A DNA stretch of 63,924 nt, filler included, from Malassezia furfur (Eukaryota): NCBI GenBank assembly GCA_052055015.1. It is 4 parts of 4 records of this genome, joined end to end, with 100 filler letters (N's around TTAATTAATTAA, not from the genome) between each part and the next. Parts side by side here need not be neighbours in the genome. Positions count along the whole stretch, not along the records: positions 1 to 16,543 come from JBQJIT010000246.1; positions 16,644 to 33,159 come from JBQJIT010000247.1; positions 33,260 to 49,728 come from JBQJIT010000248.1; positions 49,829 to 63,924 come from JBQJIT010000293.1. One strand, written 5' to 3'. The notes beneath the pieces are model-generated. The model saw only the letters and a program-made list of their open reading frames with translations, was not told the origin of the DNA and did not search any database. This document shows, in pieces, positions 1-63,924 of this stretch. Numbering within the stretch: position 1 is the first letter of the stretch; every line of letters begins with the position of its first letter. The translations under genes and the position numbers were made by a program.

Positions 1-1999
1 CGGCGGCCGCGTGCCGCGCGGCGCCCGCGAGCAGGCCGAGCGTCTGCCGCAGCCCCTCAACGAGTGCCCACGCGTGCGCCGGCGCAAACGCAACGTGCGC
101 GCCGCTCGCAAGGCGCGTGGCAAACGGCACCGTACTCGCATCCGTGCGCGCCCGCACAAGCTGGCGGTGCAACGCCGCGAGTTCGAGCAGGAGCGTGGCG
201 CGGCGGAAGACGGGCGCGTCGCGCGGCAGCTCGAGCGACACGGCGCACGTGCACAGCACCAGCAGCTGCGACAGCGTCGGCGCGTCGCCGAGCTGCAGCG
301 CGTCAGCGGCTACGTGGAGGATACGCGGCAGCGCGTCCTGCAGTGTGGCATGGGGGCGCGCCCAGACGGCCACGTCGGTGCAGCTCGCGTGGCGCAGCGT
401 GGCGAGTGCCACAAGGCGCCCGGCACATGTCTCAAACGGCGCATGCGGCAGCGGCAGCGCCCAGCATGCCACGGCGCCGCTCGGATCCAGCATCGCGCAG
501 GCCACGGCGCCACTCGGCGACACGGCGAGTGGCGAGCGCCGCAGCGCGTCGGGCGGCAGAGGCGTGCCGAGCGGCGTAAGCGCGAGGCTCTCGGGAGCAA
601 TGGTCGCCCACCTCTCGTCATTGCCGTGCACGGCCGTCGCATACACGCCGAGCGCGTGCGGGACGAGCATCGTGACACAGCACGCCTCGGCCCAAGCCTG
701 GGCGCGCGGGACGAGCGTCGGGGTGCGGGGCGCATGCACGTCGTCGTCGGCCGCGTCCACGGGGCGGTGCACGGCCCAGGCCACGAGCTGCGTGCCGCCG
801 TGCGCGTCGGAATGCGCAGCACCATCCAGCGCGAGCCACAACTCGAGCGACGCGGCGCGCTGCACCCACGCAAGGTGCGTGAGGCGGGTCTCGGCCGGTG
901 GCGATGCGCCTACACACAGCTCAGCGGTGGACGTCGGAACACCCGCAAGAGGCTGCACGGTAAGGAACGACATCTCGCCGTCCAGCTCCAGCTGGAGCTC
1001 GGTGAGGTGCACCATGGCCGGCGCGCCCAGCGCGTCGTCCGTTGCGTACGCGACGAGCACCGCAGCCGCATCGGGCACCGCACACGCGCGCAAATGCGTC
1101 ACGCGCCGCATCCACGCGTCGCAGCGCTCCGCACGCGTATGTTCGAGCGTGGGCGGCGGCGGCAACACACTCGGTTGCGTAAGCCAGCCGTGGTGTGCAC
1201 GGAACGGCGCATTGGTGGACGCGCGTCCAGGCAGGCGGTGCAGCACACTCACCTGCGCGGTGCTCGTGCACAGGACGAGCGCCAGCTCGTCCTGTGCGCG
1301 GTCGAGCGGCAGACTCGGCAAGGCGAGCAGCGCCGCGGGGCCGCACGCGGGCAGGCGCACGGGCTGCGCATGCGGTGCATCGAGTGTCGCATCGAGCGAC
1401 CATGCGCGTGGCGCACCGAGCCAGCACACGTCGACGACATGGCCGTGAAAGACGTGCGTCGTCGGCGCGCTGGCCGCGTCGCAAACCGGTACCGTCTGCC
1501 GGAGCGTCCATGCGTCGCCCGCGCATGTCCAGATGCACACCATACCCTGATCGCTCTGCCACGCAGGGCCCGTAGCAGCGCCCGTGGGTGTGCTCGCATA
1601 GGGCATTGGCGACGTGCCCGCTTCGAGCCCGATCGGCGTCGCTAGGCCGGTGGTGAGCCCCGTGTACGGTGCAAAGTGCGTTGTGCTGCGCAGCGGCGGC
1701 GCGCCCGGCGGAAAGTAGGCAAGCAGGGTATACCCGCACGGGCTGAACGAGACGTACGTTGGGCGAGCAAGCGAGCCGCCCGCGGGGTGCGTGGGTGCAT
1801 ACAGCTTCGCGACCGGTGCCTGGGACAGGTGTGCGGCGCGGCGGAGACTCACGCACGCGCCCTGTGCATCGACCTCGGCGTGCGCCACGACGTTGTGCCG
1901 CGACCAGGCAATTGGGCTGCGTCAGTAGCGCACCTACTCTTCGCACGCGGCGCCCGCCGCGAGCGCCTCGACCCACGCCTCGGCGGGCCGGCAGCGCAT
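1..1999 (-). CDS. MED16: Mediator subunit Med16 (Sin4)-like, 3' end runs off the window; 21-nt intron 1917-1937
   Basis: Not in the ORF track. Manual translation: ATG at 1999, and removing GTAGGTGCGCTACTGACGCAG gives ...[14 protein letters not shown]..., the Med16 N-terminal IAWS motif. The frame stays open to base 1, with YVSFSPCG and [11 protein letters not shown] propeller-like motifs. Confidence 0.65.
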
Positions 2000-2014
2000 A
2001 CGGAAGCGAAGCCG

Positions 2015-2022
2015 TCACGTGA
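2015..2022. promoter_or_regulatory. TCACGTGA E-box in the MED16/UBC7 bidirectional promoter
   Basis: Palindrome in the 48-nt gap between divergent ATGs. The motif recurs in ten other promoters. Confidence 0.6.
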
Positions 2023-2047
2023 AGCACAGGTGTTGGTTTCTTCCACC

Positions 2048-2665
2048 ATGGCAGGTGCACGCAACGCCTCGGCGGCTGTGCGGCGGCTCACGATCGAGTA
2101 CAAGCAGCTCACGAGCGACCCCAACACGCTCTTCCCGGCGGTGGGGCCCATTTCCGAGGACAACTACCTCGAGTGGGAGGCGCTCCTCCCGGGGCCCGAC
2201 GATACCCCGTTCGAGGGCGGCGTGTTTAGTGCACGGCTCTCGTTCCGTACGTTGTTCTAGCGCGCTCACACAGCACCGACGTATCCGCTCGAACCGCCCA
2301 CAATGCGCTTTGACCCGCCCATCTTCCACCCGAACGGTACGCACACCACGCGCTCACCCAGTCTATCCAGACGGCCTCGTGTGCATCTCCATCTTGCACG
2401 CCGCTGGCGACGACCCCAACAGTAGGTGGCATCGCACTGACCCAGTGTATGAGTCGTCCGCGGAGCGCTGGTCCCCGGTGCAATCCATCGAAAAGATTCT
2501 CCTGTCGGTGCTCAGCATGCTGGCCGAGCCCAACGTCGAAAGCGGCGCGAACATCGACGCCTGCGTACGTTTGCCCCCGCCCTCACCCAGAAACTCTACC
2601 GCGACAACCACGCGGCCTACGAAAAGCACATCCGTGACATGGTGCAGCAGCAACTGGGGCTGTAA
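2048..2665 (+). CDS. UBC7: E2 ubiquitin-conjugating enzyme Ubc7/UBE2G; introns 2247-2273, 2337-2361, 2422-2445, 2565-2590
   Basis: The spliced product has [36 protein letters not shown] (catalytic Cys), the Ubc7 acidic loop and [16 protein letters not shown]. Confidence 0.93.
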
Positions 2666-2735
2666 CGATTCGGCGCATACATTCCTACGCCGCCTTTGCC
2701 AAATATGCCATAGGCCTCATTCGCTGCTATGTCTC

Positions 2736-4541
2736 TTAATGCCGCCAGATCTTGACGGTACGGTCGCGCCCACCGCTGGCTACCTTGTCCGCGATGAAGT
2801 CGACACAATACACCTCGTCGTCGTGCCCGGGCAGGTCCTGCTTGATCTTGTACGTCTTGAGACTCCACAGCTTGATCGTCGAGTCCTTCGACGCGGTGGC
2901 CAACATACGACTGTCGCTGCTCCACGCCACGCGGTACACACTCGCGACATGCCCGCGCAGGTTCGCAACGAACTTGCCCGTGCGTGCATCCCACAGCTTG
3001 ACGCTGTTGTCAAACGATGCCGAGGCGATCAGCCGGCCGTCGGGCGAAAAGCACACGTGGTTCACCGTTTTTTGGTGGCCCGTCAGCCGCGCCAGGGGCT
3101 TCTTGGGCGAGGCCGCCGACGCACCAATCTGCGCCGGCCACAGGAAAAGAGTCTGGTCGTCCGAACCACTCACCACCAGCTCGGGGCGCGCGCCGTTCCC
3201 GGTTGCTTCGCGGTGACGCTCCAGCGCCGCTGCCTGGTATGCCGCATCCTCGGCATCGTCAGCGGCACGCAGCGCCTCGACGGACGCGTCCTCACCGAGC
3301 GCCTGGTAACGCTTCCGCATCGCCGCAAGGTACGTGCCTTGCACGTCAAATCCACCCGTACGCAGCACATAGTCGGTGGAGATTGCCAGCGTATTCACCC
3401 AGTGCGCGTGGTCGTTCAGCGAGCGGATCAGCCGACCATCCTGGTCGTTCCATACTTTGATGGTACGGTCCGACGACGCCGTATAAATTGCACCCTCACC
3501 ACCCCAGCGCACCATGTTTACACTCGCCGTGTGGCCGCCCAGGACAAAGTCCACCTGCCGGCGCTCCACGTTCCAAATTCGCACGGTGCCGTCCTTAGAC
3601 GAGCTGGCCAGGCGTGGGTTTCGCGCATTGCGGTGCATGGGCTCCCACGCCAGACTCGTGATCCATTTGGTGTGCCCGCGCAGCAAATGCCCGGGCGGCG
3701 ACGCATGCCGAGCGGCGCGGCGCTCAGCAACCGACATGCGGCCCGTTTCGCCACGCTCGGCGCGGGCTTCATCGACCTGCTTACCGGAGCGTGAGCCCCA
3801 CGCCTTGCGGCCTGTTGCACGCATGTCGAGCGCTTCCCAGATATACACCTGGCCATCCATGCCGCCCGTCGCCAGGCGCCGCTCGCGCGGCTCCCATTCG
3901 GCACACAGCACCCAGCCAGTGTGGCCCTGGAGCGTGTGTAGTGGTGTCTCTGTATCCATGTCCCATAGCCGGCATGTCTTGTCGCCTGCGCCGGTCGCGA
4001 GCAGCTGGCCAGTGGGACTAAACGCGCAACACAGGATCGGCGACGCATGGCCCGACAGTGTGCTCGAGCATCGGCTCACCGCGCGCACACGAAATACGGC
4101 CTGCGGCTCGAACACCACCGTCAGACTGTCTTCGCTGCTGATCCCGAGCCGCTTTGCGACAGCCGACTGCAGCACGCTGTCGTGCAGGCTGTCGGTGATG
4201 TTGATGCGTGTCGGTTGTGTCGGCGCCTCCGGGGAGGGCGCAAGAAGAACATGGAAGGTATAGGGGATTTCCTCATCTTCGTCCTCATCCGCATCCCGTT
4301 TCCGGAGCTGACGGTGCAGTTCGTTGATTAGCTTGCTCATCTCTGCCTGCCCGGCGCTGGACGGAAGGCTGAGCGTCGTGCCGAGCGGCGTGTCGTCCTG
4401 CCCCGACTGGAACTGGACGAGCACAGATGACATGGTCGCATTCAGCTGACCTTTGTTGGCAAGAGCTTCATCTTCGCGCGCGGCTGCCTGCGCGGCGAGC
4501 CGCTGGCGCTTCGCCGAGGGGACCGGCACCTGCGTCGCCAT
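2736..4541 (-). CDS. RSA4: Ribosome assembly WD40 protein Rsa4/Notchless
   Basis: NLE N-terminal domain, the motif [19 protein letters not shown], multiple WD40 repeats and a C-terminal DRTVKIWRH. Start placed at MATQVP. Confidence 0.93.
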
Positions 4542-4621
4542 GGAAGCCAAGCCAACTTTTTTTGTGTGGAGAGCCCACGTGACGGAAGAAATTTTGGGTG
4601 CCGCAAACGTGCTTAGGGACC

Positions 4622-6080
4622 ATGAGCGCAGCGGCCGAGAATGCCGGTCGCCGTGCCGTGTACAGGGTAGGTGTGCCTTCTCACCCCAGAGCTCTCTCCT
4701 GTCGCACGATGACGCATTTGAGCGACTCTTGTCGCTGATTCCCGCCAAGTTTTACGTCCCGGTGGACGAAGAGCACATGGATACCAAATACCAGAAGAAC
4801 AAGCACACCAAGAGCCAAAAACAGCAAGAGGCCGAGGAGCGCAAGAACAAGCTGCAGGCGGCCAAGCGAGCCAAGGTTCGTCTTTCCCCACTTACCCAGC
4901 TCGACCCCGACAATGTGAAGAGTGTAAAGGAAATTCAGCAGGACCGCCGTCGTCGACTGGAAGACGGCATCGAGCTCGAATTCGATGCGGAAGACGACGA
5001 CGAGAACACCGATGATGCCGAAGATGACGGCTTGGACGACTATGAAGACGATGACGATGATGCGGAGTCGACTGGGAACGGCGCGGCCGGTCCCCGTCGC
5101 GATGAGGATGACGAGGAGGAGGAAGACGACGACGACAACAAGCCCACAGAGGCACAGCTGAACGGTCAGACCACGGCTGCTGGTGTAGCCAACCGTCGTG
5201 CGACGGTGGCTGAACTGCGCGAGCGCCTGCACAACAAAATTGAGATGCTGCATCGGAAACGGAATCCGAGCGACACGCCGACGGACGATACGGTGCCTAG
5301 CACCAAGCAGGAGCTTATGGAGGAGCGCAGGCGGCAGCGTGGCGAGATGCGTGACCGCCGTCGTCGCGAGCGGAAAGAGGCACGTCGGCAGGCCAAGGAC
5401 CAATCCGCGTCCAAAGACGGCGGGCGTGCCAAGGCGGACGTGTCGGGCTCCAGCCGCCAGGCAGGCTTGCTGGTGAATGATGCCACAAACCCTGAGCGTG
5501 TGGCACCCAAGAAGCCCGAGGTAGAGTCGCGCATGAGCTTCAGCCACGTCGACTTCGGACCGGACACGCCGCGTAAGAACAAGTACGCACTACCCAACGA
5601 CCCCAAGGCCGCCCTTGCAATGCTCGAGGCACGGAAACGCAAGGAAGAGAATCGCGTGCAAAAGCAGGTGGAGCGCGGCCAGGACGAGGATCAAGTGCGC
5701 GAGGCCGCGGAGGAGGCTGAGCGTTGGAACAAGGCGATCGCCGCCGCGGAGGGCGTGCGCATCCGTGACAATGAGCACCTGCTGAAGCAGACGCTTAAGC
5801 GCCGCGAAAAGTCCAAGGCCAAGAGCAGCAAAGCATGGTGCGTGAGACTGACTCACATTGCAGGAACGACCGGCGCCGCGCCGAGCAGGAAGCACAGGCC
5901 GCGAAGCAAAAGAAGCGTATGGAGAACATTGCTGCGCGACGGGAGAACAAGCGTTCGCCCGGTAAGTCTACGACCAAGTCTACCAAATCGGCCAAAGCCC
6001 GACCTGGCTTTGAAGGCAACAGCCGCTCCTTTGGCAGCGCGCCGAGCCGCAAAGGCGGCGCGCGCCCGGCGAAACGGTAG
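4622..6080 (+). CDS. RRP14: 60S biogenesis factor Rrp14/SURF6; three short introns (23, 24, 26 nt)
   Basis: N-terminal AFERLLSLIPAKFY and KRAKLDPDN, SURF6 domain (AEGVRIRDNEHLLKQTLKRREKSKAKSSKAW) and C-terminal KRMENIAAR...RPGFEG. Confidence 0.9.
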
Positions 6081-6126
6081 TTCGGCCGAGATAGATGCAC
6101 ACACCTTGTCCCCCACCGCGTTGTTG

Positions 6127-6511
6127 ATGAGCGCGACGGCGGACGACGGCGCGCCGGGTGCCGACTTTGTGAATCCGTACGAGGGCAACCGGAATTTGTC
6201 GCCCAATGAGCAGGCGCTGCTGGGCGAGTATGCGCGACTTGCGCAGACGCTACGGAGGGTACGAACGACAAGCACTAACGCAGGTCGCCGCACTGAGCAC
6301 ACAGTTGAGCGCGAGCACGACGCATGCCAATGTGCTGAACGATTTGCGCATTGTTGAGCGCAAGATGGGCCTTGTGCTGACGCTCTTCAAGGCGAGTGTG
6401 TGGGCCATTGTGGTACAGCAGTCGGACGACCAAGATGAGGCGGAGTGGGAAGAATTAGGCGAGCAGTACGCTCACATGGCCATCCCCGAAGAAGACGAGC
6501 CACTAGAGTGA
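6127..6511 (+). CDS. DAD3: DASH/Dam1 kinetochore complex subunit Dad3; one 25-nt intron
   Basis: Spliced product NPYEGNRNLSPNEQALLGEYARLA...LRIVERKMGLVLTLFKASVW matches the Dad3 signature. Confidence 0.88.
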
Positions 6512-6682
6512 TGGCTAGGCGTGTGACGTAGTCCCTGTATTTGTATGTGTCCTTGGCTGCTCGTGCGGTGCTCGGCCTTCTGCCGACGCGTCGCGTCGCC
6601 CCACCGGGCGGTGACGCACACGCCACGTGGCCCTAGCAGGGTTCCACCTTTCAACGTTCGTCCGGCAGTGCGCCAACACACG

Positions 6683-8311
6683 ATGCCGCGGCTGGAAGTA
6701 AAAGTGGGCCCGGACCGGTTCCATATGGAGCCGGCGCACCTGAACGACTACCAACACCCGAATGAGATCAACTCGCCGTACTTTTGTGGGCGTGTGCTCG
6801 TGCGCATCATTAACGCGCCGGGTGCGGAGCAGGGCGAGCCGGGCCGCGAATACTTCGCAGAGCGCACACGAAAATTCTGCATCCAGATTGAGGGCCGCTT
6901 CCGCCAAGAATGGTCGGGCGACGACATCCTGTTCGGTACCGACTTCGACAAATTTGTGCCGTTCCCCCGTGCGCCCTTCAATGCTGGCATGCATGTCGCT
7001 CGTTTGATTGACCCTTGCACCTTTTACGAAGAACACCCGCCTTCGGGTCGGCCATACATTATGTCGCCCTACTTGGCATGCATGAACGTCTTCTGTGCGT
7101 GGCCCGCACCCGACCGCATCGAGGACGCGGTCATTGTGTACCACGACACGCACCACGAAGACAAGGCGAAGTACACCACTAACCCTTGCACCGAGGCCCA
7201 CAAGAATGAGGGAGACGTTGTGCCCGTCGAGCGCCTTGACCACTCCGACTCGCCCGCCACCGAAAAGAAGCACGGGTGGTTCTCCAACTTGATCCACTCC
7301 TCGCGCGACGACCGCGTCGTGGACAACTACTGGCGCTTTGTGGGCTTCCGGACGGACCCGAAGCTGGCGCGCTACCTGCAGTCGATGCCGCCGTCGGAAC
7401 TCGCCGCAAAACCAGCCGTTTCCATGCCCGCAGCCGTGCCGCGCGGGGTGCAGGCGTCCGCACCCGCGCCGTCGCTGACAGCGCCCACGCCCGTGGCCGC
7501 GCCGAGGCCTGTGGTGGCCCCCAGGGCGACGACGCCCGTATCAGTGTCGGGCATGACGCAGGTGGTGACGCCACGCGCGACGGTGACCCAGGCGCACACC
7601 GTCTCGGCGCCACCGACGACCACCTCGTCGCCGTCGCCCATTGCGCCGGCAGCGCCGCAACGTACCGGTACGCCGTCGGTTGGCTCGCGCATCGCCTCCA
7701 AGTCGCACCGCCTGTGGCACGGCATCGACAAGAACATGCTGGTATCACTCGGATCGAGCAACAAATTATCTGGGTCCACGGTCGACCGCAAGCACATGGA
7801 CCGGCCCGAGACACCGCGCTTGCCCGAATTCACCTCGAGCACGTTGCAGCACGATGCCGACTGGTCGGACCCGTCACGGCAGACCGACTCGCCGGTGTCG
7901 ATGTACGCCGAGACGAACCTGGTGCAGTCGATGAACAACGTTAACCTGTCCGGCATGGAGCGTTCCGTCGAGCAGCAGCTGGGACCCTGGCGCTTCTCAG
8001 ACCCGGGCGCAGACATGATCGAGGACAATGCGTTTGTTTTCGTGGACAAGAGCGTGTCGGTTCCCGAGCGTCGCAAGCATTTCGCCAACACCAAAAACCG
8101 GAAGGACTTCAAGTACGACCCGAATGTGGTGTACGGAGCTTCGTTCTTTTCTAATCTCATGGATTTCAATACATTTGACCTGGCCATCGGCCCGGTTCGC
8201 ATCAATGTCTCGCCGTACTTCAAGGAGATGCCGATCCGCTACTCGCTCCGTGCCAAGCACGACGAGGAAATCGTGTTCTGTGCCATCTCCTTCCAGCTCG
8301 TTGACGATTAG
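6683..8311 (+). CDS. DUF1769-family conserved fungal protein with a low-complexity insert
   Basis: YFCGRVLVRI, YFAERTRKFCIQIEGRF, DILFGTDFD, RRKHF and PIRYSLR motifs recalled from the DUF1769 family. Confidence 0.7.
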   Translation: MPRLEVKVGPDRFHMEPAHLNDYQHPNEINSPYFCGRVLVRIINAPGAEQGEPGREYFAERTRKFCIQIEGRFRQEWSGDDILFGTDFDKFVPFPRAPFNAGMHVARLIDPCTFYEEHPPSGRPYIMSPYLACMNVFCAWPAPDRIEDAVIVYHDTHHEDKAKYTTNPCTEAHKNEGDVVPVERLDHSDSPATEKKHGWFSNLIHSSRDDRVVDNYWRFVGFRTDPKLARYLQSMPPSELAAKPAVSMPAAVPRGVQASAPAPSLTAPTPVAAPRPVVAPRATTPVSVSGMTQVVTPRATVTQAHTVSAPPTTTSSPSPIAPAAPQRTGTPSVGSRIASKSHRLWHGIDKNMLVSLGSSNKLSGSTVDRKHMDRPETPRLPEFTSSTLQHDADWSDPSRQTDSPVSMYAETNLVQSMNNVNLSGMERSVEQQLGPWRFSDPGADMIEDNAFVFVDKSVSVPERRKHFANTKNRKDFKYDPNVVYGASFFSNLMDFNTFDLAIGPVRINVSPYFKEMPIRYSLRAKHDEEIVFCAISFQLVDD

Positions 8312-8381
8312 GACATCACGCCTACATGGCCCAAATGGCATAGCGCAGACAGTATATACGTGGGTCTAACAGCTGTTCATG

Positions 8382-10069
8382 CTACGTAAGACCCGTGTTC
8401 GGAGACAGCGTGTCGGTCGGCGGCGTCACCTCCGCGACTGGTATCGCGGCCGTATTGACCGGGGATGCACGGCTGGATGCCAAGGAGCCCGGCGTGCCAG
8501 GTGCCCCCTGGCTTGCGTCATCCGATTCCGCCTCGATACCGAGCAGCTGGTCGACATACCACCCGCCTTCCGCGCCGGGGAACTGGTATACATGACTCTC
8601 GTCCACGCGCTTGGGGAGCGCGTCGTCCGCACACACATCGTCCCAGCCGAGTTTGTGGCGCAGATACTGCACAATACCGTCCGAGTCGCCCAGCAGCATC
8701 ACATCCATCGCCATGTGGGTGATGGGCGTTCGATTGATCAGCACCACTGGCACACGCGGGGGCAGATGCGACAGCAGGTCGGACACGGGTGCGACTTTGA
8801 GCGACGTACCCATTACCAGGACGAGGTCCACCTCGTCGCGGTCGGCAAACACGCATCGGTCAAAGTCATCCGGGAGCTTTTCGCCGAAAAAGGTAATGTC
8901 CGGCTTGAGGATCCCGTACGCAAGCTCCGAGTCGTCTTCGTCGGACGCTTCGTCCTCGTCCCACTGCGCAGCCTTCTTACGCCGCTTGGCATTCCGTGCA
9001 GCATCACGCGCCGCGCGCCGCTCTGTACACCGCGGGCACTGGGGGACGCGTCGCGCGAGAATATCGTCGCGGATCGCGCTACCGTCCACCTTGTAGCCAC
9101 ACGATGGGTCTGTACACGTCGCCGATGCAAACGAGCCGTGGCACTGCAACACGTTGTGGATGCCCGCTTTCTGCTCTAGCGTATCAATGTTTTGCGAGTA
9201 CATGCGCAGCAGCTTGCCGCGCTTCTCGAGCTCTCGGACAAATTCGTGCGATGGAGAGGGACGGTAGTGCGACGGGTAGATCGAATGGCTGGGCGTCAGT
9301 GCGGGTGCCGACGTACGCAAACGAGAAAAACATGGAAGGGTCGCGCAGAAACACTTCCTTGTCGAACCTGCGTCAGTGCACTCACGTACATATCCGACGG
9401 GTCATCTAGCTGGTACTGGTTCTCGTTGGCGAGGATCGAGTAGATGCCATCCTTGGAGCGGAAGTCGGGGATGCCGCACGACACGGAGATGCCTGCACCG
9501 CAGAGCACAATGATCCGCTTCGATTTTTGCAGCAGCTCGAGGACGTCCTCGAGCGTGTTATATTCTTCCAACTTGCGCCGCTGCCGGAGACTGGGTGAGC
9601 GAGGCACGTACATGCGCGTGAGAACCATTTTGAGCAGCGGAAGAGCCGCATAAGGGTTTTCCTCCGCCTGTGCGAGCATGGAGCGCGGCTGCGTCAGCGA
9701 CAAGACGCACCAACATCACGCCAAATGACAGCAACAGCGGCACAATCTGGTAGTCAGTGGTGGCCAACACACCTTGCTCGGCGTATAAACGACGTGGCGT
9801 CGTAGACACTCTAGCATGCCATGTTCCCGCAGGTCGTTGAGCACCGTGCTGATCTCCTCGCGCGACAGCGGCCCAAACTCGGCCTCACTTGCGTCCTCTG
9901 ACGCGGCCGGCGAGGGTGAGGCGGCAGGTACATCTGCAGCCTCTTCGCGCGCGATTTCCTGCATCATCTCCTCCTCGGCCTCATCTTCGAGCCGGTCCAA
10001 ATCTTCCGAGTCAAGTTCATCGTCCAAGCTCGCGAGCTGCGCGAGCGCCTCCGCCTCCGCCGTGTCCAT
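8382..10069 (-). CDS. SIR2: NAD-dependent histone deacetylase Sir2 (class I sirtuin); five introns of 21-28 nt; start approximate
   Basis: GAGISVSCGIPDFRS, YSQNIDTLE, QCHGSF, zinc-ribbon cysteines, LKPDITFFGE and GTSLKVAPV. Confidence 0.92.
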
Positions 10070-10173
10070 GCCAGGCACGTCCACTCGGTGGTTGGATTTG
10101 TCAGCGGCGTAGCCATGTGGAGTGCGCGCAGGTGGCCCAAGGCCCCAGTAGCACTACCATCGCCACGGAGCGT

Positions 10174-13020
10174 ATGGGCAAGAACGGACGTGGAGGATCT
10201 CGTGGACGTGGCCGTGGCCACGGTCGCGGAGCCCCACGGGGACAGTCGCGTGGCCGCGGTCGTGGCCGAGGACGCGGCGGCGGTATGGGAGGCACAGCGC
10301 CAGTGGCGGATGTGCCATTCCCCTCGACAAAACACGTGGGACGCGCGGGGCTCGGTGCAGAGGCAGTGTCGCATGGAAATGCGGCACGCGGCGGCCGCGG
10401 TGGCCGCGGTGGCCGCGGTGGCCGCGGGAGAGGGCGCGGCTCGACCCTGGCTGTGACAAACCAGACCCACGTTCCTTTTGATTACTCGAAGCTGCGCAAG
10501 ACCAGCAAGTTACCCTCGGCGACCGATCCGACGAACCCGAGCATGCCACCTGCGCGTACTGATGCGCCAGATGTGCACGAAGAGGAACACATGCGGTACG
10601 CGCCTCGTGTGCAGCAACAAGAGAGCGACGATTCAGACGACATTGATACGGAAGACGAGGACAAGGACGAGGACGAGGAGAGCGACGAGGACGTGCCTAT
10701 TGAGCCACACAAGCGCTATACCAGCAAGCACATTGACCACCGGCGCAAGCTGGAAGGCCTTGTGCTGAACGAGCTGAATATCGTGACGGTGCAGCGGCGC
10801 TACGACTTTGATCGTGCGATGCGTCACGTCAATCCTCTGCGCCGGCCGATCCTGTTTGTCCCATCGTCGGGTGCCGACCAGCGCCAGGCTGAGGAATGGG
10901 ACGAGAAGCAGGAAGAGGCGGTGGCGCTTGACCTTGACGATGATGAAATGGCCGAGGTCGATCGCATGGCCGCCGAGGCTCTGGCGTTATCGGGCGATCT
11001 GGAGAAGCCCGCCAGCACTCGTTTTGCGCCTGGCGGTGTCTTTGCGACACCGGCGCCGCTGGAGGTTTGGGATGCGCCTGCCGAGTCTTCCGCCGAAAAG
11101 CCACCTGCTCCATCGGACGTTGCACCGCCGGCTCTGCCAGACGAGGGAGCAGCTGAGACGGAGGCAGCTGCACCAGTGGCAGCACAGCCCACCGAGAAAG
11201 CCACCTCATCAGCGTGGCAGCCGACTGAGGCGACAGCCTCGCCGGCGTCGCCAGAGGCCGCGATAGCCCATTCTACGGATACCCTTGTCCCTGCGGCGCC
11301 GGAGGATGGCGCGTCGCCCCGTGTGTCGCCCGTTTCGCCGTTGGATGTTGATATGGCCGATGGTGTGCAAACCACGCAGGCGGATGCGCCCAGTGTACCT
11401 TCTTCGACCCACGCACGTCGTGAAGCTAGTGGAAAAGACGGCAAACGCCGTGCGCGTCGCGAATCGGATGTGTCGTCCAAGTATACGGCGACCACCAACG
11501 CGTCGCGTCGCGCGAAGAACAAATCGCGCCGGGCCAACAAGGTGAAGCCGTTCGCTCGTGAAGACTCCGACATTGAGTGGGGCAGCGATGGACCGCCCGT
11601 CTCGAATGACAATTCGTTCCAGCCGTTCCAGCTGTCGGAGCAGCTCATGACGACGGAACGCAAGCCGCTCAGCCAGCAGGATGCGATTTTGGCTGATTGG
11701 ATGGAGAATGCGATGCGCAACGACGAGGACGACGAGGACGAGGACGAGGACGAGGACGAAGATACATTGTCTGTGCGAGGCCTTGGGCAGGTTCCAACGG
11801 GTATCTCCGACCCCTACCAAGAAGAAATGACTCTGGAAGACATCGCAATTGATGCACAGCACCGCGAGGACGACACTTGGCTCTCGAGTGACGAAGAGGA
11901 CGACGACGAGGAGGAGGAGGACGAAGAGGACGAAAAGGACGAAGAGGACGAAGAGGACGAAGAGGACGAGGATGAGGACGAAGAAGAGGACGAGGATGAC
12001 GAGATTGACGAGTTCGATGACATTGAAGTCGATGACTCTTCGACCGACATTGGGCTGGATGAGCATATCCATGCGCTGCTACTGAACGGCCTGGACTCGA
12101 GTCAAGAGAACCTGGCGCTTGGCCTGCCGACGTGGGACAATAAGGCCCCCCGCAAAGGCAAGGGCAAGAGCAAGAGCAAGACGATGTTTGAGCGAGTCAC
12201 GCAGGGTGACTTTGCTGACGACGAAGTGCTTGGCCAGCCGGCCCGTCGGCGTCGCGACGCGCCCAAGTTTAGCCAGGAGGATCTCTGGGCAGAGGAGCTG
12301 CAGCTCCAGTGGGAAAAGGACCGATCGAGCAAGGCTGCCAAGAAACGTGCACGCGCCGAGGCACGGCACACGGCAACGCTTAACCCGTACCCCAACACGC
12401 ACGGCATGAGCAAAAAGGATGCTAAGCGCCTCGATAAGAAGGCCCGGCGTTCGGCGCTCAAAGGCCTCATCGACGACGATGGGCCGGTGACGGGCGAGGT
12501 GATCGCGACGCCGACGTCCTTCGGCGCAATTAGCGCCATGATCGACCAGTTCCTTGCAGACGATGGGCGGACGACGCTGACGCTTCCCCCGATGCTCAAG
12601 CGCGACCGTGCGCTGGTGCACAACATGGCCGATGCGTATGCACTCAAGTCGAAGAGCAAGGGCAAAGGTAAGGACCGCTTCCCCATACTCTTCAAGACGT
12701 CCAAGACCGGCTCGCGTGTTGACCGTTCGCGAATCCGGCGGCTGCAGCGCACGCCATTTGGCGCGATGGACGACGCGCAGTTTGACCGCGAAGGGCGCAC
12801 GCCCCAGGGCCACGTGCGCATCGGCCCTGACATGGCGCCGCGCAACCGCGATGGCGCGCGTGTGGGCGGCAATGCGAAGCGCATTGGCGAGGACAACATT
12901 GGGCACCGCCTACTCGCGTCTATGGGATGGCAGTCCGGCACCGGGCTCGGCCATACGCACGGGATCGCCGAGCCGATCGGCGCGACGATCAAGGTGTCGC
13001 GCAGTGGCCTGGGCTTATAG
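10174..13020 (+). CDS. SQS1: R3H + G-patch protein Sqs1/Pfa1-like (Prp43 cofactor) with RGG-rich N-terminus
   Basis: R3H motif LPPMLKRDRALVHNMADAYALKSKSKG and C-terminal G-patch NIGHRLLASMGWQSGTGLG...GLGL. Confidence 0.8.
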   Translation: MGKNGRGGSRGRGRGHGRGAPRGQSRGRGRGRGRGGGMGGTAPVADVPFPSTKHVGRAGLGAEAVSHGNAARGGRGGRGGRGGRGRGRGSTLAVTNQTHVPFDYSKLRKTSKLPSATDPTNPSMPPARTDAPDVHEEEHMRYAPRVQQQESDDSDDIDTEDEDKDEDEESDEDVPIEPHKRYTSKHIDHRRKLEGLVLNELNIVTVQRRYDFDRAMRHVNPLRRPILFVPSSGADQRQAEEWDEKQEEAVALDLDDDEMAEVDRMAAEALALSGDLEKPASTRFAPGGVFATPAPLEVWDAPAESSAEKPPAPSDVAPPALPDEGAAETEAAAPVAAQPTEKATSSAWQPTEATASPASPEAAIAHSTDTLVPAAPEDGASPRVSPVSPLDVDMADGVQTTQADAPSVPSSTHARREASGKDGKRRARRESDVSSKYTATTNASRRAKNKSRRANKVKPFAREDSDIEWGSDGPPVSNDNSFQPFQLSEQLMTTERKPLSQQDAILADWMENAMRNDEDDEDEDEDEDEDTLSVRGLGQVPTGISDPYQEEMTLEDIAIDAQHREDDTWLSSDEEDDDEEEEDEEDEKDEEDEEDEEDEDEDEEEDEDDEIDEFDDIEVDDSSTDIGLDEHIHALLLNGLDSSQENLALGLPTWDNKAPRKGKGKSKSKTMFERVTQGDFADDEVLGQPARRRRDAPKFSQEDLWAEELQLQWEKDRSSKAAKKRARAEARHTATLNPYPNTHGMSKKDAKRLDKKARRSALKGLIDDDGPVTGEVIATPTSFGAISAMIDQFLADDGRTTLTLPPMLKRDRALVHNMADAYALKSKSKGKGKDRFPILFKTSKTGSRVDRSRIRRLQRTPFGAMDDAQFDREGRTPQGHVRIGPDMAPRNRDGARVGGNAKRIGEDNIGHRLLASMGWQSGTGLGHTHGIAEPIGATIKVSRSGLGL

Positions 13021-13166
13021 CCACGTGGATAGATCTGACTTCGGCCGAACCAACCGTGCCAATCAGGGCCCCGGCGATGCGCGGCGGTCGAAGTTACACG
13101 AGCGCGGCGTCGCGGCCGCTGTTGATTTCCCCAGGGCCACGACATCGTGCAGGATTTGCGCGGCAG

Positions 13167-16100
13167 ATGGATCGCCTGCGCGCCGACGCCGGCACGCCGA
13201 TGCCTGGTAGCGCCACATCCCATACGTCCTACGCATCGTATGCGTCTGGAACGCGGAGTGCAACGTCGCCCGTGCACACCTACGGCCAGGTACCGTCGTG
13301 GGAGCGCGCACCGACACCGATGCGCTACGAGCGCGACCGCGACCGTGACCGTGACCGTGACCGTGACCGCGATGCCGATATGCTGCTAAGCTACGAGAGC
13401 GCCATGTGGCGCACTCCCGCGTCCTCGAGCCACGCACATTCGCTGGGGATCGCGCGCGCCGCGTCGTGGGACATGGAGGAGACGGACAGCGTCGCAATGA
13501 CCATGTCGTTCGATCGGCATTCGCCGCCGCCCGTGCGCAGCCCACCGCGCACGCGCCCGAAGATGGCACCGCCCAAACGCTCCCAGACGGGATCGCCACC
13601 CCCACAGGACAATCCGTCGCCCCGCGCAGTACGCACCAAACCACCATTGCCGCTCGACGCCGTCGCGCGCGTGCGCCAGGCCAAGCCGGGCAAAGCACGC
13701 ATGCCAGCCGGTGCGCGGCGCGGCGTCTCACGTACACGCAGCGTGTCGCCTGCTGCGCCTGACATGAGCAGCCATGTACCGCCGGTGCCGCCGATCGCGC
13801 CCCAGGCACAGGCTTTGGCCCATGCGGCCGCGGCCGTGGCCGGCGGCGCATCCGCCCCGCTGCCCAAAACACGCAGTCCTCGCAAAGCCGGCTCGTCTGT
13901 ATCGCTGCACGCCGCCGCAGAATCACACGGCGCGGCGCGCGGTGCGGCGCAGGTCGCCGCACGTAATCCCAAGATCCGGCGCACAACATCGACCATCACC
14001 ATTCTGCCCACGACGCAGCGCACAGCGCCGCCCGAGGTGCCCGATATGCCTGACATGCCTGACATGCCGCGCTCCCAGAGCGATCACAATGTACGCCTCT
14101 CGAAGCAGAACAGCGACAACTGGGCGGCGGCGTTCGACGCGTTCGACTCCTATGAGCCGACGGTGCCTTCGCTCGATGCGTACGTCCCGGCGCGGCGGCG
14201 GTCGCGACGGTCCAAGTCGGCCGCGACCCCCGGTCCGACGTCGGCACCGACGGATGCGCGGGCGGCGCCGGCACGGCCGGCACCCGCCGAGGCGCCTGCA
14301 CCCGAGACGTCGGGCATGACCGAGGCAAGCACGTCGGCGGCGGATGCCGACGTCTCCAATGCGACGGTCGTCGAACGCTCAGCGTCGAACGCCGCTGGCG
14401 GCGCTCGCGCTGAAAACGAAGAGGACGAGACGTCGTGCTCCTCGCTCGAGTCGCAGCTGAGCCGGCCGGTGCGCTCGCCGCCGCAGCGCAAGACACAGAT
14501 CCGCGTGCTGTCACGCAGCATTGAGTGCGTTGTATCACCCGATGCCGAGTCGCCCTACCGCTCGCCCGGCTCATCGAGCGCATGGTCACCGCGCGGGATG
14601 GTGCGGCGGCAGACGCTGCGGATGCACCCTGATACCGTAATTACGCCTGTGCAATCGCCGCGGACGCCGCCGCGCCCCACCTTTGCGCTGGCGACGGTTC
14701 AACGCACGCCGCGCGGCACGCCGCCCGCCTCGGCGCGGTCAGAGCTGCCGTCCAGCGTATCGGCGCCCAACGTTCTCGCACCAAGCGCCCGCACCCGGCA
14801 GCCGACGACCACGGCGTCGCTGCCGCACACGCCCGAGGAGCAGATTCTACGCAAGTCGTCGCCCAGCACGAGCTTTTTTGCGCCCGACGTCCAGGATGGG
14901 CCGGACACCTGGTTCGCCGAGACGTCGCTGCCCGGCGAATGGGACTTGCGGCCACCCAGTCCGCCGCGGATGCCGCGCTCGCCTTCACCGCAGGACGACC
15001 AGAACCATGCCGACGTCTCGGTCGTGGAGACGCGCGACGCGCCGCAAGCGCCAAGCGGCGTCGGGATCGGTGCATTTGCCGCGGCGGCGGCCGCGGCGGC
15101 GTCCGCGAATGCCGCAAAAACCGCCGACGCGGTGCATGCGTCGAAGCCACAGCCAAGGGCCTCTGCAAATGCCGAGGCGGCGCCGACGTCGCCTGCAGCG
15201 TTTGAGCCGCCAACGCACATGGAGGGGCCGTGGTCGGTGATTGTGCCGCCGCGCAAAATGCCGCGTCCCCCGAAAGTCCCTCCACGCGAAGAGTCCGAGC
15301 CGGCGGCAGCTACGCCCACCGCGGCCGAGCGTGCCCTCACGCCGAATGCCGCCGAGCCGACCATCCCGGCGGAGGCACCTGCTGAGCCGGCTGCTGAGCC
15401 GGCGCAGGCCACCGAACCCTCGGGACTTGCCGAGCTGGCTGGTCCGGTCGGTGGTCTCGCAGGTGGTGCGACGATTGGCGCCGCCGCGGGCCCGGTGGGC
15501 GTGGCGGGCGGCGCCGCACTCGGCGCCGCACTCGGCACGGCGGCCGCGACGCTCGTGCGCCCCGAAGCGGCGGGGATGCGCATCAACACGGAAGTGAGCC
15601 AGGATCAGGTGACGTCCGACGACCTCGACACGCCCAACCCGTGGCCAGAGACCAAGGCGGACGCGCCGCTGCGGGCCTCGGCCGCACCGTCGGCATCCGA
15701 GGCGCAGCAGCGTACAATGGCGAGCGCCGATACGGGTGCCACCAAAGCACCGGCGGCGGAAGACGTGGCGGCGGAGCAGGCTCCGCCGTCGCCGCCCGTG
15801 CCGCTGATCGATTTAGACGATGCGCCGCGTGCGGAGGAGCGCGACGTGTTTGGCCCGACGCGCACAATCGCATCTGCACCGGGCAGCGAAGTGGAGCGCG
15901 AGGCGCCCGAGCCCGTGCCCACGCCCAGCGTCCCCGCGGTGCCGGCCGAGGAGACTGCGGGGGTCCCTGGGGTCCCCAGCCGCGCGCCGCCGTCGGTCCC
16001 CACCGAGGCAGCTGTGCGGCCGGCCGCTGCGTCTACCGAGGAATCGGTCGAGCGCACGGTCGAGGAGCCGGTCCAAGTGCCCGTCGGGACGCCTGCCCCG

Positions 16101-16543
16101 GTCCCTGTCGAGACGCCTGCTTCACCTGCGGCTCCCGCCCACGACGAGGCTCCTGTCCAGGCTTCTGCTAAGGCCCCCGACGTGGCGCCTGCCCAGGCAC
16201 CTGCTCAGGTTCCGACCGAAGCTTCTCGTGCTTCAGTCGAGATGCCCGCTCCGACGACCGCACCAGCACCGGTCGTGGTCCCGGTCTCGACGCCCGTGCC
16301 GACTCCGGCAGCGCACCCCGAGGCCTGGACAGTCGCACCGATGCCCGTGCCCGTGCCCCTGCCAACCGCCGTTGCACCGCCTATGTCTGTGGCCCCGCCG
16401 TCGCCCGCGCTGGCTCCGCCCGCGGTGCCGACTTCCGTCTCGGTGCCGCGCCCTGTCGCAGCGTCCATGAGCACGACGGCACCTGCGGCGGCGCCGGCCT
16501 CCGATGCAGCGCCGCCAGCAGCTCCGTCGCGTGCGCCACCGTC
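13167..16543 (+). CDS. Large Pro/Ala/Ser-rich hypothetical protein, truncated at contig end
   Basis: Open frame of >1100 codons with coding-like codon usage. It has an RD repeat and a glycine-rich hydrophobic segment, but no recognisable domain. Confidence 0.7.
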
Positions 16544-16643
16544 NNNNNNNNNNNNNNNNNNNNNNNNNNNNNNNNNNNNNNNNNNNNTTAATTAATTAAN
16601 NNNNNNNNNNNNNNNNNNNNNNNNNNNNNNNNNNNNNNNNNNN
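16544..16643. other. Artificial contig spacer (N44-TTAATTAATTAA-N44)
   Basis: Six-frame stop linker flanked by Ns. Confidence 0.97.
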
Positions 16644-17575
16644 CTCGGGGCGCGGCGCAGGGCCCTGCTTCGTGACAGGCGCCTTGTAGGCATCCATAAT
16701 CGTGTCAAACGTCGCCACGGGCGCCGGCGCCGGCTTCGGCGAGCTCAGCTGAACCAGACCCGCCAGGATCAGGTCGCGCTCCTCGTCGGGCGTCAGCGAG
16801 GTGATACTCGGCTTCTTCGCCGGCGAAGACGCCGCGTCCTTCGAGGCCGGCATGCCAAGGTCGGTGATCTTGGTCGCCTTGCCGCTGGCCGAGCCAAAGG
16901 GGCTCTTGACTTTGCCCACGTATGCCAGAACATCGCCCTTGGTGAGGATGCCGTGCAGGCCCGTGCCCTTGATCTCCTTCTCCGGGTGCTCGATGCCGTA
17001 CTTCTCGGCCAGACGAAGCACCGAAGGGAGCGGGGTATGCTCGAACGACACATGGGCCGGCGACTCAGGCGCCTTCTTTTGTTGGCGGGGCGCCTCGCTT
17101 CGTTCCTCTTGAACCGGCTTGTCCTCCTGAGCCGGCTTGTTCTCCTGGGCCGATGGTTTGGACGATTCCTCTGCATCGGGAAGCTCAAGACTCGACAGAT
17201 CGTCGTCGGGGCTGGCCAGGTATGCAATGAGCTTATTCACTTCCACGTCCTTCGATCCCGACGGCACGAGGATTTTTGCCATCTTGCCATCGTCGTCGGC
17301 TTCGACATCCATCATCGCCTTGTCCGTTTCCTAGGTGAGTGCAACCAACATACCACTTCCAGCAGCACATCGCCGGCGTTGAACGTGTCGCCCTCCTTGA
17401 CCTTCCACTGGCCCAAATTGCCCCTCTCCATTGTCGGGCTCATGGCAGGCATGGTCATCTTGTGCACGTCCCAGCGCATGGCCGATGTACTCATGGCAGC
17501 CGTGCGCAGCGTGCTCCCAATGCGCGCAGCATTCCACGCGCGCGACGCGGCTACAGCTCGCACAGTCCACATCAT
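16644..17575 (-). CDS. PDX1: Pyruvate dehydrogenase protein X (E3-binding), 3' truncated; intron 17331-17353
   Basis: Mitochondrial presequence, lipoyl domain MPAMSPTMERGNLGQWKVKEGDTFNAGDVLLEV|ETDKAMMDVEA and E3-binding motif IKGTGLHGILTKGDVL. No acyltransferase domain is visible. Confidence 0.85.
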
Positions 17576-17628
17576 GTACGAAAGCGACCCGGACGGGCTC
17601 GGGCCTGGTCTGGAATTACGGACCTCCA

Positions 17629-19212
17629 CTATGAGGCGGGGGGCGCCGATGCTTTCGCGCGGATGCCCAGGGACCGAAGCAGCGCACGGTTGCTGCGGCC
17701 ACCCGCTTTGACGGCGCCGAGGCCGTGCCGCGGTGTCCAGGGGCCCATAGACTGGTTGGCATAAAAATCCATGGGGTAATCCCGGTCACCCTCCTCTTCG
17801 CCCGGCCGCGATTTCGGATAACGCACTAAACCGAGCTGGGCGTCGGTATCGCTCCACAGCGGCGCACGGCCCAGCGCGGCTGCTGCTTCGTACGGACTCA
17901 GGAGCGGCTTCGGGAACGCAGACCCCCAGTCAATCGACAGTCGCGGACACGACGTCTGCACAAACACCGAGAGGTGCTCGCCAAAGAGCCGGATTTTCTG
18001 GGGCGACAGTTCCGACAGCAGAATGGGGACGTGGGGCAGCGAGCCAGCACGCGCTTGGAGCGTTTCGCCAAGGTAGTCGAGCACCTTGGTGCTTCCTTGT
18101 CGTCCTAGCGTCCCGAGCACCAGGCCCCAGCCCTGTGCACCGGGCAACTCGTCCGCCGGACGTTCCTCCAGGGCCTTGGGGACGCGCGTCAGTGAGGATT
18201 GCGCCTCCTCGATCGCAGCCTGGCGCAGTCGCCGCATGGAAGGGTGGTCGTACAGTTCGCGTTGGAGACGCTTGGTATATGGGTCGTAGCGGAAGGCAGG
18301 GATACGAGGATTGGCAATCATGATCGACTCCAAGTGGAACCGCCCGTCGCCAACGTACAAAATGGCGTCCACTTGGTTGGCGTCCAGCTTGGGCGACGTG
18401 CATCCCAGAATTTCACCGGGACTCAAAGGCTTGATTTGGGGTACGGTGATCATATACCGTGGTTGGCGCGGCTGATGCTTGACCAGCGCATCGGGTGCGA
18501 CTTCCTCGCCGTTTTCGATCGTCAACGACGCCGACGACTCGTAAGAAGGTTCGTCCCCGTCGGTCAGTCGCGTGCGAATGTCCTGAATCGCTGCAATAAA
18601 CTGGATGGTGCCCACCAGCGCAAAATGAGTGCGCTGCGGCTCTGAGCCCGACTCTATCTCGAGCGCAGGTGGCGCCTTGCGTTCGTTCGGCGCCGTCAGC
18701 ACCGCACGCTGGAAGGCACTGCGCTCGTCGGGGAAGTTGGCTTGGATGGTCTGCAGCAGGTGCTCTGTGTCCACGCGGATCTCCACAAAGACATACAAGG
18801 TGCGGATCATGGTCTGGTCAACCGGAACAAGGCAGCTGTGGCCATAATGCACAAGCATGTCACAGCCCAGACCGCGAGCGGTATAATCGTCCACACAGCA
18901 TGCGCCATACGTCACATCTCCCATAATCACGGTCGTCGCATTGGTAAATCGTTCGATAATGTCGGAGATCGCCGTTGCCCAGAGCGTGAGCCCCTCGGGC
19001 ATCTGCAACGCAACGCACTGTGCATCGTATTTTCGAATTTGGTGGATTGTCTTGTGGATTTCGAAATTGTAGTTACTGGGGAGCAGACTTGCAATAGCCC
19101 CGTTCAGCAACGGGTCATTTTGGATCTCTTCTGGCACGCCGCCCCCTACGAGTGCCGCCTCCGATGTGGCGGGTCGCCCAAATCGGCGTGGCGGGTGCGC
19201 CGCGTCGTTCAT
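17629..19212 (-). CDS. DPH1: Diphthamide biosynthesis protein Dph1
   Basis: [46 protein letters not shown] and CPRLSIDWG. Confidence 0.95.
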
Positions 19213-19278
19213 GACCGAAAAATGTTAGGTGGAGGCACATTCGTACTCCGTTGCGTAAGCCAAAAGTCGTGCTGCGCG

Positions 19279-20210
19279 ATGCTCTCCATCGAGTCGCTGC
19301 TGGCACTCGGTGTCGGTGGGGATGCCGTCTCCATGCTGCCACCATGCGACACTCATATTCATGTTACCGACACCCTTGATGCATCTGGCGCCTTCGTCCT
19401 TCTACACTACGGGCTCGTCGCCCTGCACGCCAGTGCTCACAACGTGGTGTGGGTGAGCTGCCGCGCCGACGGTGTTGCACACTGGAACAGCGTTACGCGC
19501 AAGGCGGTACGTGTGCATGACTTACACAGGGAATGCCATTGACTCAATACCTGGCATCCGGTGAACTTCAAATGGTCGATGCCGAACAATACCTTGGCGC
19601 GGAAGAGCCTTTGTCTGCGCTTTTCGACGCCATTCATGGAGCTATACGCGTGGCACAGACCCCAAACAAGACAGAAGAACCCAATCCGCCTTATTTGGCG
19701 CGTACGCTGGTGATTGTGGATGATCTTTCAATCTTGCAATGGAACCTGCCAGGCTCCATGGAGTCAGTGCAGTCGGCCCTCACCCGTTTCCTTCTCTCCC
19801 TACGAGAGCTTTGCGTTCAACAACAGGCCGCCTTGCTGACACTGCAGCATGCAGACGCGTGTTCTGCGGTGAATGCTCAAGGTACACTTGACGAGGGTGA
19901 CGAACTCTTGTTCCGGTATATCCTTCGCACGGCCGACATCTGGATTGGCGTGAATGAGCTGCCCAGTGGTCGTGCAGCAGACTGCGATGGCGAGCTCACT
20001 GTGCACGGGCTTTCACGGTGTGCTGCAGCAGCAACAGCATGTGCACCAAAAACGGATGAAGATCTACCTTTACAAGCCTTTCGCCTAGACCAGCCTTCCG
20101 AGACGTGCCTTTTTCGTATCGTACCAGATGGGACGGGGCCGAAGAATGCCAACGGTGTACGGTCCTCCGTCAAAATATGGTCGCGAGGGAGCGGCCAAGG
20201 TCTAGCCTAA
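19279..20210 (+). CDS. ELP6: Elongator subunit Elp6-like RecA-fold protein; one 23-nt intron
   Basis: VTDTLDASGAFVLLHY, HWNSVTRKA|GMPL, LVIVDDLSILQW and ELPSGRAADCDGEL. Confidence 0.72.
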
Positions 20211-20219
20211 TCTCAACCA

Positions 20220-21016
20220 TTATATACGTTTCGCTACTTCAATTGCGCCTTTGCAGCCATAGGCCACGATCGCTGACAAAAGAGCATGGGCAGGGGCCTG
20301 CTGGGCATCATGCTCGACGGCTGTATCCAGGTGCTCCAATTCGTCGTCGCGGAATTCCACTAGGACCGAGCGAAGCAGTTCAAGCGACTCTTCCAGCTGC
20401 TGCACCTTCTCTCCGGTGAATTTTGTTCGGAGTTTGCTGCCAATCTCGTCCAAGTGTGCCAGTTGACTGGGTTAGGAATGGCAAAAACGTACTCATCATA
20501 GTGCTCGCCAATGACAGTCTCAACAGCCTCCGTGCAGGCCATGGCGCTCTTTTCGCCCATCATCGCAGTCGCACCGCCTAGAACCCTTCCTGCCAAAGCC
20601 CAAAGTGGAACCAATGCGGATGGACGGGTCTGGTATTCGTCCAGCATGGCACTTGTGGCCTTTAGATGTTTCCGTTCATTCTCCCACATTTCCTGTATAA
20701 GCACATGACGTACAACGATCAAGTTCTTCTCCTGGCGCTTTCCTTGGAAGCCGAAGACATCAGCCTGCGCCTCATAAATGGTGTTGGCAGCGATCTCACC
20801 CGAGTGGTCGACGCGAAGCATGGCTGCCACTTCACGCTGATCAGCTGTATCAAGCGAGGACAGGAACTGCGCTGTACGTCGAAACTGCTCTAAGCGACGC
20901 TCTGAAGGTTTTGTGTAGGCATCTGAAGCCAAATTCACCGTGTTGAAGCGCCGCACATGAACCTGCACGGACCTGAGCGCCTGTCGGCTCGACTGGTTCC
21001 ATCCCCGCATCCACAT
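20220..21016 (-). CDS. COQ7: 5-demethoxyubiquinone hydroxylase Coq7; introns 20693-20713 and a 26-nt intron near 20467-20492
   Basis: [33 protein letters not shown] and [13 protein letters not shown] di-iron motifs. Confidence 0.95.
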
Positions 21017-21128
21017 CGTCGCCCGAACCAAAATGGCCGCACCCTGACTAAACGTGACATGTGGATCTGCAGGTCTATCTTCTTGAAGCAACAATCTGGA
21101 GTAGCCGTCAGCTTATCAACTCGCACCC

Positions 21129-22793
21129 ATGTTGTTTGCAAAGTTGAGCCTGGCGGCTCTGGCTATGGCAACGGGCGCAGCGGCCAAAAATGGCTTTGTG
21201 TCTACCCCCACCGGTTTCACGACCAAGCAAGGCCATGCCAACACTACCGTTCGTTACAAGGAAGTCCCTACTGGTATCTGCGAGACCACTGAGGGTGTCA
21301 AGAGCTACTCGGGCTACGTCGACACGGCAGAGAACGAGCACATGTTCTTTTGGTTCTTCGAGGCACGTCATAATCCGGAAAAGGCACCGCTGACGGTGTG
21401 GTTCAACGGTGGCCCTGGCTCTTCCTCCATGATCGGTCTTTTCCAGGAGAACGGCCCGTGCCGCGTGAACCCGGATGGCAAGCTGCACAACAATAAACAT
21501 GCCTGGTCGGAGGTGTCCAATATGCTTTTTATTGACCAACCTGTTACCACCGGTCTCTCCTACTCAGTGGTGAGCCCTGTGGTGTACAACACGAATTCAG
21601 GATCGATTGTGCGGAAACTAGACTCGGACGAATGTCCTGACGATTTGGAGAAGCACGAGGCATGTGCAACCCTCTCGCTTCCCGATGAGACCGACGTGCC
21701 GTCGACTACGCGCGACACTCCTCCGGCTGTATGGAAACTTCTGCAAGGTTTCCTGGGTGCTTTCCCCGAATACAGCAACCGGTCGTTGCACCTAACCACC
21801 GAGTCGTACGGAGGTCACTACGCCCCTGCGTTTGGCACTTACATCTTGGAACAGAATGAGAACAAGCCAGATGATGCAGTGACGCTTAACCTCAAGTCTG
21901 TTCTGATTGGCAACGGTTGGTACGACCCAATGGTGCAGTACCAAGCCTACTACAACTTCACCGTGTCTCCTGGGAACACGTACGATCTTTCCCCTTTCAA
22001 CAAGAGCATCAGCGATGAGATGTACAATAATCTTTATGGCGAAGGCAAGTGCATTGACCAGCTGAAGGAGTGCTATTCGTCCAAGGCGAACAAAATCTGC
22101 CGCAAGGCCGACGCCTACTGTGCGGAGAACGTGGAATCAATTCTCGATATCTACGCAAACCGGGACGAATACGACATCCGCGAGCTTATGCCCGACCCCT
22201 TCCCTTACAGCAATTACGTGGACTATATGAACACCGAGGAGGTCCAATCGGCCATCGGTGCCTACCAGAACTACTCTGAAAGCTCAGTAATCGTCAGCAA
22301 AGCGTTTACTCGTACTGGTGATGACGGTCGCCGCGAGGGAGCCATCAAGAACCTCCGCTCGCTGTTGCAGCAAGGCATTACAGTCACCCTGCATGCGGGC
22401 GATGCAGACTACAACTGCAATTGGCTTGGCGGTGAAGTGATTGCCCACAAAGTGGGTGGGGACGATTTTACCAAGGCTGGCTATGTCGACCTACAGACCA
22501 CCGGCTCTCAAACTCCGGGTCAGGTGAAGCAGGCTGGCAACTTCAGCTTTGTGCGCATTTATTACAGCGGCCACGAGGTGCCCTTCTACCAACCGGTCGC
22601 TGCGCTCGAGATGTTCAACCGGACAATCCACGGAAAGGATGTGGCCACCGGCCTTCATTCACCTTCGGACACCTACAAGACCAAAGGCAGCGTAACGAGC
22701 ACTTTACGTCAAGGCAATGCGACGGTGCAATACGACGTCGTGTCGCCTAATGTCACATACAATCCGATTACGCACAAGCCCAACAATAGCTAA
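21129..22793 (+). CDS. Secreted serine carboxypeptidase (peptidase S10), intronless
   Basis: Signal peptide, WFNGGPGSSS, catalytic Ser in TESYGGHY, Asp in DYNCN and His in GHEVP. Confidence 0.92.
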   Translation: MLFAKLSLAALAMATGAAAKNGFVSTPTGFTTKQGHANTTVRYKEVPTGICETTEGVKSYSGYVDTAENEHMFFWFFEARHNPEKAPLTVWFNGGPGSSSMIGLFQENGPCRVNPDGKLHNNKHAWSEVSNMLFIDQPVTTGLSYSVVSPVVYNTNSGSIVRKLDSDECPDDLEKHEACATLSLPDETDVPSTTRDTPPAVWKLLQGFLGAFPEYSNRSLHLTTESYGGHYAPAFGTYILEQNENKPDDAVTLNLKSVLIGNGWYDPMVQYQAYYNFTVSPGNTYDLSPFNKSISDEMYNNLYGEGKCIDQLKECYSSKANKICRKADAYCAENVESILDIYANRDEYDIRELMPDPFPYSNYVDYMNTEEVQSAIGAYQNYSESSVIVSKAFTRTGDDGRREGAIKNLRSLLQQGITVTLHAGDADYNCNWLGGEVIAHKVGGDDFTKAGYVDLQTTGSQTPGQVKQAGNFSFVRIYYSGHEVPFYQPVAALEMFNRTIHGKDVATGLHSPSDTYKTKGSVTSTLRQGNATVQYDVVSPNVTYNPITHKPNNS

Positions 22794-23073
22794 AATAATC
22801 CCGTGTTCAATAGCATGTCTTGGTTATATCTATTTATCAAGCGTAAAAAAACATGCTTTGACCCAGAAACCTAAGCCTAGGTTCCGGAAAGGGTTGCGAT
22901 AATATGATGACAGAGATAGGTGAGGAAGACGGTTCATCACGGAGATTATTGTACACTTGGGAGGTCAATATCCCTCCCCAGCGCACATCATACTCCGACT
23001 CGATACATTTCAGTAGAAAAAAAAAACCGTAGAAAACACAAGTGTCACAAGCGATGCACAAAAGAACCTTGGA

Positions 23074-24051
23074 TTACTCGGCAGTTTCTTTAGCAATCAA
23101 TTTGTCGATGCTGGGCAGCTGCAGCTGGGAGGACTTGGGCTCGTCATCCGTTAGGATAGGGGGCAGTATGGTTGAGCCTGCCGCTGCGCCTTGTTCCTTC
23201 GACAATGGTTGCCCAGCCGGTGTATATGCATCCGCAAGGGTCGGAGGCGAATGCCTTTGGACGCTGTGAGTGAGGGTATCAGGGCCAGCAGTAGGCTGGT
23301 GGGGGTCGTAACTCGAAGGTCGGCGCAGTAAGGAAGGGGTGCGCCGTTCTGAATTGATTGGCCGTGCATGCCAATTGTTCATCCAAGGATCCACGGGTGG
23401 TCCCAGTGGCGGTTTTCGCACATTAAATGCAGTGGATATGGGCGTTGTGGCAGGTTCGCGGGCGTTTGCCATGTTAGGGTCAGTTGCCGTGTGTACGGGG
23501 GGCGAACGCCGGGGCGGGGCCATTTTGGGAGGAGCATTCGGCCCATCTACCAGTCTTTCTGGCGTTATATTGGGAGGGTACATGGGGACCACCAGCGGGT
23601 GAGAGGACATGGGTACGCCACTGGTCTTTTTCCGTTGCTTCTGACGCTTGTTTTGAAAGAAGACTTGGACCTTGCGTGGGGACAAGCCGAGCTTTGCAGC
23701 GACTGCCTCTCGGACCTGGGTGGATGGAAAGCACGTCTGTTGCAAGAGCTCATGCAAAACACGGCTCTGTTCCGGCGTTAAAAGCGTCCGCGCACGTTTG
23801 GAGCCGTTGGTACCACGGCCTCCCTGGGTCTGCGAACGAGACCCCTTGGCGGCGCCGCCACTTGGTACCTTCCCCAAGTCACGATCGACCTTTTCCGCAT
23901 CGGCTAGGCTGGCCTCGGACGTTTCCGATGTACTCGACACATCCGATTCGCTTCGTTTATAAGCCGGGAGCCGAGGTGGATTTCCATCCTCCTCGTGCGC
24001 AGGCGGTTTTGACCCATCATTCCCTTGCGGAGAATGTGAGTAGCCTAGCAT
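23074..24051 (-). CDS. Homeodomain transcription factor (start uncertain)
   Basis: Homeodomain KRARTLLTPEQSRVLHELLQQTCFPSTQVREAVAAKLGLSPRKVQVFFQNKRQKQRK. Confidence 0.82.
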   Translation of the reverse strand: MLGYSHSPQGNDGSKPPAHEEDGNPPRLPAYKRSESDVSSTSETSEASLADAEKVDRDLGKVPSGGAAKGSRSQTQGGRGTNGSKRARTLLTPEQSRVLHELLQQTCFPSTQVREAVAAKLGLSPRKVQVFFQNKRQKQRKKTSGVPMSSHPLVVPMYPPNITPERLVDGPNAPPKMAPPRRSPPVHTATDPNMANAREPATTPISTAFNVRKPPLGPPVDPWMNNWHARPINSERRTPSLLRRPSSYDPHQPTAGPDTLTHSVQRHSPPTLADAYTPAGQPLSKEQGAAAGSTILPPILTDDEPKSSQLQLPSIDKLIAKETAE

Positions 24052-24593
24052 TCCTTGGCGGTACGGGCGTAGGGGCGTCAAATGAATAGGATCGACCCGT
24101 ACGCCACACAATGAAGGAGAACAGAACAATACCGTGCACAAACACGCGATGACAATTTTATACTACATGCGGATATTAGATTTCTTGGTATGCATTGCAT
24201 TGAGTGCCGCAGTCTATTTCGTGAAAAATTGAACGGCTGGCCGCACCCTTGTTGCCTTGTGAATGACGCAACATCCGACCAGTCAAACAGCCAGATTCGG
24301 GCGCTGCCGAGGTTGGAGCCTTTAATTATCCCTTGCAAACTCCGTCTGGACCAAACACCTCGTGCATGATTGGGCCGGCGAGTTTTATGAATAGCACTCA
24401 CCGCCACTTTTTTTCACGGATTTAATTTCCTATACGCTAATTCCTCCGCGGACGTTTGCCCCGACCCAGATTAACCCAGCCGGACTTAATTCCGAGCGGG
24501 TTCGGCGGCGTACGAATTTATCGATCGGTCAATCCATTTGTCCCCGGACGCGAACGAGGCACTGTTCAGGCACCACCCGTTTCGTTGGGGATA

Positions 24594-25520
24594 ATGCGAC
24601 GAGGGTCTGGCATTGCTGCGTTGGACCGGCGAAATCAATCCCGCGAGCAATATATCTCTTTGTCCCATGAGCTGAACGAATCCAAAGTAGATGAGCTGAG
24701 GGGCCAAATTGACGCATTCCGGCGACAATTGCGCACATTCGCCGTGGCTCACAAAAAGGACCTCCGTCAGGATCCACAACTTCGCCATGCGTTCCAGCAG
24801 ATGTGTACCAGTATGTGGGTCGACCCTCTAGCGGGACGCCCCGCGACGTCAGCGGCAGGTACGCGACTTGGAAAAGTGGGTGAGCTGTGGAACGAGCTGC
24901 TTGGCTTTAGCGATTGGCAGCACGAGCTCGGCGTCCAGGTCGTAGATGTCTGTGTGAGCACGCGCAAGAGGAACGGTGGTGTTATTTCAATGCAAGACCT
25001 CATCGGAGGAATTACCAAGCTCCGACGATCTTCGTTTGGACCGACGCACACTGAGGAAGAGGAGCAGATCGACGCGCACATTACCGAGGAGGACGTCAAG
25101 CGCAGTATCGACGCCCTGAAACCACTAGGGTGTGGTTATGAAGTGTTCTCCCTTCATGGCAAAACCATGGTACGCACTGTACCCATGGAGCTGAATGCGG
25201 ATGCGCTGTCCATTCTCCAACACCTCACGTCAGGCACGTCCCGAAAAGATACCCAGGGTGTTCCATTTGTAACACCGGATGATGCAAACAATCCGATGAT
25301 GCCCACATTACGTGGCTGGTCTACTCTACGTGCACAACATGTGTTGGACAGTATGGTCATGAGCGATGGGACAATGTGGGTAGATGTGGTCCCCCATGAT
25401 CTATTACCGGTTCCCGAGTCCCAGAGGCAGCATTACTATTCGCCTGCACTGGTTGACAGTGCAGTGACACACCCGACGGTTGCATCTGCGTCCAAATCAA
25501 TGGCCACGCTGCAGGTATAA
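24594..25520 (+). CDS. SNF8: ESCRT-II subunit Snf8/Vps22
   Basis: MRRGSGIAAL start, FAVAHKKDLRQDPQLRHAFQQMC, VDPLA, ELGVQVVDVCVSTRKRNGG and RTVPMELN. Confidence 0.9.
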   Translation: MRRGSGIAALDRRNQSREQYISLSHELNESKVDELRGQIDAFRRQLRTFAVAHKKDLRQDPQLRHAFQQMCTSMWVDPLAGRPATSAAGTRLGKVGELWNELLGFSDWQHELGVQVVDVCVSTRKRNGGVISMQDLIGGITKLRRSSFGPTHTEEEEQIDAHITEEDVKRSIDALKPLGCGYEVFSLHGKTMVRTVPMELNADALSILQHLTSGTSRKDTQGVPFVTPDDANNPMMPTLRGWSTLRAQHVLDSMVMSDGTMWVDVVPHDLLPVPESQRQHYYSPALVDSAVTHPTVASASKSMATLQV

Positions 25521-25781
25521 CGAAGACTGTACAGTACCCCGCGCAGGTGGTGGAACCCCGCGTTGCGCGAGCAGGTCATTTAGATCGCGCAGGGCCCAGG
25601 AGTTATTTTCCCACGTGGAGACGACGCGTCATCGTCGCTGATAGGCTGTTTTCGTTATCTTAGTCAAAGCGATTATGCTTGTCTATGCACAGAGGCGTGA
25701 CTGGAATACGTAGGCATCGCGTTGCACCCGAGGGGTCTTCTTTCCGCCACGCGCAAAACTGGTTCTTCCTTCAGTACAACG

Positions 25782-26825
25782 ATGGCACCTCCAGGACAGT
25801 CAGGATTTTCGTGGTCCAACATTGCAGTTGGCGCTGCCATGAACATGTTCGAAGTGACCACCCTCGGTCAGCCGTTTGAGGTGGTCAAGACGCAGATGGC
25901 GTCGAACCGTAGCCAGAGCATGGCCCAGGCACTCCGCACGGTGTGGAGCCGTGGCGGCGTGTTTGGCTTTTACCAAGGCCTGATCCCATGGGTATGTGCG
26001 CTCACAGGGTGTTGAGATCTGACGGTGTGCAGGCATGGATCGAGGCATCGACCAAGGGTGCCGTGCTCCTGTTCACCTCGAGCGAGGTGAACAAGGTGGC
26101 CAAGACCTTTGGCTTCGGCCCTGGTGCGTCGGGCCTGGCTGGTGGCATGATCGGCGGTGTCGTGCAGGCATACGCGACGATGGGCTTCTGTACATGTATG
26201 AAAACGGCCGAGATTACCCGTGTTAAGCAAATGCAGGCTGGCGTGAAGCCGCCGTCGACCTGGGCCGTTTTTGCCGACATCTTCCGCCGCGAGGGTATTC
26301 GTGGTATTAACAAGGGTGTGAACGCTGTCGCGATCCGGCAGTGCACCAACTGGGGTAGCCGGTATGTTGCAAGGCTTGGTGCAACTGAGTACTAACTGAT
26401 AGCATGGGCTTTGCACGCCTCGCCGAGGCGCCCGTCCGCACGTTCGCGGGCAAGACGGAGAAGGACAAGCTGTCTCCGCTCGAGCGTATCTTCTGCTCTT
26501 CGATCGGTGGTGCGCTTGCGACATGGAACCAGCCGATCGAGGTGATCCGTGTCGAGGTACGTCGATCGCGAAAGCTGACCTCAGATGCAATCGCTGTCGA
26601 AGTCGGCCTCGGAGCACCACAAGTCGAAGCCAACGATCATGAGCACGGCTGCCTATATCTACAAGGAAAATGGCATCAAGGGCCTGTATCGTGGTGTGAG
26701 CCCTCGCATTCTGCTGGGCATCTGGCAGACGGTACGTGGGAGGGGCGCACAGCCGTAACTAACCGCAGGTTTGCATGGTTTCGTTCGCCGACACGGTGCG
26801 CGATTGGATCGGCACGAGCCAGTAG
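25782..26825 (+). CDS. YHM2: Mitochondrial citrate/oxoglutarate carrier Yhm2; four introns (41, 41, 28, 37 nt)
   Basis: [57 protein letters not shown] and [14 protein letters not shown]. Confidence 0.93.
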
Positions 26826-26977
26826 AGGCGCGGTGCCGCGTGCGGCCACGCTCCGTAGATGCGATCGCCGTCCGCTCCCCGCACGCGTAGTGTCCTCGAC
26901 CACGTGGATCTGTCGCTGGGTCCCGGGCCACATCATGTGACTGATCGGTGCGGAGGCACGAGCTGTCCGTGCGGAGG

Positions 26978-26983
26978 TATAAA
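26978..26983 (+). promoter_or_regulatory. Putative TATA box of DAK1
   Basis: TATAAA ~50 nt upstream of the ATG in a GC-rich context. Confidence 0.5.
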
Positions 26984-27029
26984 GGGTCCGCGTACCCTGG
27001 CTCGCGGCTCGGCACGAAGCGACTTCCTC

Positions 27030-28895
27030 ATGTCAACCAAGCACATCTTCGAAGATGCCGCCGGCCTTGTGGACAAGGCCGTGCTTGGCGCTGCGCTGGC
27101 CAACCCTTCGCTGCGTGTCTATGCTCCTCATCGCGTCGTGTATGACGCTGAACACGATCGGAAGAAGGTTGCGCTGATTGCAGGTGGTGGTGCCGGCCAT
27201 GAGCCGTCGTTCACAGGCCTGGTCGGCAAGGGCCTGCTGACCGTTGCGGTGTCTGGCGACATTTTTGCGTCGCCGTCGGCTGCGCAGATTCTGTCCGGTG
27301 TCGATCTGGCCGCGACGGACAAGGGTCTGGTGGTGATTGTGAACAACTACACGGGTGACTGCCTCAACTTCGGCCTGGCTGCCGAGAAGGCGCGCTCGGC
27401 GTTCAACAGTGAGGGCGGCGACAAGCACGTCGAGATGGTGATCGTCGGCGATGATGTGTCGGTCGGCCGCACCAAGGGCGGTCTGGTGGGCCGCCGTGGT
27501 CTGACGGGTGCGCCGTTCGTGTGCAAGGCGCTTGGTGCCGCGGCCGAGGACGGCAAAGATGCGAAGACGCTTGGCAAGATTGGCCGCGCGATCGTGAACA
27601 ACGTCGTGACGGTTGGCTCGTCGCTCGACCACTGCCATGTGCCCGGCCGCTCGAAGGACGACGAGGAGCGTGGTGCGCTCGGCCCCAACGCCATCGAGAT
27701 CGGTATGGGCATCCACAACGAGCCTGGTGTGAAGCACATCGAGGACAAGCCGGATGCGGACAAGTTGCTGTCGGACATGCTGACGCTGCTGCTTGACCAG
27801 AACGACAAGGAGCGTGCGTTTGTGCCGTTCGACAAGGACGCCGACCCGGTGCTGGTGATCAACAACCTGGGTGGCATGAGCAACCTCGAGCTTTCGGCGA
27901 TCGCCGCCGAGGTCGAGCGCAAGCTGCTCAAGGAGTGGCAGCTGCGCCCGGTGCGCGTGTATGTGGGCACGTACATTACCTCGCTCAACGCGCCCGGCTT
28001 CAACATCTCGCTCTTTAACCACAAGCGTATCACGGAGGAGTGCGGCGTCGACTTCCTGTCGCTGCTTGATGCGCCCACGGACGCTGCGAACTGGGTCGGC
28101 GTCGGCCACGGATGGAGCAACACGCCGTCGGTGCCGCAGCCCGACGAGCAGCTCGAGGAGAGCAAGGCGCTGCTCAAGAAGAAGCAGGCCTCGGGCCATG
28201 GCGTGAGCGGCAGCGCCACCGAGGGTGCCGCGGCGTCCAACGGCCCCGTGAACGGCGACGAGACGCTCACGCGCAAGGTGGTCGCGAACGCGTGCCAGGC
28301 GGTGATCGATATTGAGCCGACGCTCACCAAGTACGACACGATTGTCGGTGATGGCGATGCCGGTGAGACGCTGCGTGGATGCGGTGAGGCGGTGCTTGCC
28401 GCGCTCAACAAGAACGAGATCCCGCTCGACCGCGCGACGGCGACGGTGCTTGGCATCGGCCAAGTGATTGAGTCGCACATGGGCGGCACCTCGGGTGCGA
28501 TCTACGCGCTCTTCTTCACGGGTCTCGTGCAGGGCCTGCTCGAGAGCACGAAGGACACCAGCGAGGCGGCTGGCACCAAGCACTGGGGCCACGCGGCGGC
28601 CGTCGCACTCGACAACCTGGGCCACTACACCCCGGCGCGCCCTGGCGACCGCACGCTCGTCGACGCGCTCGATCCGTTCGCCAAGACGCTCGACCAGCAG
28701 GGTCAGCAGGGCGCTGCGGCCAAGCAGGCGCTGCAGGCCGCCGTCGATGCCGCCAAGCAGGGCGCCGAGCACACGCGCGACCTCACCGCGCGCCTGGGCC
28801 GTGCGACGTATGTCGGCGAGACCTCGGAGAAGGTTCCGGACCCGGGCGCATGGGGCGTGTGGGCGCTCGTTAAGGGCATTGCCGACACGTTCTAA
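27030..28895 (+). CDS. DAK1: Dihydroxyacetone kinase (DAK1+DAK2 domains)
   Basis: GGGAGHEP, NNYTGDCLNFG, EIGMGIHNEPG, VGDGDAGET, MGGTSGA and PDPGA. Confidence 0.96.
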   Translation: MSTKHIFEDAAGLVDKAVLGAALANPSLRVYAPHRVVYDAEHDRKKVALIAGGGAGHEPSFTGLVGKGLLTVAVSGDIFASPSAAQILSGVDLAATDKGLVVIVNNYTGDCLNFGLAAEKARSAFNSEGGDKHVEMVIVGDDVSVGRTKGGLVGRRGLTGAPFVCKALGAAAEDGKDAKTLGKIGRAIVNNVVTVGSSLDHCHVPGRSKDDEERGALGPNAIEIGMGIHNEPGVKHIEDKPDADKLLSDMLTLLLDQNDKERAFVPFDKDADPVLVINNLGGMSNLELSAIAAEVERKLLKEWQLRPVRVYVGTYITSLNAPGFNISLFNHKRITEECGVDFLSLLDAPTDAANWVGVGHGWSNTPSVPQPDEQLEESKALLKKKQASGHGVSGSATEGAAASNGPVNGDETLTRKVVANACQAVIDIEPTLTKYDTIVGDGDAGETLRGCGEAVLAALNKNEIPLDRATATVLGIGQVIESHMGGTSGAIYALFFTGLVQGLLESTKDTSEAAGTKHWGHAAAVALDNLGHYTPARPGDRTLVDALDPFAKTLDQQGQQGAAAKQALQAAVDAAKQGAEHTRDLTARLGRATYVGETSEKVPDPGAWGVWALVKGIADTF

Positions 28896-28998
28896 GTGGG
28901 TCGGTCTGTATAGGCTGATAGTACATACCTACGTGCATGCCATCCAAGGGTCGATGGCGTCGGCGCAGGTCGACGCACAAGCCGCACGAGCCCGGCCC

Positions 28999-31900
28999 CT
29001 AGACGGCCCACGCCGCCTCGTCGTCTTTGCCATCGACCAGCGGCTGCGCGAGTTGCTGCACCGCAAGCGTGCACTGCGGACATGCACCCGCGACGATGGC
29101 ATTCATCTCGCTGCGCACCGCATCGACGTCAGCAAGCATCTGCATCGACGCGGCGTCCTGCGCCGGCACACCGTCTGCCGTGCCGGCCGCCGCGCGCGCC
29201 GCGGCGGGCTGTGTGGCCCGTGCGCCGCCGCTGGGCTCCGCAAAGGGGTCGAGCGGCGCCAGGACGCGGCGCCCGCTCGCGACGCCTACGCTGAAACCCG
29301 TGCTGATCGCGTCGACGATCGCCTGCGGCCGCACATGCTCGCGGAGCTTGTCGAGGCGGAGCGCGCTCCATCCCGCGGCACCTGCCGTGCCGAGGGCGCG
29401 GCTCGGAGTGGTGGGCCCCGACGCGCCGTCGGCGTCCGCCGCAGGCTGTGTGTAGGCCTCGAGCTCCGCCTGCAACTGGAGGAGGCGGCGGAGGCGGCGC
29501 GGCGGGAGGTGCTGGGTGACCTCGCGCGTGAGGCAGTCGGCGTGGTAGCCGTGGTGGCACGGGAAGAGGTACATATGCCGCTGGAGCAACGGTGCGCCGC
29601 ACGTCTCGCACGGCTGACCCGCGTCGAGGTGTACGAACTGCGTCGACAGTGCGCCAATCTCGCGCTGGATATGGTCGGCGGTGTGGGTCGTGCGGTCCAT
29701 CTCGGCCTTGAGCGCGTCGATGCGCTGGACGTAGGTGTCGAGCATCTCACAGATCTCATCCTGGAAGCCATCGATCACGACAAAGTCGGGGAAAAGCGGC
29801 AGAACATCCTCGAGCGTGAGCAGCGACGTGCGCTGCAAAAAGGCCATGGCGTCCTGCACGCCGTGCTCGGCGCGGATCACCTGTGCGGCACACTGCAGCC
29901 AGAGTTTCTTGCGCACGTCGCGGTTCGGTGCGAGCTCGGCACAGCGGCATGCGAGGTTCACATCGCCCGCCTCGAGCGCGAGATGCACCGCATTTTCATG
30001 GCGCTCCATGCGCGCATACAGGCGCACACACGCGTCGTGCAGCGTATGCCTCGTACACAGCCGCAGCGCATAGTCCAGGTCGAAGTAGACGCGGCCGCCC
30101 GTGCGCTGCCCCTCGATACACGTCTGCAGCGCGTCGCGTGCGGCGCTGCGCACCGCCTCCGGCTGCGCTGTGTCAGCGGCACGCGCCGCGAGCCGCGTGA
30201 GCAGCAGGTTGTGCACGGCGACAGCCTCGCTACGCTGCTCGTAAGCAACATGCATCAGGTAGTCGAGCGCGACGTCGGCAGCGCCTGGCGGCGCGCGGTG
30301 CTGCAGCAGCGCAGGAATGAGGCGCACTGCGTCGAGCCCCGTGTGCCGCTTCCAGCACACCACCGTCTCGGCCGGCGCGTGCTGCATCAGGGGCACCGAG
30401 AAGACGTAGTATAGCGCGACATCGTCGTGTGCTGCAAGCGTCCGCAGCGCCTCGTCGTACGCCGCACGTTCGATGGCGCGCGCGACGATGCGTCGCGTGT
30501 CGCCGATGGCCTCGGCATACGCGAGCCACATGTCGTCGCGGCCATGGCGGGCGAGGAGTGCATACGTGGTGGTGCGGTCGAGTGCCTTGGCGTACGTAGA
30601 GAAGAGTGCGCGCAGACCGCGTTCGAGCGCGGCCTGCGAGGTGCTCGAGGCGGAGATCGCGGGCGCGGCGTCCTGGGCCCCGTCCTCGGCCGCTGCCGGA
30701 ACGGTCTCCTTGGCGGCCTCGGTCACGGCATCCTCGGCACGGTCCAGAGCACCAAGGTACAGCTCGACGAGCCACGTCGCGAGCATCAGCCGTGCCGTCT
30801 TCTCGCTCGCCCGCAGGCCATCGAGCCGCTGCTGGACGTACGCACGCAGCGCGTCGTGTGCACCGCGCGCGACAAGCGCCAGGACAACTGTATCAAACGA
30901 GCGCTCGCGTGTCTGGGCATACACGGCCGCTGCGTCGTCGGCGTGGCCGGTGCGCAACAGCGCATCGCCCTGGGCGGCAAGCACCTGCGCGCGCGCCGCG
31001 TCGTCCGGCGCATACACCAGTGCATCGTCATACACGCCGCGCGAAAGCCAGATGCGCCACACGTCACGCGCCTCGTCGGTGACGATCAGTTCGAAGATGC
31101 TCGTTGCGGTGTACACCCAGCACGAGTGGCACACCGCATCCACCGACACACCCAGCACCGTCTCGTGCGGGGCGAGCGGAAGCGGCGCATCCCACGACTC
31201 CGACTCGTCCAGTGTGTGGAGGCAGCGGATCCGGTCGGCGTACACCAGCACCCAGTGGAATGCCGTGCGCGCGACAAAGCGGGGGACGCCGCGCGCGTAG
31301 GTAAGCAGTCCTGCCTTTTCGAGGAAGTCGTGCTGGGGGTGCGCGTCGAGGTTCATCTGGACGTGATACAGCCCCGCACCGGTGTGCCATACGAGCGCAC
31401 GGCGGTTGGCATCTCCGGCGCCTGCCGTGGTGCTGAGGAGCGACGCGGCATCGTACTCGCTGGGGAGCTCAATCTTAAGGTGCGTCTGCAATGTGTCGCG
31501 GTACGGCTGGAACACGGCATCCAGTACGCTCGCGGGCGCATCAACCCCGCTCTCGCTCGTCGGCCCGCTAAATTCGTACAGCCGCGTCGCGGTTGCCAGC
31601 ACGACGTAGGCCGTGGCCGCGGGCTGCACCCATGCAGCGCCGGCGATGGGCTGCGCGTCGCTCAGCACAAACACGCGGCGCACGTCGCGCTCGACAGCGC
31701 CCGTGTACTCGGCATGCGCGCCCGTCGTCTTGCGCGCGAGGCGATCGAAAAAGTCGGCGCGCGGCGCGGGTCCTGCAGCGGAGGGCGCGGCGACCTGCAC
31801 CGCACAAATGGCCTCCCACACCTCGCCGGATGCCGTACCAAGCAGGATGGGCGGCGTCGCTACCCACCGCCGGCCGCTCGGCGCCGCACCAAGTGACGCA

Positions 31901-32403
31901 CGGGGGCTAAGCGCTGCCGGACCCCAGGCGACGGCCGTCAGTACGAGGCCGGTGAGCCGCGGTAGCAGGCGCGCACGTGCGAGTGCCGGTGTCCAGTAGT
32001 AAGTGTGGCCGCTTGTAAGCCATACGAGTGCGTGCTCCGCACTCGGGTCGACATACAGCCGCGAGCCTTGGGCCGTTGCGCGCGGCTGCGCACGCGCCGT
32101 TGGCGGCATCGGCACGAGTCCCTCGTGCGTGCGCGCAGGGTCGTCGAGGTCGACCCACACGAGGCGCAGCAGGGTGCCGTCTGTGCTACCGGCCGCATGC
32201 ATGCACAGCACCATCTTGTTCGACGCGACGGCGAACTGCACCAGCGGCGCGGGGAGCGCATACTGTACGTGCCCTAGCTCAAACATAGGCGTCGCGGGCG
32301 TTGCATCGGCATGCTCCTCGCTCACGGATGCGTGCGACTGCCAGTGTGGTGGCGACGACGCGGCAATATATAGGCCCAAGCCGCCGTCCTCGCCGAGCGC
32401 CAT
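28999..32403 (-). CDS. PEP3: HOPS/CORVET subunit Vps18/Pep3
   Basis: N-terminal propeller (ATATRLYEF, TAFHWVL), DEARDVWRIWL, LEDVLPLFPDFVVIDGF and C-terminal RING CETCG...FPCHHGYHADCL...CPQC. Confidence 0.92.
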   Translation of the reverse strand: MALGEDGGLGLYIAASSPPHWQSHASVSEEHADATPATPMFELGHVQYALPAPLVQFAVASNKMVLCMHAAGSTDGTLLRLVWVDLDDPARTHEGLVPMPPTARAQPRATAQGSRLYVDPSAEHALVWLTSGHTYYWTPALARARLLPRLTGLVLTAVAWGPAALSPRASLGAAPSGRRWVATPPILLGTASGEVWEAICAVQVAAPSAAGPAPRADFFDRLARKTTGAHAEYTGAVERDVRRVFVLSDAQPIAGAAWVQPAATAYVVLATATRLYEFSGPTSESGVDAPASVLDAVFQPYRDTLQTHLKIELPSEYDAASLLSTTAGAGDANRRALVWHTGAGLYHVQMNLDAHPQHDFLEKAGLLTYARGVPRFVARTAFHWVLVYADRIRCLHTLDESESWDAPLPLAPHETVLGVSVDAVCHSCWVYTATSIFELIVTDEARDVWRIWLSRGVYDDALVYAPDDAARAQVLAAQGDALLRTGHADDAAAVYAQTRERSFDTVVLALVARGAHDALRAYVQQRLDGLRASEKTARLMLATWLVELYLGALDRAEDAVTEAAKETVPAAAEDGAQDAAPAISASSTSQAALERGLRALFSTYAKALDRTTTYALLARHGRDDMWLAYAEAIGDTRRIVARAIERAAYDEALRTLAAHDDVALYYVFSVPLMQHAPAETVVCWKRHTGLDAVRLIPALLQHRAPPGAADVALDYLMHVAYEQRSEAVAVHNLLLTRLAARAADTAQPEAVRSAARDALQTCIEGQRTGGRVYFDLDYALRLCTRHTLHDACVRLYARMERHENAVHLALEAGDVNLACRCAELAPNRDVRKKLWLQCAAQVIRAEHGVQDAMAFLQRTSLLTLEDVLPLFPDFVVIDGFQDEICEMLDTYVQRIDALKAEMDRTTHTADHIQREIGALSTQFVHLDAGQPCETCGAPLLQRHMYLFPCHHGYHADCLTREVTQHLPPRRLRRLLQLQAELEAYTQPAADADGASGPTTPSRALGTAGAAGWSALRLDKLREHVRPQAIVDAISTGFSVGVASGRRVLAPLDPFAEPSGGARATQPAAARAAAGTADGVPAQDAASMQMLADVDAVRSEMNAIVAGACPQCTLAVQQLAQPLVDGKDDEAAWAV

Positions 32404-32616
32404 CGTTGCAGCGGACGTGCGGCGCGGAGCGTCGGAAGGTGGAGGGTGGAGGCCGACCGGCGCGCCCCGCCAGGCCCGAGCGAGGCCAGGCGGCCGCCGG
32501 CGCGTGCTCCCCCACACACGCGGTGCGCGCACGGCCTTGTACACCGATCACACCCGGGCATCCGCGTGCACTCATAGCACGCCACCACGCCTACACACAC
32601 ACAAACTCGGTTCTCG

Positions 32617-33159
32617 CTACGTATTCAGTTTCGCGATCAAAAACTTGACGCCCACCAGCGCCGTCGCCAAGTCGCCCGACGCCATCGTTGCGATCTGCAC
32701 ATGCAGCTGCAGCGCGCCCTGCTGGTCGCGCGCACGGATCGCGTGCGCAAGCTGCAGGAGCAGCGGCGCGAGCTTGTCCTCCACCAGGCCGTTGTTGAGC
32801 AGGTCGAGCAGCAGCTGCACACGGCGGTCGGCGTCGTCCAGGATGCGCTTGGGCTGTGCATTGATCGCATGCAGGCGCTGCACCTCACTGGACAGCGTAT
32901 CGGCCACGGGGCGCAGCTGCGGCGCAATGTGTGTCCGGTCGCCACGGGGGTGTACGAACCCGGGCTTCTGCGCCATCTGCGGCGTGGGCGGCGCACCGAA
33001 CCCACCGCCCGCCGGCGTGCCGGAGCGCGGCGTGGGCGGCACGACATGAGCGTCCCGCCGGGCGCGCCGCGCGGCGCGCGGGACGCGCCTGACGCGCACG
33101 GCAGGGCGCCCGGCACGGACGTGTACCATGCGTTCTTTGCCGCGTTTGCGCGCCTCGGT
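32617..33159 (-). CDS. SEC31: C-terminal SRA1/Sec31-type helical domain, probably the 3' end of Sec31 (5' part beyond contig)
   Basis: Pro-rich linker followed by HPRGDRTHI...LDDADRRVQLLLDLLNN...ALQLHVQI...VGVKFLI. The reading frame is ambiguous in the last ~110 nt before the gap. Confidence 0.6.
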   Translation of the reverse strand, partial: TEARKRGKERMVHVRAGRPAVRVRRVPRAARRARRDAHVVPPTPRSGTPAGGGFGAPPTPQMAQKPGFVHPRGDRTHIAPQLRPVADTLSSEVQRLHAINAQPKRILDDADRRVQLLLDLLNNGLVEDKLAPLLLQLAHAIRARDQQGALQLHVQIATMASGDLATALVGVKFLIAKLNT

Positions 33160-33259
33160 NNNNNNNNNNNNNNNNNNNNNNNNNNNNNNNNNNNNNNNNN
33201 NNNTTAATTAATTAANNNNNNNNNNNNNNNNNNNNNNNNNNNNNNNNNNNNNNNNNNNN
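33160..33259. other. Artificial contig spacer
   Basis: N44-TTAATTAATTAA-N44. Confidence 0.97.
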
Positions 33260-34594
33260 CAGCGTCCCCCCCCTCGAGGCTCGCGAAGCGCCGCAAGGTT
33301 GCGGCCGCCGACGCCGACGACGGCGACGAGGAGCGGAAGCCCGACGCGGCCGACGCCGCGGCCGACGCGCCCGACGCCAAGGGCGACGGCGCGCCCGAAG
33401 CCAAGGCCGTCGACGGCTCGGCGGCGTCGATCGACACCGAGTTCAACGTGCGTGCTCCCCCACTCACCGCAGGAGCCGCCGCGGCGCGAGAAGCCCGCCG
33501 TGATCGAGGAGCGCACCGGGCTCATCCAGTTCCGCGTGGTGACGAACGACGGGCAGCCCGAGTCGGAGGTGATCCTGACCGGGCTCAAAAACATCTTTAT
33601 GCGGCAGCTGCCCAAGATGCCGCGCGAGTACATCACGCGCCTCGTGCTCGACCGCAACCACTGGAGCATGGCGATCGTCAAGCGCGGGCTGCAGGTGGTC
33701 GGCGGGATCACGTACCGCCCGTTCCCGCACCGCGAGTTTGCCGAGATCGTCTTTTGTGCGATCGCGAGCACGGAGCAGGTGAAGGGGTACGGCTCGCACC
33801 TGATGAACCACCTCAAGGACCACGTCAAGGCCGTGTCGCCCGTGAAGCACTTCCTCACGTACGCGGACAACTATGCGATCGGCTACTTTAAGAAGCAGGG
33901 CTTCACCAAGGAGATCACGCTGCCGCGCTCGGTCTGGGTGGGCTACATCAAGGACTATGAGGGCGGCACGCTGATGCAGTGCACCATGGTCCCGCGCGTG
34001 CGCTACCTGGACGTGCAGGACTTTTTGGCCGCGCAGAAGCGGCACATTCAGGCGCGCATCCGCTCGTTTTCGCGGTCGCACATTGTATACCCCGGCCTGT
34101 CGGTCTTTAAGAAGCGCAACGCGAGCACCGCCGCGGCGTCCGACAAGGTGGAGCTGATCGTGCAGCCGAGCGAGGTGCCGGGTCTGCGCGAGACCGGCTG
34201 GACGCCCGAGATGGATGAACTGAGCCGCCGGTCGAAGCGCGGCCCGCACTTTACGGCGATGCGGCACATCCTTGTGGAGCTGAATGGGCACGCGAGTGCG
34301 TGGCCGTTTGTCGCGCCGGTGAATGCGAACGACGTGCCGGACTACTACACGGTGATTACGAACCCGATGGACCTGTCGACGATGGAGACCAAGCTGGAGA
34401 ACAACCAGTACGAGACGGTGGACGATATGGTGAAGGATGCACAGCTCGGTACGTGTGTTGCTTACGCAGTGTTCGACAACTGCAAGCTGTACAACCCCGC
34501 CTCCTCGCCGTACGCCAAGTGCGCGGTGAAGCTCGAAAAATTCCTCTACGACCGGCTGCCTCAGTGGAAGCAGGCCGCCGGCCTGCACGCATGA
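33260..34594 (+). CDS. GCN5: Histone acetyltransferase Gcn5 (5' truncated); introns 33448-33472 and 34449-34469
   Basis: [56 protein letters not shown] and a C-terminal bromodomain. Confidence 0.96.
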
Positions 34595-34844
34595 GCGCAC
34601 GTCATTCTGCGCGTGGGTGACATCCGCGCCCGATTTCATACCCCACGATCGGCCCGTTGCGGCCCGCTCATTCGCCCCCGTGTGTGGAGACGCCGGCGCG
34701 CCCTGGACCCGCGCCAATCAGCGGCGGCGCCGTTGATGAACGGCGTACAGGGCATCTGGACGTGAAAATCCTTCCCCAGAGCATGAGGTCGGTCCCGGGT
34801 TTGCCCTAGTTGATCCGCTGTGTATCTTGCTCCTTGTACATCGC

Positions 34845-35324
34845 ATGCTTCATATACAACAGGGGCAGTGGCCCGCAGGCCCTCCAGCGCACTCGCCCTC
34901 GCTCGCCGCCAGTAGCCACCTCGCCAGCGCGCCGCTGGCGCAAAGCACCTCCGCGTCCTTGTCCCAGGAGCCCTCCGCGCCGATGCAGGTCTGCTCCGCG
35001 CTCTCGCAGGGCGTCGACCCCAGCTATCTCTCCCAGCGGCTCACCTCGTTCCTCATCGACACCCAGGGCGGCGACGACCAGGTGCAGAGCGTCTGGGACG
35101 CGTGGCACAACAACGCGAAACAGGACGCCCTCCCCCTGGGCCTCCTCGACAAGCCACAGACCGCCGCGCCGCCCGTGACGCCGCCCAACGGCCCGACGGT
35201 GCTCAGCGACCTCAAGGTGGACCACACGCCGTCGTCGTGCGCGTCCTCCGACCCCACCGATACCTTGTCGTCCCTGTCGTTCGACCGGCTCTCACTGGGC
35301 GCCGCCGACGACAGACGACTGTAA
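34845..35324 (+). CDS. Small hypothetical protein (~159 aa)
   Basis: Open frame with C/G-ending codons filling an otherwise empty interval. No recognisable domain. Confidence 0.5.
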   Translation: MLHIQQGQWPAGPPAHSPSLAASSHLASAPLAQSTSASLSQEPSAPMQVCSALSQGVDPSYLSQRLTSFLIDTQGGDDQVQSVWDAWHNNAKQDALPLGLLDKPQTAAPPVTPPNGPTVLSDLKVDHTPSSCASSDPTDTLSSLSFDRLSLGAADDRRL

Positions 35325-35433
35325 CGACACCCTTGCCTATGCCGCCCATTTGTTCATTCACCCGTTCGCTGTTTTTTTTGTACGATAGTCCATGTTCTGC
35401 CACCGTGTAGTTCTATGAATGCGGATCCTCGTT

Positions 35434-36179
35434 TTAGGCCTCCTTCTTGGGCGCCGCGCGAGCCATGCGCAACAACGCGCGGCTGCTGCGTACCAGCAGG
35501 TACAGCGGCACAACAACCTGGGTGAGCACAACCACATACCCATACGCTGTGCCGTTAGCCTGCTGTCCTCTTGGGCCCGTACGTACCTGTTGCTCGCCAT
35601 GAGGTAAAAGTAGAGGTGCAGGGGGTTGTCGGTCGACAGCGACTGGGTCAGGCACGCACCCACATACCGGCGCGTTCGTGAGCCATTCGGGGACAAACGT
35701 CATCTGCGATCAGCGCTCCACGTACATAGTCGCCGTACAGCTCGGCGCCGCACAGAAGCACGAGCCACACGTGGTAGCCAGCGTCGCGGCGCAGCACGAG
35801 CCACGCCGTGTACGCTGCGAGGGGGCCCGTGAGCACGACGGTCAGCAGCTCCACCGACACGATGCCGGCGTCTGCGACGGCCCAGCGCCGGTCCGCGTAG
35901 CTGTACTCTTGCCAGACCGACGCAAAGAACCCGTGCGAGGTCTCGACGGTGCGCCCTTGCAGCGACAGCCACACAAAGGGGCCTTCCACTGCGGTGAGAC
36001 GCGGGCGACGTACAAAACACATGGATCAGTGCGTCAAACATGAGCCAAAAGTAGAGCAGCCGCTGGCCCTTGGGCAGCCCGCGCTGGTGCGCGACGTGGG
36101 CACAGCCCCACGCCGCCGCCAGCAGGCCGCCGACGTAGCCGATGGAGAAGAGCGTCTGAGCAAGCGCAGCGGTCACCAT
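35434..36179 (-). CDS. Emopamil-binding protein (EBP/EBPL, EXPERA) family membrane protein; five introns including a 7-nt micro-exon
   Basis: FWLMFDALIHVF|VEGPF, WQEYSYADRRW, VSVELLTV, AELYG, MTFVPEWL and N|SVW|VVVPLYLL. Confidence 0.85.
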
Positions 36180-36253
36180 TCTTCGCGTCCGGACGTGCGC
36201 CGATCTGGATCGGGGGCAAGAAGCGGGGGAGGAGGAAGGAGTGGGAGGAGAGA

Positions 36254-36829
36254 CTATGCAAGAAATACGTGCTCCAGCTCGGCCAGCCGAGCCTGGAACG
36301 ATGCAATGCGGTCGGCCTGCGCGGCCCACTGAGCGCGGCGCTGGGCGAGTTCCGCGGCGGGGTCGCGTGAGGAGTGGTGCGCCAGTTCGTGCTCGACCGT
36401 CTCCCAGTCGGGCTCTGCAACCGTGTCGAGGCGCACGCGTGCGAGCTCCGCACACAGCGCTTGCAGCTTGGCGAGCGCTTCGGCGGCCTCGGGCGAGTCG
36501 GACGGCGCCTGGGTCTTGGTGCGCGGCCGTGGCCGCGTCGCGGCATGCAGGAGCGAGTCGGCGGCGCCGCGCAGCTCGCCGACGGTGCGGCCGAGCGGCG
36601 CGCCGACGGTGTTGAAGCCCGTGTCGAAGCCCGCCTGCATGTGCTGGAGCTTGCCCTCTTCGAGGCCCTGGCGGTAGCCGATCTGCGTGAGTGTGTAGGG
36701 ACGTACGTTGTGGAACTGTGCTTCCATCTTTTTGCGGTCACGCTGCTCCATGTCCTTCCCGCGCTCCGGCGCGTCGTCCTCGTCGGAGACGAGCCAGTCG
36801 TCGTCCGCGTCGTCGCTGCTGGGTGCCAT
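36254..36829 (-). CDS. YAE1: Yae1-family protein (deca-GX3 motif); intron 36683-36706
   Basis: FHN|IGYRQGLEEGKLQHMQAGFDTGFNTVGAPLGRTVGELRG. Confidence 0.78.
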   Translation of the reverse strand: MAPSSDDADDDWLVSDEDDAPERGKDMEQRDRKKMEAQFHNVRPYTLTQIGYRQGLEEGKLQHMQAGFDTGFNTVGAPLGRTVGELRGAADSLLHAATRPRPRTKTQAPSDSPEAAEALAKLQALCAELARVRLDTVAEPDWETVEHELAHHSSRDPAAELAQRRAQWAAQADRIASFQARLAELEHVFLA

Positions 36830-36909
36830 GGTGTCGCAGCCTGGCACGGTCCGAAGAAGCGAAAATTGGCCCGATTTGGCACACGTCACTCCACACGGCT
36901 CCCTCCACG

Positions 36910-38068
36910 ATGCACAATGTTCGGCGCACGGCGCGCGAGGTGCTGAGCGACGAGGCGGTCGCGGCACGGCGCGCGCAGGAGCAGGAGAGTCTGCGGGCAT
37001 ACAAGGAGCGCGAGGATGCATACCTCGAGCACGTACGTCACCCCCCCTCACGCAGCGGCGCAACGGCGATGTGTCGGACGACGCACTGGCAAGCACCACG
37101 ACGCTTCTCTCGCTGAACCCCGAGTACTACTCGGTGTGGAACTACCGGCGCGAGATTCTGCTGCGCCGCTTTGCCGAGGCCGGCGCGGACGGCGCGGCGG
37201 TGCGCATGCAGCTGCTCGCCGAGGACCTAATGCTGACGCAGGAGAGTATGCGGACGCATCCGAAGGTGTACTGGCTGTGGAACCACCGGCGGTGGTGCCT
37301 CGAGATGCTGCCGCCTGCCGACGAGGCGCACGGCGGCGCCGCGGCCAAGTGGCGCAAGGAGCTCGCGCTCGTCGACGTGATGCTCGGCATGGATCCGCGC
37401 AACTTTATGGGGTGGAACTACCGGCGGTACGTCGTGTCGGAGCTGGCGTCGGCGCTCGTGGGCGGCGGTGCGCCGGCGTTCCCCGCGTCGCTGTCGTCCG
37501 ATGCGCTGAGCGCCGATGCGCGCGCCGCGCAGCTCGCGCTGGCGCACGAAGAGCTCCAGTATACGCTGCGGAAGATCGAGTCCAACTTTAGCAACTTTAG
37601 TGCATGGCACTACCGCTCGAAGCTGCTCCCCCGCGTGTGGGACGCCCAGGGCCTGGACGATGCGGCGCGTGCCGCGGCGCGCGAGGAGGGTGCGTGTGGG
37701 CCACTCACGCAGAGTTTGCGCTGCTGCAGCAGGCGATGTACACCGACCCGAGCGACCAAAGTGTCTGGCTGTACCATAGCTGGCTGGTGGGCGCTGCGCC
37801 GAGCCAAGCGACGCTCGAGGCGCAGATCGGCGTGATTGAGGAGCTCGCGGAGCTCGAGCCGGAGAGCAAGTGTACGTGGGCGGCTGACGCAGGGTGCCTC
37901 GAGAGCCTGGCGCGGTACAAGCGGCAGCTGGTGTCGCTGCACGGCGCGGCGCTGGGTGCGGCCGCGGCGTCGGCGCGCGAGGCCGAGGCGCAGGCGCACC
38001 TTGCTGCGTTGGTGCGTATTGACCCACTACGTCGTGCGCGCTATGAGGAGCTGGCGCAGGGCGCCTAG
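36910..38068 (+). CDS. BET4: Rab geranylgeranyltransferase alpha subunit; three short introns
   Basis: MHNVRR start, PPTA repeats (NPEYYSVWNYRR, HPKVYWLWNHRRW, DPRNFMGWNYRR, NFSNFSAWHYR, TDPSDQSVWLY) and IDPLRRARY. Confidence 0.92.
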
Positions 38069-40303
38069 TCGTACTCGCGGACAAACACCATCTTGCCGAC
38101 GCCCTCGCGGGGGTTGTACTCGATGTACTCCTCCGAGTCGTGTCCGTCATCGTCGCCGTAGAACGAGTAGCCGCTCGTGCCGTAGCACTGGTTCTTGGAC
38201 GGGATGTCCTGGTCCTTGGCGATGCGGAGCGAGCCGATCGGCAGGCCGGTGCGGATGTCGCACTCGTTCCCGGCGAGGTCGATGTAGGTCTGCGTCGCGT
38301 GGATGTTGGCGGCCTTGAAGGCGCTGCGTAAGCGGGAGAGACGTACTCGATGATGTCGCGCTGCACCGCGTACAGGTACTGCTCGAGCGCCTTGAGGAAG
38401 CGCTGCGTCTGGAGGTGCTTGGACGAGACGCAGATCGTCAGCTTGTGGTCCTGGATGATGTAGCCGATGCCGAAGCCGTCCTGGACCACGGGCCCGAAGC
38501 CAAAGATGCGCAGCGACGGATTGCCGCAGTTGGACGTCGACAGGACGACGTGGTTGAGCGTCTTGTACCCCGAGTCCTTGAAGAACTCGGGCACCTTTTC
38601 GCCGCGCGCGCCGTGCTGCTTGCGCCAGAGGGCGAGGAGCGAGTAGAGGTGGCTGCGTCAGAAAAAGGCACCTACCGGTCAAAGCCGCGGCCGGCGGCGG
38701 CCTCCTTCGAGAGGCGCGTGTGCCCGGCGCAGGCGTCGCGCAGCGCCTGCAGCTTGTCCTGCAGCGTGGCCTCCGGGTTGACCCACGCCTCGACGAACGC
38801 CATCGTGTGCGGCTGCACGGTGCGGATGGTTTCGGTGCGCCCGCGCAGGAAGGCCTTGGTCATCGCCGGCTCGTACGTGGGCGCCGCGCGGCCGTAGAGC
38901 GTGTAGTAGGTCGCCTGGAACGCCATCTGGACGAATGCGTCCGGCGAGAAGCCGTGGTTCGTGATGAAGCGCTTGCCGTACCCCTTGAACTCGAGCACGA
39001 AGCACTCGTTCTGGCAGATCAGGTCGGAGAGGCGCATCTCGGCGTGCTGGATGCTGCGCACGAGGCGCGGCGTGAGCGTCCACTCGAGGCGGCGCGGCGT
39101 CGTGCGCGCCTGCACGTCGGAGAGCATGTCCGAGCTGGCGCGCTTGTGCTTGCGGGCCTCGCTGCGGGCGAACGGCGAGATCTTTGCCTGGAAGAGGCTC
39201 TTGGTGTTGGGGTTGATGGAGCGCGCAAACTGCAGGATGAGCTCGGTGTAGATGTCGCCGACGAAGCGCAGCACCGTGTGGCCGTCCGCGGAGGAGTGCT
39301 CAAAGTTGACGCCCGCCGCGCCGTTCTTGCACACGATGATCTGCAGCTTGTCGTACCAGCGGTTGAGACACGTGCCAACCTGGCGGCCGTCGTGCAGGCG
39401 GTACGTGCCGCACAGCATGTTGTTCGTCAGGTCCGTCACGTCCGCGGGCGCGTCGTCGTCGAGGCACAGCACGAACAGCGCCGAGTCGATCATCGACAGG
39501 TTGCGCCGGTTGTGCGGCTCCTCTTCGAGCTTGGTGCGCAGCTCGTACCAGGTGCGCCGCTTCTCGGTGCTCAGCACGCCGATCGGCTCCTGCCCCGCGT
39601 GCTCGCCGCCGGCGCCGTCCGCGTCGCGCACGATCGCACGCAGCGTCGCGACCAGCTCCGACTCGGTGAGCAGCGAGCGGTGCTCCTGGTCGAGCACCTC
39701 GAACCAGTACAGCTGGCCCTTGCGCATCACCACAATGTGCCGGCTATCGGAAAAGAGGCGCTGCTTGCACCCGTGCTCCGTGGGGACGCGCGCGAGGCCA
39801 AACAGCCGTTTGTACTGGTACATGTCGAGGGGCGCTGGGTGAGCTTACGACGTACTGCCGCGGAACGAGTCGGGCTCGAGCACCTCGTGGCGCAGGTCAT
39901 GGATGAACGACAGGCTCGCGAGCGTCAGGTTCGCGGCGCGGCGCAGCTGCGAGCCGCGCGCGGGGTCCGGCTCATCCCTGCGTCAGTGGGCGCATACGCA
40001 CTCGAGGATGAAGAAGGGGTTCAGGTTGAGCACGACGCTGTCGTTGCCGAGCAGGTAGCTGTCGTCCCAGAACTCCTCGATGTAGCTGAGCTGCGTCTCG
40101 GCGTAGGCGAGGAGCTCCTTCTGCATCTGGGGTCCCTCGTTCTGCAGGAAGCGCTCCACGACGCGCTGCGTGTGTGCATGCTGCTCGGGCGTCTGGAGCG
40201 GCGCAAGGCTCACGAGAAACTTTTCACAAGACTCTTCGAGGCTCGGCACGGCGAGCTTGGGCAGCTCGTCCTGCCGGGCAAAGGTCACCTTGTTCGCAGC
40301 CAT
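38065..40303 (-). CDS. YAT1: Carnitine O-acetyltransferase Yat1-like; four short introns
   Basis: LPKLAVPSLEESC, VVLNLNPFFILE, NRWYDKLQIIV, catalytic EHSSADG, YEPAMTKAFLRGRTETIR and STSNCGNPSLRIFGFGPV. Confidence 0.9.
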
Positions 40304-40417
40304 GAATGCGGGGGAGGGGCAGGCAAGTGTCAGGTTCCCCGCACAGACCCCGGCCGGTGTAATTCGCCGACGCTTGTTGGGGGAGATTTGGGCCACGTGT
40401 CCTACGAAATCCACTAA

Positions 40418-43033
40418 TCATGGCTTGGCGTCGGCGCGATCGCGGACTTGCGCGAGCAGCGACGAAGCGATACGTCCTTTGATTTCCGACTCGACCGCCT
40501 CGGCGTTCCCCTCGGCGTCCTTGCCCTCGCCGCTGACCTGCTCCGCGAGCTCCAGCTTGCGGTCCGCGAGCGCGAGGATGTCCTCGTCGATCGTGCCCCG
40601 GCTGATCAGCTTGACGACCGTCACCGGCTTCGTCTGCCCGATGCGGTAGCACCGGTCGGTCGCCTGCTTGTCGTTCTGCGGGTTAAAGTCCTGGTCGAAC
40701 AGCACGACCCAGTTCGCCGCCACGAGGTTGATCCCGAGGCCGCCCGCGCGCGTCGACAGGAGGAAGACGGGGATCGACGTGTCGTTCGTGAAGCGGTCGA
40801 CAATGTGCTGCCGGTCGCCGACGTTCGTCTGGCCGGTGAACCCGACGTAGGGCACGCCGAGGTGCTCCAGACACACACATAGGATGTCGAGCATCGACGT
40901 AAACTGGCTGAACACGAGGATGCGGTCGCCGTTCGCGCGCGCCTCGTCGATGACGCGCTTCAGCGCCTGCACCTTGCCCGAGTTCATCCACTCCTCGGGC
41001 GGCAGCACGTGCTTCTGTGTGGCCTTCCACGAGCGCGCGAGCAGCGACAGCTCCGCGTCGGTGTTGATCGCAAAGTCCTCCTTGAGGTGCGTCAGGTTCT
41101 CCTCGGCATGCTCCGGCTCGCGCATATAGTCGCGCGCGAGCGCCGCGATGCGCTTCTCGGTGTAGAGCCGGCGGAAGAGCAGGGGGTGGTTCGCCGCCTT
41201 GCGCAGGTCCATCAGCACGTTGCTCGTGTCGCGTGCCGACGCCTTCTTGGCGCCCTTCGCCGGCGCGTCGTCCGCCTCGGCGAGCGCCGACTTGGTGCGC
41301 TGCAGCGCGTCCTGGTACAGCGCGCGCTGTGCGTCGGTCAGCTCGCAGTACTCGACGCGCTCCGTCTTCTTCGTGAGGCCGAGGAGCACCTTGTCCTTGC
41401 GCCGGCGCAGCACAAACGGCCGCATCATGCGCTTGGCGCGCATCACGCGCTGCTGCGACAGCGGCGACGTGCCGGCGCCGGGCTTCGCCTTGAAGATGGC
41501 CGCGAGCGCGTCCTCTGCGGAGACAAAGTACTCGGGCAGGATGAAGCTCAGCAGCGAGATGAGCTCCTGCAGGTTGTTCTGCAGCGGCGTGCCGGTGAGC
41601 AGCAGGCGCCAGCGCGCGGCGATCTTCATGAGCTTCTCGTACTTCTGCGAGCGGCGGTTCTTGAGCATGTGCCCCTCGTCGTACACACACACGTCGAAGC
41701 CGCACTTGCGCAGGAACTTGTGGTCGTCGCCGGCGGTCGCCATGTCGTACGTGGTGAGCATCACGTCGTAGTCGCTGCGCTCGCGCAGGTCCATGCGCAG
41801 CTCGCGGCGCTCCGCCTGCGAGCCGTAGTACACCTCGACGCGCAGCGCCGGGCAGAAGTGCTGCAGCTCGCGCGACCAGTTCTCCAGCACGGATGAGGGC
41901 ACAATGATCAGGTGCGGCCCGCGGCGGGGGCCCTGCTGCTTGAGGTGCGCGAGGAAGGCAATCACCTGCGCCGTCTTCCCGAGGCCCATCTCGTCCGCCA
42001 GGATGCACGAGATCTGCTTCCGGTACAGCAGGTGCAGCCAGCTCACGCCGAGCAGCTGGTAGTCCTTGAGCGTGATGCCCTCGGCGAGGTTCGAGGGCTG
42101 CTCGTGCAGGTAGTATTCGTCGTCCACCGCCCCGTCGCGCTTCACCTCGGACAGGTTCACGGCGCCGAGCGAGTCCTCGCCGGCGTCCGCGGTCGTCTGC
42201 CAGCTGCGCATCGCCGCGTCGAGCTCGGCACCGACCGCCTCGCACTTGGCCAGCACGTCGTCGACCTCCATGTAGCCGGCCATCAGCTCGACGCAGTTCG
42301 CAAACAGCCGCGGCGACACGCCCTTCGCCGACTTGTCGCCCAGCCGCTCGTACACGTCGTCCACCGACGCAAACGGACGCAGCGACAGGATCGTGCGCGC
42401 CTGCTCCGGCGTGCAGTTGATGCTATCCACCATGCTGTTCGCGTCGCACTTGTTGAACCAGCCGAGCGCGAGCGTCTGCTCGTACTGCTGCCGCGCATCC
42501 ATGTCGACCGCTGCCTCGTCGTCCGACGAGTCGCCGTCAAACTCGACCGACGCATCGCTGTCCGAGTCGTCCATCACGCGCGACTTGCGCTTCGCGGGGC
42601 GCTTCGGCGGGGGCCGCGCCGCGGGCGCGGGCGCGGGCGCATGCACAGGCGCGGGCGGAGGCGCCGGGGTTGGCGCAGGCACAGGCGCGGGCGGCGGCGC
42701 AACCGTCTTGGGCCGCAGCTTCTCGATCGCGACGCCCAGGTCGTAGTTGGAGGCGCGCAGCACCTCGACACACTGCTCCACGGAGTAGCTCGAAAACAGA
42801 CGCGCAAGACGCGTCGCCTTGATCTGCACGATGCTGTCCGACGGCGTGTAGCTGGACGGGCGCGCGGGCGGCGCGTCGGAGCCCGGCGCGCGGTACTGGT
42901 ATGCCTCGAGGCTGCGTCGGAACATATCGTCGTCCGTGCGTGTCTTCTTGTTCGCGGGCGCGTCGGACGGCGCCGCGCGCGTCGGGCTGGAGTCGGGCGC
43001 CAGCACCACCGGGTCGTGCGCCGATCCACTCAT
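40418..43033 (-). CDS. FUN30: SNF2-family chromatin remodeller Fun30/SMARCAD1
   Basis: CUE-like N-terminus, ILADEMGLGKT, DEGHMLKN, TGTPLQNN, LRKAANHPLLFR and DFNPQND. Confidence 0.9.
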   Translation of the reverse strand: MSGSAHDPVVLAPDSSPTRAAPSDAPANKKTRTDDDMFRRSLEAYQYRAPGSDAPPARPSSYTPSDSIVQIKATRLARLFSSYSVEQCVEVLRASNYDLGVAIEKLRPKTVAPPPAPVPAPTPAPPPAPVHAPAPAPAARPPPKRPAKRKSRVMDDSDSDASVEFDGDSSDDEAAVDMDARQQYEQTLALGWFNKCDANSMVDSINCTPEQARTILSLRPFASVDDVYERLGDKSAKGVSPRLFANCVELMAGYMEVDDVLAKCEAVGAELDAAMRSWQTTADAGEDSLGAVNLSEVKRDGAVDDEYYLHEQPSNLAEGITLKDYQLLGVSWLHLLYRKQISCILADEMGLGKTAQVIAFLAHLKQQGPRRGPHLIIVPSSVLENWSRELQHFCPALRVEVYYGSQAERRELRMDLRERSDYDVMLTTYDMATAGDDHKFLRKCGFDVCVYDEGHMLKNRRSQKYEKLMKIAARWRLLLTGTPLQNNLQELISLLSFILPEYFVSAEDALAAIFKAKPGAGTSPLSQQRVMRAKRMMRPFVLRRRKDKVLLGLTKKTERVEYCELTDAQRALYQDALQRTKSALAEADDAPAKGAKKASARDTSNVLMDLRKAANHPLLFRRLYTEKRIAALARDYMREPEHAEENLTHLKEDFAINTDAELSLLARSWKATQKHVLPPEEWMNSGKVQALKRVIDEARANGDRILVFSQFTSMLDILCVCLEHLGVPYVGFTGQTNVGDRQHIVDRFTNDTSIPVFLLSTRAGGLGINLVAANWVVLFDQDFNPQNDKQATDRCYRIGQTKPVTVVKLISRGTIDEDILALADRKLELAEQVSGEGKDAEGNAEAVESEIKGRIASSLLAQVRDRADAKP

Positions 43034-43124
43034 CCGAACACAGAGAAGGTTAAAAACCACGGACGCGCGACGCGTCGACTTAATTCCCCGCGCACGCGCG
43101 CTCGGCCGGTAGGTCCTATGAACG

Positions 43125-44485
43125 CTACTCCTCCTCCTCCTCCTCGTCGCTGTCCTGCTGCTCGATGAACTTGACGAGCGGCTCGGCGAGCTTGACAAAG
43201 TGCTGCTTGCCCTGCGGCTTCGCACCCTTCTGTGCCCAGTAGATGATCGCACCGTCCGACAGGACATCCTTGTTGTATAGGATCTTGAGCAGCGTCGGGA
43301 ACGACTTGAAGACACGCGTATCCGTGTAGCAGTGCAGCTGGATCGCATTGATCAGCGCGATCTGCGCGCGCGCCGTCGACGCGAACGGCTCCAGCACACC
43401 CGCGAGGCGCTCGACCTCGCGCGGGACAATCATCTCGAGCTGGTCCTGCTTCGTCTCGGCGTCGATGCCGCGCATCATCCCCTCGAAGACGACCACGACA
43501 AACTCTTCCGGCGAGGCGCCGAGCTTCTTTTGGCGCTCCTGGAGCATCTCGAGGATCTCCTGCGGGGAGACATCCTCCTTCTCGACGAGCTCGGCGAGCG
43601 TCGCCGCGGTCTGCTCGCGCAGCTCCTTGGTCTGCCGGCGCGCATAGTACTCGGCGACCTGCGGCAGGTTCACTTCGGGCGAGCGGAAGTACTGCGAGAT
43701 GACGTCCGGCTGCGCGCGCTTCGTCTGGGGGAAGAAGAGTAGCCAGTCGCGGATGCCGCCCTTGCGCAGCGTCGATGCAAGGTGCTCCATACTCTGGTCC
43801 TGCAGGTAGGTGCGGAAGACGATGGTGATAAAGTGCAGCGCCAAGTCGTCCTTGGTGAGGTGGTCCTTTTGCAGCGGCGACAGAATGCTCGCATTCGTCA
43901 GCCCCATCTGAATCGAGAGCGCACACGCAACCGCCAGCTTGTTCACCTGCACGGGGTCGTAGCGGTTGATGTACTGCAGAATGCCCTTCATCGAGGTCTC
44001 TTCGAGCGGCTTTTGGAGGAACTTGTAGCGGCGGATCATCTTTTCGATCACCTCGACATACGGGCGCACGTCCTCGATCTTGTCGCTCTTTGCCGCAAAG
44101 ATCGAAAAGGCGCTCATCGGCGCGCCATCGTCGACGTAGGAGCCGCCCGGCGCCAGCAGACCTCCGACGATCAGAATCTCAAAGAGCTGGTCGGTGTACT
44201 TGCGGTAGTCGAGCTGCGTGAGTACGCACACGTACCGTGTTGCCTGCCTTGTCGAGGCTGCTCAGGTAACCATCCCAGTCGCCCGGCTGGATGGTCTCAA
44301 AGTACTTGTACAGCGAGTTGCGGAAGACTTCTGGCTCAAACTTGGCCTGGGACTTGACAGCGCCCTTCCTCTGCTTGATCCTGGCGTAAGTGGCCCACGT
44401 ACCTCGATCCCGTAAGAGTCGGCTTGTTGTTTCCCGTCGGAGCAGTTGGACTGGGTCAGCCACACACGTACGGCGTAGAGGTCAT
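43125..44485 (-). CDS. BZW: eIF5-mimic protein (BZW/5MP, W2 domain); introns of 21, 22 and 22 nt
   Basis: Spliced N-terminus MTSTPPTAPTGNNKPTLTGSRIKQRKG, LDYRKYTDQLFEILIVGGLLAPGG and a W2 C-terminus with acidic tail. Confidence 0.88.
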
Positions 44486-44551
44486 AAAAAGAGGTGCAGT
44501 CGGCGCCACGGACCAGAACGAGCGCCCGCACCGCCAGGGCGCGGCGGAGAG

Positions 44552-44561
44552 GTCACGTGAC
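44552..44561. promoter_or_regulatory. GTCACGTGAC extended E-box in the BZW/ArfGAP bidirectional promoter
   Basis: Perfect 10-bp palindrome between divergent ATGs (44485 and 44578). Confidence 0.62.
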
Positions 44562-44577
44562 ACACTCACACCAACAC

Positions 44578-45555
44578 ATGTCGTACGCCGCGCGCAAGCC
44601 CCAGTCGCGCGCCGAGGCCGAGGCGAACGCCCGCACCCTGCGGAGCCTCGTAAAGCTCCCAGACAACAAGGTGTGCGCAGACTGCAAGCGGAACGACACG
44701 CGCTGGGCTTCGTGGAACATCGGGTGCTTCCTCTGCATCCGGTGCTCCGGCGTCCACCGCAGCATGGGCACCCACATCAGCCGCGTCAAGTCCATCGACC
44801 TCGACATGTGGACCACCGAGCAGATGGAGTCCGTGCAGCGCTGGGGGAACCGCCGCGTGAACCTCTACTGGGAGGCCAACCTCAAGCCGGGCCACATTCC
44901 GCCGGACCACAAAATCGAAAGCTTCATTCGGAGCAAGTACGAAAGCCGCCGCTGGGCCATGCCTGGACCGCCGCCTACGGATCCGTCGGTCCTTGACGGC
45001 GCGACGCCCGCACCCGCCGCCGCACCAGCTGCTGCACCAGCTGCTGCGCCGACGACGGCACCCGCCGCTGCTCTTCCCAAGACGCAGCGGACGCCGGCCG
45101 CGTCCAGCGCGTTGCTCGACTTTTTGTCGGACGAGCCAGCGCCTGCACCTGCCACGACACCGGCGCCAGTCGCTGCGAAGCCCGCAGCGACCGCAGCGGC
45201 CGCCTCGGCACCGGCGCCGACCGCTCCCAAGGCACGCGGCGGCGGCCTCTTTGATCTCGACTGGGACGAGAATCCCGTGCAGGCGGCGCCTTCTGCGCCT
45301 GCCAAGACTGGCAAGGGCAAGGAGGACATCCTGAGTCTCTTCTCGGCACCACCGCCCATGCGGCAATCGGACTCGCTCTTTGCGACCCCGGCGGCGCCCA
45401 CTGCCGACCTTCGGGCCAGCACGGCCGCTGCGCCGCGCACGGGCGGCACGGATATCTTTAACACGCAGGACATATGGGGTACGCCTGCGTCTGCGGACCC
45501 TCCGAAACCCAGTGCGAATGACGCCTTCGCGGATATCTGGGGCGAGTTCAAGTAG
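44578..45555 (+). CDS. ArfGAP (Age2/SMAP-like)
   Basis: CADCKRNDTRWASWNIGCFLCIRCSGVHRSMGTHISRVKS zinc finger and FIRSKYE. Confidence 0.9.
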   Translation: MSYAARKPQSRAEAEANARTLRSLVKLPDNKVCADCKRNDTRWASWNIGCFLCIRCSGVHRSMGTHISRVKSIDLDMWTTEQMESVQRWGNRRVNLYWEANLKPGHIPPDHKIESFIRSKYESRRWAMPGPPPTDPSVLDGATPAPAAAPAAAPAAAPTTAPAAALPKTQRTPAASSALLDFLSDEPAPAPATTPAPVAAKPAATAAAASAPAPTAPKARGGGLFDLDWDENPVQAAPSAPAKTGKGKEDILSLFSAPPPMRQSDSLFATPAAPTADLRASTAAAPRTGGTDIFNTQDIWGTPASADPPKPSANDAFADIWGEFK

Positions 45556-45669
45556 AGCGTCGATACCCTAGAGACCCACTCCGTAGCTCCGCCCGTATAT
45601 GCTGACTCAATCCTCGTTAAGAGATCCCTGCCCGATTTCGACTCTGCCTCTCAGGCAAATCCCGACTAA

Positions 45670-46120
45670 GACATAATAAAAATATTCTTATACAATGCAT
45701 ATATCGTTTTAAAAATTGCTAAACGCATATATATAAATTTAGTAGAAAAAAGAAATAAGTTTTACAGATAAAATTACTAGAACAAAAAATAAAAATAAAA
45801 TATTATGTACAGATAATCAAATAGTTACTATATCTTTTTAAAAAATTATAGTGAAGCTATAATATTATAGAATGAGTACCAAATATTTATATTATATTAT
45901 ATACTAATATTTTATAATATGTTAGTTTTCACAAATGTTATCAGTATTATAATGATTCAAACGTTTTTTTGGTATTAGATTATAATTTTGAATGTATACA
46001 GATTTATTATACGTATAAACTAAATTACATTCTGTAAAATATGGTGATTTCCATTATTTTATATTGGTCTTGATACAAATCATTTTCAATTTGATTTGAT
46101 ATATTTAAAGTTGAATTTCT
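45670..46120. other. AT-rich non-coding island, candidate centromere core
   Basis: Hand count gives 50 G+C in 45721-46020 (~17%) against visibly ~65-70% GC flanks. It is intergenic with no credible ORF. Confidence 0.65.
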
Positions 46121-46180
46121 TGCTTTCTGGAATCCGACTTGGACCGACGCGGGGTCTGTGTGTCCCTGCATCTCGCTCCC

Positions 46181-47724
46181 ATGGTGGAGGGCGGCGTGGA
46201 GATGAGCTCGGGCCCCAAGCCCGGCCACCTGCCTTGCCGGGTGAGTGACTTGACCTACCTGTACTGCTGGGTATGCTCTGAGGAAGAGGTGCGGTCGCCT
46301 GGCGGTACTCCTGTGAACCGGAGTAGCTCGAATGCCGCGTCGACGTCACGGTTTGTGCATCCGTGCAAGTGTTCGCTCGTGGCGCATGAAAAGGTACGTG
46401 GGGCAGGTGGGGTCCCCCCGCTAACTGCCAGTGTCTCTTGTCGTGGATCCGGCAATGTCGGCAGGACAAACCCGACACGGTGGTGTCGTGCCCGCAGTGC
46501 AAGACGCCGTACCAACTGGAGCAGCCGCGGTCGGTGCTGCTCCTGGTGCTGGAGCGGTGCAACAGGGCGATCCGGTCGCTGGTGCCCATGGGTGCGTCGC
46601 TGATTGCGGCCGGGGGTGTGTGGGTTGCGGCGACCGCGTACGGGTGTTTGGCGATCCGGCTGTTCCTGGGCCGGCATGCGGCGCGGCGCGCCCTGTCCGG
46701 GCGGTGGCCGTGGCACTACTGGATCGACATCCCCCTGATCCCCTTTATGCTGGTCGCGAGCCGGCTGCCGATCCTCGCCAACTTTTCGACGTGGCTTCCG
46801 ACGCTGGTTGCGCTGCCGATTGGGTCGGCGCCCGTGGCGCACCGGCGCGTGCTGCACATGTACCGGTACACGTCGCAGGCGGTGCTGCCGCGGACGTATC
46901 CCCCCAGCCCCGTGATGACGACGCTGCTGCTCCCGTGGTTGCGCGTGCTGTACCTCACGGTGAAGCGGCAGGTGTACCGCCGTGTGCTGGCGCGCCCCCG
47001 TGGAGCGCGTGGGGCGCGGCGCGGCGCGGCGGGCACGGTGCGTGGCGCGGACGGCGGGCGTGCGGGCGCGGCGACGCGCATGGTGCTGGTGGGCGACGAC
47101 GCGGCGGGTGCGCAGCTGCTGGATGCGGACGAGCCGGTCGAGGATACCTACGAGACGCTGGACGACGGGACGCTGGCCCCCCACGGCGCGTGGCCGGCGG
47201 AGCAGGGTGTGCCGCTGGACGAGCTCGAGTTCCAGGTGCTGGAGGACGACGCGATGCCGCCGGCGATCTTTGTGAGTTTCTACAGCGTGTCGAAGCTGCT
47301 GGTGCAGTCGCTTGCGTTCCCGTTCGTGGCGAGCTGGATGGGCGGGCTGCTGGGCGTGATGGCGCGCACGAGTGCGGTGCTGCGGCGTGTGCTGGGGATG
47401 GCGCCCGGCGCGGCGGCGGGCGACGTGGGCCGCACGCGGTGGATCGATGTGCTGTGGCTGCACCCGACGGGCGCGGAGGCGGACGTGCCCGTGCTGGCGG
47501 ACGGCGTGGGCCCCGTGTGGCTGGACGACGTGGGCGCCGTGTACGACGACCTGGACCCCGTGTGGTGGCGCAACGCGGTGGGCGGTGCGCTGTACCTTGT
47601 GCTGAAGGACGCGGGGGTGCTGCTGTACCGCTACCTGCGGCAGGAGCAGCGGCGGCGGCAGCGGCTGCGGGACCTGCCGTTCAGCGAGGGCGTCGCGCGC
47701 GAGCTGCTGGCGTCGCACCCGTAG
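46181..47724 (+). CDS. RING-CH (MARCH-type) membrane E3 ubiquitin ligase; intron 46394-46431
   Basis: CWVC...HPCKCSLVAHEK|CLLSWI...CPQCKTPY, several transmembrane segments and WRNAVGGALYLVLKD (MARCH5-like). Confidence 0.82.
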
Positions 47725-47974
47725 GCGTGCAGTTGATCTCGATTCGTACGGCTATGCATGGCGAGTTTGCTATAGCTAGGGGGCGTTGCGCGCGAGCTGC
47801 TGGCGTCGCATCCGTAGGCGTGCAGGGAGATGTTGGTTCGTACGGCTATGCCATGGCGAGTTTGCTATAGCTAGGGGCGTGGCGCGCGAGCTGCTGGCGT
47901 CGCACCCATCGTAGTGCAGTTGATCTCGATTCGTTACGGCTATGCCATGGCGAGTTTGCTATAGCTGGGGGGCG
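47688..47974. repeat. Three diverged ~94-bp tandem copies of the MARCH/NEO1 3'-end junction
   Basis: Unit GGGCGT.GCGCGCGAGCTGCTGGCGTCGCA...CGGCTATGC(C)ATGGCGAGTTTGCTATAGCT(A)GG starts at 47688, 47781 and 47875. Confidence 0.93.
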
Positions 47975-49728
47975 CAACGCGCGCATGCACGGCCTTGATG
48001 ACATACAGCGGGAAGCTGCTGACGAGCACGATGATGAGCGTCTTCCACCAGAAGCTGTACGTCAGCACAAAGTCGAGGTCGAAGTACTCCGGGAGGAGCA
48101 CCATGCTGAAGCAGTACAGGAGGAGCGTCGCGATCTCGGAGAGCACCATGTACGCGTGCCACGTGGTGATTTCGAGCGCGACCATGATGAGCTCGTTGAG
48201 GACGAGCGCGGTGAAGGAGATGCCGACAATGTTCAGGAACTCGTTCTCGAACAGGAGGAGGCTGGCGATCATGATCGCCCCTCCTTGGTACACGCTGATC
48301 AGGAGCCAGATGGTGAACGTCTTGCCGCTCAGGCTGCGCCCCTTGGTGAGGTCGCGGTACAGCTCGGGGTACAGCAGCGCGAGGTCTTCGCTCACGTCGC
48401 GGTCGAGCACGAGGGAGAAGACGGGCGCCATCGTGTAGACGGTGGCGTAGCCGACCATGAGCCAGCCCTGGTAGAGCGCGATCGGCGCAAAGTAGAAGAT
48501 CGACGAGAACACCGCCTGGATGATGGAGATGATCAGCCCGCGGTGGATGACGAACTGCGCGAGCTTGGCGCTGCGCTGGTACGAGTTGCGCCCGTGCCAC
48601 AGGAGGAGCTTGCTGAGGTAGCTGAAGCGCTCCACCGAGAAGTCGGCGGCGAGCGACGCCTGGCGCCCCTCCTTGCCGACGATGCCGATGCCAATGTTCG
48701 CCGCCTGGATCATCGACACGTCGTTGCCGCCGTCGCCGATGCAGCACACCTGCTTGCGCGTGTGCGCACGGATGAGGCGCGTGATGTCCGCCTTCTGCGT
48801 CGGCGAGCAGCGGCACGCGACGACGACCGGGAGCTGCGTCGCGAGCTCGATGAACTCGGTGGCAAAGTACGTGCACAGAAACTGCAGCGACGCGCCGTCC
48901 ACGACGAGGCACGCGTCCGGCTTCGCCTGGAGGAGCACGAGCGTGTCACGTGCCTCGGCGCGCGACGCGAGGTTCGCCACCGCGTGGATGTACTGGTTGC
49001 GCGCGACGAGCTTGGTCGAGATGGCGATGCACGTCGCGGTCTCGATCTTGTCGCCCGTGAGCATCCAGATCTTGATGTTGGCGTTGCGCAGGAGCTCGAT
49101 GGTGGTCTTGACGCCCTCCTGCAGCTTGTCCTCGACGCCCGTCAGGCCGAGCAGCTCCATGTTCTGCTCGAGGTGCTGCGCGACGACCGCGGCCATCGCC
49201 GCGTCGCGCCCCTCGACGCGCACGCGCGCCGCGGCGTACGCGCGCTCGAACAGGCGCCAGCTCTCCTTGCTGAGGCGCAGGCGCGCGACGACGAGCGTGC
49301 GCAGTCCCTCGCGCGCCATGTTGCCGCACTCCTCGTCGAGCCAGTCGTTGTGCGTGACGATGCGGCTCATCACGACGTCCGCGCCCTTCAGGTAGAAGCT
49401 GATCTCGCCCGTGCGCCGGTCGCGCACGACGATGCCCATGCGCTTGCGCTCCGACGTGAACGGGAACAGCTCGAGGATGTCGAACCACAGCGCGCCGCCG
49501 CCCGGCGTGCGCAGCTCGAGCGCGTGCTGGTCGCGCGCGACGAGCGCCACGCCGAGCTGCTCCGTGTACCGCACGAGCGCCACCTCGTCCGGGCTGCTCG
49601 CCTGGTACGTCACGCCGCCGTCCTCGTCGACGATCGGCGTCACGTTGTGGCACACCGCGAGCGCGAGCACCGCGTCGCTCACGCGCGCGCCCAGGTCGCG
49701 CCAGCGCGCGCGCGGCTTCGGCGCCGCG
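47940..49728 (-). CDS. NEO1: P4-ATPase phospholipid flippase Neo1 (C-terminal half; 5' part beyond contig)
   Basis: [58 protein letters not shown] and PPSYSKL. Confidence 0.93.
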
Positions 49729-49828
49729 NNNNNNNNNNNNNNNNNNNNNNNNNNNNNNNNNNNNNNNNNNNNTTAATTAATTAANNNNNNNNNNNNNNNN
49801 NNNNNNNNNNNNNNNNNNNNNNNNNNNN
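49729..49828. other. Artificial contig spacer
   Basis: N44-TTAATTAATTAA-N44. Confidence 0.97.
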
Positions 49829-50895
49829 GCCGCAAGCGCCGCGACTCGGCCAACGCGCGGCCGTCGCACCCGCCGCCCGCCCCATCGTCGTTCTATGTGG
49901 GCTTCTCGAACAACCCAGGCAAATTTGCCACCGACTCGTGGGTCGCCAAGGCGGGCGACGCGCCGGCCTCGACCTCGTTTGAGACGCCCACTGCCCCGCC
50001 GCCCGTCACGGCGCCGTCCGCGCAGCGTACGCCGGTTGCCGAGCGCACGCGCGCCGCGAGCTACCTGTCGCCAAGCAGCAGCCGCTCGCAGCCGGCCAAG
50101 TCGGCGCTCAAGGGCAGCAAGGGCACGGCGGCCACGACGCCCAAGCGCCTCTCGATGCAGGACGCGCCCAAGGACGAGCCCGGGCTCAGCCTTGACTTGG
50201 ACAACCGGTTCGACGGCACGGGCCACATCGACTTTGAGCTCGCCGAGATGATCTCGACGGGCATGTCGCCCACCAAGGAGACGCCCTCGGCCCCGGCCGC
50301 CTCGGCGGCGCCCTCGGCTCCGGCCGCCTCCACCGCCGCCTCCACCGAGGCGTCGGGCACCGAGGCGTTCCGCAGCATGGTCGCCAGCGAGCAGCCCGGC
50401 GGCCACCAGGGCCTGGCGCCGCCGCTCGTGGGCCTGCCCAGCTTCTACACGGCGGCCGCCTCCACGAGCCCGGTCGCGACGCCCGCCGCCGAGACGCCCG
50501 CCCCGGTACAGGCCCCGGCGCCGGTCGCGGCATCGCCCAACGCGCGCAAGAGCGTGCGCATCGAGAGCGACGAGCCCGTGGCACATGCCCCGGTGGCTCG
50601 CGACGACGATGACGACGACGACGACGTGCTCGCTGGCGGACGCCCGCGCAGCTCGTGGAGCACGCGCATCGGCACGCGCGAAGACTCGAGCGACGAAGAG
50701 ACCGAGTCCGGCAACCCCGACGGCTACAAGAACGCGCGCAAGGCATTTGGCAGTGCGACGCGGCACCTTGGCCTCGCCACCGGCACCATTCAGCCCAAGT
50801 CGGAAGCACGAAAGAAAAAGAGCAAGGCCCTCGACTACAATCCCTCCGTCCAGCTCCCGGCGGGACTTCATAGCATTGCCCGCAGCCGTCACTAG
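49829..50895 (+). CDS. C-terminal part of a low-complexity hypothetical protein (5' truncated)
   Basis: The frame is open from the contig start to the TAG at 50895 with coding-like codon bias. Confidence 0.62.
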
Positions 50896-51037
50896 CCGAA
50901 GAACGAGACTTGCTACGAAGATGATCACTCATTAAGGTCGCCTCCCCGGATGGCGTGCGGCCGGCCCGGGGGTAGGGGCGGGGATGTCGGACACGAGGTG
51001 CCGTTCCAGTGCCCCGCTTCGGGCCAAGTGCGGCCAC

Positions 51038-51343
51038 TTATGCGATCGAGTCCGTCGCGAGCGCACCAGCCTGGCGCTCGGCAGCGACACGGCGCACGTA
51101 CGTCGAGCTCACAATGTTGAAGGCCTCAAAGTAGCGCTCGAGGCAACGCTCCGTGCACGTCTGCTCCTTGCCGGTGAAGCTCGTGCCCGGCGACGGGACA
51201 CACTTCAGGTAGCACTTCTCGGTCGCCTTGCTGATGAGCTGCTGCGCATTCGCCATCGCGACCTCGGCCGCGACGCGCTGCTTGAGCGCATCCTTGGTCT
51301 CCGCAGAAGACGCCGCGGGCTTGCTGCTGCCAAAGAGCTCCAT
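51038..51343 (-). CDS. TIM13: Small Tim chaperone Tim13
   Basis: EVAMANAQQLISK, twin CX3C (CYLKC...CTERC) and AFNIVSSTYVRR. Confidence 0.92.
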   Translation of the reverse strand: MELFGSSKPAASSAETKDALKQRVAAEVAMANAQQLISKATEKCYLKCVPSPGTSFTGKEQTCTERCLERYFEAFNIVSSTYVRRVAAERQAGALATDSIA

Positions 51344-51401
51344 CGTGGTGCAAGAAACGCCGCCGATCTTCGTGCCACGTGGGGGAATTTGTCCACGAAC
51401 C

Positions 51402-52430
51402 ATGTTCGAGCGCCAGGTGATCCGTATGTGTCTCGCTCACAGCAGAGGCGGTGTCGCGCCTCTCACGGTGGTTTCTGGCCGCAGGGTGCAAGCGTGTGCG
51501 CACGCACGGTGTCGACCGCTTCGTCCGCGTGCTCAACGACAAACAGCGCATCGCGGAAGGCCGCGGCGTCCTGACCTGTACGTGCTCTGCTCACCCCAGA
51601 CAGCAACCACATCTCGGTGTACGTGGACCGCTCTCACACAGGCTGGATGAACCACTCGTCTGGGGCGCACTCCCTGCTGCGCTCTTCCGCGATCCATATT
51701 CCACGCGCTGGAGCCTCGGCGCGAGCGACATCATTTTCAAAAACGCGTACGTCATTGCATAGACTCACGCAGCGCCATGTCCGCCTTCTTTAACAAGGGC
51801 CAGACGCTCGAGACCTTCCGTGGACGCGGCATCTTCCAGCCGGCTATCAACACGGCCATTGCCAAGCTGGGGGAGACGCGCTGGGTGCACTTGTTCCCGG
51901 AAGGCGCTGTGAATCTGACACAGTCGACGCGCATGCGCCGCTTCAAGTGGGGCGTCGCGCGCCTCATCCTCGAGGCACCCAAGACACCCGTCGTCGTCCC
52001 CTTGTGGCTCACCGGCTTTGACCAGGTGATGCCAGAGCACCGCCGTGCACCGCGCTTCCTGCCGCGGCTTGGCGCTGACATCACCGTCTCGTTCGGCGAG
52101 CCCATCGCACCTGCACTTCTCCAACCCTACGTCGACCTGTATACCCAGCGGGAGCACATGAGTGTCGACGATGTTGCACACGCACTCCCCGCCCTCTCGT
52201 CGCGCACGTCGTCCGACGACTTGTACCCCACACGTCCTGCGACGCTGCGTCCGGAGGATTCGCCGACGTACGCGGCGCTGCGCAGCCACCTCGCCGCATT
52301 CCTTCGCGAGGAGCTTGCGCGCGTCGGCGACGACGCCACGCATCGCTTCGGTCTCGGGCCCAGCGAGAAACAGCTTGCACACCGCGCCGACTTGATCGGA
52401 AGCGACTACAAGACCGACGTGCCTACGTAG
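51402..52430 (+). CDS. TAZ1: Tafazzin (monolysocardiolipin acyltransferase); four short introns
   Basis: Spliced LTYSNHISVLDEPLVWG, RWSLGASDIIF, WVHLFPEG and FKWGVARLILE. Confidence 0.9.
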
Positions 52431-54849
52431 TTGGCAACACACGTTCCAGCACCTCGTTGAGCCGCGGCGCAGGCGCTGCCGCATCGGGGTGCAAGGTGCG
52501 CCATAGCGCCGATGACACCGCACCCTCGGGGTCGTCCAGCAGTGTGTACAGCGGCTCGTCGTGCGGCGACGCTGGCGTCGGGCCGACGTCCACCTGCGCA
52601 AGGTGCTCGCCGACTCGCTCGAGCAACTCGAGCAAGCCGCCAGTGAGTGGCCGCACAACGTCCGTCTTGACGTACTCGACCAGCGACGTCGGCAGGGTGT
52701 CGACCCGTGACGGCGCCGGCACCGCTGCACCCTCTTCGTGCTTGGGCAGCGCATCGCCCTCTTCCGAGGTCTCGCGCTTGATCGTGGCGGGCGCCGGCGA
52801 CTCAGGCTCGGACTTCACGGCCGAGGCTCGTGTGACGGGCGCACACGATGCCGCGGCGCCGCCCACAAACTCGGCGATGGAGCGCACAAATGCCATGCCT
52901 TGTACACCACCGTAGACAACCTCCAGCAGACGCTCCGCCTCTTGGGCACCCTGCATCGAGATTTGCAGCGCCGCAGGCAGCTGCCGAAGCGAGGTACGCG
53001 GTACATACTGTGCGGTGCGTGGCAGACCCAGCGAGCTGTACGGCATCACACGTAGATGCTCACGCAGGGCATCGGTCAGATGCGTGCCAGCGACTTGCGC
53101 AAAGGGGCGCAGACCACGCCCATCCGTGGTGGATGCAGCCCACGCGGGGAAATTGGTATACAGCCCGACATCCGCGGCGCCCAGCAGGCGCTGCAAGTGC
53201 GGACGGAAAAACGTCCAGTTTTGCTCGTCGCGCTCCTGCTCCAGCTCACGCTCGCGGCGGTTCAAGCGCAGGCCGGACTGCAGCGGGTCCTGAATCGGCG
53301 GCGGCGGCGCGACCGGCCATACGGGACGCAGCCCCCGCGCCTCGTTTGGCGTTGCGGTGCCTTGCGCAAGGCCCGGGGGCGGCGGTGCACCGGCCACGGC
53401 AAACGGAAGCAGACGGTCCTTGGGCGGTACGCTGGTGCCCTGGAACGTGTGGCTCCAGTTTTCCTCGCTTGGCCCGGGCTGTGCCAGCGTCGCAGCACTC
53501 AGTGGGTCAGGGCGGCCCGGCTGCACGGAGGGAAACACGAAGCTTGCCTCGGCTTGGGGGTTGTTCGCGTTCGGCATGGCGAGCGACATGGGCAGATGCC
53601 GCAGCGACTCGATGCGGGGGCAAACAAGCGCCGCCGGTCCCAGCGCCTGTGCCATGTACTCGTACGTATTCGCGAGTCGTGCGGGGTCGAGCGACCCGTC
53701 GTCCACGTAGGTATAATTCTGCACCGGCAACGCTTCGTCATTTGTCTCGCCCTGGTTCTGGGCCCCGCTTGATTCAGCGAGGAAACTCGGGATCGGGCCG
53801 AGTCGCACCTTGGGTTTTTCCTGCATGCGTGCTGCACACGCACTCTTGCCTGTAAGCGTGTGCGGCGAGACACCGGCGTACGCCAGCGTGCGCCGGAAGA
53901 GGCGTGTCTCGTACGTGTCCGGCACACCGGCCGGCGGTGTTGCTGACCACGGCGTGCTCCGTGCACTGCCGATCCGCACCGTGCGTCGTCCGCCGGACTC
54001 GGATGCATATGGGCTGCCCGGGCCGAGCTCGTCGCCGCCGCCCGCTCCAGCAGACGCATCGCGGCGCGTACGCTCCATCGTCCGCCGCCGCCCACGACGT
54101 GATGCAGTGGGTGCGGGCCGAGGCGGTGCTTCAGCGACAAAGGCATCATCGTCGACCACACTCAGCCCCTCCCGCTCGATGGCTCGAACTCCCCACGTCT
54201 CGAGACGCCGCGCAGCGGTGTGATAAATCGAGGTCGGCGGGTTGAATGTCTGTGCATTTTGCGTGATTAACAAAAAGTCGTGCCGAAAGGTATCCATGTT
54301 TGTATAGTACTGCTCCGCCAGCCGCTTCTCCATGGTGCCGAGATCCATGGGGTGCTTAATGACCTCCCGGTAGCCAGGCACTTCGTCAGCATTGACCGGC
54401 TCGTGGAAGAACTGGTATGGGTCGCGTCTGGGTTAGAAACCATAGACCTACTTTTTAAACGCGGCGAGCAGCGACTCGAGCGCCGCACGCAGAGGTTTTG
54501 CTCGCAGCTGCTTAATCGGCCGCTTGCGCTTCTCACCCACTGCTGGTGCTGATGGCGTGCCAGGCGCCGGAGATGCAGATGGTGTTGTACGGCTAGTCGC
54601 AGGCTGTGCATCGGTATCTGTGCCCTCGTCCAGCGCGGATGTGTCGCGCTTGAGTTTGATCTTGGGCCGCACGCTTGTCTGCGACATCCCGAGTGCCTCG
54701 TTTCCGTCATCACTGGACAGCGCCGCGTCACTGTCTTCGGCACCGGATGCTGCATCCCCTGCCCATGACGGGCTCGATGGCTCATCACGTCCATACTCGT
54801 CGCGGCTGCCGACCGACGACGGCGACGACGGGGTCGCTGCCAGGCTCAT
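52423..54849 (-). CDS. Bromodomain protein (BRD7/BRD9-like); one 24-nt intron
   Basis: KK|RDPYQFFHEPVNADEVPGYREVIKHPMDLGTM...NAQTFNPPTSIYHTAARRL. Confidence 0.8.
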
Positions 54850-54993
54850 CCTCCAGGGATCGAGGCGCGAACACTCGCTTAGTCATCTGCACTTGATCTT
54901 CCAGCCAGCACCATTTGGGGTCTTGCGCGCCTGTCTGTACGCGCGTCGTCCGTGGTAGGGGCGTGTCTGCGACGAAGTAGCCAGGTACGCACA

Positions 54994-56649
54994 ATGGCCT
55001 ACATCGATAAGCCCCGGTTTCATAAACCGGCGCATCCGGCGCGCACCAAACCGCCTGTCAAGGACCCGCTTCTGGAGCCGAGCGCTCAGGTGCCACGCCT
55101 CGCGCTGCGCCGCTCCGCAGCCGTGCCAGATGATGCACCGCCGCTGCAGTCCCATGCACAGGCCGGAATTGAGATGCAAGAGCGTGCTGCCAATGACGAT
55201 GCAGAGCGTGCTCGGCAGCAAAACGAGCAGCTTGCGTGGCTCGACGAAGCACGTGTCGCATTGCACAAGACCCTGCCGTTGCTCGGCGTTCGTGTGCCGG
55301 CGACGCAGGTCAGTGCACTGGCGCGGCATCCAGCCGTAAATGGACTTGTGTTCCGCTCGCGGAGGTCGAAGCACATTAACCCAGACCCGCGTGGAGACGA
55401 CGCAGTACGTGTCCTGCAACTGGGCATCGACGACGCCGCGGCACTCTCGCCTGAGGCCAACGTTGCGATTGCCGAAGTCCAAGGCGAGATTATACCACAC
55501 CCAGTCGAGCTTCCGTACGATTATTGGACGGTCGAGCAGGTGCTCCGTGCCGTGCTGCCTGCCGAGCTCGAAGAGGGCGCCCCCAGCGCGTTTGCCATGG
55601 TCGGCCATCTCGCGCACGTCAACCTGCGCGAAGAATACCTTGCGTACCGTTACTTGATTGGACAAGTCATCCTGGAAAAGACCCCGCGAGTCCGCACGGT
55701 GGTGAACAAGCTTGACTCGATTGAAACCGAGTTTCGTGTATTTGCCATGGAACTGCTGGCCGGTGTCCCTGAATACGAGGCGGAAGTGTCCGAGTCCAAT
55801 TGTGTGTTCCATCTCGACTTCCGCAATGTGTACTGGAACAGCCGTCTTCACACAGAGCATGGGCGCCTCATTGCGCAGTTCCAGCCGTTTCAGGTGCTTG
55901 CCGACGTCATGGCAGGCGTCGGCCCGTTTGCTGTACCGGCTGCCAAAAAGGGCGCGTGGGTGCTGGCGAACGATTTGAACCCCCACTGCTTCGCCAGCTT
56001 GCAAAAGAACAGCACTCGCAATCATGTGGATGCGCACTTGCAAGCGACCTGTCTTGACGGGCGCGAATTCATCCGGCAGTCTGTGCTCACCACATGGAAC
56101 GCCTCCTTCCCGGGAGAGCCAACTGGTGATGAACTACTGAGTGCGCGACAAAAGCGCAAGGAAAAGAGCGCACAGCGGCGTGCACAGCAGCAAGGCACGA
56201 CGCAAGCCGACCCCGCCCCTCAAGCACCTGCCCCGACGACGCCCAAGCCACCGCGGCGTCTGGTGGATCACTTTGTTATGAACCTTCCTGCAACTGCGCT
56301 TGAATTCCTCGATGCGTACCGGGGTCTGTACACGCATCTCGCTTCGCATGTGGGACGTGACGTACTTGAAGCCGAGATCGCGGCACGGAGCACACAGGGC
56401 GACGTGGAACCCCTTCCCATGGTGCATGTGCATTGCTTCACCAAAGACGTCGAGCATGCCGCAGCTGATATTTGCCAGCGCGCCAATGCGGCTTTGGGTC
56501 TGTCCGGTGCCGAACGCCTTGTGCCGCCGGGCGACGAAACGTCGGACCCTACGCCAGATCTCTCGCTGCATCTCGTCCGCTCCGTGGCACCCAGTAAAGA
56601 CATGTATTGTCTTTCTTTCCGTCTTCCCCGTAGCGTATTGTTTGCCTAA
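54994..56649 (+). CDS. TRM5: tRNA (guanine37-N1)-methyltransferase Trm5
   Basis: VGHLAHVNLR, TVVNKLDSI, VYWNSRLHTEH, DVMAGVGPFA, ANDLNP, VMNLPA and VRSVAPSKDMYC. Confidence 0.94.
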   Translation: MAYIDKPRFHKPAHPARTKPPVKDPLLEPSAQVPRLALRRSAAVPDDAPPLQSHAQAGIEMQERAANDDAERARQQNEQLAWLDEARVALHKTLPLLGVRVPATQVSALARHPAVNGLVFRSRRSKHINPDPRGDDAVRVLQLGIDDAAALSPEANVAIAEVQGEIIPHPVELPYDYWTVEQVLRAVLPAELEEGAPSAFAMVGHLAHVNLREEYLAYRYLIGQVILEKTPRVRTVVNKLDSIETEFRVFAMELLAGVPEYEAEVSESNCVFHLDFRNVYWNSRLHTEHGRLIAQFQPFQVLADVMAGVGPFAVPAAKKGAWVLANDLNPHCFASLQKNSTRNHVDAHLQATCLDGREFIRQSVLTTWNASFPGEPTGDELLSARQKRKEKSAQRRAQQQGTTQADPAPQAPAPTTPKPPRRLVDHFVMNLPATALEFLDAYRGLYTHLASHVGRDVLEAEIAARSTQGDVEPLPMVHVHCFTKDVEHAAADICQRANAALGLSGAERLVPPGDETSDPTPDLSLHLVRSVAPSKDMYCLSFRLPRSVLFA

Positions 56650-56660
56650 TCTATCTGGGT

Positions 56661-57175
56661 TTACACTACATCCCGCTCCAGTATACTCCACCGGAAATCC
56701 AAAATGCCTTGCCGCGTGTTGAGGATTTCGGCAATTTCAGCAGGAGGCTCCTCGCCAATTTCGCGTGCACGCTCCCACCGCTCAAGACGGGTCATCCCAG
56801 TGCAAGGGCCGTAATTTCCATTGAGGTCAAATACGCGCAATATACGGTCGATTCGATTGACGCCTTCGCCATGCACTGGGTCAGTATGGCATACGTACCT
56901 GCAGCGCGACCCATCTCTTTCTTCGTCTGTTCCCAAAGCCGATCATATCTTGGTGAATTCACATCCAGCTCTGGCCGACCCTCGGCCAGCTTGAGCAGTT
57001 CTTTGGGATAGTCGCGCTCTTCGGCCTCCGCATTCACCTTCTTGCTTGCCAATTTTGCATCCTTATCGACCGTGTCTGACACTGCCTTTGGTTTCCCTCG
57101 TACAGCAGACGAGGATCGCGCCTTCTGACCAGTCAGACCGAGTGCATTGCCCGTCCTGCGTTTCGTGGCGACCAT
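56661..57175 (-). CDS. POLD4: DNA polymerase delta subunit 4 (p12/Cdm1); one 23-nt intron
   Basis: Spliced ILRVFDLNGNYGPCTGMTRLERWERA...PPAEI. Confidence 0.87.
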
Positions 57176-57345
57176 GTCAGGCGTAGATTCACACGACCCT
57201 GGCCTGGAGATGTTACAGCACGTGATGCAATTGGCCCGTGCGCTCTATGCACTTTTCCCAAGACAGCATCCACCGCCAACAACCCCACATACGATATGGG
57301 ACTGGCATAGGAATCGAATCATATGTTATTTATCTAATAGTACGA

Positions 57346-58524
57346 TTAGTGCTGGCCGTAAGACTTCGAGACGTAGTGACCATTCTCGACAATGACGTTG
57401 GCATCAATCTGGGGCTTCTTGTTCCAAAGACGCTCCAGAATGTCCTTGGTGCCGGCCACGTAGCGGGCCTGCGCATCAAGCGAGGTACCCGAAATGTGGG
57501 GCGTCATCGCATTTCCACCGCCCAGCTCAGGGTTCCACACGTTGCGCATCTTGTGCCACGGGTGGTCCGCAGGCGGCGGCTGCGGGTAGGAAACGTCACC
57601 GCCGTAGCCGTTGAGCTGACCGTCCTCGACAGCCTTGGCGATGTCCTCCTTAACACAAATGGCGCCACGAGCCGTGTTGACAATCCACGCACCCGGCTTC
57701 ATCTTGCTGATAAGCTCCTTATTGAAGAGACCCTTGGTGCCAGCGTGGAGAGGCGCATTGATGGTGATGACATCACAGCGCGACACAAAGTCCTCGAGGT
57801 CCTCGACACGCTTGCAACCAATCTCCTTCTCGGTAGCATCATCAAGCTTGTTGTAGTCATAGTACAGCAGCTCCTTGCAGTCGAAGGGCTTGAGGCGCTG
57901 CAGGATACGACGGCCAATGCGGCCAATACCGAGCGTACCGACCACCTTGTTCTCCACATCGTACGAGTTCATGGCAACCTCGGCGACGTCCCATGTGCCA
58001 TTCACGTACTGGTTGTGCGCAGGCACAAAGTTGCGGACGAGGACCAGGATGGTCATGACAGCGTGCTCGGCGACCGAAGTCACATTCGAGCCGGTCACCT
58101 CGTACACACCAATCTTGCGTGCATTGGCCGCATCTAGGTCGACGTGGTCCGAGCCGACACCAGCAGTCACACAGGCCTTGAGGTCCTTGGCATTTTCGAT
58201 GATCTCCTTAGTGATGTAGGCGGGGTGGAAAGGAGTCGTGATGATAATCGACGCATCAACGGCTTCCTTGGCGAACTCCGAGTTGGGGCCGTCCTTGTCC
58301 GTGGTCACCACAAGGGTGTGACCCTGCTTCTCGATCCACTCACGGAGGCCAAGCTCATTTTCGGCAGAGCCAAGCATCTTGGGCTGGCGCTTGGCGAACT
58401 CGCCGCCAGGATAAAGGACAGCAAGGACCTTGTCCTTGGCGATCGCCGATGAGGCGAACGAACGCGAGAAAGTCGCACGGCTCAGGGCAGAGGCAGCAGG
58501 CTTAGCAGCACGGATCATAACCAT
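57346..58524 (-). CDS. FDH1: NAD-dependent formate dehydrogenase with an N-terminal presequence-like extension
   Basis: [45 protein letters not shown] and [14 protein letters not shown]. Confidence 0.96.
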
Positions 58525-58568
58525 TTTGATGATGGTGGATTGGGGTAGATGGAAGCATTGGCCCCAGC

Positions 58569-58574
58569 TTTATA
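58569..58574 (-). promoter_or_regulatory. Putative TATA box of FDH1
   Basis: TATAAA on the minus strand ~45 nt upstream of the ATG. Confidence 0.5.
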
Positions 58575-58831
58575 GCATATGCCGCGGGTCTCAATTTCGG
58601 GGCGGAATTATCTTGTCCGAAAGTCTGTGCACGAGCCTCCATCCGGGGACGTCCAAAACGACATGCGCACGGTGCCCTGACTTCGCCCAATGTCCGAAAA
58701 TGAGGTCATGTTGCAGGACGTGTCAATAGTTAGTCAGCAAAATAGAGCCCGCCGACCCGCCAGCACAACACCGCGTCGGTTTTTCGGACATTGAACGCAT
58801 CACATCCGATCCTCCACACGGAGCCTGGGCC

Positions 58832-61006
58832 ATGGAATCGGAACGTGCGAACGCGGAGGCGAGTGCACTGACCAGCCTCGCGCCGTCAGGGGGCGGAGCA
58901 CGGTCCGAAATGGTCGAAGAGACTGGAACTGTCCCTGATGCCAATCGGCTAGCCCCGAGCTCCGCGGAACGGCGTGAACATTCGCGCCGATTCTCCAACA
59001 TCCATACGCGCAACTTGTCGGCCTTCTTTCCGCAGCCAGGAACCGCGGCCGAGTTCGAGTACCATGCTTCGCAGGCAAGTACGCGCTCTCCCTCGCCTGT
59101 TAATGTTGCACCGGCTGGCGAGGTGCCGCAAGAATCGCCCACCCATAAGCAAAAACGCGATGCGCGCCAAATCCGGCGCGCAAGCTACCTCATGACAGAC
59201 CAAACAGGCAACGTGAATGTTGCGCGACGCATGCCGTCGCAGCTACCTTCTTGTACGTGGCTTTTCTCACACAGTGGCCACCGACCGCGGCGACCTCCTT
59301 TCTCCGGATCCCATGGCGACACGCAAAATGTCCGACGGACGTGCTTTGTCGGGAGCATGGTCGCATCTGCCGTCCCGGCCGGCGTCGGGAGTGTGGCCCA
59401 GCGATGTTTTCCAAAGCTCGCCCAAGCGTGCGCCTTCGTACAACTACGCTACACAATCACAACCGCAGGCAATGCCCGTCACCTTTGCGATGCGCCCGCT
59501 GGTGCTGTTCTGTGCCGCGTACACAGCACTAGGCGCCGGTCTATGGGTCATGGGTTTGGTCCGCGACTCGCTCGCGCTCGTCGGCCTTGGCTTCCTTGTG
59601 GTGTTTGACGGGCTGAGCGTGCTGAGTACGGTGTGGATGCAGGCGCTCGAAGTCGCACGCCGGAAGCGTCTGGACGCTGAGCAAGGTGATGCGTCAGCAG
59701 GCGCTGCAGTATCGGCTCCCGTGAATCTCAAGCGGCCATTTGGGTATGTGGTTTTGACTGACACAGCTTGCGCCGTCTCGAGACGCTGTCAGATTTCTCG
59801 CTTATGGTGTTCCTGATGTTTTCAGGGATCTACATGTGCAAGGAAAATGTCGAGCATGCGCTTCTCGCCGCAAGCCTCCCGCACGAGGAGGATCGCGAGG
59901 GCACTCAGCTCCCAGTGGTCTTGCTCTTGCTCACCACGGTTCTCATCGTGTTTACCAACGTGGTGCTTCGGAACCACGCACGCATCGCCGCTGCTTGCGC
60001 GACGAGCATCGACAATGGCGTTGGTCTCGATGGAACCAACGCGCGTCAGTCGCGGCACGCGCGGCACACATCCGTGCTGCCCATGCCGACGTTGGCGCGT
60101 GGGCCGCTCTACGATGCGCTGACCAATCCATTCAGCCTGATGATGCTCTTCTTCTCGACCGGCCTCTTCATGGCCGCCCTTTTCCTTCCTCCACAGCAAA
60201 TGGCTTCACTCGACAAAGTGCTGGCGGGTCTTGAAGGCGCAACGATGCTGTACCTCTCAGCATGCGCACTTTCTCCCCTGTCCAAGGTGCTGCTCCAAGC
60301 GGCCCCCTCACCCAAGGCGCCGCAACTCACCCAACTCAATCGCGCGCTCGGCATCATCGAGTCCCATCCCGCTGTGGCTCGCATTGCGAGTGCAAAAGTA
60401 TGGCAGCTTACGCTACCGTCCTTGTCGTATACAAAAGCGGGCGCCGGCACCGATGGCCGCCCGGGTCTGGCCGGGATCATGTCCATGAAACAGGGCGCCA
60501 AGTCGGCCTCCTTGGTCGTCACTCTCCATGTACTCGCTAAGGCGGACACGTCGGCAGACGTATGTGCCGAGTTGACGCGCTATACATGGCAGCAATGTGC
60601 GCCGATCCTTGGCGCGAGCCGGCAGGTGACCGCTGGCGAACACTTGCGCGGTGCGCTTGTCGCCGGCGAGCTGACGGTGGAGGTGACGCGCGAAGGACAG
60701 CATGCACCTTCGCACGCGATGCACGGCTGTGGACATGACCACGGGCATGATCATCACCATGATCACCACGACCATGACCACCATGACCACCATGACCACG
60801 GTCATCACGATCACGGCCACGACCACGGTCACCACGACCATGCTCACCACGATCATCCGCATGTCTATGTGCAAGAAGCGTCTGAGCCCCACGTCGGCCA
60901 TGTGCACAGCCATGCGCACACGGGCCATGTCCACGCCCATGACCATGCGGGACACCACCACGAGCACGTTGCTTCGCCCTCGTCGGTGATTCATGTCCCG
61001 CTTTAA
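58832..61006 (+). CDS. ZRG17: Cation diffusion facilitator Zrg17-like zinc transporter with a long His-rich tail; introns of 22 and 23 nt
   Basis: Removing GTACGTGGCTTTTCTCACACAG and GTATGTGGTTTTGACTGACACAG joins three ORFs. Motifs LGFLVVFD, KRPFGLRRLETL, KENVEHALL and NPFSLM. Confidence 0.75.
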
Positions 61007-61057
61007 CGTACATAGCTTATACCCACGTTGCAAATATGTGATTCATATGGTATATGT

Positions 61058-61694
61058 CTAGTCCATACGGCACTTGAGTGTCCGCTCGATCACCTTCTCC
61101 GGGGTGATGATGCGCACAATCACACCCATGCCGGACAGCGCATCACGCTCAATGCCACCCAGCATGGTCTGCGAGATGGTCTCGAACAAGTCCTCGGGCT
61201 CCAGATCCGGCTCCCAGAGACCCTCGGCCATACCGAACAGGCGGTCACTCGCCGTGCCGCTCACGACAAAGTCCTTGGCGAAGTTGAGGCACCCGATCAG
61301 GTCCGAGGCCGCGATAAACGGCTCATTCTTGCTGTTCAGCCCGGCCACGACGGGCTCAATGAAGTAGGGCCCGAATCGCCGCTCGTACAGCGTCGAGCTC
61401 ATGAGGTGCGCGAACGTCTCCGGCTCAATTTCGCGGTCCTCCTTCATACGGTACATGTTTAGCCGATAACGGAACTTCTCACGCAGCGTGATCAAGTCCG
61501 TCGCGAGACCAGGCAGACCAACGTAGGTCTTGTCGGTCACCTTGAACACCTTGTCGAAGCTCGTCGAGAGCAGCAGCGCCTGGTTGCCGATGCGCAGGTC
61601 CGTTGCGATGGCCACGCAGTTCTTGCCACGCATGGCAATCACGCTGCCACCATTGTATTCCATAATACTCACTGGGTTAGGCCATCCACCTACT
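61058..61694 (-). CDS. PUP3: 20S proteasome beta-3 subunit; intron 61672-61693 splits the ATG
   Basis: MSIMEYNGGSVIAMRGKNCVAIA, RRFGPYFIEPVVAG, DLIGC and LKCRMD. Confidence 0.95.
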
Positions 61695-61791
61695 CTTGTC
61701 TCCGCCACGACCGTCGTCGTCAGTCAACGCGCATGCGCCATGCCGATCACTTAGATCACGTGCGCGCACCGACACCCTCCACGCTAGCACC

Positions 61792-62949
61792 ATGAAGGAG
61801 CTCACGCGCAAGATGGTGGCCGATGGTACGTGCATAGCCCCTCACAACAGTGGCCGTATTCGCCGTTTCTCAGGTGGCATTCTTCTATGCCTTCAAAGTG
61901 CGTGGCTCACTCGACTAACGCAGTACGTGATGGCATCGCTCGACCCCAACCGGCAAAAGCAGCAGGACGCCAAGAAGGTCTCGGACAACAAACTGGGCAA
62001 GCTGGGGCTTCGCTCGCGCGGCGTTAAGCTGAACGAGTATGAGGAACAGATTGCTACCGAACTCATCCTTCCCGATGATATTCCTGTCACCTTTGAATCG
62101 ATTGGTGGGTTGGACAACATCATCGCGAGCTTGCAGGAGAGCGTCATTGCTCCCCTGTGTTACCCCCAGCTGTTCAACAGCGCAAGCGGCTTGCTGGGTG
62201 CACCCAAGGGTGTGCTCTTGTATGGACCACCGGGCACCGGTAAGACGATGTTGGCTAAGGCGCTGGCGAAGGAGAGCGGCGCCACCTTTATCAATATGCA
62301 CGTCTCCACCTTGACCAATAAATGGTTCGGCGAGTCCAACAAGCTCGTGTCCGCGCTGTTTTCGCTGGCACGCAAGCTCCAGCCGAGTATTGTGTTCATT
62401 GATGAGATTGACAGCTTCCTGCGTGAGCGTGCGTCGGGTGATCACGAAGTCATGGCCATGATGAAGGCCGAATTCATGACCCTATGGGACGGCTTGACGT
62501 CTTCGACGGACCGCATCATGGTGCTGGGCGCGACCAACCGCCCGGCGGACATCGACGCGGCTATTCTGCGCCGTATGCCTAAGCGCTATGCTGTGCGCCT
62601 CCCTGACCAGGCGCAGCGCAAGAAGATTCTGTCCATTATGTTGGCAAACGTGCCGTGCCATTCGTCGTTTGATCTGGATGCATTGGTGCGCAAGACGGAG
62701 GGGTACAGCGGCAGCGACTTGCGCGAGCTGTGCCGCGCAGCCGCGATGGTGCCTGTGCGTGAAGTGTTGCGCAGTCGCAGCGGTCGGGAGCATGTTGAGC
62801 GTGCGCGGAAAAACCCGACGGGCGATGGAGAAGCGGCGCACGGTGCTGACCTCGCGATGAGTGTGCGGCCGCTGCGCAACAGCGACTTTTTCCAAAACGA
62901 TAGCGCAACGCCCCTCCATGTGGATACAGAGCCAGATGCACTGGACTAA
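61792..62949 (+). CDS. MSP1: Mitochondrial/peroxisomal AAA ATPase Msp1/ATAD1; introns of 25 and 26 nt
   Basis: Spliced N-terminal TM (VAVFAVSQVAFFYAFKYV), GPPGTGKT, KWFGES, FIDEID, KAEFMTLWDGL and ILRRMPKR. Confidence 0.93.
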   Translation: MKELTRKMVADGTCIAPHNSGRIRRFSGGILLCLQSAWLTRLTQYVMASLDPNRQKQQDAKKVSDNKLGKLGLRSRGVKLNEYEEQIATELILPDDIPVTFESIGGLDNIIASLQESVIAPLCYPQLFNSASGLLGAPKGVLLYGPPGTGKTMLAKALAKESGATFINMHVSTLTNKWFGESNKLVSALFSLARKLQPSIVFIDEIDSFLRERASGDHEVMAMMKAEFMTLWDGLTSSTDRIMVLGATNRPADIDAAILRRMPKRYAVRLPDQAQRKKILSIMLANVPCHSSFDLDALVRKTEGYSGSDLRELCRAAAMVPVREVLRSRSGREHVERARKNPTGDGEAAHGADLAMSVRPLRNSDFFQNDSATPLHVDTEPDALD

Positions 62950-62985
62950 TGCATTAAATAGATATTATGTTGCATACAATATGAC

Positions 62986-63924
62986 CTACACGCGGCAATT
63001 GTCGATGCTCAGAATGAGAATGTCGCTGGCGCCCACATCTTCGAGCTGGTCCATGACATTGGCCATCTCGTCCCGCGTCACCATACTCGAAACGGCATTC
63101 CAGTCCGACTCCTCTAGCGTGCTCACTGTAGCCGCACGGCGACCGGGCGTGATAGCGAGCGCCTTGTTGAGGTTGACCTTGGGGATATTGTACTGGCACA
63201 AGACATACTTCTTGGCCGCAATGACACCACGGATACGAGCAGCAATGAGCGAGATCAGTGCCGTGTTGCTGCGTGCGTGGGGGGTCTTGGGACGGATCAG
63301 CTTGGCTTCCGAGGCAAGCAGCGTCGCAATCGGCTTCAGGCCACATGCCCGCATCGTTTCTCCGGATTCTGAGGTTAGCCACGTGGCGACGCGGGGTTAC
63401 GTACCGACCAAATCGACTGTAGCATGCGCCGTGGCGCCGAGTCAGTAACTGTCCGTCATGATACAAAAACATACCGATACCGTCAGCAAGGCCGAGTGCA
63501 CACGCAGTCTCGACGCTACCGTTCAAGTACGCAATAGTGGTCTTTTCCTTCGAGCCCATCTTCTCCTCCAGTTCGCGGAAGAACTTGCCCGAAAGGTGGT
63601 CGAAACTCGTAGCAATCTTCTTTCCAACCAAGTCCTCGACTGACTTGATTGTCTCGCTCGCTTCGGGGACCTGCACCTGGAGCTGGCACTTGCCGAAGCC
63701 AAGCGCAAGCATCTCGTCGATGGCGTCCGAGATGGCCGGGCCAGCTTCCTGGACCATGTCGTGACCCGTAATGCCCAGGTCAACATCACCGTTCGCCACG
63801 AAGTGTGGGATGTCGGCAGCGGGTAGGAAAACGAGCGCGATGGGCAGGTTCTTGACGAGCGCCACGTCGAGGCGGTGTGCCCGCTTGAACTGAATGTCGG
63901 CGCCGCTCAGGAGCGACAAACACG
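62986..63924 (-). CDS. HIS1: ATP phosphoribosyltransferase (5' part beyond window); introns 63369-63404 and 63417-63474
   Basis: FLPAADIP, LGFGKC, GSVETACALGLADGI|VDLV|ESGETM and TPGRRAATV. Confidence 0.94.

Follow-up and report, generated by a model that had tools for sequence, protein, structure and literature searches.

The window, by which we mean the whole 63,924-nucleotide stretch of Malassezia furfur DNA analyzed here, carries 53 curated introns, whose lengths center on a median of 23 nt: 47 measure 21-28 nt, six 36-41 nt, and none less than 21 nt. This length listing bears out the pervasive ultra-short introns claimed in a preliminary description of the same DNA. Indeed, a strict motif scan of the window returned 43 matches at 21-28 nt, when 0.6 are expected from 30 Markov resamples. 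A further 58-nt intron, outside the curated set, probably lies at 63417-63474; the motif matches at 53015-53067, rejected as false, and 62573-62610 are coding look-alikes, and an Rfam search of the window gave no matches. Across 682 kb of the genome, we counted 312 candidates (~0.5 per kb), which are motif-defined and predicted from sequence, so that introns with odd signals, possibly shorter, are under-counted. Overall, M. furfur candidates have a median of 23-24 nt, a mean of 25.5 nt, and a GC content of 56%; the bulk measures 21-26 nt, with no clear case below 21 nt.

Gene by gene, the introns were judged by a frame test and by the open reading frame (ORF) left upon removal. In a putatively MED16-like minus-strand gene, keeping the 21-nt intron at 1917-1937 brings in two in-frame stops, and the spliced ORF reaches 659 aa against 535 unspliced. 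On the plus strand, a UBC7-like gene has four introns (2247-2273, 27 nt; 2337-2361, 25 nt; 2422-2445, 24 nt; 2565-2590, 26 nt) that all pass the frame test and leave a 171-aa ORF, and the frame of an RRP14/SURF6-like gene opens after removing three (4667-4689, 23 nt; 4876-4899, 24 nt, with a GTTCGT donor; 5838-5863, 26 nt), when a 19-nt alternative in this gene runs into stops. Frame test and ORF likewise agree on single introns in minus-strand genes encoding a lipoyl-domain protein (17331-17353, 23 nt), a YAE1-like protein (36683-36706, 24 nt), a bromodomain protein (54428-54451, 24 nt), a POLD4-like protein (56876-56898, 23 nt), and proteasome beta-3 (61672-61693, 22 nt). On the plus strand, they agree on a putatively ELP6-like gene (19507-19529, 23 nt), a RING-CH-like gene (46394-46431, 38 nt), the three introns of a BET4-like gene (37033-37055, 23 nt; 37690-37712, 23 nt; 37872-37892, 21 nt), and the two of a zinc transporter-like gene (59253-59274, 22 nt; 59744-59766, 23 nt); 19-nt alternatives break the frame of the ELP6-like and POLD4-like genes. 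ORFs support one intron in a small 119-aa gene (6259-6283, 25 nt), four in a mitochondrial carrier gene of 298 aa (25992-26032, 41 nt; 26362-26402, 41 nt; 26557-26584, 28 nt; 26732-26768, 37 nt), and four in a tafazzin-like gene of 311 aa (51424-51445, 22 nt; 51578-51599, 22 nt; 51619-51641, 23 nt; 51747-51772, 26 nt), all on the plus strand, as well as five in a minus-strand EBP-like gene (35989-36013, 25 nt; 35704-35725, 22 nt; 35643-35667, 25 nt; 35547-35586, 40 nt; 35518-35539, 22 nt), where a 7-nt exon separates the last two. The assembly is of hybrid type, with two subgenomes ~89% alike, and a plus-strand MSP1-like gene (61826-61850, 25 nt; 61898-61923, 26 nt) has a second-subgenome copy on contig C429 with introns of 23 and 26 nt and its signals kept. 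The 36-nt intron of a minus-strand ATP phosphoribosyltransferase gene (63369-63404) is also kept on C429; with an upstream exon of just 12 nt, it gives an inconsistent frame test.

The 21-mers previously singled out in MED16, SIR2, COQ7, and GCN5 all read GT...branch...CAG, the first three on the minus strand, and homology indicates that removal restores the conserved protein at the junctions of CAT2, BZW1, SIR2, GCN5, and COQ7. The five introns of SIR2 (minus strand; 9747-9772, 26 nt; 9689-9710, 22 nt; 9591-9611, 21 nt; 9368-9389, 22 nt; 9289-9316, 28 nt) leave junctions without gaps in 35/55, 23/55, 55/58, 57/58, and 49/56 homologues, respectively, and its 21-mer, if retained, costs exactly seven gap columns in 48 of 57 homologues. 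COQ7 (minus strand) has introns at 20693-20713 (21 nt) and 20467-20492 (26 nt); read-through at the former creates an insertion relative to human COQ7, with 10 gap columns around the 7-codon intron. GCN5 (plus strand) has introns at 33448-33472 (25 nt) and 34449-34469 (21 nt), the latter being, if retained, an exact 7-residue insertion relative to solved bromodomains. In the minus-strand carnitine acyltransferase gene CAT2 (39978-40001, 24 nt; 39835-39855, 21 nt; 38653-38675, 23 nt; 38324-38346, 23 nt), the first three junctions are gap-free in 73/78, 77/80, and 73/81 of the segments that aligned among 80 homologous loci, and the fourth in 3/8, yet the latter is common to L114, an early branch within the genus in a tree that places M. 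furfur with support of 100/97. BZW1, a single-copy W2-domain gene (minus strand; 44451-44471, 21 nt; 44381-44402, 22 nt; 44214-44235, 22 nt), has a 48-nt exon between its first two introns; once spliced, its N-terminal end needs no gaps to match the M. psittaci and M. japonica records and hardly any to match smut fungi, and its identity to two NCBI M. furfur records is 100% and 97.8% over aligned columns. Overall, 11 of 18 intron positions are common to the window and L114, where the introns carry the same signals and measure 36-48 nt: these include the GCN5 21-mer (38 nt in L114), the YAE1-like intron (~40 nt), four positions of the EBP-like gene, and two of the BET4-like gene. The other seven are absent from L114, so that not every intron is demonstrably old.

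The two subgenomes offer a further comparison, drawn mostly from contigs beyond the window since the DNA search, run with the window outside 16644-33159, found a second copy of 61779-63924 only; contig C133 was rejected as a counterpart. Among 102 intron pairs, mismatches number 1 at G1, 2 at T2, 2 at G5, 0 at the branch T, 3 at the branch A, and 0 and 1 at the terminal AG, when position -1 is free (22 mismatches). Intron spacers diverge by 29.8% against 9.2% in flanks, with 46 indels in 2699 intron columns against 1 in 6120 flank columns. Independently, among candidates with top donors in 580 kb, a frame test whose codon model came from DNA beyond the window was passed by 34/35 of those with 21 nt, 48/50 of those with 22 nt, and 39/43 of those with 23 nt. 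That the segments might be misassembled, inserted as pseudogenes, or simply coding could appeal to the few look-alikes mentioned above and to the 9/102 pairs in which not all signals are kept; however, their presence in both subgenomes with conserved ends, the positions common to a distant relative, and the exact restoration of conserved proteins refute this for the bulk and leave it a negligible probability. Equally, removal by a tRNA-type or Ire1-type pathway, for which size alone speaks, hardly deserves any credence, as GT, branch A, and AG are conserved around a free interior, which is the spliceosomal pattern, and spliceosomal RNAs and proteins are encoded. The GT (or GC)...AG ends under selection and the conserved branch are those of U2-type introns, and five independent sequence tests agree on tiny spliceosomal introns devoid of a pyrimidine tract, as first proposed.

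The signals themselves are strong: donors are GTACGT, GTATGT, or GTGCGT (GUACGU being dominant), followed by a short free spacer, an (A/G)CTNAY branch motif in which N is free, and a YAG acceptor. CTCAC, which had been called frequent, accounts for 83/312 genome-wide, and CTGAC is commoner (101/312). The branch-to-YAG stretch holds 14.5% T and 49.6% pyrimidines, which does not make a fungal-type pyrimidine tract. In selection-free tables over 682 kb, where controls are ~1 and motif and conservation serve to assign branch A, it falls at position 14 in 0 cases, 15 in 2, 16 in 65, and 17 in 60, and the tail after it measures 3 nt in 9 cases, 4 nt in 1, and 5 nt in 186. A branch A at position 16 at least and a tail of at least 5 nt set a minimum intron of 21 nt. 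Of the 312 motif-defined candidates, one is shorter, and it reads as open coding frame; a possible exception to the floor is a 17-nt candidate on contig C2, frame-consistent when its 21-nt alternative is not. Between subgenomes, intron length differs in 30 pairs and never drops below 21 nt, when a symmetric null predicts 5.0 such drops on average (P(0)=0.004). The 19-nt introns once thought possible did not hold up: four nested-donor alternatives of 19 nt and one of 20 nt break the frame, and the single in-frame 19-nt option, in the tafazzin-like gene (51424-51442, ending at the earlier AG in CAGCAG), has a tail of just 3 nt beyond branch A, a spacing nearly without support elsewhere.

On this basis, the window segments are very probably U2-type spliceosomal introns of ordinary chemistry, shrunk to a hard 21-nt floor. 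Intron bases 1-6 would be held by U1/U6 and bases of about 12-17 by U2, leaving a minimal linker of ~5 nt between the two footprints; the acceptor would be the first YAG clearing 5 nt past branch A. Branch and AG may be read side by side by SF1 and U2AF1, bridged by a U2AF2 that would no longer need a pyrimidine tract. As for their history, deletions in a compact genome may have worn down ancestral introns of ~40 nt, which would have accumulated against the floor.

An adapted spliceosome, as also proposed, is borne out in part. U2, U4, U5, and U6 RNAs and the U2AF1, SF1, and Slu7 genes were found. The U2 GUAGUA and U6 ACAGAGA motifs are intact and canonical, and an altered U2 branch-pairing region was rejected as the cause of CTCAC. 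Loss of Slu7 or NMD, expected from the short tail, was likewise rejected, Slu7 and UPF1 being present. U2AF2 has changed: its match, on a contig that begins inside the gene, scored under the TIGR01642 cut-off; Phe at position 5 of RRM1 RNP1 is kept in 2 of the 19 top matches against 100 of the 101 others, and Phe at position 3 of RRM2 RNP1 in none of the 19 (Tyr in four) against 99 of 101. This loss of RNA-binding aromatics matches the absent tract; it is genus-wide, including early-branching M. cuniculi, and alone does not explain the 21-nt floor. U1-70K was found twice, and U1 snRNA was not found in an assembly of 1856 contigs, whether with Rfam or with patterns for its 5' motif, its 70K loop, or an snRNA promoter motif; the pattern hits were U2, U4, U5, or chance matches. 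U2, U4, and U5 have the promoter motif AACGGC...TATA in common.

We tentatively consider a derived spliceosome with two rulers of its own (branch at least 16, tail at least 5), a tract-free U2AF2, and perhaps a changed U1, missed by Rfam and fitting GUACGU, such that, within the genus, the floor would have dropped to 21 nt from somewhere in the high thirties. It is also conceivable, if somewhat doubtful, that the 16-nt branch floor is the limit of any standard fungal spliceosome given a strong donor and branch, U2AF2 having decayed for want of a tract. The canonical U2/U6 motifs, the presence of all sought factors bar U1 RNA, and the U2AF2 erosion in M. cuniculi fit such a general limit; however, L114 has the same signals yet stays at 36-48 nt, a hint that the limit is lineage-specific, and the branch of Stentor coeruleus lies at 10-11 with changed branching factors, so that the floor varies between lineages. 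The 15-16-nt introns of Stentor (PMC9505925) likewise have a 5-nt tail after branch A and canonical U2/U6 motifs, but they are AU-rich and of fixed length with a weak branch consensus, when those of M. furfur have a branch at 16 at least, 56% GC, strong signals, and lengths that trail off in a tail.

The preliminary description overlooked earlier reports of short introns in Malassezia. In the available parts of these sources, curated M. sympodialis introns average 30 bp (n=5350, 99% RNA-supported), a mean that automated annotation had inflated to 50-65 bp (PMC5389616, Zhu et al. 2017), and a genus review mentions "very short introns" (PMC7426719); the M. restricta annotation set a minimum intron of 20/15 (PMC6473144). 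M. furfur introns are shorter than those of M. sympodialis, and the same parts of PMC5389616 and PMC7426719, figure S8 aside, state no minimum and analyze neither branch geometry nor the spliceosome. None of the literature searched describes the 21-nt floor, its two rules, or the U2AF2 change. The introns had been placed near the eukaryotic lower limit; they are tiny, but 21 nt is well above the record class of 15-17 nt (bulk <20 nt), to which they do not belong. Myxobolid and dicyemid introns (PMC13644364, in the parts consulted) cover the same size range (median 22-27 bp), without a tract and with U2 and U2AF present, but with signals cut to GTa...AG, when M. furfur keeps a six-base donor and a five-base branch; these parts list ciliates, microsporidia, and dicyemids as under-30-nt exceptions and do not name Malassezia, nor does the main text of bioRxiv 10.1101/283549, as far as available. 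The type B introns of Trichomonas (23-25 nt; PMC12316389) are similar in size and also fuse branch site and acceptor, but number a few dozen, T-rich inside, in an intron-poor genome. For the 16-17-nt introns of Mikrocytos mackini (PMC10245619), a model of deletion bias against a functional minimum also fits the M. furfur length shape, albeit Mikrocytos is an obligate parasite with a highly reduced spliceosome, when M. furfur is culturable and retains the sought factors.

A last alternative concerns efficiency: the introns may be genuine but often retained, in-frame 21- and 24-mers being tolerated as 7-8 residue insertions. In this regard, 34/41 of the 21-nt candidates are free of in-frame stops, 3n introns show just a mild excess of stops (42/109 vs 55/203 in others, p=0.04), and a median efficiency of ~25% is cited for microsporidian short introns in the consulted parts of PMC13644364. 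We nonetheless judge frequent retention unlikely, as subgenomes strongly conserve splice signals, 203/312 candidates shift the frame if retained with UPF1 present, and the RNA support in M. sympodialis says that introns are spliced, though not how efficiently. A Paramecium-like shortage of stop-free 3n introns is weak at best, the above p value being open to false positives.

The factors behind minimum spliceable intron size are an open question, and most of the known extremes occur in organisms that cannot be cultured or are difficult to edit. M. furfur, which grows in culture, is editable by CRISPR (10.1101/638429), and has full splice signals, offers a handy system for minimum intron length, with thousands of introns by extrapolation, hybrids carrying two alleles of most of them, and relatives whose introns are nearly twice as long. 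Were the derived spliceosome real, the floor-setting proteins could be mapped by within-genus comparison and tested by gene editing. In practice, public Malassezia protein sets lack small exons and residues at such introns, which, for a main skin fungus, matters to proteomics, to claims of gene loss, and to studies of allergens or drug targets. The predicted mis-annotation is evident for BZW1, wrong in 13 of 15 named public Malassezia records, including both from M. furfur, but it is not universal: in a SIR2 record from M. brasiliensis, each of the five junctions is correct.

Within the window, a strict motif scan returned 43 matches of 21–28 nt versus 0.6 in controls, and a codon-model frame test of 50 candidates found 37 to be consistent, 5 inconsistent, and 8 undecided. 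Among the five inconsistent ones, the candidate at 4667–4689 is nonetheless correct by its open frame, as are two BZW1 introns by homology; that at 63369–63404 follows an upstream exon of 12 nt and is retained as an intron in the second-subgenome copy, and that at 53015–53067 was discarded as an intron. Including four added introns with rarer donors, the window holds 53, with a mean length of 25.3 nt and a median of 23, 47 of them measuring 21–28 nt and none less than 21. The preliminary description had proposed lengths of mostly 21–28 nt, possibly 19: the main range holds, and the four 21-mers named in MED16, SIR2, COQ7, and GCN5 match what was described, whereas the 19- and 20-nt readings through nested donors break the frame and were ruled out; a 19-nt reading at 51424–51442 is in frame. 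The longest introns are concentrated in a mitochondrial carrier gene (41, 41, 28, and 37 nt; 25992–26768) and a histidine gene (one of 36 nt and a probable one of about 58 nt whose branch is odd or distant; 63369–63474), and micro-exons flanked by 22–40-nt introns occur at 35540–35546 (7 nt) and 51600–51618 (19 nt). Gene names in the window other than BZW1, SIR2, COQ7, and GCN5 are presumptive, assigned from the translations.

The identity of these introns is argued here by sequence comparison with homologues, between subgenomes, and with an early-branching relative. The carnitine acyltransferase junctions are crossed without a gap in 73/78, 77/80, and 73/81 aligned segments (3/8 for the fourth), and those of SIR2 in 35/55, 23/55, 55/58, 57/58, and 49/56 homologues. 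If retained, the GCN5 21-mer would be an exact 7-residue insertion relative to solved bromodomains, and an insertion is seen in COQ7 at the site of its 21-mer. The subgenome comparison, covering ten aligned pairs with 121,759 columns in all, provided 103 candidates, 102 once a gapped one was left out. All signals are retained in 93 of these 102 pairs, the intron ends, G5, and the T and A of the branch being nearly invariant, while the intron spacer diverges by 29.8% versus 9.2% for the flanks, and 46 indels fall in 2,699 intron columns versus 1 in 6,120 flank columns. Length differs in 30 pairs, none of which drops below 21 nt, versus 5.0 expected under a symmetric null (P = 0.004). The contig pair C29/C341 has a GC–AG intron of 21 nt present in both subgenomes.

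A 682-kb survey, counting one copy per subgenome pair, led from 399 frame-consistent clusters to 312 high-confidence candidates, a motif-defined set with a mean of 25.5 nt and a median of 24, in which 273 are at most 30 nt long and a single one is shorter than 21; the latter reads as open coding frame. GTACGT (169), GTATGT (51), and GTGCGT (35) lead the donors, and CTGAC (101), CTCAC (83), CTAAC (51), and CTTAC (29) the branches, 48 of which have a terminal T; T makes up 14.5% of the branch-to-YAG stretch. Two distance floors appear in a tabulation that involved no decisions on frame or ties: the branch A is never at position 14 and lies at 15 in 2 cases, 16 in 65, and 17 in 60, and the tail from branch A to intron end measures 3 nt in 9 cases, 4 nt in 1, and 5 nt in 186. 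The floor at 16 is the same for tails of 5, 6, 7, and 8 nt. A further YAG lies downstream in 6 of the 9 3-nt tails, and the 9 cases with branch A at position 12 are compatible with donors nested 4 nt inside. Two candidates, of 17 nt on contig C2 and 19 nt on C5, both possibly at gene ends, are frame-consistent where their longer forms are not, and may count against a strict 21-nt floor.

In the spliceosome, the GUAGUA motif of U2 and the ACAGAGA motif of U6 are intact, and U4, U5, U2AF1, SF1, Slu7, U1-70K, and UPF1 were found in the genome. U2AF2, alignable to the human protein, is eroded, with ESRAVLEF in place of KNFAFLEF and RGIAFCEF in place of KGYAFCEY. Of 577 homologues, the best 120 were compared, and the 19 leading ones, six of them named Malassezia and 13 without a name, differ from the other 101: Phe occupies RRM1 RNP1 position 5 in 2 of the 19 versus 100 of the 101, and RRM2 RNP1 position 3 in none of the 19 (4 carry Tyr there) versus 99 of the 101. 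These RNP1 aromatics stack on tract uridines. Starting from the observed signals, floors, U2/U6 motifs, and U2AF2, we propose that intron definition would engage bases 1–6 of the donor and about 12–17 of the branch, that a 5-nt linker would be the steric minimum, and that the acceptor would be whichever YAG comes first from 5 nt beyond the branch onward; SF1 and U2AF1 may carry out the reading for which the tract normally provides support. Introns may have been shortened by deletion down to the floor, following a model found in PMC10245619; the floor itself could reflect either a specialised spliceosome or a limit that is general. CRISPR has been established in M. furfur (10.1101/638429). U1 RNA was not detected in the assembly (G000), Rfam giving no match for 41 scored of 173 candidates and pattern searches with Rfam checks being likewise negative, although U1-70K is present. 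GTACGT, the commonest donor, mismatches canonical U1 and U6 at +4, and at locus L223 the sequence ACGTACC comes after a TATA box, without Rfam support. AACGGCC lies upstream of U2 (L001), U4 (L230, L231), U5 (L228, L229), and U6 (L066), followed 36–67 nt further on by a TATA box in U2, U4, and U5, and is likely, with the TATA box, an snRNA promoter element.

L114, a metagenome locus branching early in the genus, is syntenic with the window at 33–44 kb. Eleven of 18 window introns, in six genes, occupy the same codon position there, with window/L114 lengths of 21/46, 22/48, 23/38, 23/39, 21/37, 24/40, 22/40, 25/45, 40/38, 22/38, and 21/38 (three read by eye). Seven of the 18 lack an L114 counterpart, and four L114 introns lack one in the window; over 33260–44485, gene order is conserved and intron turnover marked inside one genus, by gain or loss. 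The 7-nt micro-exon at 35540–35546 is also present in L114.

The predicted mis-annotation is borne out for BZW1, whose spliced N-terminus is matched by 2 of 15 named Malassezia records and not by 13, and fails for SIR2, where all five junctions agree with one M. brasiliensis record. In both M. furfur BZW1 records the second exon (16 residues) is missing, as are five residues past the third intron, equivalent to introns of 91 and 37 nt instead of 21, 22, and 22. In the sections available, published work gives M. sympodialis introns a mean of 30 bp with 99% RNA support (PMC5389616), mentions "very short introns" (PMC7426719), sets the intron minimum to 20 and 15 for M. restricta (PMC6473144), and annotates M. 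globosa means of 76–79 (PMC4634964); the sections seen of PMC8476143, PMC3560662, and 10.1101/283549 make no mention of Malassezia intron length. Comparison lineages were drawn from parts of PMC9505925, PMC12316389, PMC10245619, and PMC13644364. Among the top results of a search lying outside most subscription papers, none concerned the M. furfur floor, branch geometry, or Malassezia U2AF2. The short introns of M. furfur are real and belong to a known kind, loosely noted before for the genus; they are shorter and sharper than in the published accounts, show a clean floor set by two rules, and are matched by a change in a protein.

The source assembly totals 13.68 Mb in 1,856 contigs, four of which form the window with N spacers between (1–16543 being C246, and BZW1 lying on C248); the artificial joins at 16544–16643, 33160–33259, and 49729–49828 are N runs with a TTAATTAATTAA core. 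The large BZW1 exon has its best matches in Malassezia, the spliced protein shares 100% and 97.8% of its aligned columns with two M. furfur records at NCBI, and the BZW1 tree groups it with one of them (support 100/97). Many loci have second copies 86–90% identical, as in the hybrid M. furfur assemblies described in PMC4634964. For window positions 1–16543, 33260–49728, and 49829–61778, no second-subgenome copy was found in the assembly, which either loss of heterozygosity or collapsed assembly could explain. The intergenic segment at 45651–46135 (485 bp, GC 19.8%), with a GC dip far deeper than any other in the 28 sequences compared, is probably a centromere core, judging by its fit to the size and GC range (168–721 bp, 15–27%) given for M. 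furfur centromere cores in PMC7025860. At 47700–47990, the end of the RING-CH-like gene and its 3′ flank are repeated in three copies that have diverged, each about 105 nt long.

Follow-up and report, generated by a model that had tools for sequence, protein, structure and literature searches.

The 63,924-nucleotide stretch of Malassezia furfur DNA analysed here, referred to as the window, contains a short island that is far poorer in GC than the sequence around it. The original prediction was that this island is a short centromere core. The question is whether it is indeed a centromere, or whether its composition has a different origin.

Composition count places the island at 45670-46120, with a length of 451 bp and 17.7% GC. 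This agrees with the predicted size of about 450 bp and GC content of about 17%. When GC was calculated in sliding frames of 450 bp over the 64-kb window, the lowest frame was found to start at 45672, with 17.6% GC. Outside the island the frames have a mean of 63.3% and a standard deviation of 5.8%, and their minimum is 43.1% at 22654. The island is the GC minimum of the window by 25 percentage points, and it is the sole trough in 64 kb. The surroundings had been described as 65-70% GC. That value was too high, as the window overall has 63.0% GC.

Both borders of the island are abrupt, as predicted. In 20-bp bins, GC drops from 55% to 35% and then 20% at 45640-45680 on the left, and climbs from 15% to 45% and then 70% at 46100-46140 on the right. 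Each transition is completed within about 20-40 bp. Runs of A or T that are 5-7 nt long are common inside the island. Its left half contains 112 A and 75 T and its right half 77 A and 107 T, in line with the A-rich left and T-rich right halves originally noted.

The remainder of the window is not uniform in composition. A broad region of lower GC is located at 20000-26000, with 46-59% in 400-bp bins compared to 60-75% elsewhere. It contains the 450-bp frame at 22654 mentioned above, which ranks second-lowest in the window, and has no sharp trough. Runs of N are found at 16544-16643, 33160-33259 and 49729-49828, as three pairs of 44-base runs with 12 bases between the members of each pair. We read them as masked stretches.

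Genes around the island

ORFs and Pfam domains were used to assign the neighbouring genes. The features in the vicinity of the island are:

40418..43348, minus strand: SNF2-family helicase (FUN30-like); PF00176 E 2e-71, PF00271 E 6e-23
43125..44117, minus strand: 5MP/BZW-type protein (HEAT_5MP1_2 and W2 domains), main ORF; PF25504 E 8e-51, PF02020 E 1e-18
44578..45555, plus strand: ArfGAP, 325 aa, left pericentric gene, 3' end towards the core; PF01412 E 2e-40
45670..46120, no strand: AT-rich centromere core (almost certainly the MfCEN7 core), non-coding; composition, match to Table 2 of PMC7025860
46181..47724, plus strand: probable RING-CH (MARCH-like) membrane protein, right pericentric gene, 5' end towards the core; ORFs, exon translations
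47940..49439, minus strand: P4-type phospholipid flippase (NEO1-like), C-terminal part; PF16212 E 1e-44

These assignments reproduce the predicted gene order of FUN30, BZW, ArfGAP, island, MARCH and NEO1. The true start of the FUN30-like helicase is probably located downstream of the first ATG of its ORF. The P4-ATPase gene is the second gene to the right of the core. It runs on past the N stretch at 49729, and is interrupted by it.

The island was claimed to lie between an ArfGAP gene and a MARCH ligase gene. The ArfGAP assignment is firm. The MARCH label of the right neighbour is plausible but weakly supported by its sequence. Exon 1 alone matches RINGv with an E value of 0.036 and 14.7 bits, under the Pfam cut-off of 21.6 bits. 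In the two-exon model that we favour from the sequence, exons at 46181-46393 and 46432-47724 would be separated by a 38-bp intron at 46394-46431 (gtacgt...ctaac...cag). The RINGv match is below the threshold because this putative intron splits the domain, and a C4HC3 RING-CH pattern is readable across both exons.

The MARCH-like gene runs into a tandem repeat. It occupies 47688-47971 and consists of 3.0 copies of a 94-bp unit, with 87% matches. The repeat starts about 37 nt before the MARCH-like coding sequence ends, and every copy repeats the final codons and the stop. On its other side, the array reaches the convergent P4-ATPase gene at its 3' end.

Correspondence with MfCEN7

Centromeres have been mapped in Malassezia, including M. 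furfur strain CBS14141 (Sankaranarayanan et al. 2020, eLife 9:e53944, PMC7025860). In that study, the centromere of chromosome 7, MfCEN7, was probed with MF7 primers for chromatin immunoprecipitation followed by quantitative PCR (ChIP-qPCR). We compared the MF7 primers listed in its Supplementary file 1 with the window sequence by eye; no alignment program was used. All ten primers are identical to the window (189 nt, 0 mismatches), and each occurs only once. They form five convergent pairs in the order L2-L1-core-R1-R2, arranged symmetrically around the island:

44030..44178, no strand: L2 primer pair (MF7 LF2/LR2), to the left of the core, with 1566 bp between its centre and the core border; primer match
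44917..45084, no strand: L1 amplicon (MF7 LF1/LR1), located in the ArfGAP gene, with 670 bp between its centre and the core border; primer match
45851..45963, no strand: core amplicon, MF7 F1/R1, 113 bp, 18.6% GC, inside the island; primer match
46710..46872, no strand: R1 amplicon (MF7 RF1/RR1), located in the MARCH-like gene, with 671 bp between its centre and the core border; primer match
47623..47749, no strand: R2 primer pair (MF7 RF2/RR2), to the right of the core, with 1566 bp between its centre and the core border; primer match

The positions of L1 and R1 agree with the distance of about 750 bp from the core that is stated for them in PMC7025860. Table 2 of the same paper gives MfCEN7 of CBS14141 as 445 bp with 20.9% GC, in a genome of 64.9% GC. 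These values differ somewhat from the 451 bp and 17.7% of the island. A 446-bp frame at 45710-46155, shifted by 40 bp relative to the island, has exactly 20.9% GC. The difference is therefore a matter of border placement.

The source data of PMC7025860 contain nine measurements per site for 3xFLAG-tagged CENP-A. At the core amplicon, 1.82% of input was recovered, compared to 0.052% at the control locus, a 35-fold enrichment. Recovery was 0.196% of input at L1 (3.7-fold over control) and 0.222% at R1 (4.2-fold); in the files examined, L2 and R2 are without values. From these data we calculated that the core signal is 8-9-fold above those of the flank amplicons. This corresponds to the published description, in which the replacement of histone H3 by CENP-A is strongest on the AT-rich intergenic core of ~0.45 kb, and CENP-A drops about 9-fold within 0.7 kb on both sides, into the ArfGAP and MARCH-like genes (PMC7025860). 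The ChIP experiment proposed as a check of the original prediction is thus available in published form, and its outcome is positive. The centromere reading is supported because the primers fall on and around the island and the CENP-A-enriched amplicon lies within it, and the prediction of a short Malassezia centromere core was correct.

We conclude that the island is almost certainly the AT-rich core of MfCEN7, a short regional centromere on chromosome 7 of M. furfur, in CBS14141 or a near-identical strain. The strain part of this assignment is suggested by the 189 nt of primer sequence alone.

The island also resembles Malassezia centromeres as a class. These have been defined as a 3-5 kb kinetochore-bound region, whose AT-rich intergenic core is shorter than 1 kb and coincides with the GC minimum of the chromosome (PMC7025860). 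Within the scope of the 64-kb window, the island is such an intergenic AT-rich core and coincides with the GC minimum. The original prediction expected about one trough per chromosome, and the literature provides the answer. A single discrete low-GC region per Malassezia chromosome has been reported, coinciding with validated centromeres (Coelho et al. 2023, PMC10410736). In M. furfur, one trough is present on each of the seven chromosomes, and CENP-A is enriched at all seven (PMC7025860).

An alternative is that the island is only a spacer with a terminator and a promoter between two tandem genes, unusually rich in AT but playing no part in a centromere. In favour of this, the island separates two plus-strand genes, the ArfGAP gene by its 3' end and the MARCH-like gene by its 5' end, and short A/T runs are common in it. 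However, no further intergenic region in 64 kb is below 43% GC, and the reading is contradicted by the published 35-fold CENP-A enrichment on an amplicon within the island. We consider it very improbable.

The abrupt borders and the extreme contrast in composition could also indicate that the island stems from a contaminant or from mitochondrial DNA (as a NUMT), or that it marks an assembly join. Searches of the sequence argue against this. The longest stop-free stretch in the island is 43 aa. A search of 44000-48000 against Rfam at E<=1 gave zero matches, rRNA included, and a tRNA search of the whole window found none. Published data point in the same direction. The core primers amplified from both input and ChIP DNA of M. 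furfur, the published assembly consists of seven PacBio contigs that each run from telomere to telomere, its eighth scaffold being the separate mitochondrial genome, and a comparable trough is present on all seven chromosomes (PMC7025860). The probability of a foreign or artefactual origin is negligible.

With the island taken as the MfCEN7 core, a model of the kinetochore can be outlined by analogy with M. sympodialis, in which Mtw1 ChIP-seq defined a kinetochore domain of 3-5 kb (PMC7025860). The kinetochore would assemble on a small number of CENP-A nucleosomes, with the core at their centre. At a basal level it may spread across both flanking genes, the ArfGAP and the MARCH-like gene, which are probably transcribed. 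The domain at this locus would then span a few kb and include both genes. We infer this extent because the M. furfur evidence comes from ChIP-qPCR rather than ChIP-seq, with a single 113-bp amplicon in the core and two amplicons in the flanks.

The locus, composition, CENP-A occupancy and evolutionary context of MfCEN7 are already known from a publication of 2020, and were taken up again in 2023. Since CENP-A ChIP on MfCEN7 has been published, the decisive test is done and the locus is not new. It serves as a clean positive control, in which composition and gene context were enough for a validated centromere to be recognised. The locus itself offers very little new biology, and the switch in strand skew described below is the only lead that it leaves.

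Sequence features and strand skew of the core

Malassezia centromere cores lack transposons, long direct or inverted repeats and genes. The same was found for the island, where repeats are restricted to short low-complexity ones of 29 nt or less. Folding of the core as single-stranded DNA is no stronger than that of shuffled sequences (z -0.38), and 37 of 100 shuffles fold equally well or better. A cruciform or hairpin reading therefore gains no support at this locus.

The heptamer TACAGAT was originally singled out as a recurrent element. Its three sites, at 45763, 45808 and 45997, are present, as is the minus-strand variant TTACAGAA at 46030-46037, and TACAGAT is absent from the rest of the window on both strands. 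Its recurrence is only weakly beyond chance. Any 7-mer with at least two G/C bases reached three or more copies in 31 of 2000 shuffles, and any 7-mer whatever did so in 1999 of 2000. Because of this weak recurrence, and because the motif was picked post hoc, we set TACAGAT aside as a specific element and do not count it as a feature.

A different sequence element has been described for these centromeres. In M. sympodialis, a 12-bp AT-rich motif is matched 7-13 times per 500 bp, and the motif is enriched at every predicted M. furfur centromere (PMC7025860). The authors of that study left undecided, for want of plasmid tools, whether the centromeres are specified by sequence, through AT-richness and the 12-bp motif, or epigenetically.

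The switch from A-rich to T-rich sequence in the middle of the core is beyond chance, being reached by none of 2000 dinucleotide-preserving shuffles. The cumulative A-T curve peaks at 45883, which marks the switch point. The flanks also change in skew, from C>G on the left to G>C on the right. In a scan of the window at a scale of +-2 kb, the island centre (45895; 43670-48120) ranks first of 2397 positions for the jump in GC skew, and likewise for the jump in TA skew.

These skews could indicate that the core is a centromere and also a fixed, efficiently firing replication origin, as in Candida albicans, with the skew switches as the mutational footprint of the exchange between leading and lagging strands. 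Candida centromeres have a GC/AT skew switch of this polarity, GC skew from negative to positive and AT skew from positive to negative, which was ascribed to a constitutive origin (Koren et al. 2010, PLoS Genet 6:e1001068, PMC2924309). The non-coding switch in the core and the first rank of the island centre are in favour of this reading. Additional support is provided by four-fold degenerate sites, at which GC skew on the plus strand is below zero in each of the three left genes (-0.15, -0.05 and -0.03) and above zero in each of the three right segments (+0.38, +0.54 and +0.10).

Several observations weaken it. The evidence comes from a single locus, and positions in the scan are not independent, as 64 kb hold about 16-32 independent frames of 2-4 kb. 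At +-3 kb, the TA-skew jump at the island centre ranks just 173 of 2317. The magnitude of the skews comes almost wholly from the MARCH-like gene, whose four-fold sites have a GC skew of +0.54 and a TA skew of +0.88, and it may reflect the codon usage of that gene. Skews on the left side are near zero, and the four-fold-site TA skew there (+0.09, -0.09 and +0.13) gives no clean change of sign. In addition, the A-rich half of the core faces the 3' end of the ArfGAP gene and the T-rich half faces the next promoter, and the composition of poly(A) signals and promoters could mimic the switch. On balance, we regard an origin at this core as possible but unlikely.

The MARCH-like gene is itself unusual in composition. 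Its exon at 46432-47724 has an extreme third-position strand bias, with G favoured over C, and T over A at the few positions that have A or T, compared to its neighbours, including the ArfGAP gene on the same strand. Such codon usage is unusual for a gene in basal CENP-A chromatin.

The switch at one locus is a lead, not a finding. The word 'skew' has no occurrences in the main texts of PMC7025860 and PMC10410736. The general proposition, that the centromere cores of Malassezia double as fixed replication origins and that skew switches are the footprint of their long-term firing, is doubtful at present. If true, an origin at the core would connect the inheritance, the AT-richness and the reported fragility of Malassezia centromeres. 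If the switch proved general in Malassezia, it would point to origins coupled to centromeres in a basidiomycete whose centromeres are very short, and would be relevant to the breakage of these centromeres in karyotype evolution.

Comparison with other loci and known centromeres

Relatives of the locus were sought in metagenomes with the ArfGAP protein, which identified 35 fungal loci. GC profiles were calculated for 22 of them; the other 13 were omitted by hand, mostly as short (2.8 kb or less). A comparable trough was found in none of the 22 profiled loci, and the lowest 300-bp GC among them was 33%, in locus L026. Translations of five other flanking ORFs were compared with all 35 loci by tblastn, and the single find was a FUN30-like gene, also in L026. 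No orthologous centromere was found among the 35 loci.

L026 (5847-10451 of a 225-kb contig with 49% GC) has a partly similar gene arrangement. Its FUN30-like gene is 66% identical and is located beside the ArfGAP gene in divergent orientation. There is no BZW gene between the two, and no MARCH-like or P4-ATPase gene downstream. The local GC minimum of 33% is in the shared promoter region of the FUN30-like and ArfGAP genes, not downstream of ArfGAP.

Among known centromeres, the closest counterpart of the island is MfCEN7 of CBS14141 (eLife 9:e53944, Table 2 and Figure 4B,C), which is the same locus, as judged by the 10/10 primers and the lengths of 445 and 451 bp, in a genome of about 64% GC. 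Nothing substantive differs between them; the borders are off by a few tens of bp, and the strain match extends over the 189 nt of primers. Other Malassezia centromeres, including M. sympodialis CEN1-8 and those of M. globosa and M. slooffiae, likewise have an AT-rich intergenic core of <1 kb at the GC minimum. They are also free of repeats and transposons, with ordinary genes on the flanks (PMC7025860). Table 3 of that paper lists MsyCEN4, MgCEN4, MslCEN4, MjCEN2, MvCEN1 and MreCEN1 as the orthologues of MfCEN7, with synteny given as 'partial'.

The centromeres of C. albicans and C. dubliniensis are of the same small regional, CENP-A-defined type. They also have a local drop in GC, and a switch of GC/AT skew with the polarity seen here. 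However, their cores measure 3-5 kb and are not extremely AT-rich, and the skew evidence in Malassezia comes from one locus and largely from one gene (PMC2924309 for Candida).

Unlike at the point centromeres of Saccharomyces cerevisiae, conserved flanking protein-binding boxes are not seen at MfCEN7. The S. cerevisiae point centromeres (CDEI-CDEII-CDEIII) resemble it in having a very AT-rich element of sub-nucleosomal to few-nucleosome size. Malassezia centromeres, in contrast, are classed as short regional centromeres, with kinetochore domains of 3-5 kb (PMC7025860).
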